Positions 1 to 43,617 of a DNA stretch of 43,617 bases are shown piece after piece. Every line of letters starts with the position of its first letter. Within the stretch, counting starts at the first letter, position 1. Source of the DNA: an uncultured Anaerolineae bacterium. GTDB lineage: Bacteria > Chloroflexota > Anaerolineae > Fen-1058. The stretch spans positions 1 through 43,617 of the forward strand of contig CAYHAR010000003.1 of NCBI GenBank assembly GCA_964354595.1. Reading direction: 5' to 3'. A model generated the notes under the pieces. It was not told the DNA's origin, searched no databases, and was given only the letters and a program-made list of their open reading frames with translations. The position numbers were made by a program, and so were the translations under genes.

Positions 1-55
1 GCGCGAAGGACGGTCGGCTGCAGCACCGGGTTGAGCCTGCTTACAGACCTTTGGG

Positions 56-176
56 GTAACTACTCAGCCCGCTCGGCTTGGATTGCCAAATCCAAGCCAA
101 ATGCGATGAGGTCTGCTCAATTTTGCTTGCCGAACGGCCGGATTTGTCAATCCGGCGGGAGCGGCTGAGTAGTTAC
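56..176. mobile_element. MITE-like 121-bp non-coding element with terminal inverted repeats and an 8-bp target-site duplication
   Basis: GTAACTACTCAGCCCGCTC (56-74) is the reverse complement of GAGCGGCTGAGTAGTTAC (159-176) apart from one extra C. The perfect direct repeat CCTTTGGG flanks it at 48-55 and 177-184. The interior has two 8-bp-stem hairpins (77-96 and 137-156) and no ORF. Confidence 0.6.
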
Positions 177-712
177 CCTTTGGGAGCAATTATGACTCGC
201 ACCGCTAGTCCGTCCTTGTCTCCGCTCAGATCATTTTCAATTCCGCGCGGGTTAGCGATTCGCCCTTCTGGATCATAGACAAAGCAAACCAGCGTCCTGC
301 AATCAGGGTGCTGTTTATACTTTTGAATATCAACCATCAACTGTTCCCCCAATTCCCTTGCCCCCAAGCCACTCCGAGTCTTTTTTGCCTCGATAACTAT
401 TTGCTCTAACTTGAGAAGGAAATCCATTCGAGAACTTCCGCCCGCATAACTTGGCGTCCACTCTTGGGGCCTAATATCGTCGTGCTCCAAAGTTAGCAAG
501 GCATGCAGCAGATCTTGGACATCGTATTCATCTTCCACATGGAGAGTATCTCTATTGCTGTGTCTTGATCGCAATTGCCTTGCAACGAGGTGAAACCGAG
601 AGCATAGGCGCTCAAGCATCAACATTCGGCGTATGCGTTCGTGTAAGGCGCTTTTTGGTTGAAACGTTTCGCCTGCTATTCTGTAATTTTGACGCTTGCT
701 CATAATAATCAT
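173..712 (-). CDS. PD-(D/E)XK-fold nuclease-like protein (about 179 aa; start uncertain, ATG 712 or 703)
   Basis: The body of track ORF 173..838 shows the E / D / ExK pattern (EDEYDVQDLLHALL ... SRMDFLLKLEQIVIEAKKT). The first 42 codons of the track ORF overlap intron domains V-VI and are rejected. The stop TAA lies inside the MITE inverted repeat. G+C is lower than in the core genes. Confidence 0.5.
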   Translation of the reverse strand: MIIMSKRQNYRIAGETFQPKSALHERIRRMLMLERLCSRFHLVARQLRSRHSNRDTLHVEDEYDVQDLLHALLTLEHDDIRPQEWTPSYAGGSSRMDFLLKLEQIVIEAKKTRSGLGARELGEQLMVDIQKYKQHPDCRTLVCFVYDPEGRIANPRGIENDLSGDKDGLAVRVIIAPKG

Positions 713-740
713 CAATTCTGACTTTAGCGGCCCAACGGTT

Positions 741-1617
741 ATAGTCGGTAGAGGAATCCCTTCCCCCGCCGCTACTTCAGAACCGGACATGAGACTTTCG
801 CACTCATCCGGCTCCTTGCCACACGAGCCTTTTGCCATACAGGCACTCTATTGTGGACGATTGCTCGCCCACAGAGCTTGACACCCGCGCTCTTGGAGTT
901 GGACAGTGTCCGGTCTTCAGTACGCTTGCGCGCCTGCCATAAGACTCAGACTCCGCCTGCTCTGGTGTCCTCTCGTGCAGCAGCCCCACGTCAGCTTATC
1001 CGACGGCTTTCCCGTCGGCCTTTGCTTCTTGGGGTATCCTCCTCCGTCAAGGCATCCGGCCTGGTCGCCTTCTCCTGTCCAGCACCGCGCAGAGACCTCT
1101 CTCCGCTCGTCCGGTCTGCGAGAGAGCACCTGACGGGTTACACCGTTCCGTGTGCCCATTTTCCGTGACCGTAGGACGACACTCTACGCCGCGTCCCTCG
1201 CATCGAGTGGAGACCACGTGCCTTAATACCACGTGGCCGAATGGGGACGTTTCCCGTTTGGGCCTGCCGGTCAGCCGTTCGGCAGGTTATCAGTCACGAC
1301 GCTTACGTGCCTTTGTCGAACATCCTGTCCATAGTCACTTGCTGGGGGCGGTCACCGCATCCGGCTAGCAGTTTATCCCCTTTTCACCCTTGCACACCCA
1401 CGATTGAGAACCAGTCGCACGCAGTAGGGTGACACTTTCACTCCTCCACTTGGAGGATAGGAGTAGGTCATTCAGTTGGTAAGGCTGAATGGCCGCACCT
1501 ATTTGGACACACAGTTGTCAAAGTTCTGGTCAACCTGCCGAATAGGTTGACGCCAACTTTCCCGCTCATCCTCACGTCATCTACATTGCATGACGGTTTC
1601 GAGCGAACGGGTCGCAC
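741..1617 (-). mobile_element. ORF-less group II intron (self-splicing ribozyme RNA); 5' end well supported, 3' end approximate
   Basis: On the minus strand the RNA starts GUGCGAC at 1617. The 7 nt just upstream, CCUUAAU (1624-1618), are perfectly complementary to AUUAAGG in the loop of hairpin CCACGUG-GUAUUAAGG-CACGUGG (about 1214-1236), giving an IBS1-EBS1 pair. Canonical domain V is at 814-780. A domain VI-like hairpin at 771-746 has an unpaired A at 749, about 8 nt before a possible AU 3' end at 741. Many GNRA-capped hairpins occur only on this strand (GAAA, GCAA, GGGA). No ORF longer than 105 aa exists in any frame across about 900 nt. Confidence 0.7.
780..814 (-). other. Group II intron domain V (catalytic hairpin)
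   Basis: The sequence is GAGCCGGAUGAGUGCGAAAGUCUCAUGUCCGGUUC. The lower helix GAGCCGG/CCGGUUC contains the AGC triad and a G.U pair. A 2-nt 3' bulge (GU), the upper helix AUGAG/CUCAU and a GAAA tetraloop follow. This matches the consensus GAGCCGUAU...GAAA...AUACGGUUC. Confidence 0.8.
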
Positions 1618-1786
1618 ATTAAGGATTCGTGCGGCGCGGTGATAGCGTACCCGCCCGCGTCGCAACGCGCGACACGTCAGCTTGTGCACGCGGATAAAGC
1701 GGGCGTCGCGGTAGGACGGCCACGCGAAGCGGCCGCCCTCTCCCCGCCCAAGGCCCTGGCAATCTTTACCTTAACATGATGACTTG

Positions 1787-2140
1787 CTACATGCCCCTAT
1801 CGCGCAATGCTTGCTCCACCCCTCGCCTGATTTTTGCTTCTTCAGGATCTTTTGCCAGTGCACCAACCATTGCAATTCCTATCAGAGCAGCAAGCCCCAA
1901 TGCTGAGGAGAAATCGCCTCCCCCTTGTGCAGGCGCAGAGTTGGGCGAAATTGTCCTCATGACATTGGCTTTATGCACCCAGCCTCTCACTCCACTTGGT
2001 AGTTGAACTATGAAATGCTGTTCCCTCTCCTCAACCACTGGAAATTTATCTTCATCCTTAAATGTGTACACGGTTTCCCATTTACCATCAGGCAGGGGAA
2101 CTGCAACATTGACCTTCACAGTTCCATAGTGTTTGCGCAT
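1787..2140 (-). CDS. Hypothetical 117-aa protein: N-terminal SH3b-like segment, glycine-rich TM helix and charged tail
   Basis: Intact ORF in a lower-GC patch. It has the segment FIVQLPSGVRGWVHKANV, then GGGDFSSALGLAALIGIAMVGALA (glycine-zipper-like TM). It starts exactly where the methyltransferase reading frame loses similarity. Confidence 0.4.
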   Translation of the reverse strand: MRKHYGTVKVNVAVPLPDGKWETVYTFKDEDKFPVVEEREQHFIVQLPSGVRGWVHKANVMRTISPNSAPAQGGGDFSSALGLAALIGIAMVGALAKDPEEAKIRRGVEQALRDRGM

Positions 2141-3329
2141 TGAGCGCCTGATAGTTTTCGCTGTGCACTAGCCAGCCATCGAGAGCGGCGTCCAAATCGT
2201 CGAACAATGCCAGAATGTCCAGTTCCAAATCGGGCAAGTGGCGCGTGTCGAGCGGCAGGAATTGGTATTGTGCATGGACGGGCGCGCCGAGCAGGTCTTT
2301 TTCCAAGATTTTTCCCAACAGACCTTTAGGGTCTTTCGCCTTGTCGTCCACCATGCCCAAGTCCTGCCATTCCTGCACCTGGGCCTTGATGCCTTTGTGG
2401 GCAAAAATCTTTTTGAGCAGTTTGGGGTCTGTGATTTTGTCCAGCGTAATCACGTAATGGCTGTTGAGCACGAACTTGGGCTTGTTCCACACGCGCACCA
2501 ACTCATCTTCAAACTGGGCGATAAAGTCAATAATTTTGTAGGCAATGTCTTTGATGGCTTGCAATTGCTTCAAGCGCGCTTCGGTGAAATTGCTCTCGCC
2601 GCCAAAGACATATTGATACAACCACAGGTCAAACTGCTCTTTCAAAAAGGCTTGCGCGTTCTTGTTGATAAAGTAATCCACTTCGGATTGCTTTTCAAAG
2701 ACGCGGCAGGCGCGCTCTAATGTTTCTTCGTCCAGCGCGATGCCCGCTGTCGCGTCTTTCAGGGCGCGCCGGATGTCGTCGCTCTTGGTCTTGCGCCCCT
2801 TTTCAGAGTAGGCAACGGTCAAAATCACCTTGCCGCCTTTATACCCCTTGAACGTATAGGTCAACTCTCGCTTTTCATTGGCGCGCTTGTGCTCCAACTC
2901 TGCAACGTCAAAATAAAAGAGCGTGCCGTCCACCTCCACGTCCATGCTGTTGAACAGGCGGTCGGTCTTGACATAGTACAGCATGTGCGTCTTCCAGAAC
3001 AACATCACGTCGCGGTCATCGGTATAGACGCGCTCGTAAATGTTCTGGTGCAGGGCGGTGTGGCGAAAGTAAATCGAGCCGCTCTCGCTGAAATAGCGTT
3101 TGAAAAAGTCGTACAGTTTATCAAACAGCTCTTCGCGGAAAGATTTCTCGAACGGCTTGCAGGCCGCGTCAATGTCTTGCATCAACTGCGGAAAGACGCC
3201 CTGCTCGAAATAGCGGGCCTTGATTTTCATCAGGTTGATGTAACCTGAATCGCCCTCCACCTTTGCGCCGATGAAAATATCTTGCAGCGCGTCGAGGAAT
3301 TGCTGTTCGTAACGGTTGGTTTGCGGCAT
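2088..3329 (-). pseudogene. N-terminal fragment of a type III/IIG-style N6-adenine DNA methyltransferase, truncated near 2140
   Basis: The 413-aa ORF carries the N-terminal region typical of Mod/IIG-like methylases (DYFINKNAQAFLKEQFDLWLYQYVF). It ends at WLVHSENYQALN, the (G)DNxxxL segment that normally precedes the catalytic domain. After about 2140 it runs into unrelated sequence (AQTLWNCEGQCCSSPA, then stop). No DPPY/NPPY domain follows. Confidence 0.55.
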
Positions 3330-3404
3330 GGCGGCTCCTCAGACCAGTCAGGTCTCCAAGATTCAGGGTTAGAGCGGCAATAGGATTGTATGCCACGTGG
3401 GGAG

Positions 3405-3602
3405 AAATGTCAAAAGGCGCGGGCTGAAGGTGGTTTGCGTCATGGCGGCTGCCTGTGGTGATCCTCACCTCATCCAAAGAGGAGCAAGACGTGGCGCAGA
3501 GCTATGACGTGCGCCAACAGCTATATTCGCAAGCCGGTTGACTTACAATTTGTGCTACAATTAGGCCTGTACTGGCTGGTTTTGATCGTACCGATGAATT
3601 GA
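3405..3602 (+). pseudogene. Remnant of a response-regulator receiver domain (C-terminal half, two frameshifts)
   Basis: Three frame segments read KARAEGGLRH / LPVVILTSSKEEQDVAQSYD / ANSYIRKPVDLQFVLQLGLYWLVLIVPMN, then stop. This matches the receiver motif ...hPVvvLTs...d...a..lGAnsYi.KPv....l...l..YW. The N-terminal half with the phospho-acceptor Asp is absent. Confidence 0.45.
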
Positions 3603-3750
3603 CCCTGCGCGGTTACGAGATCACTCGACAAGCGATTGCGCACTGGAGGCCTGAGCATCTGCTCCGGCGGCAGGTGCGGTCGGGCGAGAAACTTGAGTCG
3701 AAGGGATACGCCGCGCCAGCCATGGAGAGCCATTGAGAAACGAGGAATCT

Positions 3751-5010
3751 ATGCCCGCACAGAATAGACGCGTCGTCGTTACCGGCATGGGAGTGATCTC
3801 GCCGCTCGGGCTGGACGTTCCCACCCTGTGGGAAAACCTGATCGCGGGCCGCTCTGGCATCCGGCCAATTACGTCGTTTGATACCATTGACTTTGACGTG
3901 CGCATCGCAGGTGAGGTTCACGGCTTTGACCCGAACCGGTACATGTCTCCAAAAGAGGCCCGCCGGATTGACCGCTTTACCCAATTCGCTATAGCAGCCC
4001 TGGAAGAGACTCGCATGCAGAGCAAACTGGTTGTCCAGGAACATGACCCTTACGAGATCGGCGCAGTCGTCGGGTCGGGAGCCGGGGGCATCTGTACGTA
4101 TGGCGTCGGGTTCAATACTTTGCGCGAGAAAGGCCCGCGCCATTTGAGTCCCTTTCACGTGCCCGCCGTCAGTTCAGATGCGGCCGCGGTGCAAGTCGCA
4201 TTATGCACCGGCGCGCGTGGGCCAAACCATGGCGTGGCTTCAGCTTGTGCTACTGGCGCCGATGCGATTGGCGAAGCCTACGAGACGATTCTGCGCGGCC
4301 ACGCCAAGGCCATGTTCACTGGTGGCTTTGAGGCGGCGATCCAGCCGATTTGCATCGCCGCCATCACCTGCACTGGCGCGCTCTCGCGCCGCAACGACTC
4401 CCCAACATCCGCCTGCCGTCCCTTCGACGCTGATCGCGATGGATTCGTCGCCGCAGAAGGCGGGGCACTCTTGCTGCTGGAAGACCTGGAATTTGCCCTG
4501 GCGCGCGGCGCGCAGCCGCTGGTTGAGCTGGTGGGCTACGCCGCCACTTCTGACGCCATTCACCTCACTGCGCCCGACCCCGAGGGAGCCGGCGCGGCCT
4601 ATTGCATGGGCCTGGCGATGCAACGCGCTGGCATTGCGCCGCAACAAGTGTCTTACATCAACGCTCACGGCACGGCGACCCGGGCTGGCGATCCGGCCGA
4701 AACCCGGGCCATCAAGCGTGCCCTGGGCGAGTATGCCTATCGCGTGCCGGTCAGTTCGACCAAGTCAATGACAGGACACCTGATGAGTGGCGCTGGCGCG
4801 TTGGAAGCAGTGATTTGCATCCAGACTCTTCTGACTGGGGTGGTTCCGCCGACTATCAACCTGGAAACACCTGATCCCGACTGTGACCTGGACTATGTAC
4901 CCAACAAAGCTCGTTCGGCTGAACTGAACGTTGTCCTGTCCAACTCAATGGGGTTTGGTGGACACAATGCCACGTTAGTGTTCCAAGCTTTTCCAGCCCA
5001 AAATGCATAG
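3751..5010 (+). CDS. fabF: Beta-ketoacyl-ACP synthase II (KAS II, FabF-type)
   Basis: RRVVVTGMGVISPLG N-terminus. The Cys-His-His triad contexts are present: ASACATG, NAHGTAT, STKSMTGHLMSGAG. The ATG at 3751 follows GAGGAA; the track ORF starts at an upstream TTG at 3733. Confidence 0.9.
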   Translation: MPAQNRRVVVTGMGVISPLGLDVPTLWENLIAGRSGIRPITSFDTIDFDVRIAGEVHGFDPNRYMSPKEARRIDRFTQFAIAALEETRMQSKLVVQEHDPYEIGAVVGSGAGGICTYGVGFNTLREKGPRHLSPFHVPAVSSDAAAVQVALCTGARGPNHGVASACATGADAIGEAYETILRGHAKAMFTGGFEAAIQPICIAAITCTGALSRRNDSPTSACRPFDADRDGFVAAEGGALLLLEDLEFALARGAQPLVELVGYAATSDAIHLTAPDPEGAGAAYCMGLAMQRAGIAPQQVSYINAHGTATRAGDPAETRAIKRALGEYAYRVPVSSTKSMTGHLMSGAGALEAVICIQTLLTGVVPPTINLETPDPDCDLDYVPNKARSAELNVVLSNSMGFGGHNATLVFQAFPAQNA

Positions 5011-5019
5011 GAGAAAGAC

Positions 5020-6249
5020 ATGCCTCTCGACAAACGCAACCTGTACCGGTTCCCGTGGTCTATGAACGATAACCCCATCGCCTGGCTCGAAATCACCGAC
5101 ATCTGCAACATCCACTGCGAGGGATGCTATCGCCAACATGTCACCGGCCACAAGCCGCTCGAGCAGGTCAAGGACGAAATCCTCTTTTTCAAACGATGGC
5201 GCAACCCCGATAACGTCTCCATCGCGGGCGGCGAGCCGTTGATTCACCCGCAGATTGTAGACATTGTGGCCTTTATCGCGCAGAACGGCATCAAGCCCAT
5301 CATCCTGACGAACGCGATGACGCTCAAGCCCGACCTCTTGCAAGAGTTGAGAAAGGCTGGGCTGGCCGGCTTTACGATCCACGTTGACAGCCGTCAGAAC
5401 CGGCCCCACTGGAAGGACAAGACCGAGCGCGAGCTGAACGAGCTGCGCCAGCAGTGCGCCGACATGATCGCAGCCGAAGGCGGCATGTACGTCATCTTCA
5501 ATTCCACCGTTTACCCTTCCACCTTTCACGAGGTTCCCAATGTGGTGCAGTGGGGGCAGGCCAACATTGATAAGGTGCACGGCCTGGTCTTTATCACCTA
5601 CCGCACGGCGACGACCGACGTCAACATCGCGCGCGACTCGGCCGACCGGGAAGTAGATTTCGGCCAGCTCAGCTATGTCCGGGAGAGTTTCGACGAAGAG
5701 TTTGTCACCGCGCCCGAGGTGTATCAAATCATCAAGGACAACTGTCCCGAGTATCAACCTTCCGGCTACCTGGGTGGGAGTATCCGGCACGACTCTTACA
5801 AATGGCTGGCCGGGGCGTGCATCGGCTCCAAGAGAAGGGTGTATGGCTCGGTCGGTAAAAAGACCATGGAGTTGGCCCAGGCGGGGCATCACGTCTTGAA
5901 GGGCACTTATCTGGCTTACCTGTCTACGGCCAGCGTCGGACGCAAAGTATTCCTGCTTTGTCCGTGGGATGACACCTTGCGCGGGGCCGCGCGCAACTGG
6001 CTGAAAGACGTCGTGCAGCATCCAGTGCGGTGGTTTGATGGCCTCTATATTCAAAGCATCGCCATCATCCAGGCCCCGGACCTCTTGCCGGATGGCCGCG
6101 CCGATATGTGCGACAGTTGTCCCGACATGACGGTCTATGACGGCAGGTTGATCAACTCGTGTCGCATGGACGAGTATCGGTTGTTCGGCGGGTTCCTGTC
6201 TGTGGTGGCCCGCTCACCTCATCCAACTGATCATCAACTCCTCACTTGA
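5020..6249 (+). CDS. Radical SAM enzyme of unassigned subfamily, with a C-terminal Cys-rich tail
   Basis: CNIHCEGCY gives the CxxxCxxC motif, followed by IAGGEPLIHP. The C-terminus carries CDSCPD...NSC. A GGAGAAAG RBS sits 2 nt upstream of the ATG, and only 9 nt separate it from fabF. Confidence 0.85.
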   Translation: MPLDKRNLYRFPWSMNDNPIAWLEITDICNIHCEGCYRQHVTGHKPLEQVKDEILFFKRWRNPDNVSIAGGEPLIHPQIVDIVAFIAQNGIKPIILTNAMTLKPDLLQELRKAGLAGFTIHVDSRQNRPHWKDKTERELNELRQQCADMIAAEGGMYVIFNSTVYPSTFHEVPNVVQWGQANIDKVHGLVFITYRTATTDVNIARDSADREVDFGQLSYVRESFDEEFVTAPEVYQIIKDNCPEYQPSGYLGGSIRHDSYKWLAGACIGSKRRVYGSVGKKTMELAQAGHHVLKGTYLAYLSTASVGRKVFLLCPWDDTLRGAARNWLKDVVQHPVRWFDGLYIQSIAIIQAPDLLPDGRADMCDSCPDMTVYDGRLINSCRMDEYRLFGGFLSVVARSPHPTDHQLLT

Positions 6250-6308
6250 CCAATCCTTCAAGCCCGGCTACAATGGCCGCGTTAAACTCTCCACGAAAGG
6301 AAGCCACC

Positions 6309-7496
6309 ATGGACTTGTTCGACAAGTGCCGCAACTTTACCATCGCCCGGGAAGCAATAGCCGCCGGGATCTATCCGTATTTTACTACGCTCGACGATAA
6401 CAGCGAAGGCACCGAGGTCGTTATCCGCGGGCGCAAAGTCATCATGATCGGCTCCAACAACTACCTGGGACTGACGACCGACCCGCGCGTGCGCCAGGCG
6501 GCGATTGACGCCACCCAAAAGTATGGCACGAGTTGCACGGGCAGCCGCTTTCTCAACGGCACGCTCGAGCTGCACGTTGAAGCCGAGCGGCGACTGGCCA
6601 AGTTCGTCGGCAAGGAAGCTGCGCTGGTATTCTCGACCGGCATGCAAACCAACCTGGGCACGATCAGCGCACTGGTGGACAAGGGCGACGTGGTCATCAT
6701 TGACAAAGAGGACCACGCCAGCATCGTGGATGGCTGCCGGCTGGCCCTGGGCACAATGAAGCGCTTTATCCACAACGATATGGCCTCACTGGAAAAAGTG
6801 CTGCAATCTTGCCCGGATAGCGTAGGCAAGCTCGTCGTGGTGGATGGCATCTTTTCGATGGGCGGTGACATTGCGCCACTCCCCGAAATCGCCCAGCTGT
6901 GCAAAAAATATGGTGCACACTTGATGGTGGACGACGCTCATTCCCTCGGCGTATTGGGCGACCACGGGCGCGGCACGGCGAATCACTTTGGCCTGACCGA
7001 CCAGGTGGACCTCATCATGGGCACGTTTAGTAAGTCGTTCGCGTCGCTGGGCGGGTTCATCGCGGGAGACGACGTGGTCATGCACTATGTCCAGCATCAC
7101 GCGCGCAGTTTCATGTTCAGCGCCTCGATACCGGCGGCGAACGTGGCTGCTGCCCTGGCTGCGCTGGACATCATGGAGCACGAGCCGGAGCGCATCGAGC
7201 GGCTGTGGCACAACACCCGCAAGATGGCAGCCGGATTCAAGGCATTGGGCTTTAATATCGGCGAGAGCACGACGCCAGTCATTCCGATCTATATCGGCGA
7301 AGACATGAAGGCCGTCTTTGCGTGGAATGCGCTCTTCCAGGCGGGCGTGTACACCAACACGGTCCTCCCGCCGGCCGTCCCGCCCAACAAGTCGCTGCTG
7401 CGCACCAGCTACATGGCGACGCACACCGACGAGCAACTGGATCGCGTGCTCGAGATCTTTAGAAAGGTCGGCAAGGAATTGGGGCTGATCGGGTGA
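6309..7496 (+). CDS. PLP-dependent alpha-oxoamine synthase, serine palmitoyltransferase-like
   Basis: SNNYLGL, FSTGMQTNLGTISAL, DKEDHASIVDGC and GTFSKSFASLGGF (PLP-lysine) follow the bacterial Spt pattern (FSTGyxaNLG, DxxsHASIxDGC, GTFSKS) more closely than the KBL/BioF pattern (GTLGKA / GTFGKG). The ATG at 6309 has an AAGGAAG RBS; the track ORF begins at TTG 6246. Confidence 0.8.
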   Translation: MDLFDKCRNFTIAREAIAAGIYPYFTTLDDNSEGTEVVIRGRKVIMIGSNNYLGLTTDPRVRQAAIDATQKYGTSCTGSRFLNGTLELHVEAERRLAKFVGKEAALVFSTGMQTNLGTISALVDKGDVVIIDKEDHASIVDGCRLALGTMKRFIHNDMASLEKVLQSCPDSVGKLVVVDGIFSMGGDIAPLPEIAQLCKKYGAHLMVDDAHSLGVLGDHGRGTANHFGLTDQVDLIMGTFSKSFASLGGFIAGDDVVMHYVQHHARSFMFSASIPAANVAAALAALDIMEHEPERIERLWHNTRKMAAGFKALGFNIGESTTPVIPIYIGEDMKAVFAWNALFQAGVYTNTVLPPAVPPNKSLLRTSYMATHTDEQLDRVLEIFRKVGKELGLIG

Positions 7497-7531
7497 CAAA
7501 TTTCAAATTTCAAATGTCAAATCTCAAATTC
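7497..7531. repeat. Heptanucleotide tandem array, 5 x CAAATNT
   Basis: The units are CAAATTT CAAATTT CAAATGT CAAATCT CAAATTC. The array starts right after the stop codon at 7494-7496 and spans the start codon of the lipoprotein gene. Confidence 0.85.
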
Positions 7532-8116
7532 ACGTGGTGGGTTGTTGTGATGGCGATGTTGGTTGGATGCGCTGCGCCGCAACCGACGGTATTGCCTCCT
7601 ACAGTTGCCCCTTCGGCCACGCCCGTGGTGACGTGGACGCCGGCGCCAACCGTCGCGCCGGCCGGGCCCGCGGCGACGTGGACGCCCGTGGCGACGCTTG
7701 CGCCGCAGGCTTATCTTGAAGCCATGCGCGAGGCGGCCTCGGCGATGCGCCTGGCGACCAAGACGCTGGAACACACAGACATTGTGCTGACTCGCCACCT
7801 CACCGACACGGTCCCTTCGCGCGAAGTGTTGAGCCTGGCGTCGAGCGATGGCCGCATTGTCCGGATGATGGGCGAGTCGTTGCGGCAATATCAGGGGCGC
7901 GGTTTGTTCACGCCAGCGCTGACCGATGCCCTCGCCGCGCTCGACTCGGCAGATGCTACTTTTCGCATGATCGCGAGCGGCAGCGGAGATCCCCTCGAGA
8001 TGCTGCTCGCTATCCAGGATGCAGAGGTGCAGCTTTTGATGGCGAGGCAAGATTTTCGGGACGAGTTGATCGCCCATGGCGTGCCAGAGGCGCAGGCGGA
8101 TGAGCTGGTGCGTTGA
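7514..8116 (+). CDS. Putative lipoprotein, function unknown
   Basis: MSNLKFTWWVVVMAMLVGC has a signal peptide and an L-V-G-C lipobox. A Pro/Thr/Ala-rich linker and a helical domain follow. Start is either ATG 7514 or upstream at 7493. Confidence 0.6.
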   Translation: MSNLKFTWWVVVMAMLVGCAAPQPTVLPPTVAPSATPVVTWTPAPTVAPAGPAATWTPVATLAPQAYLEAMREAASAMRLATKTLEHTDIVLTRHLTDTVPSREVLSLASSDGRIVRMMGESLRQYQGRGLFTPALTDALAALDSADATFRMIASGSGDPLEMLLAIQDAEVQLLMARQDFRDELIAHGVPEAQADELVR

Positions 8117-8171
8117 CGCGAGTTGGAAACAAGAGTAGAATAGCAGCGAATTTGATGGGAGGAAGTAGAGG

Positions 8172-8402
8172 ATGCCAGTCTATGAATATTACTGCCGGGA
8201 TTGCAAGATAAAGTTCGAAGCGCTGCGCCCCATGAGCAAAGCGGATGCGCCGATTGCGTGCAAGCAGTGCGAAGGGAAGCATACCCGCCGCGTGCTCAGC
8301 CGGTTCGCCGCGCACAGCGGCGGCAAGGCGGTCGCCGGTACTGGCGGTGGAGGGTGCGCATCATGCGGTGGAGGGTCGTGCTCCACGTGCGGAGCGAATT
8401 GA
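8172..8402 (+). CDS. FmdB-family zinc-ribbon protein
   Basis: MPVYEYYCRDCKIKFE...CKQCEG matches the CxxC...CxxC FmdB signature. The tail is Gly/Cys-rich. Confidence 0.85.
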   Translation: MPVYEYYCRDCKIKFEALRPMSKADAPIACKQCEGKHTRRVLSRFAAHSGGKAVAGTGGGGCASCGGGSCSTCGAN

Positions 8403-8458
8403 ACACGGAGACAAGGAGCGGTCGCGTTTTGTAGCGCGAAGAAAATTCTGTCAACACT

Positions 8459-8497
8459 AGACCTTGGCGGTTTCGCAAACCTCAAAGGTCTTTTTTT
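8459..8497 (+). terminator. Intrinsic terminator after the FmdB gene
   Basis: AGACCTT (8459-8465) pairs with AAGGTCT (8485-8491) around a GC-containing interior. Seven T residues follow at 8491-8497. Confidence 0.6.
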
Positions 8498-8513
8498 GTC
8501 TGGTCACTGATCA

Positions 8514-9188
8514 CTACTTGGCCGGTACCGCGTACTGGAATTCACCAACTGGCGTGTGCGCCGGGGCGACGATGCGGTCGCGCCGCTGGACGCTGACGCG
8601 CAGTCCTTCGCGGCTGTTGGAAAAGACCGCCAGCAGGCCGCCTGGGCGCAACAGCGCGGCCTCTAGCGCGGCCGGGTCTCCGATGGCGACAAAGATGTGC
8701 GGCGGACGAGCGACTGCGCCATCTACGGCAATGCTCCCATCCGCCATCGGCGCGATGACCGACGACGCGACGATGCGCCGACCGTTGAGCGCAATCGCTT
8801 CGGCCCCGGCGTTGCGCAGCTCGTTGATCAGGTCGTGCAAGTCCAACACAGTGACCGGGCCATCCAATGTCCCTTGCACGCCCGGTCCCACTACGGCAAC
8901 CGCCCCGTCGAGCATCTTTAGCCGCTCCAGTTCATCCAGCATCGTTTGCAGGCGAGCCTGGTTGGTCGCGCTGCGATAGCTCGCCATCTGCGCGTCCAGT
9001 TCGGCGACCTCTTGGCGCAGCCGCGTGTTGCCTTCCACCAGGTTGCTGATGAGCAGCACTCCATCCGCGCCCAAAGCCGCTGCGCGCTTGAGGTCCATGC
9101 GTTGCTGCGTGGTGAGTTGCGCCATCACCAAAAAACCCAGGAGAAAGGCGACCAGAGTGATCGAGATTAGAGATGCTCGCGTGTTCAT
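8514..9188 (-). CDS. DUF881-family membrane-anchored protein (YlxW/YlxX-like)
   Basis: N-terminal TM helix, a coiled-coil segment and the DLHDLINELRNAGAEAIALNGRRIV signature. Confidence 0.8.
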   Translation of the reverse strand: MNTRASLISITLVAFLLGFLVMAQLTTQQRMDLKRAAALGADGVLLISNLVEGNTRLRQEVAELDAQMASYRSATNQARLQTMLDELERLKMLDGAVAVVGPGVQGTLDGPVTVLDLHDLINELRNAGAEAIALNGRRIVASSVIAPMADGSIAVDGAVARPPHIFVAIGDPAALEAALLRPGGLLAVFSNSREGLRVSVQRRDRIVAPAHTPVGEFQYAVPAK

Positions 9189-9198
9189 CAGAATATCG

Positions 9199-9945
9199 CT
9201 ACTGGGAACTGCAATGCCTCACCGAAAATCCACCGGTGTATGCTGGCAGCGTCAGCTTGGGCGCCGGCGCGACTTGAAACTTTATTCCATAGCGTTCCAC
9301 TTTTTGGCGAAGGGCGGTGAGGTACGAAGGATTGCGCAGCGTCTCGGCCAGGCTGGCTGGCTCGCCGATGGCGCGCACGACGTAGGGCGGCGAAAGCCGG
9401 GTGGTGTTGACCATCACTGTGCTGCCCACGCAATAGGCTGAGGTGTTGCCGACGACGCGCTCGTCGTTGACGGCAATCGCTTCCGCGCCGGCCAGCCATA
9501 GCACGTTGATCACGTCGCGCAGATCGTAATCGTGAACGAGAAAGGCGTTGGGGTCAGGTGAGGTGGAAATGTTTCTCGCGCCGCTATCGTCCAGCGACAC
9601 CACGATGCCCGGTCCGCGCATGGCGGTCAACCCGGCGGCGGCTCGCTGTGCGTCGAGGTCGGCGTTGAGTCGTTGCAAGCGGTCCGTCTCGGCGGCGGCG
9701 TGAGCCTGGTAATTCGCCAGGTCGGTGCGCAGGCGGCCGATCTCGGCTTTGAGTGCGGCCTGTTCGGCTTCCAGTTGCTCGATCGTGCGGACAGAGCGGT
9801 CGCGCGGGTCGCCGGGCGCATAGCCGACCGGCGGCGAGGCGCGCGGGCCTTTGAGTTGCCAGGCCAGCGCTAGGCCGATCACCATCGCGATCAACGTCAA
9901 GGTCAAGTTGGGCCGTCGAGCGAGTTGTTGCCTCATCGCCCTCAA
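9199..9945 (-). CDS. DUF881-family membrane-anchored protein (paralogue)
   Basis: N-terminal TM helix, a coiled coil (EQLEAEQAALKAEIGRLRTDLANYQ) and DLRDVINVLWLAGAEAIAVNDERVV. Confidence 0.8.
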   Translation of the reverse strand: MRAMRQQLARRPNLTLTLIAMVIGLALAWQLKGPRASPPVGYAPGDPRDRSVRTIEQLEAEQAALKAEIGRLRTDLANYQAHAAAETDRLQRLNADLDAQRAAAGLTAMRGPGIVVSLDDSGARNISTSPDPNAFLVHDYDLRDVINVLWLAGAEAIAVNDERVVGNTSAYCVGSTVMVNTTRLSPPYVVRAIGEPASLAETLRNPSYLTALRQKVERYGIKFQVAPAPKLTLPAYTGGFSVRHCSSQ

Positions 9946-10003
9946 TCATAGCCCGGCCTGCGCGCTTTGTCAACGGTGAATTGGCGATGGGGTGGGGGTT
10001 AAA

Positions 10004-10036
10004 CGAAAATGACCCTGTCATCCGGGATCATTTTCG
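10004..10036 (-). terminator. Hairpin downstream of the tRNA pair (weak terminator candidate)
   Basis: CGAAAATGA/TCATTTTCG plus CCC/GGG give a 12-bp stem with one bulge. On the minus strand only UUUAA follows. Confidence 0.35.
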
Positions 10037-10040
10037 TTCG

Positions 10041-10126
10041 TGGTGGGCAGTGAAGGATTCGAACCTCCGAAGGCGTCAGCCAGCAGATTTACAGTCTGCC
10101 CCGTTTGGCCACTTCGGTAACTGCCC
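10041..10126 (-). tRNA. tRNA-Tyr: tRNA-Tyr (GTA), long variable arm, CCA encoded
   Basis: The reverse complement folds as acceptor GGGCAGU/ACUGCCC, anticodon arm GCAGA-CUGUAAA-UCUGC, long variable arm, and T arm GGAGG-UUCGAAU-CCUUC, ending ACCA. Confidence 0.9.
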
Positions 10127-10146
10127 ATGTTGTAAATGATCAGGCA

Positions 10147-10219
10147 AGCCGACGGCGGGACTTGAACCCGCGACCTTGCGCTTACAAGGCGCTTGCTCTG
10201 CCAGCTGAGCTACGTCGGC
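10147..10219 (-). tRNA. tRNA-Thr: tRNA-Thr (TGT)
   Basis: The reverse complement folds as acceptor GCCGACG/CGUCGGC, D arm GCUC-AGCUGGCA-GAGC, anticodon loop CUUGUAA, and T arm GCGGG-UUCAAGU-CCCGC. CCA is not encoded. Confidence 0.9.
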
Positions 10220-10301
10220 GCGCAGTCATTATACCACACCCGCGTTGCCCAGCCAACGTGGCGAGAGTATACCTGTCCCGGCGGGTTTTGTCAAACATTC
10301 C

Positions 10302-12419
10302 TCATCGCCTCACGGTAATCTCTTGCAGCATCAGCCGGTCGCCGCGCGGCGTCATCCCATCGTACACCGTCAACCGGTGATGCGTAGGGCCGGCGTACCA
10401 GCCCACCGAGAGCCGATACTTGCCGGGCGGCGTGCCATCGGGAATCGTGAGGTTGTAAAGTTGCGCAAACACATCGCCGCTTTGCAGCGTGTCATAGAGC
10501 ATCGCCTGCCGGTCGTGCTGCGCCACCACTTGCCTGGGATCGCTCAACAAGTGCATGAACCCGACCAGAAACATGGGCGGCGGCTTGCGCGCGCGCCAGT
10601 ACGTCAGCACGCGAAGGTCTTTGCCAGCCTGCCGCTGTGCGCGCTCTACACGATAACCCAGGAACTCGATCGTATGATCGAAATCGGCCGGGAGCGGCGC
10701 TGCGCCGGTCGCGCCTGCTTCGGGACTCCACTCGACTTGAGAGGTCTGTGTCAATGAGACGATCTCGGCGAGCGGGCGCGCGGCGTCCAACATGTAGAGC
10801 GTCCCCTCGGAGAGCAGATCGTCGTGGGTGGGCGCGCTCCAATCCATCCACGGCAAGAGCGCGTCATCCAACATGGACGAATTAAAATCAAGCAGCATGA
10901 GCCGGGCGCGTGCGCCGGAGGGAATGACGAACGAATCACGGCAATCGAACCAGCGAATGGGCAAATCAGTCCGCCGCAAAACGAAAGGAAACGTCTGGCG
11001 CGGCGAGCGGAAAAAGTCTTCGTACTCGTTGAGGAAGGCGCTGCACGCCACGACCGGCGTCGCGTCGGCGCGCTGGTCGAGGTAGCGCGCTGCCTCGGCG
11101 ACGACGGCTTGATGATAGAATCGCACCTCGTCATTGTTCGCCCATTCGACAAAGTAGCCGGAATAATTCCACGCCGCAAAGCCGAGCCACCATACCGCCA
11201 GTGCCGTATAGCCCAACCCTTTGAGCCAGGCTAGGGGTGTACGCTTCAAAAGCGTTATCAGCTCAACCGCGCCCAGCCCGACGAAAGCGTAGGCCACTAT
11301 TTGCGCCGCGACGGTGCGCGTAAAATGCGGCGTGGGCGCGCTCAACATGCCGGGCGAAAGGCTCACGACGAGCCAGATCAACGCAAACGAGTTTTGGGGG
11401 CGACGCCATCGCCACACGGCCAGGCCGGCTCCGACAAGGAACAGAATGGCTCCGACCGGATCGAACACCGGTCTCCCGGCGACGTTGTATTGCCATTGCG
11501 GATCGCCGCGCCAGGTGAACATGCCCAACGTGGCGAGCGTCGTTTGAAGAGCAGACGTCGGGCGGCCCGCGGCGAGGTCTTGCAGCGAGTTGCTGAGCAT
11601 GTTGAAGCGCAGGTTCTCTGCCGGGTGCGCGTTGAGATAGAGCACGAGTGGCGCGGCCACGAGCGCCGCTGCTGCGAGGAACGCTGCCAGCCCCGGCAGC
11701 AGTCTTTTCCATTCGGCATGGCGCGTCAGCCCAAAATACGCCGCGAAAGCGAGGAAAGCCAACACCATGGGCCGCGCGCTGAGATAGCCATAGATCGAAA
11801 GCCCCAGCAGCACGCCAGAAAAAATAAACTTTGTCCCTTGCGTTCGCCTGTCCCCTTTAGGGAATGGCGTCTTTGCGGCGAAGCCTGACCACGCATCCCA
11901 GAACGCGCAGGCCGAGAGCGCCAACACGGGGACAATCGTGCCCGCGCGCAGTCCCGTGCGTCCGAGCAAGACCGACCAGAAGGATACTGCCTGTACCGCT
12001 GTCGCGATCAGCGCCACGTTGCGCCCGAACAATCGCCGCGCCAGCGCATAACACGCGGCCACGCCGAGCAGCCCCCACATCACATCGGGAAAGCGCATCC
12101 CCAGGGCGTTGCGCCCAATAGTTTGCAGCGAAACTGCCAGCGTGACGTGATACAGCCAGCCATGCTCTTGCAAATCGGGGCCATTCGGATTGGCTTGAAT
12201 TGTGAGCCAGGGAATGACGGGAGCGGCCGGACGCAACCACTCGGGCAACGCAGGCAGAATAAACTCGTCCACGATCTGCCCGTCGATGATTGCGTCAAAG
12301 TGCGGGCCAGGCGGAACGGCATCGAGCCGGTATGTGCGAAACCACGCCACTATCAACAACGCGACCATCGCTGCGGCCCATTGATATTTAACGTTTGACG
12401 TTTGACGTTTGAGATTCAT
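10302..12419 (-). CDS. GT-C fold (family 39/ArnT-PMT-like) membrane glycosyltransferase with a large C-terminal extracytoplasmic domain
   Basis: 705 aa. The N-terminal ~450 aa are polytopic and the C-terminal ~250 aa are soluble. Its ATG overlaps the upstream stop as ATGA at 12416-12419. Confidence 0.7.
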   Translation of the reverse strand: MNLKRQTSNVKYQWAAAMVALLIVAWFRTYRLDAVPPGPHFDAIIDGQIVDEFILPALPEWLRPAAPVIPWLTIQANPNGPDLQEHGWLYHVTLAVSLQTIGRNALGMRFPDVMWGLLGVAACYALARRLFGRNVALIATAVQAVSFWSVLLGRTGLRAGTIVPVLALSACAFWDAWSGFAAKTPFPKGDRRTQGTKFIFSGVLLGLSIYGYLSARPMVLAFLAFAAYFGLTRHAEWKRLLPGLAAFLAAAALVAAPLVLYLNAHPAENLRFNMLSNSLQDLAAGRPTSALQTTLATLGMFTWRGDPQWQYNVAGRPVFDPVGAILFLVGAGLAVWRWRRPQNSFALIWLVVSLSPGMLSAPTPHFTRTVAAQIVAYAFVGLGAVELITLLKRTPLAWLKGLGYTALAVWWLGFAAWNYSGYFVEWANNDEVRFYHQAVVAEAARYLDQRADATPVVACSAFLNEYEDFFRSPRQTFPFVLRRTDLPIRWFDCRDSFVIPSGARARLMLLDFNSSMLDDALLPWMDWSAPTHDDLLSEGTLYMLDAARPLAEIVSLTQTSQVEWSPEAGATGAAPLPADFDHTIEFLGYRVERAQRQAGKDLRVLTYWRARKPPPMFLVGFMHLLSDPRQVVAQHDRQAMLYDTLQSGDVFAQLYNLTIPDGTPPGKYRLSVGWYAGPTHHRLTVYDGMTPRGDRLMLQEITVRR
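12381..12415. repeat. Heptanucleotide tandem array, 5 x TTGACGT-like (TCAAACG in the coding direction)
   Basis: The units are TTGATAT TTAACGT TTGACGT TTGACGT TTGAGAT. The array encodes codons 2-13 of the 705-aa GT-C protein (MNLKRQTSNVKYQ). Confidence 0.8.
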
Positions 12420-13540
12420 TTGGGCATCGCGCGCAGCGCGTCATACGCGGGACGGACACGCATCTCGGCATACTCGGGGTAATTGATGGCCCACCAGTAT
12501 TGCTCGTCGTCCGGGGTGATGGCCGGATTTGCCATCGAAAGCGCAATCATCGGCCCGATCCACGGCGACCAGTTGCGCTTGGCGTACTGGTACGCTCGCA
12601 CAAGATAATCGGCTTGCTGCTCTTCGGTGACGGCGTGCCAGGTATAATCCGGGTTAACCAAGTCGGTCGTCCAACCGAATTCCAAGACGGCGACTTGCTT
12701 GTTGGCATCGCCATAGCGTTCCATGATCTTGCGAATGTCCTCGACGTGGCGGAAGCAGAAAAAGCGATTGCCGTTGTATTTGGCGGCAGCTTCATCAGGC
12801 GGAGTCTCGGGTGGCTCTTTGTAGCCTGCCGCGTGGACGCCGAGTAAATCAAAGTACGGCGCGGCTCCGGCCTGGTACATTTTCTCGATGAATACATCGT
12901 CGGGCATAGCCTCCGGCGGGCCGCTGCCGGTGGGTGACATGCCCGCCGAGATGACCAGCGCTCCCGGGTCAGCGGCCTTGATGCCGATGTAGCATACTTT
13001 GAGTAGCTCCACATACCGCGCCGGGTCCGGCGGCTGGTTGCCCCACTCGCGCGCCAGGTTCGGCTCGTTCCACACCTGGTAAGCGCGGATCTTGCCGCCA
13101 TAGTGTTCTGCCAACGCATGGCAAAAGTCGCCGAAATCTTGCAGGTTTTTCGGTGGCGCATTCTCCAACGGCTCGGTATCGGGAGCCTGCGCCCAGAACG
13201 GCTGATGGTCAATCCGCAAGATCAAATTGAGCTGGGTGTGACGGACTGCGCGAACCATCCGATCGGTGCGCGTCCAATCGTACTTGCCTTTCTCCAACCC
13301 TTCCACGTCGCGCCAGGCCACCGCTTGCTTGACCCAGGTAAAGCCCATGTTCTGAATGAGCACCAAGGCGCGGTCGGCGGATTCCCAGTCCCAATACAGA
13401 AAAGCCTGGATGCCGTACTCGGGCGAAGCCAGCCGCGCGCGCGGCCATGACGTCGGCGTGGGCGGCGCGGTGGGCTTCGGGCGCGTCGGGTTGCACGCGG
13501 CGAGGAGAATCAGCAAGAGTGCAAGTTGGCGTAAGCGCAT
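12416..13540 (-). CDS. Secreted/lipoprotein clan GH-A (GH5/GH39-like) glycoside hydrolase
   Basis: Signal peptide with lipobox (LLAAC). The motif YQVWNEPNL is the NEP acid/base signature of (beta/alpha)8 clan-A hydrolases. Confidence 0.7.
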   Translation of the reverse strand: MRLRQLALLLILLAACNPTRPKPTAPPTPTSWPRARLASPEYGIQAFLYWDWESADRALVLIQNMGFTWVKQAVAWRDVEGLEKGKYDWTRTDRMVRAVRHTQLNLILRIDHQPFWAQAPDTEPLENAPPKNLQDFGDFCHALAEHYGGKIRAYQVWNEPNLAREWGNQPPDPARYVELLKVCYIGIKAADPGALVISAGMSPTGSGPPEAMPDDVFIEKMYQAGAAPYFDLLGVHAAGYKEPPETPPDEAAAKYNGNRFFCFRHVEDIRKIMERYGDANKQVAVLEFGWTTDLVNPDYTWHAVTEEQQADYLVRAYQYAKRNWSPWIGPMIALSMANPAITPDDEQYWWAINYPEYAEMRVRPAYDALRAMPK

Positions 13541-13683
13541 CTGTTCGGGAATCTTGTGTTGGAATTAGCGGCGCGATGATACCACAACAACGGACAATCT
13601 ACCAGAGGGCGGTTTGTTGGACTTGTCGCCGCAAAAGTGACGGGGCTGTGTTGGGGCATTCAATTGGCTTGAGGTGGGCTGGC

Positions 13684-14784
13684 CTATAGCAACGCTCTTA
13701 CAATCCGTTCGGCGGCGTGCCCATCGCCATACGGATTCACCGCGTGGGCCATGTGTTGATAAGCGGCCGGGTCGTCCAGCAATCGGCGGGTCCAGGTTAC
13801 GATAGGCTCGTAATGCGGCCCCACCAGTTGCACGGTGCCGGCTTCTACCCCCTCGGGCCGCTCGGTCTTGTTGCGGAGCACCAGCACCGGCTTGCCCAGC
13901 CCGGGCGCTTCCTCCTGGATGCCGCCTGAATCTGTCAAAACCATAAAACATCGCTTCATCAGGTAGACCAGCGGCAAATAGTCTAACGGATCAGTCAGCG
14001 TCACTCCCGGAACATTGCCCAAGATTCGATAGACTGGCTCTTGCACGTTCGGGTTGAGATGCACCGGGTAAACGATGTGAAGGTCGCCCGCATACATCCG
14101 CGCCATGTCCCGCAGCGCCCGGCAGATTTGCTCGAGCGGTTCCCCCAAGTTTTCGCGCCGATGCGCTGTCACCAGAATCAAGCGCTGCTCCCAGGGCACA
14201 TCTTTTAATGGGCCACCGGTTGGATCGTAGGGCCGATCGGCGACTGAGCGCAGAGCATCAATGACCGGGTTGCCGGTCACGTGGACGGTCTCTGGCGGGA
14301 CTTGCTCGCGCAGCAGGTTATCGCGCGCCCAAGCCGTCGGGGCAAAGTGGAGGTCGGCGACGACCCCCGCCACCCGGCGGTTGATTTCTTCCGGGAACGG
14401 TTGATGTTTGTCCAGCGTGCGCAAGCCGGCTTCCACATGTCCCACCCTGGCCTGGGCATAAAAAGCCGCCATTGAGGCCGCTGCAACTGTTGTGGTGTCC
14501 CCTTGCACCAGCACCCAGTCTGGGCGTTCTGTTTGAAGGATCGGTTCTAGCTTGGACAGCACCGCCGCCGCCACTTGCGTGGGCGATTGACTCTCTTGCA
14601 TGATGTCCAGGTCATAGTCGGGCGCGATGCCGAACAAATCCAGCACCTGGTCGAGCATCTGGCGATGCTGGGCGGTCACGCACACGCGGCTGATGATGCG
14701 GTCGGCGTGCCTCTGCAGCTCTTGCACCACCGGGGCCATTTTGATCGCTTCGGGGCGCGTGCCAAAGACGGAGAGCACTTTCAC
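13684..14784 (-). CDS. wecB: UDP-N-acetylglucosamine 2-epimerase (non-hydrolysing)
   Basis: VKVLSVFGTRPEAIKMAPV N-terminus and DSGGIQEEAPGLGKPVLVLR. The GTG start at 14784 lies 9 nt after GGAGG and overlaps the upstream stop as GTGA. Confidence 0.9.
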   Translation of the reverse strand: MKVLSVFGTRPEAIKMAPVVQELQRHADRIISRVCVTAQHRQMLDQVLDLFGIAPDYDLDIMQESQSPTQVAAAVLSKLEPILQTERPDWVLVQGDTTTVAAASMAAFYAQARVGHVEAGLRTLDKHQPFPEEINRRVAGVVADLHFAPTAWARDNLLREQVPPETVHVTGNPVIDALRSVADRPYDPTGGPLKDVPWEQRLILVTAHRRENLGEPLEQICRALRDMARMYAGDLHIVYPVHLNPNVQEPVYRILGNVPGVTLTDPLDYLPLVYLMKRCFMVLTDSGGIQEEAPGLGKPVLVLRNKTERPEGVEAGTVQLVGPHYEPIVTWTRRLLDDPAAYQHMAHAVNPYGDGHAAERIVRALL

Positions 14785-15713
14785 TGCCTGGTTCCTCCCC
14801 GGCGGCGTTCCAACTCGGCTTGGCGGGCGAGGAGGTCCGAGTCTTGCGGCCACCGCTCCAAAAGTGTTTGCAGAACCCGCTCCGTCATCAGGCCGGGCAC
14901 GCCATCAGCGAATTGCCGCACTTGGTAAGAGACGACACTGAGCAGAGTGGCGCGCTCCCACAATCCATCATCCACCAACCCGCCCATTGCCTGACCATGG
15001 TACTCGGCCATGCGAAAATCCAACGGGATATTCACGCTCTGCAACTCGAAAGATTTCAATTGCTCTTGATACATCCGGGCGGTCTTTTTATCTCCCATGT
15101 CGCGGTGTATCTTCGTCAGTTGGTAGAGCGCGTACAGGTTGCCGGGGTCGGCCTTGATCGCCCGGCGCCATAATTCAATGGCGACATCTCCACTGCCTTG
15201 CTCTGCGGCCACCTCGGCCAGCTTCAAGTAATTGGCGGCCAGGGGAAGCCGTCGTGAGCCGATATGGCCGGCCTCGTACGCTTGAATAGCCTCTTGAGTT
15301 TGCCCCAGAGTGTCGTACACGTCTCCCAGTTCCAGGGAGATCTGCGGGTTGCTTGGCCGCGCCGCTAACGCCGATTGGAGAATTTCGAGTGCTGCTTCGG
15401 GCTGCCCTTGGGAAAGATAGACACGGGCCAGCAAGCGCCGTGCCTGGACGTTACGCGGGTCCAAGCGGAGCGCTTCTTGCAGGTGCGCTGCCCCGGCACG
15501 CAGTTTCTCGGCGTCCACCACTTGCTCTGGGGCCAGGCGGTCCGAAAAAACTCTTACCAGCGCCATCTCCAGGGCCTGGCCCCCTGCATCCAGATGGTAG
15601 AGCGAAAGCAAGTAGGGCCCCAGCCCAAGCCCCAGCATTAGTACTAGCGCCAGGATGAGAGCGGGTACTCCCGCTTCCTTTATGATGTGGTGGCGCTTAG
15701 AATGGAGCGTCAT
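14781..15713 (-). CDS. Membrane-anchored TPR-repeat protein
   Basis: N-terminal TM helix followed by several 34-aa TPR-like units (e.g. ARVYLSQGQPEAALEILQSALAARP and LGDVYDTLGQTQEAIQAYEAG). ATGA overlap at 15710-15713. Confidence 0.75.
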   Translation of the reverse strand: MTLHSKRHHIIKEAGVPALILALVLMLGLGLGPYLLSLYHLDAGGQALEMALVRVFSDRLAPEQVVDAEKLRAGAAHLQEALRLDPRNVQARRLLARVYLSQGQPEAALEILQSALAARPSNPQISLELGDVYDTLGQTQEAIQAYEAGHIGSRRLPLAANYLKLAEVAAEQGSGDVAIELWRRAIKADPGNLYALYQLTKIHRDMGDKKTARMYQEQLKSFELQSVNIPLDFRMAEYHGQAMGGLVDDGLWERATLLSVVSYQVRQFADGVPGLMTERVLQTLLERWPQDSDLLARQAELERRRGGTRQ

Positions 15714-16552
15714 TGCGAATGATCATCCTCGTCCAAAAGTACGTGTTGGCCCACCTGATTCAGGAACAGCGTCAAAACTATTGCATAGACTCCAAATAAC
15801 ACAATGTAGAATCTTTTTTCGCCCAGAACAAAGGGCTTGCCCGCTGCCAGGCGCGTCAATAGCAAGTCAGCTTTGCTGACCCAATCCAGCCGACAATATG
15901 CGCGAAAGACCAGATCGCCACCCCCAAGTTCGTAGCCGAGGAAACGCGCGCCATCTGGATAGACATCGTCGCTATTGGCCCATACGCTGAATGCATTCGT
16001 CGGGTCAGCATTCTTGGACCTAAAATAGAAATAATAGTGCTGTCCTGGAGAGTTGGCGATTGGCGCAAACTCGAACGTCTGGTAGCCGGCGCGGGCAATC
16101 TGGTCGGGCGCGCCGACCGCGCGCGCCAGGTCGCGGTCAGATGCGGGGCTATCACGCAAGTGAAAAACGACTTCGGGTGGGTCAGGGCGGTCGTAGGCGT
16201 CAAAGTAAACGTCCACGCGGTAGAGATCGCGACAGGGAGCGACAAAGGTCTGTCCCACTGTTCTAGCGCCGGCAATCGGGCCTAAAGTCACGTCACCCAC
16301 TGGCTGGGAGATCGACGCTAGTTCCATTTGGGAGAACCAATGCATTGCCGCTCCCATCCACAGGGCAGTGCAGACTGCCAGAAAAATCAGCCGATGGGAT
16401 CGCGGCACACGATGTGATCTATTCTGTATAGCGGCCATAGATAACCAGAGGGTTGCTGCCAAAGTCATCCGCCACAAACTCGTGGACGGACAGAGCACAT
16501 CCCAGACTCGGTAGATCACAGTTTCGTAGTGATGACTTTCGTTGCCGTGCAT
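15710..16552 (-). CDS. Hypothetical membrane-anchored protein with an extracytoplasmic domain (start uncertain, possibly ATG 16468)
   Basis: TM segment RLIFLAVCTALWMGAAMHWF, a soluble domain, then a C-terminal TM. It may instead be the C-terminal part of the disrupted upstream gene, since it shares a frame with 16652..17440. Confidence 0.5.
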   Translation of the reverse strand: MHGNESHHYETVIYRVWDVLCPSTSLWRMTLAATLWLSMAAIQNRSHRVPRSHRLIFLAVCTALWMGAAMHWFSQMELASISQPVGDVTLGPIAGARTVGQTFVAPCRDLYRVDVYFDAYDRPDPPEVVFHLRDSPASDRDLARAVGAPDQIARAGYQTFEFAPIANSPGQHYYFYFRSKNADPTNAFSVWANSDDVYPDGARFLGYELGGGDLVFRAYCRLDWVSKADLLLTRLAAGKPFVLGEKRFYIVLFGVYAIVLTLFLNQVGQHVLLDEDDHSQ

Positions 16553-17440
16553 AGGCGACTACAGTCGCTACTGCGAGCCAAATCCGTGATCTACAGAGGC
16601 TAGGGCTTTCAATTCTTTCTGGCAACCGGGTCCTAGAGACACTCGTGAAGGTCAGGATAGCATAGAGCAGGATGACCAACAAGGTCGGCCACATCTGGGT
16701 GACCAACGAGATCCAGAAAAACCAGATGTCTCTATCCCCTGTTCGATACGTTGCCATATCAAAAGCATAGAAAGAATACCAGCATTGCTTGTCGAATCCA
16801 GCACCCAAAAGACAAGTCCGACAAAGGCTGCTGTTAGCCATTGGGGCCATGTGCGTCCTCGATATGCAACCAGTGAGAGAGGGGCCACTATCAGGATGAC
16901 GAACAAGGCGGTTTGTTTGGTATAGTAAGCAAGGACGTAAAGAAGCGCGCTGATTACCATGCCTCGCCGGTTTGAGTATTTGCGGCCCACGAAAAAGGCG
17001 AACAAGACCAGGAACAAGAACAAGGAATCCGTTCTCGCAATGTCCATCCAGGCGCCCGCGAATCGAAAAGTGGCAGCATAAATCCCCGCTGCGACCAAGC
17101 CGGAGATCGGATGTCCAGACGCCTCGGAAGAAATCAAGAACAGTACAAGAAAGCAACCTGTTGTGGATAGGATGGAAAGCAGCCGGGAAGCAACAAAACC
17201 AACCCCTATCAATTTCATCAGGGCAGCCGAGAGAAAGAAATAGAAGGGGTTGTAAAACGCCGGGATAAAAGATATAGAGGGCGCACTGTAGAGCGAGTTC
17301 CCTGCCAAAATCCACCGTATCTCGTCAATAGATGCTCCTTCCATCCACTCTATTTCAAACGGATAAAACAGGCGAAGGCCCGCCAATGGCAGAAATTGTA
17401 GGACATTCCCCAACGCGAGAACCAAAACGAGCAATGACAA
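16419..17440 (-). pseudogene. GT-C-like polytopic membrane protein interrupted by a frameshift near 16740-16800
   Basis: Track ORF 16652..17440 reads as a membrane protein up to ...AFVGLVFWVL, then becomes S/R/C/G-rich junk. The overlapping ORF 16419..17315 in another frame becomes membrane-like exactly there (YSFYAFDMATYRTGDRDIWFFWISLVTQMWPTLLVILLYAILTF). Confidence 0.45.
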
Positions 17441-17681
17441 AACTCCAGCCAGATAGGCTGCTCCTTTGCATATTCGAACCTCAACAATCGCCGCACACGG
17501 TCTCCTGTTTCTCTCGCCAGCACGTGATCACTGTTCTCAAGGCCATGGGCAAGAACGGGCTCCTGCACTGGATGAGAGGCTGCTTGCGTCTATTGGTACT
17601 GCGACTGAGTAAGCCGGCATCTGATGGGAGCTTTTAGAATCAACGTTGCACAAGCCCCGGCGTTGCCCAGGCAACTGAGAC

Positions 17682-19160
17682 TCACGGAACGAACTCGAGA
17701 TAAACAGGGCTGAACTCTACATCAACCGGCAGTCCCCCAAGAGGCGCGCCGTATTTATCCAGAGCGCGGACAAACCCTACCGGAGGTGAAATGCTGTGCA
17801 AGAAATCGTCCGCCGACCAGACTACCTGGATGCGCTGCGTGCCGCTGATGAAACTGTAGCCCGTGACGCCAGGAGCATAATCAGTCACTGGGCCGACATA
17901 GCGCGCGTGGCCCAGTTCCTGCGAAGCGAACTGGTATGCATAATAGACTGGCTTGGGGTTCCCAGAAGCATCCAGCAGGCCCGTACTGCGCCAAATCGGG
18001 TCCTGCATCCAGAACCAAGCCTGAGCCATCAAGCCTGACGCCATGGCCTCTGCGTAAGCACGTGGAACATACATGGCTTGAGTCTGAAAGCAATCTGACG
18101 TTGGGTTTCCACAGAACATGGCAGCTTCCATATTCATGATCCCTTTGGCCCCATAGCTATAAGCGCTCAACACTTGGCGCACGAAGGAGACCTTTTCAAG
18201 GACCGCGGTGGATTGCTTCGACACACCGCCTGTCCAGTTAGAGTTGCTCATCCGCCCCAGTGTCCCCCCGTAATAGGCATAGGCATGGAAGCTCACAACA
18301 TCAAAATAAGGTCCTCCCCCTCCACGGAGGACTCCTTCGAGAAAGCGGGATGATTGGCAGGTTTTTCCTGGAGGTGGATTGCGTGGATCGCAGTCTAACA
18401 GCAATCCCCCGATCACTACCTGCGCCTGCGGGTCTGCCGCTTTGATGGCCGGATAGGCCCATTGCAGCATCTCGGCGTAATACCCGCCACCGTAATAATA
18501 ATCGTTCTCGTCTCCCCAGCACCAGAACCCTATAGGATTGGACTCGTCGACTTGTCTGTAGTCCACATCCACTTCGCCATCCAATTCCCAATACTTGACG
18601 TTGTAAGGAGGCGCCTTGTAGCGGTTCACTAATGCGGTGAGGAACTGGGCAAACTCGTCGAAACTTGCCCGCTTGATGCGGCTGCAATCATGCCCTGGAA
18701 CCTCTCGTGCCCACAGGGGGGTGTATTGAACCCGGGCAACAACGGCCAAGCCCTGTTGGGCGGCATTGCTCAGGTTTTGCTCAGTCTCCACCTTCCAATT
18801 GTACGTGGGGGGCTCTGTTCGCGTCGGCTCGATCACTGGCCAATCAAAAGCACTCAAGAGGTCAACCCAATAGACGCCAGCTTCCACTGCCCGAGTCAAC
18901 CCGGCACTGTCATTTATGGCTCCGGTAGCCAAACCAAAGACGGGAGGAGGCGGGGGATAGTCTCGCATCACTATAGGCAAGCACACAGTATAGGTGCTTT
19001 GAGTGACAGCCACTGCGGCCCAAGTTTCAGTGTCTTCTGTGACATCCTCTTCTGCCGCAACCAATATACTCCATGACAGCAGAACAAGCAGAGAGACCAT
19101 CACTGCCAAGAGAATTACTCTCTCGCCTCTGCGCCGGAAAGAACTGGAGATAGTATCCAT
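17682..19160 (-). CDS. Secreted glycoside-hydrolase-like (clan GH-A TIM-barrel-like) protein
   Basis: The ATG at 19160 is preceded by GGAGGG. There is a signal anchor (VILLAVMVSLLVLLSWSILVAA). The layout parallels 12416..13540 (VKYWELDGEVDV in place of WNEPN). Confidence 0.6.
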   Translation of the reverse strand: MDTISSSFRRRGERVILLAVMVSLLVLLSWSILVAAEEDVTEDTETWAAVAVTQSTYTVCLPIVMRDYPPPPPVFGLATGAINDSAGLTRAVEAGVYWVDLLSAFDWPVIEPTRTEPPTYNWKVETEQNLSNAAQQGLAVVARVQYTPLWAREVPGHDCSRIKRASFDEFAQFLTALVNRYKAPPYNVKYWELDGEVDVDYRQVDESNPIGFWCWGDENDYYYGGGYYAEMLQWAYPAIKAADPQAQVVIGGLLLDCDPRNPPPGKTCQSSRFLEGVLRGGGGPYFDVVSFHAYAYYGGTLGRMSNSNWTGGVSKQSTAVLEKVSFVRQVLSAYSYGAKGIMNMEAAMFCGNPTSDCFQTQAMYVPRAYAEAMASGLMAQAWFWMQDPIWRSTGLLDASGNPKPVYYAYQFASQELGHARYVGPVTDYAPGVTGYSFISGTQRIQVVWSADDFLHSISPPVGFVRALDKYGAPLGGLPVDVEFSPVYLEFVP

Positions 19161-19170
19161 GGATTCCCTC

Positions 19171-21048
19171 CTACGTGTAATAATAAGGCAGAATTGCTCC
19201 AAGCAAGCTGGCAACTTCAAGCCACACCATCCCCATCAAGAGGAATACGGGCAAAAAACGCCTCCACTGGTTTGGTACCAACGCTCGCCATCCCAAGTAG
19301 AGGAAGAGCATAGTGGGAATAATTGTCGGATAGGTGTATCTGGCCACGGCGATGTGGATGCGCGGCAGATTTGACAGCATGGGATGAGAGTACGCCACCA
19401 TGGCGATTCCCCACACCAGCAAAGTAGCCAACGCGAGAAATGCCATTGTCCTCCGCTGCCAAGAAAAGTAATGGGCGGGAACAAGACTCTGAATGAACAA
19501 TAGTACGCATCCTCCCAGTCCCAGTAAAGTCGGGATAAGAAGCACAGAGTAGTAGCTTTCCGCCAATCCCACGTGGTTCCATCCGAAACGGGCCCAAAAG
19601 CTTTGAAAGAGATTATTCAACACTGCCCCGTATACCCCTCCAGTGCGCTTCCAATCCAAGACGGACTGGATAAACAGAGTGGGATCTGCGCCATACAGCA
19701 GGCCCGAGCTGTAGACTAGTCTAGACACCCCGGGTTGTAGTCGAGGCCAGCCTTGCTCCCCCGAACCGTTTGACAGAAGGTTAACGAAGGATTGTCCTGC
19801 CCATATTCCCTTTCCTCCATACGAGTCCTCAAAGTAGGGGGGCTCCCCCAAGGTGAACTCTCCATGTGCCAGGACAATCCCGTCGTAGCAGACTGATTCT
19901 TGATTTTGCGGCGACAATCTCACCTGCAGCACCGATACTGCTGGTTGGATGGTCATTGTCATAGCACGAAATTGCCACTCGGATGTTGTCGTTACTGTTT
20001 GCGTATGGAGAGTATTGCCATCATACAAAGAGGGAAAGGGTATCATCTTTCCTGGCGAGGCTGCTCGCACCCATCCCCCCAGTGTCACCGTCTTACCCTG
20101 CAACGTTTTGACTTGAGCAGTCGCCAACTCTTGGACTAGATAACGGTCTCCCTTGATGCATATGGCCTGCTGTCCTACTGGCCCATTGGAGGGGGCACGA
20201 ACGGCCTCTGGCCCCGGAGAGTTGATCTCATACCAATAAGCACTCCCTGACCAACTAACGGCAGAGACGATGAGGCCAATCGCCAGCATTCCACCTAATA
20301 CCCAGGCCCACCATTTCAACATGCGGCAACTCAGCAGGATGGCTACCAATCCCAAGGGCAATCCTATTGCAACAGTGCGTTTGGTGAACCAGGCCAGAAT
20401 TGCTGCTCCGCTGACCCAGACCACAGACAGCGGCGACCATCCGTTTCGCATCAGGCGGACGATCCCCCACAAAAGTAATGAGAAGATCGCCACGGCGCCA
20501 GCATCATTGTTGAGACCGGTCATCTCATCAACATAGGCGGGGATCCATGCAATCAGCGCCGGCACTATCCAGCGCACATCCTGATCCTCAGGGAAAAGGT
20601 CCCGGAGTAGCAGGTGAGCCACGAGAACCGTCAGGAGATACAGCATCGCTGATGCCAGCCGCCCTACATAGAGCTTTGTCTCTATAGGCGCATAACGGAA
20701 AAGTTGCAGCGGAGCGGTCAAGTAATAATAAACTGGCTGTGAAGATACCCCCAAACTCTCGAGGTCCGGTAGCTTTTCATACGGAGGTGAAGAGGGGCAA
20801 GGATCCTTTCCCCATAAGTGGAACTCGCACTTGGAGGCATCAATCTCTGCGGGGAAAAAACGTGAAGCCTCTGAGGGAGCCGAGCGGAATCTGGACTCGA
20901 CCACCCAGTACAATCTCTCAAGATGCTGGGGTTCGTCGTAATGCTGCCAGGGAGGCACCACGCTCACATAGATCAGGCCACGAACCAGCGTCAGACCAAG
21001 CAAAAGCGCCTGCCAGCCGCGACGGCTCCTTGGGACACGCTCTCTCAT
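19171..21048 (-). CDS. DUF2142-like GT-C membrane protein with an extracytoplasmic domain
   Basis: PPWQHYDEPQHLER is an acidic first-loop motif. The protein is polytopic, with a mid-protein soluble domain. The start is moved to ATG 21048 so it does not overlap the upstream epimerase. Confidence 0.65.
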   Translation of the reverse strand: MRERVPRSRRGWQALLLGLTLVRGLIYVSVVPPWQHYDEPQHLERLYWVVESRFRSAPSEASRFFPAEIDASKCEFHLWGKDPCPSSPPYEKLPDLESLGVSSQPVYYYLTAPLQLFRYAPIETKLYVGRLASAMLYLLTVLVAHLLLRDLFPEDQDVRWIVPALIAWIPAYVDEMTGLNNDAGAVAIFSLLLWGIVRLMRNGWSPLSVVWVSGAAILAWFTKRTVAIGLPLGLVAILLSCRMLKWWAWVLGGMLAIGLIVSAVSWSGSAYWYEINSPGPEAVRAPSNGPVGQQAICIKGDRYLVQELATAQVKTLQGKTVTLGGWVRAASPGKMIPFPSLYDGNTLHTQTVTTTSEWQFRAMTMTIQPAVSVLQVRLSPQNQESVCYDGIVLAHGEFTLGEPPYFEDSYGGKGIWAGQSFVNLLSNGSGEQGWPRLQPGVSRLVYSSGLLYGADPTLFIQSVLDWKRTGGVYGAVLNNLFQSFWARFGWNHVGLAESYYSVLLIPTLLGLGGCVLLFIQSLVPAHYFSWQRRTMAFLALATLLVWGIAMVAYSHPMLSNLPRIHIAVARYTYPTIIPTMLFLYLGWRALVPNQWRRFLPVFLLMGMVWLEVASLLGAILPYYYT

Positions 21049-21055
21049 ATCTTGA

Positions 21056-22003
21056 TCAGCTACGATCGGTATACCACTGGATGGTGTGGCGCAGGCCGTC
21101 ACGCCATTCGACTTGGGGCTGATAATCCAAAACCTGTTTTGCTTGGTCAATAGCGGCCATCGAATGTTTCACGTCGCCCGCTCGCGCCGGAGCAAACACG
21201 GGTCGCAGCGCTGTGCCTATCAGCGCCGTCAGGTCGCGATACAGGTCGAGCAATGTGCGCCGATCCCCGCAAGCAATATTCACTACTTTTCCGATCGCGT
21301 CGTTTTTCTCACACGCCAACAAATTAGCCTGTACCACATTTGCCACATAGACAAAATCACGCGACTGTGTGCCATCACCATAGATCGTCGGCGGCTCGCC
21401 GCGCAAGAGGGCCGCGATAAACTTGGGGATCGCCGCTGCATATTGCGAGTTGGGATCTTGACGTGGGCCGAACACGTTAAAGTAGCGCAAGCATACTGTG
21501 GGCAGACCATAAGCTGCGTAGAACATTCGGCAATATGCCTCGCCAGCCAGCTTGGATGCAGCGTACGGAGAAAGAGGCCTGGGGGCGGCAGTTTCTTTGA
21601 GTGGCAAATCGTCATTGTCGCCATATACGGCAGCCGAACTGGCTAACACAACGCGCTTCGCGCCGGCCTCGCGCGCGGCCAGCAGCACATTCAGTGTACC
21701 GGTCGCATTCATTTCGTGCGCCATCAGTGGGTCTGCCATGGACTGCGCCACGCTGACCAACGCTGCATGATGCAGTATATAGTCTACGCCGCTTGTTGCT
21801 TGCCGCACCGCGTCTAGGTCGCGAACGTCTCCCTCCACCACTTCCAAGTTGGGCACTTGTGCGTGATTCTGGAACTGAAGGTTCTCCCGCTTGCCTGACG
21901 AAAAATTGTCCAGCACGCGTACGCGCTCGCGGCGTTCGAGCAGCATCTCGACAATGTGCGAGCCGATGAACCCGGCTCCGCCTGTCACCAAGTAAGCAGC
22001 CAT
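21056..22003 (-). CDS. NAD-dependent UDP-sugar 4-epimerase (WbpP/TviC-like SDR)
   Basis: VTGGAGFIGSH Rossmann motif, SPYAASK (YxxxK), YFNVFGPRQ and YAAAIPKFI. Confidence 0.85.
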   Translation of the reverse strand: MAAYLVTGGAGFIGSHIVEMLLERRERVRVLDNFSSGKRENLQFQNHAQVPNLEVVEGDVRDLDAVRQATSGVDYILHHAALVSVAQSMADPLMAHEMNATGTLNVLLAAREAGAKRVVLASSAAVYGDNDDLPLKETAAPRPLSPYAASKLAGEAYCRMFYAAYGLPTVCLRYFNVFGPRQDPNSQYAAAIPKFIAALLRGEPPTIYGDGTQSRDFVYVANVVQANLLACEKNDAIGKVVNIACGDRRTLLDLYRDLTALIGTALRPVFAPARAGDVKHSMAAIDQAKQVLDYQPQVEWRDGLRHTIQWYTDRS

Positions 22004-22010
22004 CTCTGCC

Positions 22011-23090
22011 TCACAGCTTGTTCACCTCGGCGACAATCGTCTCCAGGTCAGCTTGGCCCAGTTGAGGATGCACCGGAAGCGAAATCACCTCTTCGGCCAG
22101 GCGCTCCGCCACAGGCAGCGACACGTCGCCCAGGCCCATCTTGACCAGATGCGCTTGCTTGTTCGCCGGCACCGGATAAAAGATGCCGGTGCCCACGCCC
22201 GCGCCGTTGAGTTGCTTGGCCGCCGCATCGCGGTCACGACCCCGGTCCACGCGAATCGTGTACTGATGCCACACGTGGTTGTAGCCTGGCCGCACCTTGG
22301 GCGTGACGACGCTGGTGATGCGCTCGTTGAGATACTCGGCGTTGGCGCGCCGCTGGGCCGTGAACTCGTCCAGCCGATCCATCTGCGCCAGCCCGATGGC
22401 CGCGTGCAGATCCGTCATGCGAAAGTTATAGCCCAGCATGTCGTGATAGTAGCGGCGCTGCATCCCGTGACTGCGAATCATCCGACAGTGTTGAGCCAGG
22501 TCGTCGTCGTTCGTCGTGATCATGCCACCTTCGCCACACATCACGTTCTTGGTGGCATACAGGCTAAAGCAGCCCGTGCCAAAGCTGCCCGCTCGCCGTC
22601 CTTTGTACTCGGCGCCAATCGCCTGCGCGGCATCTTCGATTACCATCAAATTGCGCCGCCGCGCAATGCCCATGATGGCGTCCATGTCACACGGATAGCC
22701 GTAGAGGTGCACCGGCAGAATCGCTCTGGTCTTGGGAGTGATCGCCGCCTCGATCAGGGCCGGATTGATATTAAAGGTCTCTACTTCAACGTCCACAAAC
22801 ACCGGGCGCGCGCCGACGTAGATGATGCTGTTAGCCGAAGCAATGAACGTGAAAGGCGTGGTGATGACCTCGTCGCCTTCGCCGATGCCGTGCGCCAACA
22901 GCGCCACGTGTAGCGCCGTCGTGCCCGATGAGGTGGCGACGGCGTGTTTGACGCCGCACGCGGCGGAAAACTTTTCTTCAAGCCTGGCCGTGCGCGGTCC
23001 TTGCACCAACATGCCCGAGTCGAGCACCTCCAGCACGGCTTTCTTTTCGGCCTCGCCGATGAAAGGTTTAGAAATCGGGATCATGGTCAC
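22011..23090 (-). CDS. DegT/DnrJ/EryC1/StrS-family sugar aminotransferase
   Basis: IPISKPFIGEAEKKAVLEVLDSGMLVQGP N-terminus and SLYATKNVMCGEGG (PLP-lysine context). ATGA overlap at 23087-23090. Confidence 0.9.
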   Translation of the reverse strand: MTMIPISKPFIGEAEKKAVLEVLDSGMLVQGPRTARLEEKFSAACGVKHAVATSSGTTALHVALLAHGIGEGDEVITTPFTFIASANSIIYVGARPVFVDVEVETFNINPALIEAAITPKTRAILPVHLYGYPCDMDAIMGIARRRNLMVIEDAAQAIGAEYKGRRAGSFGTGCFSLYATKNVMCGEGGMITTNDDDLAQHCRMIRSHGMQRRYYHDMLGYNFRMTDLHAAIGLAQMDRLDEFTAQRRANAEYLNERITSVVTPKVRPGYNHVWHQYTIRVDRGRDRDAAAKQLNGAGVGTGIFYPVPANKQAHLVKMGLGDVSLPVAERLAEEVISLPVHPQLGQADLETIVAEVNKL

Positions 23091-23716
23091 TCCTGTTCTT
23101 TAGCCAGCCGCTCACAATCGGCCTGGGGGATCAAAATCTCGGTCTTGCATTTTGGACAGACCATTCGCATACCTGATTCGTTCCCCTCGTCCTGCAAAGC
23201 AGTCAGCTTTTCTCCACACGGGCACACAAAGCCGCGCAGCCGCGCCGGGTTGCCATAGACCAGCCCATAATCTGGTACGTCGCGTGTGACGACCGCGCCC
23301 GCGCCGATCATGGCCCATCGCCCAATCGTCACGCCGCACACGATAGTGGCGTGCGCGCCAATCGAAGCGCCCGCGCGCACCAGCGTTTCGCTCACCGTCC
23401 AGTCGGCGAGGCTTTTCAGCGAGCCATCCGGGTTGATGGCGCGCGGCTGCTTGTCGTTGGTGAACACGCAGTGCGGCCCGCAAAACACGCCATCTTCCAG
23501 CGTCACGCCGTGATAGACCGAAATGCCGTTTTGAATCTTGACATGGTTGCCGATGCGAACGCCCGAGTCAATGTAGACGCCTTTGCTCAAGGTGCAATTG
23601 CGGCCTATTACAGCCTGCTCGCGCACCTGGCAATGCTGCCAGACTTTGGTGCCTTCGCCAAGACTGGCTTGAGGCGAAACATCGGCAGTAGGATGAACAA
23701 AGAATTGGCGTTTCAT
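23087..23716 (-). CDS. Left-handed beta-helix amino-sugar N-acetyltransferase (WbpD/QdtC-like) with a C-terminal zinc ribbon
   Basis: FVHPTADVSPQASLGEGTKVWQHCQV followed by hexapeptide repeats. The tail has CPCGEKL...CPKCKTE. The start is taken at MKRQFF (23716); the track ORF starts at 23779. Confidence 0.75.
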   Translation of the reverse strand: MKRQFFVHPTADVSPQASLGEGTKVWQHCQVREQAVIGRNCTLSKGVYIDSGVRIGNHVKIQNGISVYHGVTLEDGVFCGPHCVFTNDKQPRAINPDGSLKSLADWTVSETLVRAGASIGAHATIVCGVTIGRWAMIGAGAVVTRDVPDYGLVYGNPARLRGFVCPCGEKLTALQDEGNESGMRMVCPKCKTEILIPQADCERLAKEQE

Positions 23717-23835
23717 AGAGGCTCTTTTTATTGGAGGTTGACGCATAGTTTCATGAGAATGATTGGTCAGGCAGAGCACGCTGGAGGCTGGCGGCTCTGA
23801 TCGGCCCGGCGATTATCGCCCATTTGAGAGAATTG

Positions 23836-24816
23836 TCAAACGGACTGGCGGGCTGCTCTGAATTGCGCGATTACTTGATCGAGCGTCTCATCCAGTGAGA
23901 TGGTGGGCTGCCAGCCGACGGTTGCCTTGATTTTTTGTGTGTCAGGCACCCGGCGACGCATGTCCTCAAAGCCGTCCTCGTAGGCCCGATCGTAAGGAAC
24001 CAGCTTGATTTCCGAGCGGCTGCCCGACCTTGCCAAGACACGCCGGGCCAGGTCGAGAATGGTGATCTCTTCGTGGCTGCCCACGTTAAAAATCTCCCCG
24101 ACTGCGCGCGGCTCGGAGGCGAGCGCAAGTACGGCTCGCACAGTGTCTTGGACGTTGCAAAAGCAACGGCTTTGCTGGCCGTCGCCATAGACGGTCAACG
24201 GCTGGCTGGCCAACGCCTGCTGAACGAGGCGGGGAATGACCATGCCATACATTCCAGTCTGGCGCGGGCCGACGGTGTTGAAAAAGCGGCAGATGATTAC
24301 CGGCGTCTCGAACTGTTTGTGATACGCCAGCGCCAGAAACTCGTCCATTGCCTTGGACTCGGCATAGCACCAGCGGCTCTTGGTGGTCGGCCCCATCACG
24401 CGGTCGGCGTCCTCGTGGAACGGAATCTCGTCGCTCTTGCCATACACTTCGGAAGAGGAGGCGAGCAGGATTTTTTTGCGATAGCGCAGAGCGAGTCGCA
24501 GTATTGTCTCCGTGCCGCGCAGATTGGTCTCGATAGTTTGAATCGGGTCTCGGACAATCAATTCCACGCCGACCACCGCTGCCAGGTGATAAATCACGTC
24601 GCACTCGCTCACTAGCCGATCCATCACGGTCTCGTTGAGAATGGTTTCGCGGACAAAGTGGAACTGAGGATGACTCGTCAGCCCGGCAATGTTCTCGATC
24701 CGCCCGGTGGAGAGATCGTCTACTGCAACCACGCGCTGTCCTTGAGCCAACAAGGCTTCAGCCAAATGACTGCCGATAAAACCTGCGCCGCCGGTGATGA
24801 GAGCTTGAGTGGTCAT
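23836..24816 (-). CDS. NAD-dependent sugar-nucleotide epimerase/dehydratase (UXS/ArnA-C-terminal-like SDR)
   Basis: ITGGAGFIGSH, YAESK and CRFFNTVGPRQ. The ATG at 24816 shares one base with the upstream TGA (TGATG). Confidence 0.85.
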   Translation of the reverse strand: MTTQALITGGAGFIGSHLAEALLAQGQRVVAVDDLSTGRIENIAGLTSHPQFHFVRETILNETVMDRLVSECDVIYHLAAVVGVELIVRDPIQTIETNLRGTETILRLALRYRKKILLASSSEVYGKSDEIPFHEDADRVMGPTTKSRWCYAESKAMDEFLALAYHKQFETPVIICRFFNTVGPRQTGMYGMVIPRLVQQALASQPLTVYGDGQQSRCFCNVQDTVRAVLALASEPRAVGEIFNVGSHEEITILDLARRVLARSGSRSEIKLVPYDRAYEDGFEDMRRRVPDTQKIKATVGWQPTISLDETLDQVIAQFRAARQSV

Positions 24817-26225
24817 CAATACGCCCCTTTGCCGCGGATGACCACGCCCAGCGTCATCCACAAGATTTTCAAGTCGAGCCACAGCGAATAGTTGCGGATG
24901 TAGTAGAGATCATACTGCGTGTTCAGATGCATGGGGAGGTCGCTGCGCCCGCTCACCTGCCACCAGCCCGTGATGCCCGGCGGGACGGCCAGCCGCTGGC
25001 GCTGCCACGGCTCGTAATGGGCGGCGATGAACTCTTGCTCCGGGCGCGGACCGACCAGGCTCATCTCGCCGCGCAGCACGTTGACGAGTTGCGGCAATTC
25101 GTCCAGGCTCGTCCGCCGCAACAAGCGACCCACGCGCGTGACGCGCGGATCGTTTGGACGCTTGTAAACCGGGTGCCCCACCTCATCCGTAGCGACTACC
25201 GATTCCGCCAACTGGTCCGCGCCTTGCACCATCGTGCGAAATTTCAGCGTCCAAAACTCTTTGCAATTCTCTCCCACGCGCCGCTGGCGAAAGATGGCCG
25301 GGCCGGGGCTATCGAGCTTGATGGCAATGGCGAGGAGCAGCAGCACCGGCCACAGCAGCGCCAGCGCCAGCGCGCTCAAGACCACGTCGGTCGCCCGCTT
25401 GATGGCCCAGTTCGCGCCGTCAATCACCGGCTCGCGCACGCCGATGAGCGGCACTGGGCCGAGCATCTCGACGCTGGCGCGCACCAGCGCCAGCTTGAGC
25501 AGGTCGGGCGCAACGCGCACGCGCACCGGCAGCGAGTGAAGATCGTACACCACGCGCTCGATCTGGTCGTATTGCGACGAGGGCAACGTGATGACCACTT
25601 CGTCGCAGCCGAACTCGCGCACCAGTCGGGCTGTATCGGCCACGCGGCCCAACACGGGCAAGCCGGTCAGCGCGTCGGCGGGCAGCTCATCGTCCACAAA
25701 ACCCAACACGGTGAGCACCGGCCCCAAGTCGCGCGCAATGGCGGCGGCTACCTCCACGCCCGGCTCGCCCGCGCCGACGATGAGCACCTGGCCGGGGCGC
25801 ATCTTTTGTCGCAGCAAGCGCAGCGCCGTCACGCCCGCCACGCGCAGGAGCGTCAAAAGCGCCCAATCCAGCGCGGCAAAGTAGATCACGAGCAGGCGCG
25901 AGACTTCACGAAACGAAAAATACAACGCGCCAGCCAGCACCAGGATGGCTACCGGCATCGCCTTGCTCATCCGGCGCACCTGGGTCGCAATGTTCATTGC
26001 CCCTTGCGATTCATAGACGCCGAGCACCTGGAACACGGGTGTCCACACGAGCGCGACGATAGCGTAGACGAGCGGGCTGAGCACGTCGCCGGAGCCGAGC
26101 GTCTTACCTGGCAGTAGGGGCCGCAGCGCTTCGGCCAGCGCAAGCGCGACCATCGTCGCGGCGAGGTCGGCGGCGGAAAGCAAAGCCAGGAATCGGCGGA
26201 ATCGTCTAAACATCTCTGCGACCAA
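24816..26225 (-). CDS. Polyprenyl-phosphate hexose-1-phosphate transferase (WbaP/WcaJ-type priming enzyme)
   Basis: N-terminal TM helices, a central Rossmann-like segment ([10 protein letters not shown]), and a C-terminal Bac_transf core ([12 protein letters not shown]...[21 protein letters not shown]). Confidence 0.9.
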
Positions 26226-26235
26226 TGGTCGGCGA

Positions 26236-27774
26236 TCAGTGATCCGTCAGTTTCAGTAGGTGGATGGGATGGTTGTCGCTTTGAAGCGTTTCCACTAGAA
26301 CTAGTCGCGGGTCAGACTGTGGGTGCTCGTACAGCGCATCCAGAGCTATAGGATGATTGGCCTCCAAGGCCATCCAGGTCGCGCCATATCGCCGGGCTGC
26401 AGCCAGCAGTGTGTCTACGTCGCCATTGGGGATTGCGATGGCTGGCTGACCCGTGTGATAGAAATAGCCCGGCGGATTGTTGACCATCACGATGGCCGAT
26501 GGCTGATAGTTCAGCCGCGCGCCGATGGACTGGTAGACGGCGTCGGCCTTGTTCCAGTCGCGCGCGCGCGGTAAATAAATCGCAGCGCTGAACACGATGG
26601 CAAAAGCGACCAATCCCCACGTAAAGACGTGTTGGGCCATTCTTGTATTCCACGTGGCGCGGCGCGTGGCAATCCAATCCACCGCCGCGTCCAGCCCAAC
26701 CATCGCTGCGGCAAAGATAAAAGGCAACAACGCTGCGCTCGAATGAAACATGCCGCCGCGCACACCAGGAAACGTAAAGGCGAGCGACATGGCCAGGTAG
26801 AGCGCCGCGCTGTAGAGTGTCACGATTTGATACAGCGCATCCCGTCGCCGCAGCCAAAATCCAATGACCACGAATGGAGCAAGGAACACCAGTCCATCCA
26901 CCGCGATCAGCGTCAACAGGTTTGACCACAGCCCGTCGAGCTTGGAACGCAGAATATTCTCCGCGCCCCAGGCCAGGTATGTTGACAGGTCCAATGTCCT
27001 GCCAAAGCTGTAAAGGTCGTCGTAGGTGGTCAGGAACAAGGTCTTGGCGCCCGCTGTCGAAAGCAGCCGTCCTGTCACTGCCCAGTTGTGGATCAGCCAG
27101 GGACTCGTCACGGCAGCATAGCCAAGCGCCATCCACAGCCCATGGCGAGCGCGCGAAATGATTGTACCACGATTCAAGGCCAGCATGAGCAGCGCACACA
27201 CCAAGAGCAGCACGCCATCTGCGCGCGTCAGGTGAGCCAGTCCCGCGCACACGCCGGCGACGAATCCCCATCGCTCCCTCTTGCTGGCCGCCCACAGGCT
27301 CAGTGATCCAAACACTGCGAACAGCGCGAACGTTTCGGGCATTGCCCAGAACGACACAAAAAAGCCGGAAAAGATGGCAAACAGCGCAGCCGCCCAGCCG
27401 TGACGACGATTGGCCGATGTCTGCCAGGCGACAGCGTAAGCAATCACCGGCAGCAGCGCGGAAAGCAGAATGAATGGAACTTGTGCCGCACGAAAGTTGA
27501 CGCCGAAAACGCGCATCGAAAGCGCGGCCAAGATGGAGGGTAGCGGCATCCAGTACTGATAGCTGGGCCGGGGTAGGGCGGGTGGATCGTCGAGATAATT
27601 CCAGATGAACGGCTCGGTGAACCCACGCCCGGTCGCCAACTGCTGTGCGCCGACGGTGTAATAGTAGGCGTCCATGTAGCCGGGCTGCATCTGCGGGAGC
27701 GCAAATCCGATCCGCGCCACAAGGGCTAGGGCAAACACCAATGCCAGATCGCGCCAGACTGTTCGACTGTTCAT
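26236..27774 (-). CDS. GT-C fold (family 39/ArnT-like) membrane glycosyltransferase
   Basis: Polytopic protein with first-loop motif PGYMDAYYY and a C-terminal soluble domain. ATGA overlap at 27771-27774. Confidence 0.7.
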   Translation of the reverse strand: MNSRTVWRDLALVFALALVARIGFALPQMQPGYMDAYYYTVGAQQLATGRGFTEPFIWNYLDDPPALPRPSYQYWMPLPSILAALSMRVFGVNFRAAQVPFILLSALLPVIAYAVAWQTSANRRHGWAAALFAIFSGFFVSFWAMPETFALFAVFGSLSLWAASKRERWGFVAGVCAGLAHLTRADGVLLLVCALLMLALNRGTIISRARHGLWMALGYAAVTSPWLIHNWAVTGRLLSTAGAKTLFLTTYDDLYSFGRTLDLSTYLAWGAENILRSKLDGLWSNLLTLIAVDGLVFLAPFVVIGFWLRRRDALYQIVTLYSAALYLAMSLAFTFPGVRGGMFHSSAALLPFIFAAAMVGLDAAVDWIATRRATWNTRMAQHVFTWGLVAFAIVFSAAIYLPRARDWNKADAVYQSIGARLNYQPSAIVMVNNPPGYFYHTGQPAIAIPNGDVDTLLAAARRYGATWMALEANHPIALDALYEHPQSDPRLVLVETLQSDNHPIHLLKLTDH

Positions 27775-29369
27775 GGCGACTCTACTCGATAGATCGTCAC
27801 GTCGCCCGCGCGGAATGTCTGAATCAGATATGGCGCGCGCGATGGATCGAACGTGCCCAGGGCGCGCTCGTCCGGGCCGTGATACACGTAGCGCACTCTG
27901 AATCGCTTCAACGTCGCTTGACGCTCGACGTCGGCCGAGGTCGCGTCAAAGAACGCCGCGACCTCGGCGTGCTTGCCGCCATAGTCCACCGTTTCCGCCC
28001 AATGGCCTAGCACGACGCGATGGCCGATCCGCGCCGGGATCAGGCTGCCCACCGATTCGGAGGCTAGTACCGTCTCGTCTGGCGACGAGTGCGCGCCCAG
28101 CCAGTTAATCGCGGCGATTCGATCGGCGGGGTGAAAAAATTTCTCGCTGTGCATGGATGCCAGCGTCGTGTAGCCAATGACCATGTACACGTTCGACATG
28201 GACGCAAGGGCCAGAATAAAGTTGATGACCACAAAGCCCACTCGCGCCGACATGCGTTCAGATAGCCTGGCCAGGCCATACGCCGCGACGAGGCACAGGG
28301 GAACATGGAGCCCCTCGGCAAAGCGGCGCTGAATGCCGACCGGAAGGTATAGCATCACGCACGCCACACCAATCCAGATCAGCACGAAAACGGCTCGGTC
28401 ACTACATTCGCGCACAAAGCGCCTCACTCCCAGAAGGGCAAACACCAGCACCAGTCCGAACCCAAGTACATAAAAAATCGGCGGGGGCGATAACGTAATG
28501 TTTTGTACCGCCCACTGCTGAAATACCGGATCGCCAATGAAAACGATCACACTGTATAGCAATACCGGGGCGGCACCCGCCATTGCTGCGGAGACGAGCC
28601 ACCACCAGCGGGCAGAAACGCCACGGCGCCGAATCAATTGCATCACTCCAAACGCCATCGCCGGGCCGATGATGATGGCTATCGCGTAGGGGTGAATCGT
28701 GGTGAGCAAGAACGCAAACAGTGCTGTTATGGCACAGGCGGCTAGGCCTCTTGTCGAGACTCCAAGAGCAGGCGGCTCCAGCTGCTCGATCAGGCGTATA
28801 GAGATTTCTAGCAGCAGCGTCATCGCAGCCGTAAAGTGCGGAAAAATCATGATCGAAAAGAACGAATTGGCGTCAATCAACCAAAAGTCAATCGGCGAGA
28901 TGCCATTCGGACCGGCTGGCGCGACAATCTGTACCAGCCAACCCAACCCTGACGAGAACGCGACCAGCGCCAAAGCCAGCCGGTGAACTGTGCGCGTTGG
29001 CTGGAAGGCTGCAATGAAACGATGCGCCGCGACGAGGAACAGCGCGCCAAAAACAATTCGCGCCAGTTGATAGACCAGAGGCAGGGATAGACCTGTCGCG
29101 CGAGCCAGGTGTCCGAGCGCAACGTAGAACGTTTGCAGGTACGCGCCCGCGTGATCTTCGGGCGTGAACAGCAAATGATATAGCCACTCTCCTTGCGCGC
29201 CTTGCTGCATCTTGGCGAGGTGGCTGTGGTAATCGTCCAGATCGAACACCGCGCCGGAAAAACGCGCGTCGTTCGTCTGCGCGGCATATCCCATCACGTA
29301 AGGCGCAGCGGAAAGCGTGAGCGCAGCCACAATCACCACGGCGACGTAGAGGCGGTCAGCGCAAGTCAT
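27771..29369 (-). CDS. Polytopic membrane protein, GT-C-like (family unassigned)
   Basis: 532 aa with 12 or more hydrophobic segments, first loop FDLDDYHSHLAKMQQG, and a C-terminal soluble domain. Confidence 0.6.
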   Translation of the reverse strand: MTCADRLYVAVVIVAALTLSAAPYVMGYAAQTNDARFSGAVFDLDDYHSHLAKMQQGAQGEWLYHLLFTPEDHAGAYLQTFYVALGHLARATGLSLPLVYQLARIVFGALFLVAAHRFIAAFQPTRTVHRLALALVAFSSGLGWLVQIVAPAGPNGISPIDFWLIDANSFFSIMIFPHFTAAMTLLLEISIRLIEQLEPPALGVSTRGLAACAITALFAFLLTTIHPYAIAIIIGPAMAFGVMQLIRRRGVSARWWWLVSAAMAGAAPVLLYSVIVFIGDPVFQQWAVQNITLSPPPIFYVLGFGLVLVFALLGVRRFVRECSDRAVFVLIWIGVACVMLYLPVGIQRRFAEGLHVPLCLVAAYGLARLSERMSARVGFVVINFILALASMSNVYMVIGYTTLASMHSEKFFHPADRIAAINWLGAHSSPDETVLASESVGSLIPARIGHRVVLGHWAETVDYGGKHAEVAAFFDATSADVERQATLKRFRVRYVYHGPDERALGTFDPSRAPYLIQTFRAGDVTIYRVESP

Positions 29370-29372
29370 GGC

Positions 29373-30911
29373 TCACTCTCCCACACGCTCGTAGCGATAC
29401 ACGCGCAGATTGCCCAACGCGATCACCTCCGCGCGGCGAAAGCGCGCGTCCATCCAGCTCAAGTCGGGGTGCTCGCGCCCGACGGCCTTGTACTCGGCAA
29501 TGGCCTGCTCGTACATCACCACCCACACGCGCCGCGCGCCCGAGGTGGCCGCGTCGAGCGTCGTCGCGTAAAGCCCCAGCGCCTGCTGAGTGGGATAGGC
29601 CAGCGTGTCCTCGCCGGAGCCGGGCGCGTCGCGGACAAAGCTCTGCGGCAATGACTGGTCGTAATAGTGCGCGGGGAAAAACGTCAGCTTGTTAGCGTGG
29701 ACGATCACGTCGCCCGGCTCGATTTTTTCGCGGAGCATTGCGTCGAGTTGGGCGAACGGCCCGCGCGGAAAATCCTGGTAGCTATAGTAACTCGCCAGCG
29801 TCGCGATGACCAGCCCGGCCAGAATCGCCGATAGCGTATAACGCGCCACGCGCGGCACCTGCGCCACGGTCCACGCGGCCAGAAGCAGGTAACAAGTTGC
29901 TGCTGGGAGCAGTCCTCGAATGACGTACACCGGCCGCCACTGCGAGACCAGGAACAACATCAACACGGGCGCAAAAGCCAGCGTCGCCAGCAGCCACACG
30001 CCAAAGTGTGCAGGAGCGCCCTCATGGGCGCGATGTCGCGCCTGGGAAAGCGCTCCTACCAATTGCACGATCACCACGACGAGCAACAGCACTGCGCCGA
30101 ACAGAGCCGGAGCAATCAGGCCGCGTGGAAAGATGGCGTTCTCAAAATCAAAACTAAAGACGATAAGCGTCTGCACGAGCGTCTTCAAGTCGGGCCGTGT
30201 TACCCAATAAGCCTGCTCGATCTTGCCGAACTGGCTCGGCACCAAAGCCAGCCAGGGTGACCACAGTATCGCCATGATCAATCCGGCTAGTGTGGTCTTG
30301 ACCACCAAAACCCAATACAACCGACCCGACAAAGCGCATGCGACGACAAACACTCCCAATGCCACAAATGTGAGAAAGCCCAGGTTGTGACTGTATAATG
30401 TCAGCGTCCCCAAGATGACAAAGGCGATCCACGCGCGGAGTCTGCCCGTCCGAGCCGCTCGAATAAAAGCCCACAGCGAAGCCGCGCTGCAAAATCCCAG
30501 GAGCGCATACATCCGTGTCTCTTGCGAATAAGCGATGAGGAACGGCGACGCCACCGTGAAAGCGGCGGCCCACACCGCCACGCGCTCATCGAATAGTTCG
30601 CGCGCCAATCCCCACGCCGCGACGACAGTTCCCAGGCCCAACAACATGGAAGGCATTCGCACGGCGAGCGGTGTTTGCCCTACGAGTTGCATCCATCCGT
30701 GAAGCGCAAAGTAATACAGCACGGGGTGCACGTCCGCTGCCGCGCCCTGGACCCGCGCGAGCGTCCCGTACAAAATCTCGCTCATACTTCGGCTGGCATA
30801 CAGCACAGCGAACGCCTCATCATACCAGAGTAGCCGGTCACTCAAGTTGACGAGTCGCAACGCCGCCGCCAACGTCAACAAGCCAATCAATGCCCAGGAG
30901 ATGCGCTTCAT
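29373..30911 (-). CDS. GT-C fold family 39-like membrane glycosyltransferase
   Basis: First-loop motif LWYDEAF. It is paralogous to 34418..35848 and 35851..37281 and shares SPF(L/H)I(A/W)YSQE(T/D)RMYA. Confidence 0.8.
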   Translation of the reverse strand: MKRISWALIGLLTLAAALRLVNLSDRLLWYDEAFAVLYASRSMSEILYGTLARVQGAAADVHPVLYYFALHGWMQLVGQTPLAVRMPSMLLGLGTVVAAWGLARELFDERVAVWAAAFTVASPFLIAYSQETRMYALLGFCSAASLWAFIRAARTGRLRAWIAFVILGTLTLYSHNLGFLTFVALGVFVVACALSGRLYWVLVVKTTLAGLIMAILWSPWLALVPSQFGKIEQAYWVTRPDLKTLVQTLIVFSFDFENAIFPRGLIAPALFGAVLLLVVVIVQLVGALSQARHRAHEGAPAHFGVWLLATLAFAPVLMLFLVSQWRPVYVIRGLLPAATCYLLLAAWTVAQVPRVARYTLSAILAGLVIATLASYYSYQDFPRGPFAQLDAMLREKIEPGDVIVHANKLTFFPAHYYDQSLPQSFVRDAPGSGEDTLAYPTQQALGLYATTLDAATSGARRVWVVMYEQAIAEYKAVGREHPDLSWMDARFRRAEVIALGNLRVYRYERVGE

Positions 30912-32131
30912 CGCGTCTCACCCCGAACCACGTCTTGTCCCGGCATGAGGCGCAGTGCCAGCATGACCAGGAACAATGTCACGGGCAGAATGGGCGACAG
31001 GATGACGTGCTCCACGCGGTACCCCAGCGGATCCGATGGGATCACGCCAGCGGCACGGACTCCCCACATTCCCACTACCGTTGCCAAGGCCAGTCCCGTG
31101 CCGATCACTTTGCCCCACACGCCGCGCGCCGAGAGATCATGCAACACCATCACGAGTGGCAACAACAGCATCACCTGGTTGACCAGTGACGTGCGCGGCG
31201 CGATGAGCGTTGTGACGACCAGTGTGAAGCTGATTGCCCACATTGGCAAGGGTTGTGTGCGCCACTCGCGCCACCAAGCTTCGGTCAGCCCGGCCAGCAG
31301 CGACAGAACCAACACCACGGTTACTGCGCTGGCTTGCTTCGTGGCGATGACCTCTCCCATCAACGCCACGGGCGACGGAAAAGGCTGCGCCTCATAGTAA
31401 CTTGTCGCTGCCCGCCAGGTGCCCATCAGCCAACTGGGACACACGACGAAAGAAGCCAACATCAGCGCTCCCAGCGCAGCGGCAAAGGACACCAAGAAAC
31501 GATAGCGACGTTGAGCCACTGCCCAGAGCAGCAATGTCGGCGCTAGCAAAAAGACCATCTGCGGCTTGGCCGTTGTCAGCGCCAGGCAGGTCCCGGCCCA
31601 ACTGTCTTGCTTGGCGCGCAAAGCCAGCAGTGTTGCCATCATCAGCGCAAAGACCGGGGGGGAAACTTGGCCCAGCAACAACGCCCAAGTCATTGGATAG
31701 AACACCAAAGCTCCGAGTGTCACGAGGAGCACCCGGCGAGCCGAAAGCTCCCAGCCTGCGACTCGCATCGCGCCCACAGCGCCGAGAACTGCAGCTAGCT
31801 CCAACACTGTGAACCACGCTGCTTGCGCCCAAGGCAGTGGCAGCAAGAACAACGGCAACAAGAAAAGCAGAATGTAGAGCGGGTAAACAAAGGCGCGATT
31901 GTCTTCGTCCTTTTGCGCTGGGCGGCCATAAGATTGCATTTGGAGCAAGTGAGTCAGTTCATCGGAATAGGGGCTGCCGCGCCCTTCTATCATCCATCGC
32001 CCGGCCTGCCACAGCGGCTGCAAATCCCACACGAGCAGCTTTTTCTGAGAAGTCAGAGTCGTATATATCCCGACCGTGTTGCCCACCAGGAAAAGAGCAA
32101 CCAGCACGATTAGCAGTGCACTCTTTCTCAC
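30908..32131 (-). CDS. DUF2029/GT87-like (PimE-type) membrane mannosyltransferase-like protein
   Basis: WDLQPLWQAGRWMIEGRGSPY ... FVYPLYILLFLLPL, polytopic. ATGA overlap at 30908-30911. Confidence 0.65.
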   Translation of the reverse strand: MRKSALLIVLVALFLVGNTVGIYTTLTSQKKLLVWDLQPLWQAGRWMIEGRGSPYSDELTHLLQMQSYGRPAQKDEDNRAFVYPLYILLFLLPLFLLPLPWAQAAWFTVLELAAVLGAVGAMRVAGWELSARRVLLVTLGALVFYPMTWALLLGQVSPPVFALMMATLLALRAKQDSWAGTCLALTTAKPQMVFLLAPTLLLWAVAQRRYRFLVSFAAALGALMLASFVVCPSWLMGTWRAATSYYEAQPFPSPVALMGEVIATKQASAVTVVLVLSLLAGLTEAWWREWRTQPLPMWAISFTLVVTTLIAPRTSLVNQVMLLLPLVMVLHDLSARGVWGKVIGTGLALATVVGMWGVRAAGVIPSDPLGYRVEHVILSPILPVTLFLVMLALRLMPGQDVVRGETR

Positions 32132-32147
32132 CGATCGTCTCCTTGAC

Positions 32148-33350
32148 CTACCACATGCCAGCGGCCAGAATCAGCGCCAGGCCGGAAGACGCCCACCACG
32201 CCACGGCAAAAGGCAACGCCCGCCGATGCAAAGCGGCCATCCAGATCAACAGCGCGGCCAGCAAGCCCAGGCCGACGCGCAGGATAGCCAGCGGATCTTC
32301 CCAGGTCGGCTTGGGCATGAGGGCGATGAAAATTGCCTGAGTCAATACCAGGAGCGCATCGTGTCCTCGGATGCTCGTGGGATCGCGCCAGGTATCCCAC
32401 GCTGCCCACAGCCCCACCATCGCCGCCGGCGCCAAGACCCATAGGCCCACAATGACCTTGCTCGCCGGGTCGGTCAGGTAGCGGATTCCTTCAAACGGGA
32501 TCAAGAGCGGGCGAGTCTGGTAAGCCGTCATCGGCGACGCGCCCAGCCAGGCGGTCAGAACAATAGACCAGAACAAGTAGGGCAAGAGGCTGGTCGTGAG
32601 TAGAGCAATCTCTCGCCAACCTTTTTTCAACAGTTGCCAAACGACCAACGCCGCAGGCAAGATCAGCGCCATCTCTTTGGTCAGCCCGCCTACTGCGAAC
32701 AGGCAAGCCGCCCAACCGGATCTGCCTTTCTCAAAAGCCAGCCAGCCGCCCAAGGCCAGCGCCAGGGCCAGCGGCTCGGTCAGGTCTGCTCGGACGGCGA
32801 CCAGGTAGCCCAACGAGAGTGGCATGACCAGCGCCAGCCAGCGCGAAGCGCCGCGCCGCGCCAACAATTCGCCCAAGACGATGCAGCCCGAGGCCGCCGC
32901 GATCAGATTGATGACCAGCATTGCCCACGCAATCCCCGTTGGATTCCCCAGTCCCAGCATCCGCGCCAAAAGTGGGTACACGATGCGCCGGTAGCGAAAG
33001 TCGGGCTGATCGAGTTTATCTTGGGCGTCCAGCGGATCAACTGCGATGGCATACGAGAACTGGCCGTCGTAACCGGTGCCTCCGCCCCAGGGATGATCGG
33101 CAAGATCGGCAGGTCGCTCAAAAATAAAGGCGCGCGGATTCCAGCCGTGATTGGCAAGCACCTTTAAATCAAAGAGCAGCAGCGCCAGGGCCACGACAGC
33201 GCCGGGCAAGAGACGAGACTTCAGGTCGTCACCTCCTGGGAATTCATCGCTTGGATCAATTCGACGAGCAGCAAGACGAGCAGAATCGTCCGCAGCGGAA
33301 TGGTGAGGTAAAGCCATTGGTTCATCCCGCGACTGAGAAACACCGGCCAT
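32148..33350 (-). CDS. Polytopic membrane protein, GT-C-like (start uncertain)
   Basis: GYDGQFSYAIAVDPLD loop motif followed by about 9 TM segments. The track ORF overlaps the upstream gene by 130 nt, so the true start is probably internal (e.g. ATG 33317). Confidence 0.5.
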   Translation of the reverse strand: MAGVSQSRDEPMALPHHSAADDSARLAARRIDPSDEFPGGDDLKSRLLPGAVVALALLLFDLKVLANHGWNPRAFIFERPADLADHPWGGGTGYDGQFSYAIAVDPLDAQDKLDQPDFRYRRIVYPLLARMLGLGNPTGIAWAMLVINLIAAASGCIVLGELLARRGASRWLALVMPLSLGYLVAVRADLTEPLALALALGGWLAFEKGRSGWAACLFAVGGLTKEMALILPAALVVWQLLKKGWREIALLTTSLLPYLFWSIVLTAWLGASPMTAYQTRPLLIPFEGIRYLTDPASKVIVGLWVLAPAAMVGLWAAWDTWRDPTSIRGHDALLVLTQAIFIALMPKPTWEDPLAILRVGLGLLAALLIWMAALHRRALPFAVAWWASSGLALILAAGMW

Positions 33351-34414
33351 TCAGCCAGGTTGATAAAGCTCAGAGTGAGGATATACAGCAACGCCCGGCC
33401 TAGCGGCAGCGCGATCAACACAAAGGGGATCAACATGACCAGCCACTGCGGACTCCAGCCTTTGCTCCACAAGAAAAAGACGATCAGAGTGATTGCAGTG
33501 AATGGCATGAATCGGGAATTAAAAGTTGGTGGCTTGCGCGCCCACAGCCACAAGTAGAACGCGCCAAAGGCAACGAGTGGGAGGAGGGGCGGGATGCGCG
33601 GCGGGTTGCCTTGCGGGGCGACGGCCACTGCCGGGTCCAGGTGTTCATTCGCCGCGCCGAAAATGCCGGTGGTCAGGTTGCCATCCACGAGCGCCCACAC
33701 TGTCAGCCACGACGTCTTGGCTGTCTGCGCGCGAAGCGAAGCATTAGCATACGTCGGGCTGGCGACGAGGAACGGCACGAGCACGACGGCGCAGACGACA
33801 GCCAGGATCAGCGTGTAGATGATGGCCTGGCGCACATCACGCCGGAATCGCCAGATGACTGGCAGCAGCAGCGCCGGAAAGTATTTGACCATCGCGCCCA
33901 CGCCCGCCCACACCGCCGAGCGATTGGAACGTCCGCGCAAAAATTCGTCGGCGGCCAACAACAGGAAAAAGGTCGAAATCACATCGTGGTTGTGCCACAT
34001 CACAAACGCCGGCGCGAACAGCAGCGCGTACACCCAGGTCAGCTTGAGCGCATTCTCGCGCGAGTGGATGTGACCGGTCAGCCGAAAGACCATCGCCACG
34101 TTGCCCGCCTCAAAGACGAGCATCACCAGCGCCAGCACGGTGGCGAACGAGTGGTACGAGTCGCCCGTCAACGCATAGACGCCTTGATAAAGATAAGCAA
34201 ACAGCGGCGGATATTCCACCCAGTAGCCGAGGAACGGCAATCGCCCCGCCTGGGCTAATTGCGCCAACCCGTAATAGTACGGATAGTCGCCGTACACGGT
34301 CAGGTTGTCGGCAGGATAGGCCATCAGCCACATCAACCGGAAGGCGACGAACAATCCCCCCACCAGCGCAATGTCGCGGCGCTCGACCAGCCATTTTCTC
34401 ATTCGCAAGAGCAT
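33221..34414 (-). CDS. DUF2029/GT87- or PIG-V-like membrane glycosyltransferase-like protein
   Basis: YGDYPYYYGLAQLAQAGRLPFLGYWVEYPPLFAYL, polytopic. Confidence 0.6.
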   Translation of the reverse strand: MLLRMRKWLVERRDIALVGGLFVAFRLMWLMAYPADNLTVYGDYPYYYGLAQLAQAGRLPFLGYWVEYPPLFAYLYQGVYALTGDSYHSFATVLALVMLVFEAGNVAMVFRLTGHIHSRENALKLTWVYALLFAPAFVMWHNHDVISTFFLLLAADEFLRGRSNRSAVWAGVGAMVKYFPALLLPVIWRFRRDVRQAIIYTLILAVVCAVVLVPFLVASPTYANASLRAQTAKTSWLTVWALVDGNLTTGIFGAANEHLDPAVAVAPQGNPPRIPPLLPLVAFGAFYLWLWARKPPTFNSRFMPFTAITLIVFFLWSKGWSPQWLVMLIPFVLIALPLGRALLYILTLSFINLAEWPVFLSRGMNQWLYLTIPLRTILLVLLLVELIQAMNSQEVTT

Positions 34415-34417
34415 GGC

Positions 34418-35848
34418 CTATCTCTCCCTATCCACTCGCACAACACTCAAGCCGGGCAGTCGCAGGTCCAAAGCCACCTGGTCTTGATGAGCCGCCAGCC
34501 AGGCGCGGACAGGCGGACTGGCCTCGGCGAAAACGTCAAATGGATCGGACTTGGACAGGCGATGGTTGTATTCGCGCGGGCTTCGCCAGACCAGCCAGAC
34601 TCGCTTGTATCGAGCGGTCATTGCTTCTATCGTCCAAGACGATTCTTCGGACAAGACCATGTGCGGCCATTCGCGTGTTCGATAAGCCGATGCGCCGATG
34701 AGCGTTTCCTGATCTTGCGCCAATACCACGTCATCTTGCGCCAGGTCCGCTTCGATAGCGGCAGTCGCTCCGCGCCACTCTTCTTTGGCAAAGAGCGGAT
34801 CGGCATACAGCCGGCTCGTGCCCCACAACATGGCGATTAGCGCGACCGCCAACGCCGCGATTCGCCACGTCACTCGACGCCAGGCCATGATGCCGGACGA
34901 CAAAAGCAAAAGGTATGCTGGCAAGCTCGCCATCAAGTAGCGATCCACATAGTAAGGGCGACGCAGCGAAAGCAGAAACAGGGAACCGATGGGCAGCGCC
35001 AGCCACCAGGCCAACAGCCGCCGATTTTCATTCCAGGGAAAAAAGCCGCGCAGGAAAACCAGCGCAACGCCCACCATCAATACGACCACCGGCAGCGTGA
35101 TGGTTTCTGTGTCCGCCGTAACAAAGTTCCACAGGGTTTGCAGTGGAGCGAGTAACCCCGGGCTGGGAATCCAGCCTAGCCCGGTCGGTCGCGCTCCACT
35201 TGCTACATACCAGGCCAGCCAGGGCATCAGCGGGATAAACGCTGCGACTTGCGCCAGCAGCCAACGGCGCGCCAGTCGAGTTTCCCGCAGGCGAGGCAGC
35301 AGATGAATCAACTGGACGTAGAGCAGTGAAAAGCTGGCATAGTGCATCAGATAAGCCAGCCCGCTGCCCACGGAAAAGAAAATCCATCGCCGCGGGTTGC
35401 GCTGCAGCAGGACAAAGCGATCCATCGCCAGCACGCTGAACAAGGCCATCGGCGCATACATCCGTGCATCCTGCGAGTACCAGATATGGAATGGGCAGGC
35501 TGCCAGCAAAAGAGCCGCCGCCACGCCGCCTGTCTCTCCTATCAACTTGCGCCCCAACTGGTAGATAGCCGGAATCGCCAAAACGCCGAACGCCGCCGAC
35601 AGAAAGCGAAAAGCGTACTCGCTGATGCCAGCTAGCGCCGTCACCGGGCGCAGCAAGAGAAAGTAGAGAGGCGAATAGATGCCGGCCACCAACAGCGCTG
35701 CCAGGCTATCGCCCAGCGGAGCCAGCGTCGCCAGGCGGGTAAAGCACTCGTCGAACCAAAAACTCTTGGCGCCGAGTTGGCATAGCCGGAGCGCCGTCGC
35801 CAGCAGCGTGATGCCGATCACTTGCCACCGGGAGCTTGGCCACTTCAT
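34418..35848 (-). CDS. GT-C fold family 39-like membrane glycosyltransferase (tandem paralogue A)
   Basis: Starts MKWPSSRWQVIGITLLATALRLCQLGAKSFWFDECF at ATG 35848, 2 nt after the upstream stop. 476 aa. Confidence 0.8.
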   Translation of the reverse strand: MKWPSSRWQVIGITLLATALRLCQLGAKSFWFDECFTRLATLAPLGDSLAALLVAGIYSPLYFLLLRPVTALAGISEYAFRFLSAAFGVLAIPAIYQLGRKLIGETGGVAAALLLAACPFHIWYSQDARMYAPMALFSVLAMDRFVLLQRNPRRWIFFSVGSGLAYLMHYASFSLLYVQLIHLLPRLRETRLARRWLLAQVAAFIPLMPWLAWYVASGARPTGLGWIPSPGLLAPLQTLWNFVTADTETITLPVVVLMVGVALVFLRGFFPWNENRRLLAWWLALPIGSLFLLSLRRPYYVDRYLMASLPAYLLLLSSGIMAWRRVTWRIAALAVALIAMLWGTSRLYADPLFAKEEWRGATAAIEADLAQDDVVLAQDQETLIGASAYRTREWPHMVLSEESSWTIEAMTARYKRVWLVWRSPREYNHRLSKSDPFDVFAEASPPVRAWLAAHQDQVALDLRLPGLSVVRVDRER

Positions 35849-35850
35849 CT

Positions 35851-37281
35851 CTACTGATCCACGCGCACTACGCTGAGGCCGGGCAGCCGCAGATCGAATG
35901 CGACTTGTTGACGATGAGCTGCCAGCCATTCCCGCACGATGGGCGGCGCCTCTGCAAAAACGTCGAAAGGAGGCGCTGTGTATACGCGATGGTTGGACAC
36001 GTGCGAGCTCCACCATACCAGCCAGACTCGACTATGTTGGGCCGCCGCTTCCTCCAGAGTCTTGGACTCTTCCCCAGGCCATAGCACCGCATACGGCCAC
36101 TCTCGTGTTCGATAAGCCCACGTTCCGATGATGCCCTCTGTGCCTTCCATGACGACGATGTCGGTTGAAGCTAGCTCCGTCTCGATAGCGGCGGTCACGC
36201 CACGCCAGTCTTCTTTGACGAAATGTGGATCAGTGTAGAGTCGAAGTGTGCCCCAGCCCATTGCGGCCAGCACAACCGATGCGGTCAGCAGCCGCCAGAT
36301 CGCCGCCCGCCGGGCTGTGATGCCCAACGCCAAGAGCAACAGATAAGCGGGCAGGGTGGTCAAGAGGTATCGGTCGGAATAGTAGGGACGCCGCAGCGAG
36401 AGCAAAAAGACAAACCCGATAGGCAGCGCCAGCCACCAGACCAGCCATCGTCGTTCCTCACTCCACGGGAACAAGCCCGCCAGAAAGACCAGGGCAGTCC
36501 CCGCCGCCAATAGGGCAACGGCGGGCGTGAGAGTTTCCACATCAATCGTGGTAAAGTTCCAGAGCGTGTAGAAGGGAGCCAGCGGACCGGGGCGAGGAAT
36601 CCAGCTCAAGCCAGCCGGGTAAAGCCCGCGCGACAGGTACCCGATCAGCCAGGGAGTCAGGGGCACGAATGCCATGGCCTGCGCCAGGAACCAACGCCTC
36701 ACCAGTTGTGTCTGTCGCAGCCGAGGCAGCAAATAAACCAACTGGACATAGACCAAGGAAAATGTTCCATAGTGAGTCAGGTAGGCCAAAGCGCTCCACA
36801 CCGTCAATGTTGCCCAGCGGCGTTGACCGCGCACCAGCGAAATAAAAGCATCCATCGCCCACAAACCGAACAATACCATCGGCGCATACATTCGCCCGTC
36901 CTGGGAATACCAGATGTGGAACGGGCTGGCTGTCAGCAACAAAGCAGCTATCAAACCAACCGTTTTTCCGCTCAACCGGCGGCCCAAACGATAAATAGAT
37001 GGAATAGCCAAGATGCCCAAGGCCGCCGACGGGAAACGAAGCGCATACTCGCTGGCCCCTGCCAGTCCCAGCCAGAGCCGCATGAACAGGTAGTAGAGCG
37101 GAGGCGTATTTGCGCTCAAGCTCATCACTTGCCAGGCTGCGCTCAACGGCAGTCGGGCCAGCATGAGAGTAAAGCACTCATCAAACCACAAGCTCTTGAC
37201 GCTCAGTTGATACAATCGGAGCGCCATCGCCAACAACGTGATGAACAATACTATCCACTGAGACAGTCGCCCCTTGTTCAT
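35851..37281 (-). CDS. GT-C fold family 39-like membrane glycosyltransferase (tandem paralogue B)
   Basis: Starts MNKGRLSQWIVLFITLLAMALRLYQLSVKSLWFDECF at ATG 37281 (ATGA overlap at 37278-37281). Also 476 aa. The upstream 128 codons of the track ORF are an Arg/Ala-rich shadow. Confidence 0.8.
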   Translation of the reverse strand: MNKGRLSQWIVLFITLLAMALRLYQLSVKSLWFDECFTLMLARLPLSAAWQVMSLSANTPPLYYLFMRLWLGLAGASEYALRFPSAALGILAIPSIYRLGRRLSGKTVGLIAALLLTASPFHIWYSQDGRMYAPMVLFGLWAMDAFISLVRGQRRWATLTVWSALAYLTHYGTFSLVYVQLVYLLPRLRQTQLVRRWFLAQAMAFVPLTPWLIGYLSRGLYPAGLSWIPRPGPLAPFYTLWNFTTIDVETLTPAVALLAAGTALVFLAGLFPWSEERRWLVWWLALPIGFVFLLSLRRPYYSDRYLLTTLPAYLLLLALGITARRAAIWRLLTASVVLAAMGWGTLRLYTDPHFVKEDWRGVTAAIETELASTDIVVMEGTEGIIGTWAYRTREWPYAVLWPGEESKTLEEAAAQHSRVWLVWWSSHVSNHRVYTAPPFDVFAEAPPIVREWLAAHRQQVAFDLRLPGLSVVRVDQ

Positions 37282-38768
37282 CGGCCCTCGCGCGCGTAAA
37301 TCACAGCCTGATCGTCGCTGTAAGCCAATCGCCAATTGGGCTGCGTTGCCAGCATCGTCGCCAAAAAGCTGTCGCGCTCGGTCAGCGCCAACCGCACGCC
37401 ATAGCGATCCAGCGCCTCTTGCCAGCCGGGGCGAATGAACATCACCTTGAAATACTCGCGCAAAAATTCGTCGTCGTAAAGGTCGGTGCGCCCGTCCACA
37501 AACACCGGCTCTTGCGGCAGCGCCCACACCAGGTAGCCGCCCCAGTTGTAGCTGTTGTACATCGGCCCCGTGAGATTGTTCTGCTTGAGCCACTCGACCG
37601 CGCGAACCGGCGCGGTCTGCTGTTGCGCCTTGTCTATCATCTGCGGCGAAAGCGCCACGCCGCATTTGATCAACACAGCCAAGGTGACGAGAACCAAGAT
37701 CATCCAGTTCAGCGCGCGCGACAAGGCCGGATGCACGTCTTTGCTGACCGAAGCAGGCAGCTTGACGCGCGCCGCCAACGACTCGACGATAGGTTGCATC
37801 TGCCGGGTGAGTATCGGCGCGAGGACGAGCGCCAGCGGCGCAATGTTGCGCCGGGCCAGGAATGCGCTGTAGCCAAACACCATCACCACGATCAGATCAC
37901 TCCAATCCCAGCGCCGCCCCGAAAAGCCGACCGCAGCCAGCAGCGCAAAGAGGAGCCACAACATCGGCTGCTCGTAGAGGTTGTGGAAATCCGGCGAGGC
38001 CCACTCTTGGATAAAGCCCTGTAACGCCTTGATGCCGACCGTGCGGAAGGGCAGCGTCCACGTTCCGAAGGTGTACGGATTGACCAAGAGTGCCAGCCCA
38101 CACAAGATGCCCGCGCCCATCAGCCAGCCGATCTCTTTCCAGGTCATCACCTCGGGCGCGTCCGCGCGCCCGGTGAGGCGATTCAGCGTCTCGCCCGCGA
38201 TGACCGAGCCGATCAGCATCAATCCGAGCGCATAGCCGCCGTGCACGTTGGCCCACAGGACAAAGAGGGGAATGAGCACCCACAGGCGGTTGACCTGTCG
38301 CCATTTGAGCAGGTATACCACGTAGCTGGTGACGCCCAGCAGTGCAAACGAAAGCATCTGCGGGCGCGGCGACCAGATGACGGACGACGTCGTCGCCGCC
38401 AGCACGACGACAAACGCGCGCAAGAGTGGCTGGCCCTCCGTCTGCCGGTACACAAAAATAAACGCGATGATGACCAACGCCGCCACTAGCAATGCCAGTG
38501 CCGCGTCGCCGCCTATCACGCGCGCCTGGTACAGGCCGACCTGCGCCAGCCAGTACACGTCTGTCCATGGTTTGCCGCGCACGGTGTGCGAAAACTCGTC
38601 CGCGTAAGGGGTGCGTCCCGTAGTAACGATGGCCCGTCCCGCGCCCAAGTGCCACCATGCGTCCGAGTCAGCTGGCGTGCGGACCGCCATCGCAAACAGC
38701 GCTAGGAACAGCACCGCGACGATCAGACGCTCGAATGTCAGTATGCTCTGGCCTTGTCGCCCGGTCAT
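37278..38768 (-). CDS. Polytopic GT-C-like membrane protein with a C-terminal soluble domain (tandem paralogue 1)
   Basis: First loop PADSDAWWHLGAGR. 496 aa. Highly similar to 38765..40267. Confidence 0.7.
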   Translation of the reverse strand: MTGRQGQSILTFERLIVAVLFLALFAMAVRTPADSDAWWHLGAGRAIVTTGRTPYADEFSHTVRGKPWTDVYWLAQVGLYQARVIGGDAALALLVAALVIIAFIFVYRQTEGQPLLRAFVVVLAATTSSVIWSPRPQMLSFALLGVTSYVVYLLKWRQVNRLWVLIPLFVLWANVHGGYALGLMLIGSVIAGETLNRLTGRADAPEVMTWKEIGWLMGAGILCGLALLVNPYTFGTWTLPFRTVGIKALQGFIQEWASPDFHNLYEQPMLWLLFALLAAVGFSGRRWDWSDLIVVMVFGYSAFLARRNIAPLALVLAPILTRQMQPIVESLAARVKLPASVSKDVHPALSRALNWMILVLVTLAVLIKCGVALSPQMIDKAQQQTAPVRAVEWLKQNNLTGPMYNSYNWGGYLVWALPQEPVFVDGRTDLYDDEFLREYFKVMFIRPGWQEALDRYGVRLALTERDSFLATMLATQPNWRLAYSDDQAVIYAREGR

Positions 38769-40267
38769 TTTCCCTCGCGTGCATAGAGCACGGCTTGATC
38801 GTCGCTATAGACCAGCCGCCAGTCAGGTTGCGTCGCCAGCAGCGTCGCCAAAAAGCTGTCGTGCTCGGTCAACGCCAAGCGCACGCCGTACCGATCCAGC
38901 ACTTGTTGCCAGCCGGGACGGACGAACGTCACCCTGACATACTCGCGCAAAAATTCGTCGTCGTAGAGGTCGGTGCGCCCGTCCACAAACACCGGCTCTT
39001 GCGGGAGCGCCCACAACAAATAGCCGCCCCAGTTGTAGCTGTTGTACATCGGCCCGGTCAGGCGATTTTGCTTTAGCCACTCGACCGCGCGAACGGGCGC
39101 AGTCTGCTGCTGCGCCTTGTCAATCATTCGAGGCGATAGCTCGACCCAACACCGGAGCAGCACGGCCACGGCGACGAGAATCACGATCAGCCAATTCAAC
39201 ACGCCCGATAGAGAGGGCGTTAGGTCTTGGCGCGCCGCAGCCGGCAGCTTGACGCGCGCCAGCACAGCTTCGAGGATGGGCTGCGCTTGTCGCGACAGGA
39301 TCGGCGCGACGACCAGCGCGAACGGCGCAATGTTGCGCCGCGCCAGGAACGCGCTGTAGCCAAACACCGCCACCACGATCAGGTCGCTCCAATCCCAACG
39401 CCGATCCGAAAAACCAGCCAACGCCAGCAGCGCGAACAAGAGCCACAACACCGGCTGCTCGTACAAATTGTGAAAATCGGGCGAGGCCCATTCCTGGATG
39501 AAACCTTGCAGCGCCTTGATGCCGACCGTGCGGAAGGGCAGTGTCCACGCTCCGAAGGTGTACGGATTGACCAAGAGCGCGAGCCCACACAAGAGGCCCA
39601 CGCCTATCAGCAGGCCGATCTCTTTCCAGGTCATCACCTCGGGCGCGTCCGCGCGCCCGGTGAGGCGATTCAGCGTCTCGCCCGCGATGACCGAGCCGAT
39701 CAGCATCAATCCGAGCGCATAGCCGCCGTGCACGTTGGCCCACAGGACAAAGAGGGGAATGAGCACCCACAGGCGGTTGACCTGTCGCCATTTGAGCAGG
39801 TATACCACGTAGCTGGTGACGCCCAGCAGTGCAAACGAAAGCATCTGCGGGCGCGGCGACCAGATGATCGAAGTTGCGGTTGCCGCCAGCACAACGACGA
39901 ATGCCCGAAGGAACGGCGCGCCCTCCATCTGCGGATACACGAACGCGAACGCCACGACGACGAGTATCGCCGTGAGCGCGGCGAGCGCCGCATCACCGCC
40001 CAGCGCGCGCGCCTGGTACAGGCCGACTTGCGCCAGCCATTGCACATTCGTCCACGGCTTGCCGCGCGCCGTGAGCGAAAACTCGTCGGTGAAGGGAATG
40101 CGCCCCGTCGTGACAATGGCTCGTCCCGCACCCAAGTGCCACCACGTGTCCGTGTCGGCCGGCGCGCGGACCGCCATCGCAAATAGCGCGAGGAACAACA
40201 CCACGACGGTCAGGCGGTTGACCGTGAGAATCGCGCGAGGAGATGAATCGGTCGGGATGGCGCTCAT
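38765..40267 (-). CDS. Polytopic GT-C-like membrane protein with a C-terminal soluble domain (tandem paralogue 2)
   Basis: First loop PADTDTWWHLGAGR. 500 aa. ATGA overlaps at both ends (38765-38768 and 40264-40267). Confidence 0.7.
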   Translation of the reverse strand: MSAIPTDSSPRAILTVNRLTVVVLFLALFAMAVRAPADTDTWWHLGAGRAIVTTGRIPFTDEFSLTARGKPWTNVQWLAQVGLYQARALGGDAALAALTAILVVVAFAFVYPQMEGAPFLRAFVVVLAATATSIIWSPRPQMLSFALLGVTSYVVYLLKWRQVNRLWVLIPLFVLWANVHGGYALGLMLIGSVIAGETLNRLTGRADAPEVMTWKEIGLLIGVGLLCGLALLVNPYTFGAWTLPFRTVGIKALQGFIQEWASPDFHNLYEQPVLWLLFALLALAGFSDRRWDWSDLIVVAVFGYSAFLARRNIAPFALVVAPILSRQAQPILEAVLARVKLPAAARQDLTPSLSGVLNWLIVILVAVAVLLRCWVELSPRMIDKAQQQTAPVRAVEWLKQNRLTGPMYNSYNWGGYLLWALPQEPVFVDGRTDLYDDEFLREYVRVTFVRPGWQQVLDRYGVRLALTEHDSFLATLLATQPDWRLVYSDDQAVLYAREGK

Positions 40268-41862
40268 CCGTTTTTCGTCATGGACGATGGCAATACGTCT
40301 GGCGGCGACACTCGGCGTGAGAGATCGTGGAACACGTGGTACGACCCGATTTGCGTCTCACGGTAGGTCACACCCAGACGAGCGAATCCTTGGCGCAAAA
40401 GCGCGTCCAGCTTGGGATGGTTCGTCGTGACGTACACGACGTTGGCGGCTTGCTCCACCGCTTGCGTGTAGGGTGGATAACGATCGTCGCGGTAAGTATA
40501 GCGCAAGTCGGCCTTGTAAGGCAAATGCGGCGCGAGGATGATTTCTTCGTTGGAAAGGAAAGCGATGGGATACGCGACCCAATAGTTGCCATAGCCGCGC
40601 GTCTGGCCGCGCTCGCGCAAAAAGCGAATCAGTTCCGCGTCGTAGCGGTGATCCACCTGCGTAATCTCTTCGAATTGTGTCGTGATGCCGGGCGGATTCT
40701 TGAGCGCGGCCTGAACTGTGCCGACCAAGTTGAAAATCAAAACGATTCCCAACAGCGCCCACGCCCATCGCCCGATGCGCTCTCGCAATGCGGCCAGAGC
40801 TTGGGCGGTGAAAATGAACAGCGGCAGGTAAAGCGGCAAGAAATAACGTCCCGAAGGATCGCCGCCAAAGGGAGTCAGCACAAAGCCGAGGAACAGTGTG
40901 GCGCAGACGCCCCACAGCAAGATTCCATTTTTCCGAAAGCTGCGAGCTTTCGGGAAGATAAGCGCGCCCAGGTAAAGCGCCAAGGTCGGCGCAGCCAGCC
41001 ACAGCGGCGGCCCCTCGATGCTCCAGGGGAAACGCAATCCAAACAGCGCGGGCAATCCCAGGACGATAAAGTTGAAAACTCGCATTCCGACGTTGCCGAA
41101 CAAGCTGCCGGCCGTGGCCGTGCTTTTCACTGCGTCCCCGGATAGCTCTGCCAGGGCAACGCCCACGCGACTCTGGTTACCCAGCCACCAGGGCAGGCTG
41201 CCGAGGGCAAATCCCAACGCTGCCAACAGGGTAACCGCACCAGACGATTGAAGCACAGCCTTGCGCAACCGCCAGGCCAGCCACAGCACGACGGGAACGA
41301 GATAGACGAGTGTGAGACCAAAAGCCCAGAACCCCAAGCCAGCTACCAGCCCCCATGCCAGCCATAATCTTTTACGATGTATGTCTTCATAGCCCAGGCG
41401 ATGCCCCCACCAGAGCAAGAGATTGCCCACCAGCATCGCCTCGCCATAGCCGCCCAGCGTCGCGGTCGTGTAGAGCGTCAATAGCACGGGGGGGAAGGCA
41501 AACAGCAACGCGGTCAATAATGCAACACGTTGCGAGCCGGTCAAGCGGAGCGCGACAGCATAACCGGTCAGCAGCACGGCCAGAAAGAGTACGACTTGCA
41601 CCACCCGCACCGCCAGCACCGATTCACCCATCAACGTGCAAGCCCCGGCGATGAGAAAAGCGTCGAGGCTGCCCATGTACGCCTGGCCGTAAAAGAACGC
41701 CGGCAGCTCTCCTTGCAAAATGTGCCGCGCCATCAATGCGACGATGGCCTCGTCGCTGTTGAACGGCACGGCGTCGGCGGCCAGCAGCGCGACCTTGAGC
41801 GCCAGCGTCAAGACCGCGATCACGACCAACGGGCCAATTCGCCGGAGCGCCGCAGTTGCCAC
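40264..41862 (-). CDS. GT-C fold family 39/ArnT-like membrane glycosyltransferase (first gene of the minus-strand array)
   Basis: First loop PFNSDEAIVALMARH. The GTG start at 41862 follows GGGAGAGG by about 6 nt. Confidence 0.75.
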   Translation of the reverse strand: MATAALRRIGPLVVIAVLTLALKVALLAADAVPFNSDEAIVALMARHILQGELPAFFYGQAYMGSLDAFLIAGACTLMGESVLAVRVVQVVLFLAVLLTGYAVALRLTGSQRVALLTALLFAFPPVLLTLYTTATLGGYGEAMLVGNLLLWWGHRLGYEDIHRKRLWLAWGLVAGLGFWAFGLTLVYLVPVVLWLAWRLRKAVLQSSGAVTLLAALGFALGSLPWWLGNQSRVGVALAELSGDAVKSTATAGSLFGNVGMRVFNFIVLGLPALFGLRFPWSIEGPPLWLAAPTLALYLGALIFPKARSFRKNGILLWGVCATLFLGFVLTPFGGDPSGRYFLPLYLPLFIFTAQALAALRERIGRWAWALLGIVLIFNLVGTVQAALKNPPGITTQFEEITQVDHRYDAELIRFLRERGQTRGYGNYWVAYPIAFLSNEEIILAPHLPYKADLRYTYRDDRYPPYTQAVEQAANVVYVTTNHPKLDALLRQGFARLGVTYRETQIGSYHVFHDLSRRVSPPDVLPSSMTKNG

Positions 41863-41884
41863 TAAACGCCTCTCCCTCTATAAT
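41856..41884 (+). promoter_or_regulatory. Sigma-70-like promoter predicting a leaderless mRNA for the gene starting at 41891
   Basis: TTGCCA (41856-41861), an exact 17-nt spacer, then TATAAT (41879-41884). The ATG at 41891 lies 6 nt after the -10 box and no RBS is possible. Confidence 0.4.
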
Positions 41885-41890
41885 ATCGCC

Positions 41891-43501
41891 ATGCGCCAAT
41901 TCGTGCTCTCACGCCGGATCAACCTCTTGACCATCGCCTTGATCGTCTTGGCCGTTGCGCTTCGTCTCATCCCGGGCCCGCGCACAATTGACGATGCCTT
42001 TATCACGTTCCGCTACGCGCGCAACATTGTTCACGGCGTCGGCTTTATCTACAACGCGGGCGAGCGCGTGCTGGGCACCACGACCCCGCTTTATACGTTG
42101 TGGATGGCGACGCTCGCCCTGATCTCTGGTAGCGAAAATTTTCCTCTCTTTGCTCTCGTCACCAACGCTCTGGCCGATGCTGCCAGCACGTATCTACTTT
42201 ACCACTTGGGGCGGCGGTTGAGCAATAGCTCGTTGGTCGGATGGGCCATCGCGCTATTGTGGGCTGTCTCTCCGATGAGCGTGACGTTTGCGATTGGCGG
42301 GATGGAGACCTCGGTCTTTATCTTGCTGATGCTCGCCACGTTCGCTGCGCACATGGAGCGCCGCCCTTATCTCACGGCTGTCCTGGCGGCTCTCTCGCTC
42401 CTCACCCGCCCCGATGCCGGGCTGATTATCGTACTCGTGTTCGCCCAACTGCTCTGGGAGAATCTCAGATCTCGGTCTCTGAATCCAGTCTCTCCACCCT
42501 CCACTCTCCACCCTCCACTTGCTACACTCTACGCTCCACGCTCTACGCTCTACGTCGCGGGGCTGTGGATTCTGGTGTTTGCGCTGGTCATTGCGCCGTG
42601 GGCCATCTTTGCCACCGCATACTTTGGCAATCCGCTTTCACAGAGCATGTTCGCCAAGAGCATCGCTTATCGCTTGGAGCCTGAAGAAGGCTTGGTGCGG
42701 CTGCTCCAACATTTCAGTGTTCCGTTTTTCGAAAGCGACGTGTTCGACCTGGGCGGGTTGATCCGGCTCGTCGTCTACCTGGCCTTGTACCTCATCGCGG
42801 CGCTGGCGGCCTTTCGGCGCGAGCCACGCAGCTTGCCGTTCTTTGCTTATCCGCTCTTGTACGCTGCCGCGTTCGCCATTGCCAATCCGCTCATCTTTCG
42901 TTGGTATCTGGCCCCGCCCACGCCCGGCTATATGCTCGGCATCTTGCTTGGCATCTATCAGGTCGCAGGTCGCAGGTCGCGGGTCGCAAGCAAGTCTCGC
43001 TTCTCATTTCTCATTTCTCATTTGATATTTGGAACTGTTGTGGCAATCTATATGGTCCTGTCCCTTGTTGCCTGGACGCTTCACCCTGATCACGGCCCGG
43101 ATCGGCCCGCGCCGCAAATGGCCTACATTCAGCTAGAGCTATTCTATCACCAAGTCGCCGCCGACCTCAAGCCGCACGTCAGGCCGGACACCGTCATCGC
43201 CGCGGGCGATATTGGCGCGCTGGGCTATGACACAAACGCGCGCATCCTCGACACGCTCGGCCTCATCAGCCCGCAGACGCTGCGCCACTATCCGCTCGAC
43301 CCGAGCCTGTACGTTATTCCTTACGCCATGTCCCCACAGTTGATCCTCGATCAGCAACCGGATTGGCTCGTCGCGCCCGAAGTGTATCTGCGCCGGGGCG
43401 TTCTCCTCAACACGCAATTCCAGGCGCAATACCAGCTCCTTGAAACCATCCCCACTGACATTTATGGCAGCCACGGCCTGCTCGTCTTTCGCCGCAAATA
43501 G
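41891..43501 (+). CDS. GT-C-like (arabinofuranosyltransferase-like) polytopic membrane protein
   Basis: Starts MRQFVLSRRINLLTIALIVLAVALRL, with first-loop motif IDDAFITFRYARN. 536 aa from ATG 41891. The upstream 57 codons of the track ORF are antisense to the divergent gene. Confidence 0.75.
   Translation: MRQFVLSRRINLLTIALIVLAVALRLIPGPRTIDDAFITFRYARNIVHGVGFIYNAGERVLGTTTPLYTLWMATLALISGSENFPLFALVTNALADAASTYLLYHLGRRLSNSSLVGWAIALLWAVSPMSVTFAIGGMETSVFILLMLATFAAHMERRPYLTAVLAALSLLTRPDAGLIIVLVFAQLLWENLRSRSLNPVSPPSTLHPPLATLYAPRSTLYVAGLWILVFALVIAPWAIFATAYFGNPLSQSMFAKSIAYRLEPEEGLVRLLQHFSVPFFESDVFDLGGLIRLVVYLALYLIAALAAFRREPRSLPFFAYPLLYAAAFAIANPLIFRWYLAPPTPGYMLGILLGIYQVAGRRSRVASKSRFSFLISHLIFGTVVAIYMVLSLVAWTLHPDHGPDRPAPQMAYIQLELFYHQVAADLKPHVRPDTVIAAGDIGALGYDTNARILDTLGLISPQTLRHYPLDPSLYVIPYAMSPQLILDQQPDWLVAPEVYLRRGVLLNTQFQAQYQLLETIPTDIYGSHGLLVFRRK
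42492..42554. repeat. Heptanucleotide tandem array inside a CDS: (CTCCACY)x4, one degenerate unit, (CTCYACG)x4
   Basis: The units are CTCCACC CTCCACT CTCCACC CTCCACT TGCTACA CTCTACG CTCCACG CTCTACG CTCTACG. That is 63 nt, or 21 codons, translated as PPSTLHPPLATLYAPRSTLY. Confidence 0.85.
42959..43028. repeat. Composite heptanucleotide tandem array inside a CDS: (CAGGTCG)x3 + CGGGTCG, two degenerate units, (TTCTCAT)x3 + TTGATAT
   Basis: Read directly from the sequence. It is translated as QVAGRRSRVASKSRFSFLISHLIF. Confidence 0.85.
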
Positions 43502-43547
43502 ACGAAGGACGAACGACCAAAAGCGAGGGATGCATTCGTCCTTCGTC
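43501..43547. terminator. 13-bp-stem hairpin between convergent genes (bidirectional terminator candidate)
   Basis: GACGAAGGACGAA (43501-43513) pairs with TTCGTCCTTCGTC (43535-43547). It starts at the last base of the TAG stop and is followed by TTT. Confidence 0.5.
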
Positions 43548-43559
43548 TTTGGTCTAATC

Positions 43560-43617
43560 TCACTTTTTTCGCGCATAGACCGTGAACAAGTCGCCCAGGT
43601 TGATCGGCGCGGTCATC
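43560..43617 (-). CDS. 3' end of an unidentified minus-strand CDS running off the window
   Basis: The reading frame ...(M)TAPINLGDLFTVYARKK ends at TGA (43560-43562), just before the hairpin. It is too short to identify. Confidence 0.3.
   Translation of the reverse strand, partial: MTAPINLGDLFTVYARKK

Follow-up and report, generated by a model that had tools for sequence, protein, structure and literature searches.

The minus strand of the window (the whole 43,617-nt stretch of DNA analysed here) carries, from 1617 to 738, what its sequence marks out as a complete, ORF-less group II intron of type IIB, 880 nt long and predicted to be self-splicing. This upholds the preliminary description, which had recognised a group II intron lacking an ORF within the 5' leader of a gene for a PD-(D/E)XK-type nuclease. 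The intron is probably a non-autonomous element that is served in trans, lodged in an attC-like site in front of a nuclease cassette (Table 1).

Borders and fold of the intron

Both ends of the intron are fixed (1618/1617 at the 5' end and 738/737 at the 3' end; slashes in coordinates and target sites mark the junction), because an intron-less allele in the related contig L002 carries the exact empty site. This allele, of the kind the preliminary description had proposed to look for, reads ...gaatccttaat/cgttgggccgc, giving the junction CCTTAAT/CGTTGGGC. The intron begins with GUGCG, within the GUGCGAC noted earlier at 1617, and ends with AAC, following the GUGYG/AY rule for group II introns. 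Among covariance models, which had been suggested as a check, the Rfam Intron_gpII model (RF00029) matched domains V and VI (816..738) with 51.5 bits, above its gathering threshold of 40, whereas none of the Rfam group-II-D1D4 models, which cover particular lineages only, matched at E-values up to 10. An alignment of 18 ORF-less copies (alignment A1) folded with RNAalifold recovered six helical domains, DI to DVI, with compensatory changes in 129 of 205 consensus pairs, and the window copy holds every position that is invariant in its intron family.

Domain V had been described as near-consensus, with an AGC triad, a 2-nt bulge and a GAAA loop, and it stands both by the Rfam match and by covariation, with compensatory changes at GG/CC, GU/AC and CC/GG pairs. 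For domain VI the hairpin itself was correctly seen and its bulged A is conserved, but the unpaired A at 749 taken for the branch is a mere C.A mismatch in the window copy; the conserved bulged A is 745, which is presumed to be the branch point and lies at a distance of 7 nt from the 3' splice site. The catalytic triad, bulge and GNRA loop of DV, followed by a DVI with a bulged A, are the defining parts of a group II intron, and the type IIB assignment comes from an EBS2 upstream of EBS1 in DI, a separate EBS3 pairing with exon position +1 and the lineage of the protein that relatives encode (the IEP). A promoter and terminator scan of positions 1..2400 gave no signal above shuffles on the minus strand.

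Table 1 Coordinates of the intron, its domains and the neighbouring cassette features in the window.
Feature	Position	Strand	Evidence
ORF-less group II intron, IIB-type	738..1617	minus	RF00029, L002 empty site, consensus fold, identical copies
5' splice-site consensus GUGCGAC	1611..1617	minus	Read directly
Domain I	1143..1610	minus	RNAalifold on A1
EBS2 CUGAU	1289..1293 (intron nt 325-329)	minus	Covariation with exon -13..-9 in relatives
EBS1 AUUAAGG, hairpin loop	1221..1227	minus	7/7 match to IBS1, covariation
EBS3 G	1184 (intron nt 434)	minus	Pairs with first 3' exon nucleotide
Domain II	1044..1136	minus	Consensus fold
Domain III	984..1034	minus	Consensus fold
Domain IV, reduced	817..982	minus	Alignment to L074 IEP ORF, consensus fold
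Domain V, AGC triad, 2-nt bulge, GAAA loop	779..815	minus	Rfam, compensatory changes
Domain VI	741..775	minus	Rfam, consensus fold
5' exon, 3' half of attC-like 'X-type' repeat	1618..1705	minus	86% identity to L002 3935-4022
3' exon start C/GTTGGGCCGC	727..737	minus	Shared C/GTTRGGC; similarity among nuclease homologues begins here
Nuclease gene, 176 aa	173..703	minus	Pfam PF18742, homologues, AlphaFold model
attC closing the nuclease cassette, R'' (GCTCAAC) and L'' (CTGCAGCCGAC)	13..36	minus	Contig ends inside site

Exon recognition

The perfect pairing of IBS1 CCUUAAU (1624..1618) with EBS1, already seen in the window, is repeated by covariation in other copies (GACCAU/AUGGUC, GGAUUC/GAAUCC, CCAGAUG/CAUCUGG and AAUAAGG/CUUUAUU), so that EBS1 tracks the exon in L131, L162, L203 and L179 and the covariation spans five independent target types. 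EBS2 had tentatively been assigned to an AUUCG beside the EBS1 hairpin, but that sequence stays the same in every copy, no matter which exon flanks it; the real EBS2 lies at 1293..1289, where relatives show the EBS2-IBS2 pairs GUUAG/CUAAC, GUGGC/GCCAC and UUGAU/AUCAA. The window's own IBS2 (ACGAA, 1630..1626) is mismatched to its EBS2. The EBS3 column was not found in an earlier search on 11 sequences and emerged on 18, covarying with exon position +1 in 16 of the 18 copies, or 17 if wobble pairs are allowed. From one independent insertion site to the next, EBS1, EBS2 and EBS3 all change in step with the exons on either side, and in the window copy IBS1/EBS1 and IBS3/EBS3, with C737 as IBS3, are intact.

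Loss of the ORF and the wider intron family

The intron holds no reverse transcriptase ORF, its largest internal ORF being 80 aa, and tblastn with a relative's IEP found no match anywhere in the 43.6-kb window, in agreement with the earlier remark that no reverse transcriptase/maturase ORF lies between domains I and V. Full-length relatives encode a 549-aa RT/maturase/HNH protein (intact in L074, L188, L132/L217, L137, L127 and L191) with the Pfam domains RVT_N, RVT_1 and GIIM and an HNH motif at its end, and its closest solved homologue is the T.el4h IIB maturase (6ME0, E 3e-105). Domain IV of the window intron lines up with both ends of the L074 IEP ORF, its start (MAGEP...) and its final codons. 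The DIVa stem keeps a remnant of the IEP start codon (AUGGCAGGCG, 940..928), and compensatory changes preserve this stem in the ORF-less copies (alignment columns 788-836). Of the ORF, nothing but the start-codon stem and the terminal part is left; the intron is therefore an ORF-less group II member, a recognised state. A lineage-specific DIV hairpin (GGGCGAGCAAUCGUCC, 870..855), with a GAGYAAUC loop common to the ORF-less copies, is missing from the IEP-bearing ones.

A search for further copies, as the preliminary description had advised, placed the family in at least 120 metagenome contigs in which the first 22 intron nucleotides are identical, a 5' end that IEP-bearing relatives share. The family tally is 28 ORF-less copies against 11 longer ones, the latter taking in decayed ORFs and N- plus C-terminal stubs. 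Copies 100% identical to the window intron are present in L175 and L241, copies of 96-98% identity stand at other sites (L195, L058), and an intron end of 98% identity occurs in an Anaerolineae MAG. In the window's own clade all sampled members are ORF-less, down to about 65-70% identity, and this clade has gained at least four different target sites. Strict monophyly of the ORF-less copies was not supported, as the IEP-bearing L127 nests among them in an NJ tree.

Insertion at attC-like cassette junctions

The insertion sites mark the family as one that inserts at integron-type cassette junctions in the sense orientation. The window intron stands 1 nt upstream of GTTGGGC (736..730), an R' core of attC type (GTTRRRY) with which the nuclease cassette begins, and the DNA target junction spanning both exons is ATCAATCCTTAAT/CGTTGGGC. 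Same-site copies all share C/GTTRGGC and then diverge, other relatives are inserted exactly at G/TTRGGC, and the family uses three sub-sites, one inside L'', one at R' and one in the spacer that precedes R'. The 5' exon belongs to an attC-like 'X-type' repeat whose R''/L'' half is absent in the window; the repeat recurs between cassettes in L138, empty copies are found in L002, L138, L220 and L240, and intact copies fold as an imperfect R''-L''/L'-R' hairpin. Other identities for the repeat were considered: an older intron was rejected, as the intron profile had no match, Rfam found no known RNA family, and a structured RNA was unsupported, with 4 of 24 pairs covarying and the 3' 88 nt fitting an attC hairpin.

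The attC that closes the nuclease cassette is an 82-nt imperfect palindrome (GCYCAAC...GTTAGGC), present in full in L001 (737-818) and L002 (4592-4673) and folding as an imperfect hairpin. The nuclease ORF is thus bounded as an integron cassette is, by G/TTRRRY at its start and by an attC with imperfect R''/L''...L'/R' symmetry after it, and in its G/TTGGGC start and the 82-nt attC-like palindrome it resembles integron cassettes and CALIN-type clusters of attC sites, which lack an integrase. Unlike integrons, the window has no IntI and its upstream site is a truncated, unusual 'X-type' attC. With an approximate query, and on a contig that ends inside an attC, no IntI-like match was found in the window or in the family loci; the sole IntI-like gene seen lies in an unrelated cyanobacterial locus (L055). 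With no integrase in the window and half of the upstream attC gone, the locus can at most be what remains of a cassette cluster.

Group IIC-attC introns such as S.ma.I2 have a class C RNA without EBS2 and an IEP without an endonuclease domain, lie antisense in attC sites, and were once proposed to make or reshuffle cassettes. The present family likewise homes to attC sites, with members exactly at the G/TTRRRY core, but its RNA is large and has both EBS2 and EBS3, the IEP of the relatives has an HNH endonuclease domain, and insertion is along the cassette genes, on the top strand. By these three features (EBS2, HNH and sense insertion) membership of the IIC-attC group was rejected.

Mobility of the intron

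The intact DVI branch site, the three EBSs that match the DNA insertion sites, the DIVa stem and the IEP-bearing relatives point to an ordinary intron, and retention of the protein-binding DIVa stem favours a non-autonomous retroelement served in trans. An ancestral intron probably encoded a reverse transcriptase/maturase/HNH protein of roughly 549 aa, and deletion of nearly the whole IEP ORF left the ribozyme and the DIVa stem round the former start codon. The present intron would be co-transcribed with the cassette and would splice out via the A745 branch, leaving ligated exons expected to read CCUUAAU-CGUUGGGC. It would have reached its site when the RNA reverse-spliced into DNA, with EBS1/EBS3 as guides and a weak contribution from EBS2, and the IEP of a relative in the same cell would have supplied maturase, reverse transcriptase and endonuclease in trans. 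Counting against this account, no IEP gene lies in the 43.6-kb contig, the sampled members of the window's own clade are all ORF-less, and the window's IBS2 does not fit its EBS2.

ORF-less group II introns of the T.el family in Thermosynechococcus elongatus and others in Methanosarcina are reportedly mobilised in trans. The window intron is like these in being a IIB-type ribozyme whose IEP ORF has gone from DIV while DIVa is kept, in having ORF-less copies that coexist with IEP-bearing relatives, and in changes of EBS that specify new sites; the T.el4h affinity of the relatives' IEP is a further likeness to T. elongatus. It differs from them in that the host is probably one of the Chloroflexota, the targets are attC-like cassette junctions, and the ORF-less copies form an old clade, with identities of about 65-100%, in which a common hairpin has taken over in DIV.

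It is unlikely that the intron instead arrived once and is now unspliced and immobile, no more than 880 nt of junk DNA within the decaying remains of a cassette. The missing attC half, a truncated methyltransferase gene nearby, the mismatched IBS2, a contig without an IEP and a locus (L001) that keeps only the last 63 nt of the intron before an identical nuclease gene would all suit such a fossil, yet the window copy has all the invariant positions of the family and intact IBS1/EBS1 and IBS3/EBS3, and the 96-98% identical copies at other sites indicate recent movement of its sub-lineage.

The window intron may, improbable as we consider it, belong to an old and purely ORF-less IIB lineage that is still retargeting among cassette junctions in the sense orientation, either by exploiting IEPs that distant relatives encode or, as a more radical option, by HYER-like chemistry that needs no dedicated protein; such a lineage might also help to make or reshuffle cassettes, by analogy with the proposal for IIC-attC introns.

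HYER ribozymes are reportedly dimeric and are said to cleave DNA and RNA by hydrolysis, independently of protein, via a recognition sequence. The preliminary description had offered a HYER-like reading. In such a reading the ORF-less derivative would no longer be a retroelement and would act as an autonomous, hydrolytic, sequence-directed RNA/DNA endonuclease. Compared by description, the intron indeed shares with HYERs its derivation from group II, the lack of an ORF, the presence in many copies and a short sequence that recognises the target. A clade that is wholly ORF-less yet diverse, with its several newly gained target sites, the DIV hairpin restricted to ORF-less copies, and the excess of ORF-less over ORF-bearing copies would also agree with it. 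We regard this reading as quite improbable, however, as integration by base-pairing at sites precisely complementary to EBS1, EBS2 and EBS3 is the footprint of reverse splicing and cDNA synthesis, not of cleavage; in addition, the bulged A of the branch-site DVI is conserved, the IEP-binding DIVa stem has been kept by compensatory change, and the 22-nt 5' end is that of IEP-bearing relatives.

The downstream nuclease gene

The product of the downstream gene matches PF18742 (REase_DpnII-MboI) over the whole profile (1.2e-57), bearing out the small PD-(D/E)XK-type nuclease proposed earlier, and consists of the PD-(D/E)XK domain only. It has 5023 homologues; D93 and E99 are nearly invariant, an MDF...EAK motif is visible in the translation and the D...ExK motif is intact. 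Translation would start at ATG 703, 34 nt after the 3' splice site and within the 30-40 nt first estimated, or at an alternative ATG at 712 (25 nt). The ORF 173..838 had rightly been suspected of a false N-terminus over DV-DVI, and database entries of 206 aa and 221 aa for the nuclease read through DV-DVI in the same way, a gene-caller artefact. The idea that exon 1 encodes the N-terminal part of a longer nuclease interrupted by the intron was rejected: after splicing, the frame would meet a stop 17 codons ahead of the exon junction, and the N-terminal domain of homologues of roughly 260 aa is unrelated. PADLOC matched the protein to the C-terminal part of Aga_Helical-REase, and its sequence had no match in the PDB. 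The structure prediction suggested earlier gave an AlphaFold model with a pLDDT of 88 whose best, weak fold matches were the restriction or repair nucleases R.BspD6I, EndoMS, Can2 and BstYI; I-Ssp6803I was not among the top matches. Cassettes with this nuclease turn up in numerous settings that have nothing else in common, in the company of toxin-antitoxin and defence cassettes, and the nuclease is probably defence- or toxin-like cassette cargo. In the window, the neighbouring type III methyltransferase is a truncated fragment of 413 aa.

The intron and the nuclease had been suggested to travel together, as one mobile unit in which the nuclease would cut empty sites and drive DNA-based homing; the two are neighbours with a common orientation in the window, as they are in L175 and L241, which are identical contigs, and the nuclease keeps its motif and a PD-(D/E)XK-like model, but the idea is next to untenable, with the nuclease lying outside the intron with an attC of its own and having restriction/repair nucleases, not I-Ssp6803I, as its top fold matches. 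The cassette occurs without the intron at the exact empty site (L002), behind an ordinary attC (L003, L247/248) and as a gene fused to GNAT (L249-252), and a full intron stands beside the nuclease in only one of six distinct nuclease contexts, the window's own. Introns of 83-98% identity, at the same kind of site, then run into unrelated sequences (L195, L207, L158/L179 and L058, where the next gene encodes a membrane protein). Since the nuclease is found in loci that lack the intron, and introns of near identity stand ahead of genes unrelated to it, a homing-nuclease partnership is refuted, and the nuclease appears to play no role in intron mobility.

Implications

Judged at the level of sequence, the intron is a textbook ribozyme, and its supposed partnership with the nuclease does not exist. 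Gene callers add false N-termini when they read through DV-DVI in such loci. The family represents an abundant environmental IIB lineage, probably of Chloroflexota, specialised for attC-like cassette junctions on the sense strand, and attC targeting would thereby reach beyond the small IIC-attC group. Most of the sampled family members have no protein gene, yet they show fresh target changes in EBS1, EBS2 and EBS3, and the family thus forms a natural series of retargeted ORF-less ribozymes.

Intron identity and exon-binding sites

Rfam Intron_gpII matches 816..738 with 51.5 bits (gathering score 40), a plastid domain V (DV) model matches the same intron (E 2.5e-11), and the related metagenome contig L002, whose nuclease gene is 96% identical, carries the 5' exon directly joined to the 3' exon (...gaatccttaat|cgttgggccgc), which delimits an 880 nt element (GUGCGAC...CUAUAAC). 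Across 18 ORF-less copies aligned end to end (65–100% identity), RNAalifold found 205 pairs, 129 of them preserved by changes on both sides, which sort into the six canonical domains, and the minimum free energy fold of the single sequence has a z of -4.5 against shuffles. The ORF-less group II intron of the preliminary description therefore stands, with its presumed branch A moved from 749 to 745, where DVI has its conserved bulged A, 7 nt short of the 3' splice site. At least 120 JGI metagenome contigs contain an exact match to the intron's first 22 nt.

The intron sequence is irregular in two related loci. In L001 (1-164), a 100% identical nuclease gene is preceded by the intron's final 63 nt alone, which start mid-DV and are fused to unrelated sequence; this reflects either 5' truncation or deletion of the copy or chimeric assembly at a repeat. 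An otherwise ORF-less copy in L138 contains, inside domain IV and in opposite orientation, a 271-aa transposase-like ORF (5287-6102, locus coordinates; IS5/DDE as assigned by eye), to which it owes its length of 1756 nt.

Features of the intron locus, all on the minus strand; coordinates are those of the window, which is one complete NCBI contig of 43,617 nt
Feature	Position	Strand	Remarks
Type III methyltransferase-like ORF, 413 aa	3329..2088	minus	profile match
117-aa ORF	2140..1787	minus	no firm family
G+C-rich spacer, 170 nt	between 117-aa ORF and intron
Intron	1617..738	minus
EBS2, CUGAU	1293..1289	minus	variable pentamer within GUGA-NNNNN-AACC
EBS1, AUUAAGG	1227..1221	minus	7/7 pairing with IBS1 CCUUAAU (1624..1618)
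EBS3, G	1184 (intron nt 434)	minus	single DI nucleotide
Nuclease gene	703..173	minus
Palindromic insert, 121 nt	176..56
attC-like site, first half	36..13	minus	contig stops inside

The IBS1-EBS1 pairing first proposed is borne out by relatives at other sites, where EBS1 tracks the exon: GACCAU/AUGGUC (L131), GGAUUC/GAAUCC (L162), CCAGAUG/CAUCUGG (L203) and AAUAAGG/CUUUAUU (L179). The EBS2 first suggested, AUUCG beside the EBS1 hairpin, has to be abandoned because it is invariant regardless of exon. The pentamer listed in the table pairs with exon positions -13..-9 (GUUAG/CUAAC, GUGGC/GCCAC, UUGAU/AUCAA), a pairing degraded in the window copy (exon ACGAA), and in 16 of 18 copies the EBS3 nucleotide covaries with position +1 of the 3' exon. 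The combination of EBS2 with a separate EBS3 is that of IIB introns, and by sequence the window intron shows it.

Loss of the protein gene

As first reported, a reverse transcriptase/maturase ORF is missing: no ORF >80 aa lies within the intron, and tblastn of a relative's intron-encoded protein (IEP) against the whole window contig gave no match. Full-length relatives (L074, L023, L089, and metagenome copies L188, L132/L217, L137, L127, L191) encode an IEP with RVT_N, RVT_1 and GIIM domains and an HNH motif at the C-terminus, the closest solved homologue being the T.el4h group IIB maturase/RT (6ME0, E 3e-105), with IIC and IIA proteins far behind. The window domain IV (DIV) aligns with the first codons (AUGGCAGGCG, 940..928) and last codons of the 549-aa ORF in L074, a 2.34 kb copy from an Anaerolineales MAG, and everything between is gone. 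Compensatory changes preserve DIVa, the stem holding the remnant start codon, in ORF-less copies (RNAalifold columns 788-836); in characterised introns DIVa is the primary IEP-binding site.

Among 39 family copies with a locatable 3' end, 28 lack the ORF (359-1033 nt) and 11 are longer; some family members have frameshifted ORFs, and others keep only N- and C-terminal stubs. In a NJ tree the window clade (13 copies, at least four target types) is wholly ORF-less, and IEP-bearing copies fall on other branches, intermixed with ORF-less ones. Many ORF-less copies have in common a DIV hairpin with the loop sequence GAGYAAUC that was not found in IEP-bearing copies. In a Synechococcales MAG (L055, 6779-7688 and 4226-4260), an integron-integrase-like gene (41% identity, E 1e-55, to an approximate IntI1 query) adjoins a different IEP-bearing group II intron with the same DV sequence, oriented as the presumed cassettes are.

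Insertion into attC-like cassette junctions

Same-site copies share the 5' exon ...CCGCGCCGCAYSAAUCCUUAAU, and their 3' exons open with C|GTTRGGC and then fully diverge (L195, L207, L158/L179, L170, L058). Other family members are inserted exactly at G|TTRGGCGGC or GT|TRGGC, after ...GTCGGCTGCAxC..., or in GCCTAAC-N8|CAAGCCGAC. By sequence, these motifs belong to attC-type sites, as their R' core and their R''/L'' boxes.

The 5' exon itself forms the 3' terminus of a repeat named X. The final 88 nt of X (GTTCAAC-...GGATTATGCGGCG...CGCCGCAT(C)AATCC-TTAATC-GTTGGGC) fold into an imperfect hairpin in which R'' pairs with R' and L'' with L'; the intron interrupts the spacer 1 nt upstream of R'. The window keeps only the 3' 88-110 nt of such a site. 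Empty X sites occur in L002, L138, L220 and L240, and in L138 three copies lie ~1 kb apart between toxin-antitoxin cassettes (MNT, BrnT/BrnA). X is an ORF-less cassette-like unit of ~190-545 nt (L002 3478-4022; three in L138; L195, L236, L158, L179, L181, L243) with invariant blocks ATTCCAAA, GGCTTAGTTCAACTCWGGATTAYG and GGCGGCTTTC and a TTGACY-N17-TACAAT promoter-like motif directed at the next cassette. It has no Rfam match and little covariation, and may act as a mobile cassette that provides a promoter or leader.

The nuclease as an independent cassette

The downstream protein matches PF18742 across the whole profile and PADLOC 'Aga_Helical-REase' models in their C-terminal nuclease part, with 5023 database relatives in forms of ~177 aa and ~260 aa; its AlphaFold model (pLDDT 88) weakly resembles restriction and repair PD-(D/E)XK nucleases (E ~0.02), in line with the type originally assigned. 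The suspected false N-terminus is real: window ORF 173-838 (221 aa) and public gene calls (P0001, 206 aa) start in intron domain V/VI. Other extended homologues (P0003, P0004, P0011, P0017, P0021) result from readthrough of attC sequence, not intron.

Similarity among homologues begins at the GTTGGGC core, and an 82-nt attC (GCYCAAC...GTTAGGC) comes after the gene. Upstream of it lie an empty X-type site in L002, an ordinary attC in L003 and L247/248, and an overlapping GNAT gene in L249-252; the intron profile had no match in any of these loci, nor in L001 beyond its intron tail. Conversely, in L058 (an Anaerolineae MAG contig) a 98% identical intron end is followed by a membrane protein gene. 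The earlier idea of an intron-nuclease homing pair thus fails, and on this sequence evidence the two are neighbours by accident of cassette order.

In L249-L252 the homologue of the nuclease, 83-84% identical, shares one base with the stop codon of the GNAT acetyltransferase gene, which suggests a two-gene module. In L247 and L249 the nuclease cassette is bordered by PMT_2 glycosyltransferases. The window has a minus-strand series of ORFs of ~400-600 aa at ~24800-41900, of which the only one looked up (26236-27774) is ArnT-like glycosyltransferase by JGI name, and two tRNA genes side by side (10044-10219, minus).

The palindromic insert is MITE-like, with terminal inverted repeats GTAACTACTCAGCC and a CCCAAAGG duplication on both sides, and is missing from the otherwise identical L001. 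It provides the nuclease stop codon, making the protein one residue shorter (APKG* vs APKGL*); L207 holds a related pair of termini. The methyltransferase-like ORF covers only positions 2-394 of 816, the N-terminal half, of PADLOC PDLC03638 (type III methyltransferase, 4.9e-146), breaking off directly after a ...HSENYQALN motif, and the C-terminal half is absent from the window contig and from L001 downstream.

Proposed mechanism and relation to known introns

Sequence comparison establishes how the ribozyme is built and how it pairs with its targets, that the ORF was lost while DIVa was kept, and that mobile relatives are many. The intron would be co-transcribed with its cassette, given its sense orientation, and splice via branching at A745. 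Its spread would proceed by reverse splicing into attC-type DNA, and a related intron resident in the same cell would lend its IEP for reverse transcription and second-strand cleavage. It would work like the T.el introns of Thermosynechococcus, which are likewise ORF-less. In IIB introns with an En domain the IEP recognises the 3' exon, and the TTRGGCGGC common to 3' exons across the whole family would fit such recognition. Membership of the HYER group, the other early suggestion, is a matter of biochemistry.

The window intron shares the attC target with IIC-attC introns, but its family differs in EBS2, in the En domain of the relatives' IEP and in orientation, which rules out membership. As a single locus, we rate it an ordinary member. 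To our knowledge, attC targeting is known only for IIC-attC introns, so a IIB family that targets attC in the sense strand would be a new variation on a known kind of element.

Follow-up and report, generated by a model that had tools for sequence, protein, structure and literature searches.

[quoted passage not shown] The bacterial membrane-spanning lipid synthase Mss, a radical SAM protein remote to Tes, is represented by proteins of Thermotoga maritima (Tmari_0825) and Thermoanaerobacter ethanolicus (WP_129545148.1), and its homologues, for which the authors set E <= 1e-50 and an identity of at least 30%, are reported from Chloroflexi, the FCB group and deltaproteobacteria (PMC13159169). 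The bacterial ceramide set combines Spt with bCerS and CerR. Spt-like genes are reported from 218 Chloroflexota MAGs, where they often do not adjoin bCerS or CerR, and in Anaerolineae of Black Sea metagenomes, and the Chloroflexota homologues fall in the Spt-like clade of the published phylogeny (PMC11334938).

Layout of the locus

The window, by which we mean the whole stretch of 43,617 nucleotides that was analysed, derives from an uncultured Anaerolineae (Chloroflexota) bacterium and carries genes for a FabF, a radical SAM protein (rSAM) and an Spt-like alpha-oxoamine synthase (AOS), closely spaced on the same strand. The features considered here are as follows.

2088..3329, minus strand: truncated type III methyltransferase fragment (PADLOC MTase_III, 486 bits, profile positions 2-394 of 816)
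3581..3652, plus strand: 3'-end remnant of a patatin-like phospholipase gene (tblastn against the patatin of locus L084)
3751..5010, plus strand: fabF, with an ATG start at 3751 (the longest ORF opens at TTG 3733)
5020..6249, plus strand: rSAM gene, 409 aa (ORF call)
6246..6274, plus strand: promoter-like element TTGACC-17 nt-TACAAT, overlapping the rSAM stop codon, upstream of the AOS start
6246-7496, plus strand: longest form of the AOS ORF, opening at TTG 6246
6309..7496, plus strand: AOS gene, 395 aa (start from homologue lengths and DNA alignment)
7493..8116, plus strand: small predicted lipoprotein-like ORF containing LVGC (ORF list)

All three genes are genuine and lipid-related. FabF is a canonical KAS II (beta-ketoacyl-ACP synthase II), scoring 549.2 bits against TIGR03150 (cut-off 493.75) and matching both PF00109 and PF02801. 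Its catalytic triad is complete, with Cys165 (ACATG), His304 (NAHGT) and His341 (TGHL), as the first-pass annotation had described. The gap between fabF and the rSAM gene is 9 bp. The AOS start at TTG 6246 given in that annotation is probably wrong, because the AOS homologues are 391-395 aa long and because four other loci share the sequence ATGGACTTGTTCGA that lies at 6309; a start at 6309 therefore leaves 59 bp between the rSAM and AOS genes. The ORF at 7493..8116 has a 4-bp overlap with the AOS stop codon and had no match in family-profile searches; it stays beside AOS in no lineage other than that of the window (synteny in L086, L092 and L097).

The radical SAM protein and its neighbourhoods

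rSAM passes the PF04055 threshold (59.8 bits against 29.5). Its cluster motif C29-x3-C33-x2-C36 (CNIHCEGC, residues 29-36) is invariant in an alignment of 46 sequences, in which the C-terminal cysteines C364-x2-C367-x13-C381 are also conserved, so that both motifs of the 409-aa protein first annotated are present. Against NF045702 it scored 53.8 bits and failed the cut-off of 450, the match covering the core only (profile positions 87-265 of 486). None of the Pfam families matched its C-terminal 209 residues. An assignment to the SPASM/twitch class was rejected on this absence of a Pfam match and on the cysteine count, there being only three conserved C-terminal cysteines where SPASM has about 7-8.

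The rSAM family is well conserved and uncharacterised, and its nearest solved relative, by both profile and fold, is Tes/GDGT-MAS. The family profile matches 7TOL with 85.6 bits (E 3e-23), the next match scoring 50 bits. Foldseek searches with an AlphaFold2 model of rSAM (pLDDT 94) returned 7TOL and 7TOM as the best matches, with approximately 440 columns aligned and a query-normalised TM-score (TMq) of 0.54-0.57, and matches limited to the radical SAM core reached a TM-score of about 0.39 at most. The likeness is remote, at 13-14% identity and an rmsd above 9 Å. Both proteins carry, after the radical SAM core, a C-terminal domain in which three cysteines are conserved, and those of rSAM may correspond to the cluster ligands of Tes, but the PDB chains of Tes comprise 493-526 residues and rSAM lacks both the N-terminal cluster domain and the rubredoxin-like domain: it begins about 20 residues ahead of the radical SAM motif, and the alignment with Tes runs from chain residue 109 onward. 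Tes is moreover archaeal, whereas rSAM is bacterial and has a nitroreductase as its usual partner. The analogy to enzymes acting on lipid tails, drawn in the first-pass annotation, agrees with a nearest characterised relative that couples such tails.

Genes flanking rSAM were counted in 123 loci for the downstream flank and 117 for the upstream flank. A nitroreductase-family gene lies directly downstream in 68 of the 123 loci with enough downstream flank; this gene is the usual and only strongly conserved partner of rSAM, and it is not a known lipid enzyme. AOS was found downstream in 2/123 loci, whose rSAM is 100% identical and falls in the bin of 95% or more, and FabF upstream in 5/117, all at protein identities of at least 85% and forming one sub-clade. 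None of the 68 nitroreductase-bearing loci has AOS or FabF within 6-7 kb, and at most rSAM loci a lipid gene was not found within 6-7 kb, the neighbours being mostly unrelated. The survey of gene neighbourhoods suggested earlier as a check thus shows that the trio is not a conserved neighbourhood.

Other arrangements were observed closer to the window and at individual loci. In the nearest rSAM clade the neighbours are TetR-patatin-FabF, or DegV; the order TetR-patatin-FabF-rSAM is intact in the nearest relatives (L093, L082 and L083), and FabF-rSAM-nitroreductase in L094 represents an intermediate state. Locus L004 contains a Spt/GNAT/epimerase/MMPL cluster, with a reductase of the epimerase family and an MMPL transporter, comparable in arrangement to the Spt, bCerS and CerR set, whose near end lies about 1.8 kb from rSAM and whose Spt gene is about 3.9 kb away. 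A homologue 46% identical to rSAM adjoins HGD-D and BcrAD genes, which is the domain set of PlsA/Ger (PMC13159169).

This last neighbourhood bears on the comparison with Mss, which was made by description only: both are bacterial radical SAM proteins remote to Tes, and the taxon range reported for Mss overlaps the spread of the rSAM family. Over the genome loci retrieved, mostly Anaerolineae/Chloroflexota MAGs, rSAM identity is 60-84%. The sampled family representatives include, as named organisms, only a Polyangiaceae MAG and Carboxylicivirga marina, and no Thermotogae or Clostridia isolate was among them, whereas the Mss references come from Thermotoga and Thermoanaerobacter.

The alpha-oxoamine synthase and its contexts

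By its sequence, AOS is assigned to the Spt-like branch and not to KBL or BioF, in keeping with the first-pass annotation, whose quoted motifs (FSTGMQTNLG, DKEDHASIVDGC and GTFSKSFASLGGF) are all found. The best family score is that against NF047600 (Spt, CFB type), at 549 bits with a cut-off of 640; NF047599 and NF047603 gave 447 (cut-off 500) and 372 (cut-off 670), so that the three Spt models rank at the top with scores below their cut-offs. BioF (TIGR00858; 389.5 bits, cut-off 426.45) and KBL (NF005394; 364.7 bits, cut-off 460) scored below their cut-offs as well. In the PDB, AOS matched the Sphingobacterium multivorum SPT (3A2B, 8GUH) with 431 bits, KBL with 244 and BioF with 205. A further PDB protein, named 8-amino-7-oxononanoate synthase/2-amino-3-ketobutyrate CoA ligase, scored 305 bits; we take it to come from Thermus. 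Source databases label AOS itself 8-amino-7-oxononanoate synthase.

AOS is 51% identical to the S. multivorum enzyme over 385 residues and keeps the PLP-binding lysine (K242 in AOS numbering, 395 aa). Of the PLP/L-serine contact residues listed in PMC10196870, 15/18 are identical between the two proteins; among those kept are Asn52, Tyr54, Gly80, Ser81, His138, Ser185 and Asp210, as well as His213, Thr241, Ser243, Lys244, Met271, Ser273 and Ala274. AOS differs from the CFB-type SPT in its score below the NCBIfam equivalog cut-off and in three substitutions close to the active site, where Ala79 is replaced by Thr, Phe114 by Met and Ser53 by Asn. Many of the contact residues are common to other alpha-oxoamine synthases too. 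The Spt-like AOS branch is widespread in Anaerolineae; such genes had been described there before (PMC11334938).

The surroundings of AOS were sampled at five loci and those of FabF at two. Two AOS orthologues in the sample, 91% and 78% identical, stand alone as monocistronic genes. Upstream of AOS in the window, a consensus scan identified the promoter-like element at 6246-6274, which matches 10/12 consensus positions (a consensus match only) and is also conserved upstream of a solitary AOS orthologue in L087. AOS having its own conserved promoter-like element, the compact operon of all three genes proposed earlier is doubtful, although transcription may read through from FabF-rSAM into AOS. 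In L173, where the AOS homologue is 65% identical, the gene order is SDR, AOS, FabF, and the SDR is 37% identical to what we take to be the human KDSR sequence.

The ceramide partners had been noted as absent from the window. For bCerS this agrees with a tblastn search in which the GNAT candidate of L004 found no match in the window, and for the ACP and the acyl-ACP synthetase with a regular-expression scan of its six frames in which no ACP or AMP-binding motif occurred (motifs only). Epimerase-family genes are present, at 21056-22003 and 23836-24882 only, inside a sugar/glycan cluster, and the CerR-candidate epimerase of L004 shares just 28% identity with the one that it matches. AOS fits the frequent separation of Chloroflexota Spt-like genes from bCerS and CerR. 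The ceramide scheme includes neither a radical SAM nor a FabF partner, unlike the window, and the earlier remark that a radical SAM partner lies outside it is correct.

Assembly of the locus and competing readings

The FabF-rSAM-AOS trio is confined to contigs whose DNA is at least 93% identical to the window. Sequence homology with L093 sets in at window position 3589, within the patatin remnant, which aligns with residues 255-278 of the L084 patatin at 62.5% identity (tblastn, E 3e-4). At this left boundary, which the truncated methyltransferase fragment marks, a degraded restriction-modification island has taken the place of the TetR-patatin pair found ahead of FabF in relatives. On the other side the C-terminal tail of rSAM diverges past residue ~400, and a separate rearrangement near the last ~10 rSAM codons has put AOS and its promoter-like element in the nitroreductase's usual place. 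These comparisons indicate that the trio was recently assembled in the window's narrow lineage and is not a conserved pathway. Pairwise links among FabF, rSAM and AOS nevertheless recur independently. The reading that we prefer, at about an even chance, is a loosely linked, recently assembled membrane-lipid gene island rather than a dedicated or ancient three-enzyme amino-lipid operon.

A single dedicated pathway, in which a sphingoid-type base or its acyl-ACP precursor has its chain modified or coupled by rSAM to give an unusual long-chain amino-lipid, would account for the close spacing on one strand, the Tes-like character of rSAM and the three independent pairwise links (the FabF-rSAM sub-clade, AOS-FabF in L173, and rSAM near the Spt cluster in L004). 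By a rough estimate, chance would place a single-copy gene within 7 kb of rSAM in ~0.3-0.5 of ~100-170 loci, and two independent cases were seen. We nonetheless consider such a pathway unlikely, given that AOS follows rSAM in near-identical contigs only, that 68 loci carry the nitroreductase instead with neither AOS nor FabF nearby, that the two AOS orthologues sampled at 91% and 78% are monocistronic and that AOS has a conserved promoter-like element of its own. The first-pass annotation is supported by the lipid-related nature of the genes and by the independent SDR-AOS-FabF order of L173, but its trio is not conserved as a neighbourhood.

Somewhat less improbable, though still on the unlikely side, is that rSAM and the nitroreductase work on something other than a lipid, for instance a cofactor, a small metabolite, a peptide or a nucleic acid, and that FabF and AOS lie beside rSAM incidentally. 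The nitroreductase is the sole strongly conserved neighbour, the genes around most loci are unrelated, the C-terminal half matches no curated family, and the 60-84% identity across loci suits a housekeeping role. Against this, the top profile and fold match is a lipid enzyme and spans the whole chain, beyond the radical SAM core, and patatin, FabF, DegV, the Spt cluster and PlsA/Ger-like genes recur nearby in differing arrangements. It is very improbable that AOS is a housekeeping KBL/BioF-type or broad-specificity enzyme (Thermus BioF/KBL-like) rather than a sphingoid-base synthase. Its scores under every curated Spt cut-off, its wide conservation as a usually solitary gene, its database name and the 305-bit PDB match would suit such an enzyme, yet Spt models and structures outscore KBL and BioF by far, half of its residues are shared with a biochemically characterised SPT, nearly all of whose substrate contacts it keeps, its homologues are linked to a KDSR-like SDR (L173) and to GNAT/epimerase/MMPL genes (L004), and Chloroflexota homologues group with the Spt-like clade in the published tree.

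In the membrane-lipid gene island that we prefer, FabF would lengthen acyl-ACPs, and AOS would condense serine, or another small amino acid like it, with an acyl-thioester into a 3-keto long-chain base, the first step of sphingolipid synthesis. By analogy with Tes we infer a lipid as the substrate of rSAM, which would take hydrogen from an unactivated carbon in an alkyl chain, its C-terminal auxiliary Fe-S cluster, bound by the three cysteines, then holding the radical until C-C coupling or another tail modification follows. The nitroreductase, where one is encoded, may provide electrons or carry out a subsequent flavin redox step. FabF, rSAM and AOS would share one lipid pool, and rSAM would not be specific to the sphingoid pathway. 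Overall, the gene identities first proposed stand, while a dedicated, conserved trio does not; the part of the locus that merits follow-up is the uncharacterised rSAM enzyme, for which the archaeal tetraether lipid synthase is the nearest relative of known structure.

A Tes-like radical SAM family

FabF, the 409-aa radical SAM protein (rSAM) and the alpha-oxoamine synthase (AOS) lie in succession on the plus strand of the window, and all the motifs quoted for them in the first-pass annotation are present in the three proteins. The three plus-strand ORFs described there hold, whereas the AOS start at 6246 is corrected to ATG 6309 because homologues are 391-395 aa long and the sequence around this ATG is kept in other loci; AOS is therefore separated from rSAM by a 59-bp spacer and not joined to it by a 4-bp overlap.

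Features of the window
173-838, minus strand: DpnII/MboI-type endonuclease-domain gene
2088-3329, minus strand: type III methyltransferase fragment, covering only the N-terminal half of the model
3581-3652: patatin gene remnant, 24 codons
3751-5010, plus strand: FabF, from ATG (longest ORF from TTG 3733); TIGR03150, 549 bits against a cut-off of 493.75
5020-6249, plus strand: rSAM, 409 aa; PF04055, 59.8 bits, no specific family match
6246-7496, plus strand: AOS ORF, start corrected to ATG 6309; best model NF047600, 549 bits
8514-9945, minus strand: two adjoining DUF881 genes
10302-12419 and 26236-41862, minus strand: long cell-envelope glycan cluster

In Pfam and NCBIfam searches, FabF is a canonical beta-ketoacyl-ACP synthase II, an ordinary enzyme, and AOS has the class-II aminotransferase fold, with NF047600 being the CFB-type serine palmitoyltransferase (Spt) model. 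All three proteins have their nearest relatives in metagenome-assembled Chloroflexota, mostly of the class Anaerolineae; the best genome match of rSAM is a Thermoflexales MAG (84%).

What is new here is the rSAM family, a minimal enzyme resembling the archaeal tetraether synthase (Tes, or GDGT-MAS) that has a conserved nitroreductase partner. We know of no characterised member. Relatives of rSAM number 1,901 among 90%-identity clusters, the best 120 of which are at least 72% identical to it; at the 50% level, E values below 1e-30 are reached by only 154 clusters. Among the Anaerolineae/Chloroflexota relatives retrieved, the family shows high conservation: in an alignment of 46 sequences reaching down to 24% identity, the CxxxCxxC motif is kept, C381 never varies, and C364 and C367 are each present in at least 90% of the sequences.

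The C-terminal half of rSAM has no Pfam family match, and NCBIfam returns core-level matches only, of which Tes is the strongest (53.8 bits; cut-off 450 bits). A family profile finds Tes (PDB 7TOL) at 85.6 bits (E 3e-23), followed by PqqE at 50 bits. Similarly, when the confident AlphaFold2 model built from the alignment (pLDDT 94.2, pTM 0.92) is compared with the PDB by Foldseek, the Tes structures 7TOM and 7TOL rank first over about 440 columns with query-normalised TM-scores of 0.54-0.57, while all remaining matches cover only the radical SAM core of about 250 columns, at a TM-score of about 0.39 or lower. Tes consists of four domains, and its C-terminal [4Fe-4S] cluster, held by three cysteines and one methionine, captures the first substrate radical (2026 review, PMC13459092). 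The window rSAM lacks two of these domains, the N-terminal cluster domain and the rubredoxin-like domain, but retains the three-cysteine C-terminal domain; it is therefore Tes-like without being a Tes by that family's membership tests. [quoted passage not shown] The names found for 20 rSAM-family representatives include none from Thermotogae or Clostridia (no Thermotoga or Thermoanaerobacter).

Gene neighbourhood and origin of the present arrangement

A genome scan, a metagenome scan and direct look-ups of contigs gave 165 loci encoding relatives of rSAM with 60-100% identity, and their flanks were searched with the window proteins and with proteins from the relatives. A nitroreductase-family gene lies directly downstream of rSAM at 68 of the 123 loci with enough flank, in every identity bin below 95%. 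On the other hand, AOS is downstream at only two of the 123, both with a 100% identical rSAM, and FabF is directly upstream at five of the 117 loci with enough flank, all at least 85% identical. Unsupervised clustering of the ORFs flanking rSAM found no strongly recurrent neighbour apart from the nitroreductase. The 49.8-kb contig DAOTVS010000047.1 carries rSAM twice: the copies, which both share about 70% identity with the window protein, are separated by about 30 kb and have opposite orientations.

Contigs carrying rSAM followed by AOS (L086, L092, L093 and L097) are 93.5-99% identical to the window in DNA comparison and belong with it to one narrow lineage. Slightly more distant relatives are arranged differently: FabF-rSAM-nitroreductase in L094 (89%), TetR-patatin-FabF-rSAM in L082 and L083 (87%), and TetR-patatin-rSAM in L084, L085 and L095 (86-87%). 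Directly 3' of rSAM in the last three is a 56-aa ORF (3098-3268 in L084, 4791-4961 in L085, from about 4790 in L095) whose sequence corresponds to the N-terminal end of the nitroreductase and which looks like a decayed remnant of the partner gene, which suggests that the nitroreductase has been lost and rSAM retained in several close lineages. In L084, where the flank is long enough, a DegV gene follows. AOS orthologues in L087 (91%) and L088 (78%) are monocistronic and surrounded by unrelated genes, and synteny of AOS with the two DUF881 genes, which are preceded by a zinc-ribbon ORF in the relative L086, is limited to the window's own lineage. Given the rSAM-flank counts and the monocistronic AOS orthologues, the trio is not a conserved neighbourhood, a result that the first-pass annotation had named among those that would refute its proposal. 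AOS-rSAM adjacency is confined to the window's lineage, and the specific three-gene amino-lipid pathway proposed there draws no support from conservation.

The boundaries of the arrangement are visible on both sides. To the left, DNA homology with L093 begins at 3589, within the patatin remnant, and the place of the relatives' TetR-patatin pair is occupied by 173-3329, where GC drops to 0.53-0.55 and the gene content looks like a degraded restriction-modification or defence island. To the right, conserved rSAM sequence stops at '...FGGFLSVVAR', around residue 399, and the last ~10 residues vary between lineages. A sigma-70-like element (TTGACC-17 nt-TACAAT, by consensus match) at 6246-6274 overlaps the rSAM stop codon, and in L087 the solitary AOS is preceded by a near-identical element (CTTGACCAATC...GGCTACAATG). 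Because this promoter-like element is common to both, its consensus match and conservation suggest that AOS arrived with its own promoter region, displacing the nitroreductase gene. Read-through transcription from FabF-rSAM into AOS is possible.

In the glycan cluster on the minus strand, consecutive paralogous genes encode GT-C membrane glycosyltransferases, each about 400-600 aa long (several are PMT_2, one is GT87). The cluster also encodes a UDP-GlcNAc 2-epimerase, a DegT aminotransferase, epimerases/dehydratases and a Bac_transf priming transferase; plus-strand AT skew is about +0.2 throughout.

The Spt-like synthase and related gene clusters

Among solved structures, AOS scores highest against the Spt of Sphingobacterium multivorum (431 bits), followed by other bacterial Spt entries (2X8U, 2JG2 and related; 320-328 bits), bifunctional BioF/KBL enzymes (7POA, 8S1Y; 305 bits), cysteate acyltransferase (268 bits), KBL (244 bits) and BioF (205 bits). 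The S. multivorum enzyme is 51% identical to AOS over 385 residues, and 15 of its 18 active-site or substrate-pocket residues, as named in a structural study (PMC10196870), are identical in AOS, including His138, Asp210, His213, Lys244, Asn52, Ser81 and Met271. AOS scores below all three NCBIfam Spt cut-offs, as well as those for KBL and BioF, and is therefore best described as Spt-like rather than as a member of a curated Spt equivalog. A biotin pathway reading, with AOS as BioF and rSAM as BioB, was rejected, as rSAM has no biotin synthase model match and AOS falls below the BioF cut-off. Spt-like genes have been reported in 218 Chloroflexota MAGs by Ding et al. (PMC11334938), who found that ceramides correlate with Anaerolineae and that the ceramide-pathway genes bCerS and CerR are often non-adjacent. 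An Spt-like gene in Anaerolineae was thus already known, and the window AOS is a new member of this published group.

Relatives of AOS occur in gene clusters of sphingolipid type. In L173, a homologue 65% identical to AOS sits between a short-chain dehydrogenase (SDR) and a FabF 77% identical to that of the window, in what is probably a cluster for long-chain-base synthesis. Next to the three closely spaced genes (3901-7251) are a phage-type integrase and several small ORFs of mobile-element type. Only the match of the SDR with human 3-ketodihydrosphingosine reductase (KDSR), at 171 bits and 37% identity, stands out, and it is a lead rather than a test; no PDB SDR exceeds 135 bits, and the PDB and NCBIfam matches of this SDR are generic and tell little, TSC10 (86 bits) being one of hundreds. 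A nitroreductase in L173 was discarded as an orthologue of the rSAM partner, being only 24% identical.

In L004, a convergent run (9971-15079) that starts about 1.8 kb 3' of an rSAM with 77% identity encodes an MMPL transporter, an Spt-like AOS (53% identical to the window AOS; 597 bits on the Spt-CFB model), a 374-aa GNAT-like protein and an epimerase-family reductase, which would match the pattern expected for Spt, bCerS and CerR. This contig is labelled Terriglobia, yet its rSAM is of Anaerolineae type. The 374-aa protein of the window (12416-13540) has no similarity to the L004 GNAT and was dismissed as its bCerS counterpart. Homologues of that GNAT are also found near rSAM in L054, among sugar/polysaccharide genes, and in L089.

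A proposed membrane-lipid island and its significance

Taken together, the trio is a recent, lineage-specific juxtaposition, though not a random one, since three independent pairwise links connect its genes with each other and with further lipid genes: FabF with rSAM, AOS with FabF, and rSAM near an Spt cluster. By a rough estimate for a 4-5 Mb genome, a single-copy gene should fall within 7 kb of rSAM about 0.3-0.5 times by chance across the sampled lineages, against two independent cases seen, an excess that is suggestive at best. The best-supported reading of the region is a loosely linked membrane-lipid island, in which FabF and the Spt-like AOS would feed long-chain-base synthesis, while rSAM, normally accompanied by a nitroreductase-family flavoprotein, would act by radical chemistry on the alkyl chain of a lipid and not be restricted to the sphingoid pathway.

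For rSAM, this role is suggested by remote homology and genomic context, and that the rSAM-nitroreductase pair serves a non-lipid function is a serious rival. Lipid context is recurrent around rSAM but far from universal. In its nearest clade the neighbours are patatin, FabF, TetR and DegV, and in the Polyangiaceae contig L091, separate HGD-D and BcrAD genes, the Pfam domains of the ether-lipid enzyme PlsA/Ger, lie beside a 46% identical homologue, a domain set resembling that of PlsA/Ger enzymes. The L091 region (390-8263) comprises two HGD-D genes, two BcrAD_BadFG genes, a zinc-type alcohol dehydrogenase and then the rSAM homologue, with TetR regulators flanking. The contexts of distant homologues in L089 and L090 are uninformative or apparently belong to a different pathway. 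In L089 (Carboxylicivirga marina; 2445-10086), a 32% identical homologue is grouped with two B12-binding radical SAM genes, a 943-aa class-III aminotransferase fusion, an SDR and a GNAT-like gene in what looks like an uncharacterised biosynthetic cluster.

A further-reaching proposal, which we consider improbable, is that Tes and Mss are joined by this family as a third and minimal kind of radical enzyme acting on lipid tails, which in Anaerolineae would couple or cross-link alkyl chains; these chains might belong to acyl-ACPs or long-chain bases that the linked FabF and Spt provide. If so, Anaerolineae would be makers of membrane-spanning or very-long-chain (sphingo)lipids, and the gene would be a marker for orphan sedimentary lipids such as the brGDGTs of anoxic zones or the Black Sea 1-deoxyceramides, whose fatty acids reach C39 (PMC11334938). 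The same published metagenomics suggests sphingolipid production by Anaerolineae (PMC11334938), and to this question the window contributes a candidate lipid-modifying radical SAM family. If rSAM does not modify lipid tails, the trio is a chance juxtaposition and the finding ordinary. If it does, it would provide a gene marker linking environmental lipid biomarkers to their producers, and radical C-H activation on lipids could be studied in a simpler model than Tes. In anoxic sediments, digesters and deep stratified waters, Anaerolineae rank with the most abundant bacteria, and their membrane lipids are poorly known; for lipid-tail chemistry in this environmentally dominant group, rSAM is a candidate both concrete and testable.

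Follow-up and report, generated by a model that had tools for sequence, protein, structure and literature searches.

The window analysed here is the entire metagenomic contig CAYHAR010000003.1 (GCA_964354595.1; 43,617 nt) of an uncultured member of the Anaerolineae (Chloroflexota). Fifteen genes of the GT-C type are spread over 10.3–43.5 kb and fall into at least eight sequence families; frameshifts disrupt one gene, and the other 14 are intact. Interleaved with them are a gene for a priming transferase of the WbaP type, an amino-sugar nucleotide module, and genes for a TPR protein and for two hydrolases that resemble PslG. GT-C proteins are encoded by 69% of this 33.2-kb locus, and their clustering is not due to chance. 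The locus comprises 24–25 genes, 23 of them co-directional and tightly packed on the minus strand and g24 divergent on the plus strand, with eight 4-bp start/stop overlaps that, by their geometry, imply translational coupling. On the g01 side, the downstream boundary is formed by two minus-strand tRNA genes found by ARAGORN (10041–10219; tRNA-Tyr, 10041–10126, and tRNA-Thr, 10147–10219), while a methyltransferase gene follows g24, with unrelated genes beyond it in relatives.

The half at 10.3–26.2 kb, entirely on the minus strand, opens with g01 (10302–12419), a PMT_2-type GT-C of 705 aa with a C-terminal soluble domain of ~270 aa (PF13231, 37.8 bits vs a cut-off of 26.1; hhalign to g15/g20, 91–92%). 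It is followed by g02 (12416–13540), a secreted PslG-like (GH39-type) glycoside hydrolase matching PslG in the PDB (4zn2, 5e-16) and, weakly, GH39 and GH10 in Pfam; g03 (13684–14853), the UDP-GlcNAc 2-epimerase WecB (TIGR00236, 486 bits vs a cut-off of 210; PF02350, 2e-116); and g04 (14781–15713), a membrane-anchored TPR protein with one N-terminal hydrophobic helix and matches to several TPR Pfam families (best 1.8e-20). In the PMT_2-type GT-C gene g05 (15710–17440; 24.1 bits on its N-terminal part, g05a) the frame changes twice and three in-frame stops interrupt it, as revealed by three-frame translation and by tblastn with a 510-aa orthologue from the related locus L083; this reflects either pseudogenization or misassembly. 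The secreted g06 (17682–19220) is a distant paralogue of g02 (blastp, 8e-10; hhalign, 96%) and has no Pfam match or PDB sequence match of its own. A dip in GC content at 16–20 kb suggests a mosaic origin. Further along lies g07 (19171–21048), a DUF2142-like GT-C that carries YDEPQH and has a large soluble domain at its centre. Its homologues at 55–62% identity bear PF09913 (DUF2142), and some bear PMT_2; g07 also matches a DUF2142 protein of L083 (blastp, 1e-10). The remaining genes of this half encode an NAD-dependent sugar-nucleotide 4-epimerase (g08, 21056–22003; TviC/GalE-like; PF01370, 1.7e-66; NCBIfam TviC, 1e-77, below cut-off), a DegT-family sugar aminotransferase (g09, 22011–23090; PF01041, 2.9e-130; ArnB/PseC-like matches below cut-offs), a hexapeptide-repeat sugar N-acetyltransferase (g10, 23087–23779; NeuD/PglB/VioB-like; PF00132, 1e-19; TIGR03570, 8e-31, below cut-off), an SDR sugar-nucleotide dehydratase or decarboxylase (g11, 23836–24816; PF16363, 1.2e-62; LegB, RmlB and ArnA-C-like matches below cut-offs) and a WbaP/WcaJ-type polyprenyl-phosphate hexose-1-phosphate transferase, the priming enzyme (g12, 24816–26225; TIGR03025, 436 bits vs a cut-off of 296; PF02397 and PF13727). 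These sugar enzymes are those for UDP-ManNAc and for an N-acetylated amino sugar.

The GT-C core (26.2–43.5 kb) lies on the minus strand up to g23. Four of its genes are PMT_2-type enzymes scored by PF13231: g13 (26236–27774; DAYYY motif; 42.3 bits), which recurs in 13 related loci, g15 (29373–30911; WYDEAF; 61.8 bits), and the tandem paralogues g19 (34418–35848; 50.8 bits) and g20 (35851–37281; 60.3 bits), which both carry WFDE and are 56% identical by blastp; the start of g20 overlaps the stop of g21 in ATGA. A GT87-family (PimE-type) GT-C is encoded by g16 (30908–32131; PF09594, 63 bits vs a cut-off of 25). The next gene, g17 (32148–33350, start uncertain), specifies a GT-C-like polytopic protein of the AZOBR_p60025 family (NCBIfam NF046093, 156.7 bits vs a cut-off of 150), related to the g24 family (hhalign, 88%) and to g16 (blastp, 6.5e-4). 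The GT87-like g18 (33221–34414) has no direct Pfam match, its orthologues at 47–49% identity bear PF09594, and hhalign links it to g24 (82%), g23 (75%) and g16 (60%). Two Pfam-less families complete the minus-strand array: g14 (27771–29369), whose fold resembles that of STT3/AglB and whose C-terminal domain resembles that of AglB, and the tandem pair g21 (37278–38768) and g22 (38765–40267), 83% identical by blastp, with an STT3-like fold and the motifs DSDAWWH and DTDTWWH, respectively. The first gene of that array, g23 (40264–41862; SDEAIV), is of PMT/PMT_2 type, with PF13231 (24.9 bits) and PF02366 (19.2 bits) both just below their cut-offs; its orthologues bear PMT_2, and it adjoins g24 in 28 loci. 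Divergent from it, g24 (41891–43501, plus strand; DDAFITFRY) is an AftB-like GT-C whose family profile matches the AftB structure 9dlf (3e-11) and PIG-M (1.6e-5). It is the most widely conserved member, with at least 266 relatives in Chloroflexota genomes, and its exact gene call is present in two other assemblies. Its score as an AftB equivalog, 26 bits, is far below the cut-off of 1050.

The assignment of all 15 genes to the GT-C type, as put forward in the original prediction, is borne out by Pfam (eight or nine genes), orthologues or NCBIfam (three), the AftB structure profile (one) and AlphaFold models with Foldseek searches for the two Pfam-less families; they are not mostly membrane proteins of other kinds. 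PMT_2 exceeds the Pfam cut-off in g01, g13, g15, g19 and g20 and lies just below it (PMT_2/PMT) in g05a and g23, and GT87 exceeds it in g16. In addition, a local hhalign network joins 12 of the locus families, and the WbaP and hydrolase controls join none. Every GT-C protein has an acidic motif directly past the first transmembrane helix, invariant in the g21 and g24 families, and the seven such motifs quoted previously were all found at that position. The count of 15 also stands, although 15710–17440 represents one gene that frameshifts and stop codons have disrupted, and several of the maximal open reading frames first listed were too long at the N-terminus, the likely true starts being 21048 for g07 (M35), 24816 for g11 (M23), 35848 for g19, 37281 for g20 and 41891 for g24.

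The AF2 models of g14 (pLDDT 90, pTM 0.90) and g21 (pLDDT 86, pTM 0.87) have significant Foldseek matches only to GT-C enzymes, STT3/AglB being the best; the top 28 matches of g14 (STT3 at 1e-9) and the top 17 of g21 are all GT-C. The g14 family profile matches 3VU0 at 0.004, and the C-terminal domain of g14 can be aligned to the core unit of AglB-S2. Two motifs mark g21, whose family comprises 36,750 representative clusters: the invariant D34-x-D36-xx-W-H and, at the C-terminal end, S-Y-N-W-G-G. Neither g14 nor g21/g22 has a Pfam match, to STT3 or otherwise, the g21 profile matches no solved OST in sequence, and WWDYG, the sequon Ser/Thr pocket motif, is replaced by S-Y-N-W-G-G in g21 and S-E-S-V-G in g14, which places these proteins outside the OST family as defined.

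No main ORF of the window has a Pfam match to GT2, GT4, Wzx, Wzy or an ABC exporter, and no GT2-like sequence was found by tblastn in any frame across the 43.6 kb; the predicted lack of such genes, and of Leloir-type (GT-A/GT-B) enzymes generally, thus holds for the window. PCP/OPX proteins and a candidate acceptor protein are likewise not encoded in the window, nor are polyprenyl-phosphate sugar (lipid-linked donor) synthases or a flippase on this contig, which is the only DNA available from this organism, so that these last genes may lie elsewhere in the genome. The tRNA and methyltransferase boundaries argue against GT2, GT4, Wzx, Wzy or ABC genes immediately adjoining the locus, and in relatives neither flank bears GT2, GT4, Wzx or Wzy.

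The core recurs across Anaerolineae. The order g13-g15-g16-g21-g23 with divergent g24 is kept partly or wholly in ~30 of 80 related loci, namely those retaining neighbouring GT-C genes, and in full in three. Close relatives lack the WbaP/nucleotide-sugar/hydrolase half at the corresponding place. Judged from this gene content, the locus is composite, g13–g24 representing an apparently ancestral Anaerolineae module and the WbaP half a variable, lineage-specific addition. The relatives have one to nine GT-C genes per 21 kb, and among 43 large related loci there are 18 in which the g24 homologue stands alone, so the 15 need not all act together; moreover, the tandem duplicates and the broken g05 indicate an array evolving by duplication and decay. 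Three of the six annotated relatives hold a short GT2 (242–332 aa) inside the cluster, best matching AglJ, dolichyl-phosphate hexose transferase, PpgS and ArnC, all dolichyl/polyprenyl-phosphate sugar synthases, and in L085 a PF03706 membrane protein adjoins it; the lack of a cytoplasmic glycosyltransferase is thus a feature of the window and not a conserved property. In two of the six, giant CLIPPER/DUF11-repeat proteins (1552, >1766 and >2778 aa) lie 3' of the cluster on the same strand.

In Mycobacterium and Corynebacterium, arabinogalactan and lipomannan/lipoarabinomannan are assembled by the GT-Cs Emb, AftA-D, MptA-C and PimE, which use decaprenyl-P-arabinose and polyprenyl-P-mannose. The analogy drawn earlier with arabinan/LAM assembly is apt, because g24 is AftB-like, with homology over the catalytic N-terminal module, and g16 and g18 are members of GT87, the family of PimE; in both cases a phosphoglycosyl transferase would prime the lipid carrier, and many different GT-Cs would then lengthen the primer on the outside of the membrane. 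The mycobacterial genes, however, are scattered or in small clusters with Leloir glycosyltransferases (GlfT, PimA/B) and donor synthases, whereas the locus in this Chloroflexota host has 15 GT-Cs in one operon-like array with neither, and the window has no UbiA/DprE-type donor pathway. Three-component systems, such as GtrA/B/C, ArnC/E-F/T, streptococcal GacI-L and Citrobacter GT136 (PMC11127046), similarly pair a polyprenyl-P-sugar donor with a GT-C acting after export, and the short GT2s of relatives and the PF03706 protein of L085 resemble their parts; yet there one GT-C adds one side-chain sugar to a Leloir-built polymer, and here 15 occur without backbone enzymes, synthase or flippase. STT3, AglB and PglB share with g14 and g21/g22 the fold, the acidic DxD-type motif in external loop 1 and a small C-terminal domain, but not WWDYG. 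Wzy-dependent loci (Psl, colanic acid) resemble the 10.3–26.2 kb half, with its WbaP/WcaJ-type enzyme, sugar-nucleotide enzymes and PslG-like hydrolases, and differ in having GT2/GT4, Wzx, Wzy and PCP/OPX. Protein O-mannosylation in Actinobacteria relies on a single GT39 PMT per genome, working with Ppm1 (PMC11727336), which has the family membership and loop-1 motif in common with the seven PMT_2-type paralogues in a row that here sit beside other GT-C families.

One alternative is that the PMT-like and STT3-fold enzymes directly modify secreted or surface proteins, such as the giant Anaerolineae repeat proteins, with no free or wall-linked polysaccharide. The seven PMT/PMT_2 genes, the fold of g14 and g21/g22, the AglB-S2-like domain of g14, the TPR protein and the CLIPPER/DUF11 neighbours in relatives agree with this, but those neighbours occur in only two of six contexts, WWDYG is missing, the window encodes no candidate acceptor protein, and WbaP, PslG-like, GT87 and AftB-like enzymes are found more typically where polysaccharides or lipoglycans are assembled; we regard it as rather unlikely. 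It is improbable that an ordinary Wzy/ABC exopolysaccharide cluster has been seen incompletely on one metagenomic contig, with a GT2/GT4 backbone made elsewhere and GT-Cs adding side chains after export as in Gtr-type systems. Such a cluster classically includes WbaP, a TPR protein, a PslG-like hydrolase and nucleotide-sugar genes, and the clusters of relatives contain GT2 genes, yet these GT2s are short and synthase-like rather than polymerising or backbone types, both ends of the locus are defined, with flanks in relatives free of GT2/GT4/Wzx/Wzy, and the conserved part is the GT-C core rather than the WbaP module. We know of no precedent for a 43.6-kb stretch in which 15 enzymes for decoration are accompanied by none for the backbone. 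Finally, independent GT-C paralogues of different pathways may have been gathered by tandem duplication and shared membrane-protein expression needs. The duplicates, the decaying g05, the GC dip with its hint of mosaicism and the widely varying GT-C content of relatives fit such a history, which is nevertheless very doubtful given the shared order and orientation that members of five families keep in many genomes, the coupled start/stop overlaps, and the single priming enzyme and sugar-nucleotide module interleaved in the array.

The reading we favour, with middling confidence, is that the locus directs biosynthesis of an envelope glycoconjugate whose glycan would grow from a lipid-linked primer, chiefly at the outer surface of the cytoplasmic membrane. 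PMT_2-type, GT87 and AftB-type GT-Cs depend on lipid-linked donor synthases and flippases. Following the three-component and mycobacterial paradigms (PMC11127046, PMC3485146), we infer the roles of individual enzymes by family-level analogy: the nucleotide-sugar enzymes would make the primer sugar, WbaP would join it, at the cytoplasmic face, to polyprenyl phosphate, and a flippase encoded elsewhere would move it across. With polyprenyl-monophosphate sugars as donors, the PMT_2, GT87, AftB-like, DUF2142-like and AZOBR-family enzymes may then each add one particular sugar or linkage. The synthases of these donors, short GT2 (or UbiA-type) enzymes, would lie outside the locus in this genome but within the cluster in some relatives. 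The STT3-fold g14, g21 and g22 could transfer a diphosphate-linked intermediate en bloc to a wall or surface-protein acceptor, which without the WWDYG pocket would be non-sequon, or else serve as further elongating enzymes, and the PslG-like hydrolases might trim or release the polymer.

Of the undescribed extracytoplasmic glycan system originally proposed, the GT-C identity stands, and it is qualified by the composite nature of the locus and by donor enzymes that may lie elsewhere. To our knowledge, the chemistry of the outer cell layers of Chloroflexota is not known. Fifteen GT-C genes in a locus with no ordinary cytoplasmic glycosyltransferase suggest a surface glycan whose assembly takes place mostly outside the membrane.

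The window makes up one complete metagenomic contig of 43,617 bp, from an uncultured bacterium of the Chloroflexota, class Anaerolineae. The locus comprises genes numbered here g01 to g24 from position 10302 upward, of which 23 lie co-directionally on the minus strand, running from 41862 down to 10302, and one, g24, stands divergently on the plus strand at 41891–43501. Judged from start and stop geometry, eight junctions are 4-bp overlaps of the ATGA type, the remaining gaps are mostly below 20 bp, and the widest intergenic gaps in the locus measure 241, 143, 99, and 56 bp. GT-C genes occupy 69% of its 33.2 kb. A simple promoter and terminator scan gave counts near those of shuffled sequence and was uninformative. 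Across the GT-C core, formed by g13–g24 (26.2–43.5 kb), the plus strand carries a strong and sustained AT skew (+0.16 to +0.25 over 26000–43617), a probable consequence of biased codon and amino-acid usage in the minus-strand membrane-protein genes.

The original prediction had counted 15 genes of the GT-C type, and this number holds (g01, g05, g07, and g13–g24), with the correction that g05 (15710–17440) is a single PMT_2-type gene whose reading frame changes twice and is cut by three stops. All the acidic motifs it had quoted were recovered, each just past the first hydrophobic helix, and by hydropathy and motif check every one of the 15 products is polytopic and has one or two acidic residues in its first loop outside the membrane. 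Membership was assessed at the fold level, that is, by polytopic topology, a cytoplasmic N-terminus, one or more acidic residues in loop 1, and homology in fold or sequence. Five proteins exceed the gathering threshold of PF13231 (PMT_2, GT39-GT83; 26.1 bits), namely g01 (37.8 bits), g13 (42.3), g15 (61.8), g19 (50.8), and g20 (60.3); the N-terminal part of g05 (24.1 bits) and g23 (24.9), with PMT_2/PMT matches slightly too low for the threshold, are possible members, and the orthologues of both pass. A GT87 enzyme of the PimE type is encoded by g16 (PF09594, 63 bits against a gathering threshold of 25), and the same family is carried by the orthologues of g18, which itself has no direct PF09594 match. 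For g07, PF09913 (DUF2142) gives no match at E ≤10; 13 homologues at 29–62% identity, including ones at 55–62%, have this domain, and blastp aligns g07 with a DUF2142 protein at 1e-10 across the PWQxxDEPxH motif. Moreover, g17 lies above the cut-off of NCBIfam NF046093, ‘AZOBR_p60025 cell surface glycopolymer formation protein’, and this match, together with an hhalign value of 88%, makes it an indirect, putative member of the GT-C group.

Pfam at E ≤10 returned nothing useful for g07, g14, g17, g18, g21, and g22, and comparison of g17, g18, and the hydrolase-like g06 as single sequences with solved structures yielded no meaningful match. A network of hhalign comparisons joins g01, g05, g07, g13, g15–g20, g23, and g24, while the WbaP and hydrolase controls join none of them. 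The idea that some of the polytopic proteins are Wzx, Wzy, or ABC components was rejected for want of family or profile support. As GT-C enzymes work on the outer side of the membrane and use polyprenyl-phosphate-linked donors (PMC11127046, PMC3485146), the 15 proteins would be expected, by analogy, to do likewise.

A profile built from 27 members of the family of the divergent gene g24 matches a solved structure, that of the mycobacterial arabinofuranosyltransferase AftB (3e-11); the match covers the N-terminal ~210 residues and takes in the DD motif. The same profile matches GPI mannosyltransferase 1 (PIG-M) at 1.6e-5, and residues D34 and D35 are invariant in the family alignment. Because the homology is limited to these ~210 N-terminal residues, and because g24 scores 25.9 bits against a cut-off of 1050 for the AftB equivalog NF041481, which denotes the terminal beta-(1->2)-arabinofuranosyltransferase, it is classed from sequence as AftB-like and not as AftB.

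For g14 and for g21, with its tandem paralogue g22, the fold provides the evidence. The g21 family profile has no match among PDB sequences, solved oligosaccharyltransferase chains included, so a comparison of folds was needed, and structures were modeled from built alignments for two of the 15 proteins, g21 (pLDDT 86, pTM 0.87) and g14 (pLDDT 90, pTM 0.90). In Foldseek searches of the PDB with both models, all matches at E below about 0.05 are GT-C enzymes, with STT3/AglB at the top (TM 0.63 and E 3e-7 for g21; TM 0.57 and E 1e-9 for g14), followed by ArnT, PglB, DPY19, AftD, AftA, AftB, ALG9/12, Pmt4, and Emb. The diacidic motif of loop 1 known from oligosaccharyltransferases is present in g21 and g22, as D34-S/T-D36, invariant in the g21 family; g14 has D43-x-x-D46 in its first external loop, with D46 invariant in its own family. 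An invariant glutamate of g21 sits in an external loop predicted with low confidence, which is probably mobile.

The WWDYG motif, which forms the pocket for the sequon Ser/Thr, defines the oligosaccharyltransferases. It is missing from g21, where residues 406–411 read S-Y-N-W-G-G, and from g14, where S-E-S-V-G stands opposite it in the alignment with 3VU0; since the motif is replaced, g14, g21, and g22 are by definition not oligosaccharyltransferases, and that assignment was rejected. None of the three matches the Pfam STT3 model at E ≤10. The g14 profile finds the C-terminal core unit of Archaeoglobus AglB-S2 (PDB 3VU0; PMC3703281) marginally, at E 0.004; by hhalign, g14 is insignificantly related to the g24 family and marginally to the g21 family (26–30%, in the C-terminal part only). 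It may be speculated that g14, g21, and g22 use a diphosphate-linked glycan and transfer it to some other acceptor. Both families are sizeable: that of g21 numbers 36,750 representative clusters at E ≤1e-3 and 10,906 at ≤1e-30, and g14 has 443 homologues or more. Pfam has no model for either family, and informative names are lacking among their hundreds to thousands of homologues, those of g14 being called only ‘hypothetical protein’ and the g21 family only that or, by mis-call, ‘MFS permease’. The two families are worth an entry in family databases, and they bear on the evolution of the oligosaccharyltransferases.

The half of the locus at 10.3–26.2 kb is of another character. Its priming transferase, as foreseen, is of the WbaP/WcaJ type, g12 matching the polyprenyl-phosphate hexose-1-phosphate transferase family TIGR03025 at 436 bits, and such a priming enzyme is one component expected of a Wzx/Wzy-dependent cluster. 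The predicted amino-sugar module is likewise borne out by g08 (epimerase), g09 (DegT aminotransferase), g10 (hexapeptide acetyltransferase), and g11 (SDR dehydratase/decarboxylase); none of the four attains an equivalog cut-off, and the set is typical for the synthesis of an N-acetylated amino-deoxy sugar. In addition, g03 is WecB, and the sugar module predicts ManNAc alongside that amino-deoxy sugar; g02 resembles the exopolysaccharide hydrolase PslG (5e-16), g06 is a distant paralogue of g02, and the TPR protein expected from the first reading is g04, which is membrane-anchored. The G+C content falls to 0.53–0.54 at 16000–20000, compared with ~0.60 in the rest of the locus; this dip spans the frameshifted g05, the second hydrolase-like gene g06, and the start of the DUF2142-like g07, and suggests that this segment is of mosaic origin or was acquired recently.

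The reported lack of cytoplasmic machinery extends to the whole window, where no main ORF has a Pfam match to a GT2, GT4, Wzx, Wzy, or ABC family, or to a chain-length regulator. The polyprenyl-phosphate sugar synthase and the donor flippase that characterize three-component systems are also absent from the window, and two GT2 proteins from relatives found no tblastn match in it. Of the six relatives with precomputed Pfam annotation, three (loci L083, L085, and L088) have a short GT2 within the cluster (242, 261, and 332 aa). For two of these proteins, NCBIfam gives as best matches AglJ, dolichyl-phosphate hexose transferase, PpgS, and ArnC, all below cut-off. Enzymes of these four kinds all load a sugar onto polyprenyl phosphate. 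In L085, a PF03706 (LPG_synthase_TM) protein at 15329–16303 lies ~1.8 kb upstream of the 261-aa GT2 (18153–18938) with one gene between them, and the two are candidates for a donor flippase and a polyprenyl-phosphate sugar synthase. A further relative, from the Thermoflexales, has a carbamoyltransferase (Carbam_trans_N/C, 586 aa; L084:7998–9758) among its GT-C genes, a hint that sugars may be carbamoylated in this lineage.

Within the species-representative collection, a Thermoflexales MAG is the nearest genome, its proteins being 66–71% identical. The g24 family is found in at least 266 confirmed loci, and almost all of these bear the label Anaerolineae or Chloroflexota; one homologue, on contig CAYTME010000209.1, belongs to a bin named ‘uncultured Pleurocapsa sp.’, a cyanobacterium, and represents either mis-binning or a rare transfer, all others being labelled Chloroflexota. 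Among 80 loci of the family that were fetched, g23 stands divergently beside g24 in 28, g21/g22 are present in about 20, g13 in 13, and g16 in 10, and related loci hold up to nine GT-C genes per 21 kb. Loci with several families keep one relative order, g13-g15-g16-g21-g23 with divergent g24, and three loci have the full set of six; of 43 large loci, 18 have g24 alone. Where g14 has close relatives, the cluster either ends right past this gene or is followed by giant surface proteins with CLIPPER/DUF11 repeats (1552, >1766, and >2778 aa), encoded on the same strand directly downstream of the cluster (L086:7526–13482 and L088:18483–21473), which are possible substrates of glycosylation. No WbaP module occupies the position after g14 in these close relatives, and the locus is accordingly a composite of a conserved Anaerolineae GT-C core (26.2–43.5 kb) and a variable, exopolysaccharide-like half (10.3–26.2 kb), in which the GC dip and the interrupted g05 also fall.

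The limits of the locus bear on whether standard GT2, GT4, or Wzy genes adjoin it, which the original prediction had named as refuting it. On one side, tRNA-Thr and tRNA-Tyr lie directly past g01, followed by a pair of DUF881 genes and an unrelated group on the plus strand, and GT2, GT4, or Wzy genes do not adjoin. On the g24 side, two other assemblies of the same sequence add only ~650 bp, and such genes are unlikely to follow, as judged by synteny in relatives. The added stretch carries the start of a gene for a class-I SAM methyltransferase on the minus strand, convergent with g24 (Methyltransf_23, 8e-33; L001:2442–3152, just past the window end), which in the two closest annotated relatives leads on to histidine-phosphatase, DUF3090, and kinase-like genes. 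It may have a role in sugar methylation; its place beside g24 is kept only in close relatives (six loci), and the view of it as a universal partner of g24 was rejected on that ground.

Outside the tRNA boundary, the two tandem DUF881 genes (8514–9945, minus strand) are 29% identical to each other. The plus-strand group (3733–7496) has three genes, for a beta-ketoacyl synthase, a radical SAM enzyme, and a class I/II (alpha-oxoamine-synthase-like) aminotransferase, and may constitute a specialized lipid or amino-lipid pathway; after it come an ORF of 207 aa (7493–8116), secreted or lipoprotein-like and without a family match, and a small plus-strand ORF (8172–8402), which has CxxC motifs in pairs and a tail rich in Gly and Cys (MPVYEYYCRDCKIKFE...) and by eye resembles the FmdB-type zinc-ribbon regulatory protein family. 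A gene for a DpnII/MboI-type restriction endonuclease is located at 173–838 on the minus strand (PF18742, 2.4e-57) and is adjoined by several small ORFs at 850–2140.

From established knowledge of GT-C enzymes and the anatomy of the locus, a sequence of steps can be proposed. The priming transferase g12 would place a primer sugar on polyprenyl phosphate, and a flippase encoded outside the window would turn it over. The PMT_2, GT87, AftB-like, DUF2142-like, and AZOBR-family enzymes would then lengthen the primer stepwise from polyprenyl-monophosphate sugars, the synthases of which would be encoded elsewhere in the genome, and the PslG-like hydrolases would trim the polymer. The same genes could instead serve a protein-glycosylation system, a somewhat doubtful alternative that draws on the PMT and STT3 affinities of the locus enzymes and on the giant surface proteins adjoining the cluster in two relatives.

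That the locus is an ordinary exopolysaccharide cluster seen incompletely, its GT-C enzymes serving for decoration only, is less probable again, as its boundaries are defined and the part that is conserved is the GT-C core. An accumulation of unrelated GT-C paralogues is the least plausible account and is weakened by a gene order conserved across families and by the translational coupling of the genes. Extending the proposal of stepwise extramembrane assembly, it may tentatively be conjectured that the Anaerolineae own a phylum-specific, nearly all-GT-C assembly line outside the membrane, which builds the outer layer or sheath, of undefined chemistry, of the Chloroflexota and in which two very large STT3-fold families that have lost the sequon pocket serve a non-Asn acceptor; its product would be either a peptidoglycan-linked polysaccharide or the glycans of giant surface proteins.

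Assembly of glycans by GT-C enzymes outside the membrane is already known from Corynebacteriales and from three-component systems, and the locus is therefore not categorically new. Its distinctive features are the extreme density of GT-C genes without Leloir enzymes in the window, a core conserved across a major and poorly understood class, and unrecognized families of STT3 fold; no description of the locus, or of the Pfam-less g14 and g21 families, was found in the literature. Chloroflexota possess no genes for lipopolysaccharide or outer-membrane biogenesis, although some of their envelopes are multilayered and diderm-like, and the outer layers are regarded as ‘polysaccharides or proteins’ whose origin is unknown (PMC13319060). 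For Herpetosiphon, a report of a peptidoglycan-polysaccharide complex dates back decades (reference 32 in PMC3368417), and GT83 is among the most abundant glycosyltransferase families in CAZyme surveys of Anaerolineae and Caldilineae (PMC6306507, PMC11650866). The locus provides a conserved gene set that could underlie these outer layers, and it suggests that a second monoderm phylum has independently elaborated the extramembrane glycan assembly best known in mycobacteria.
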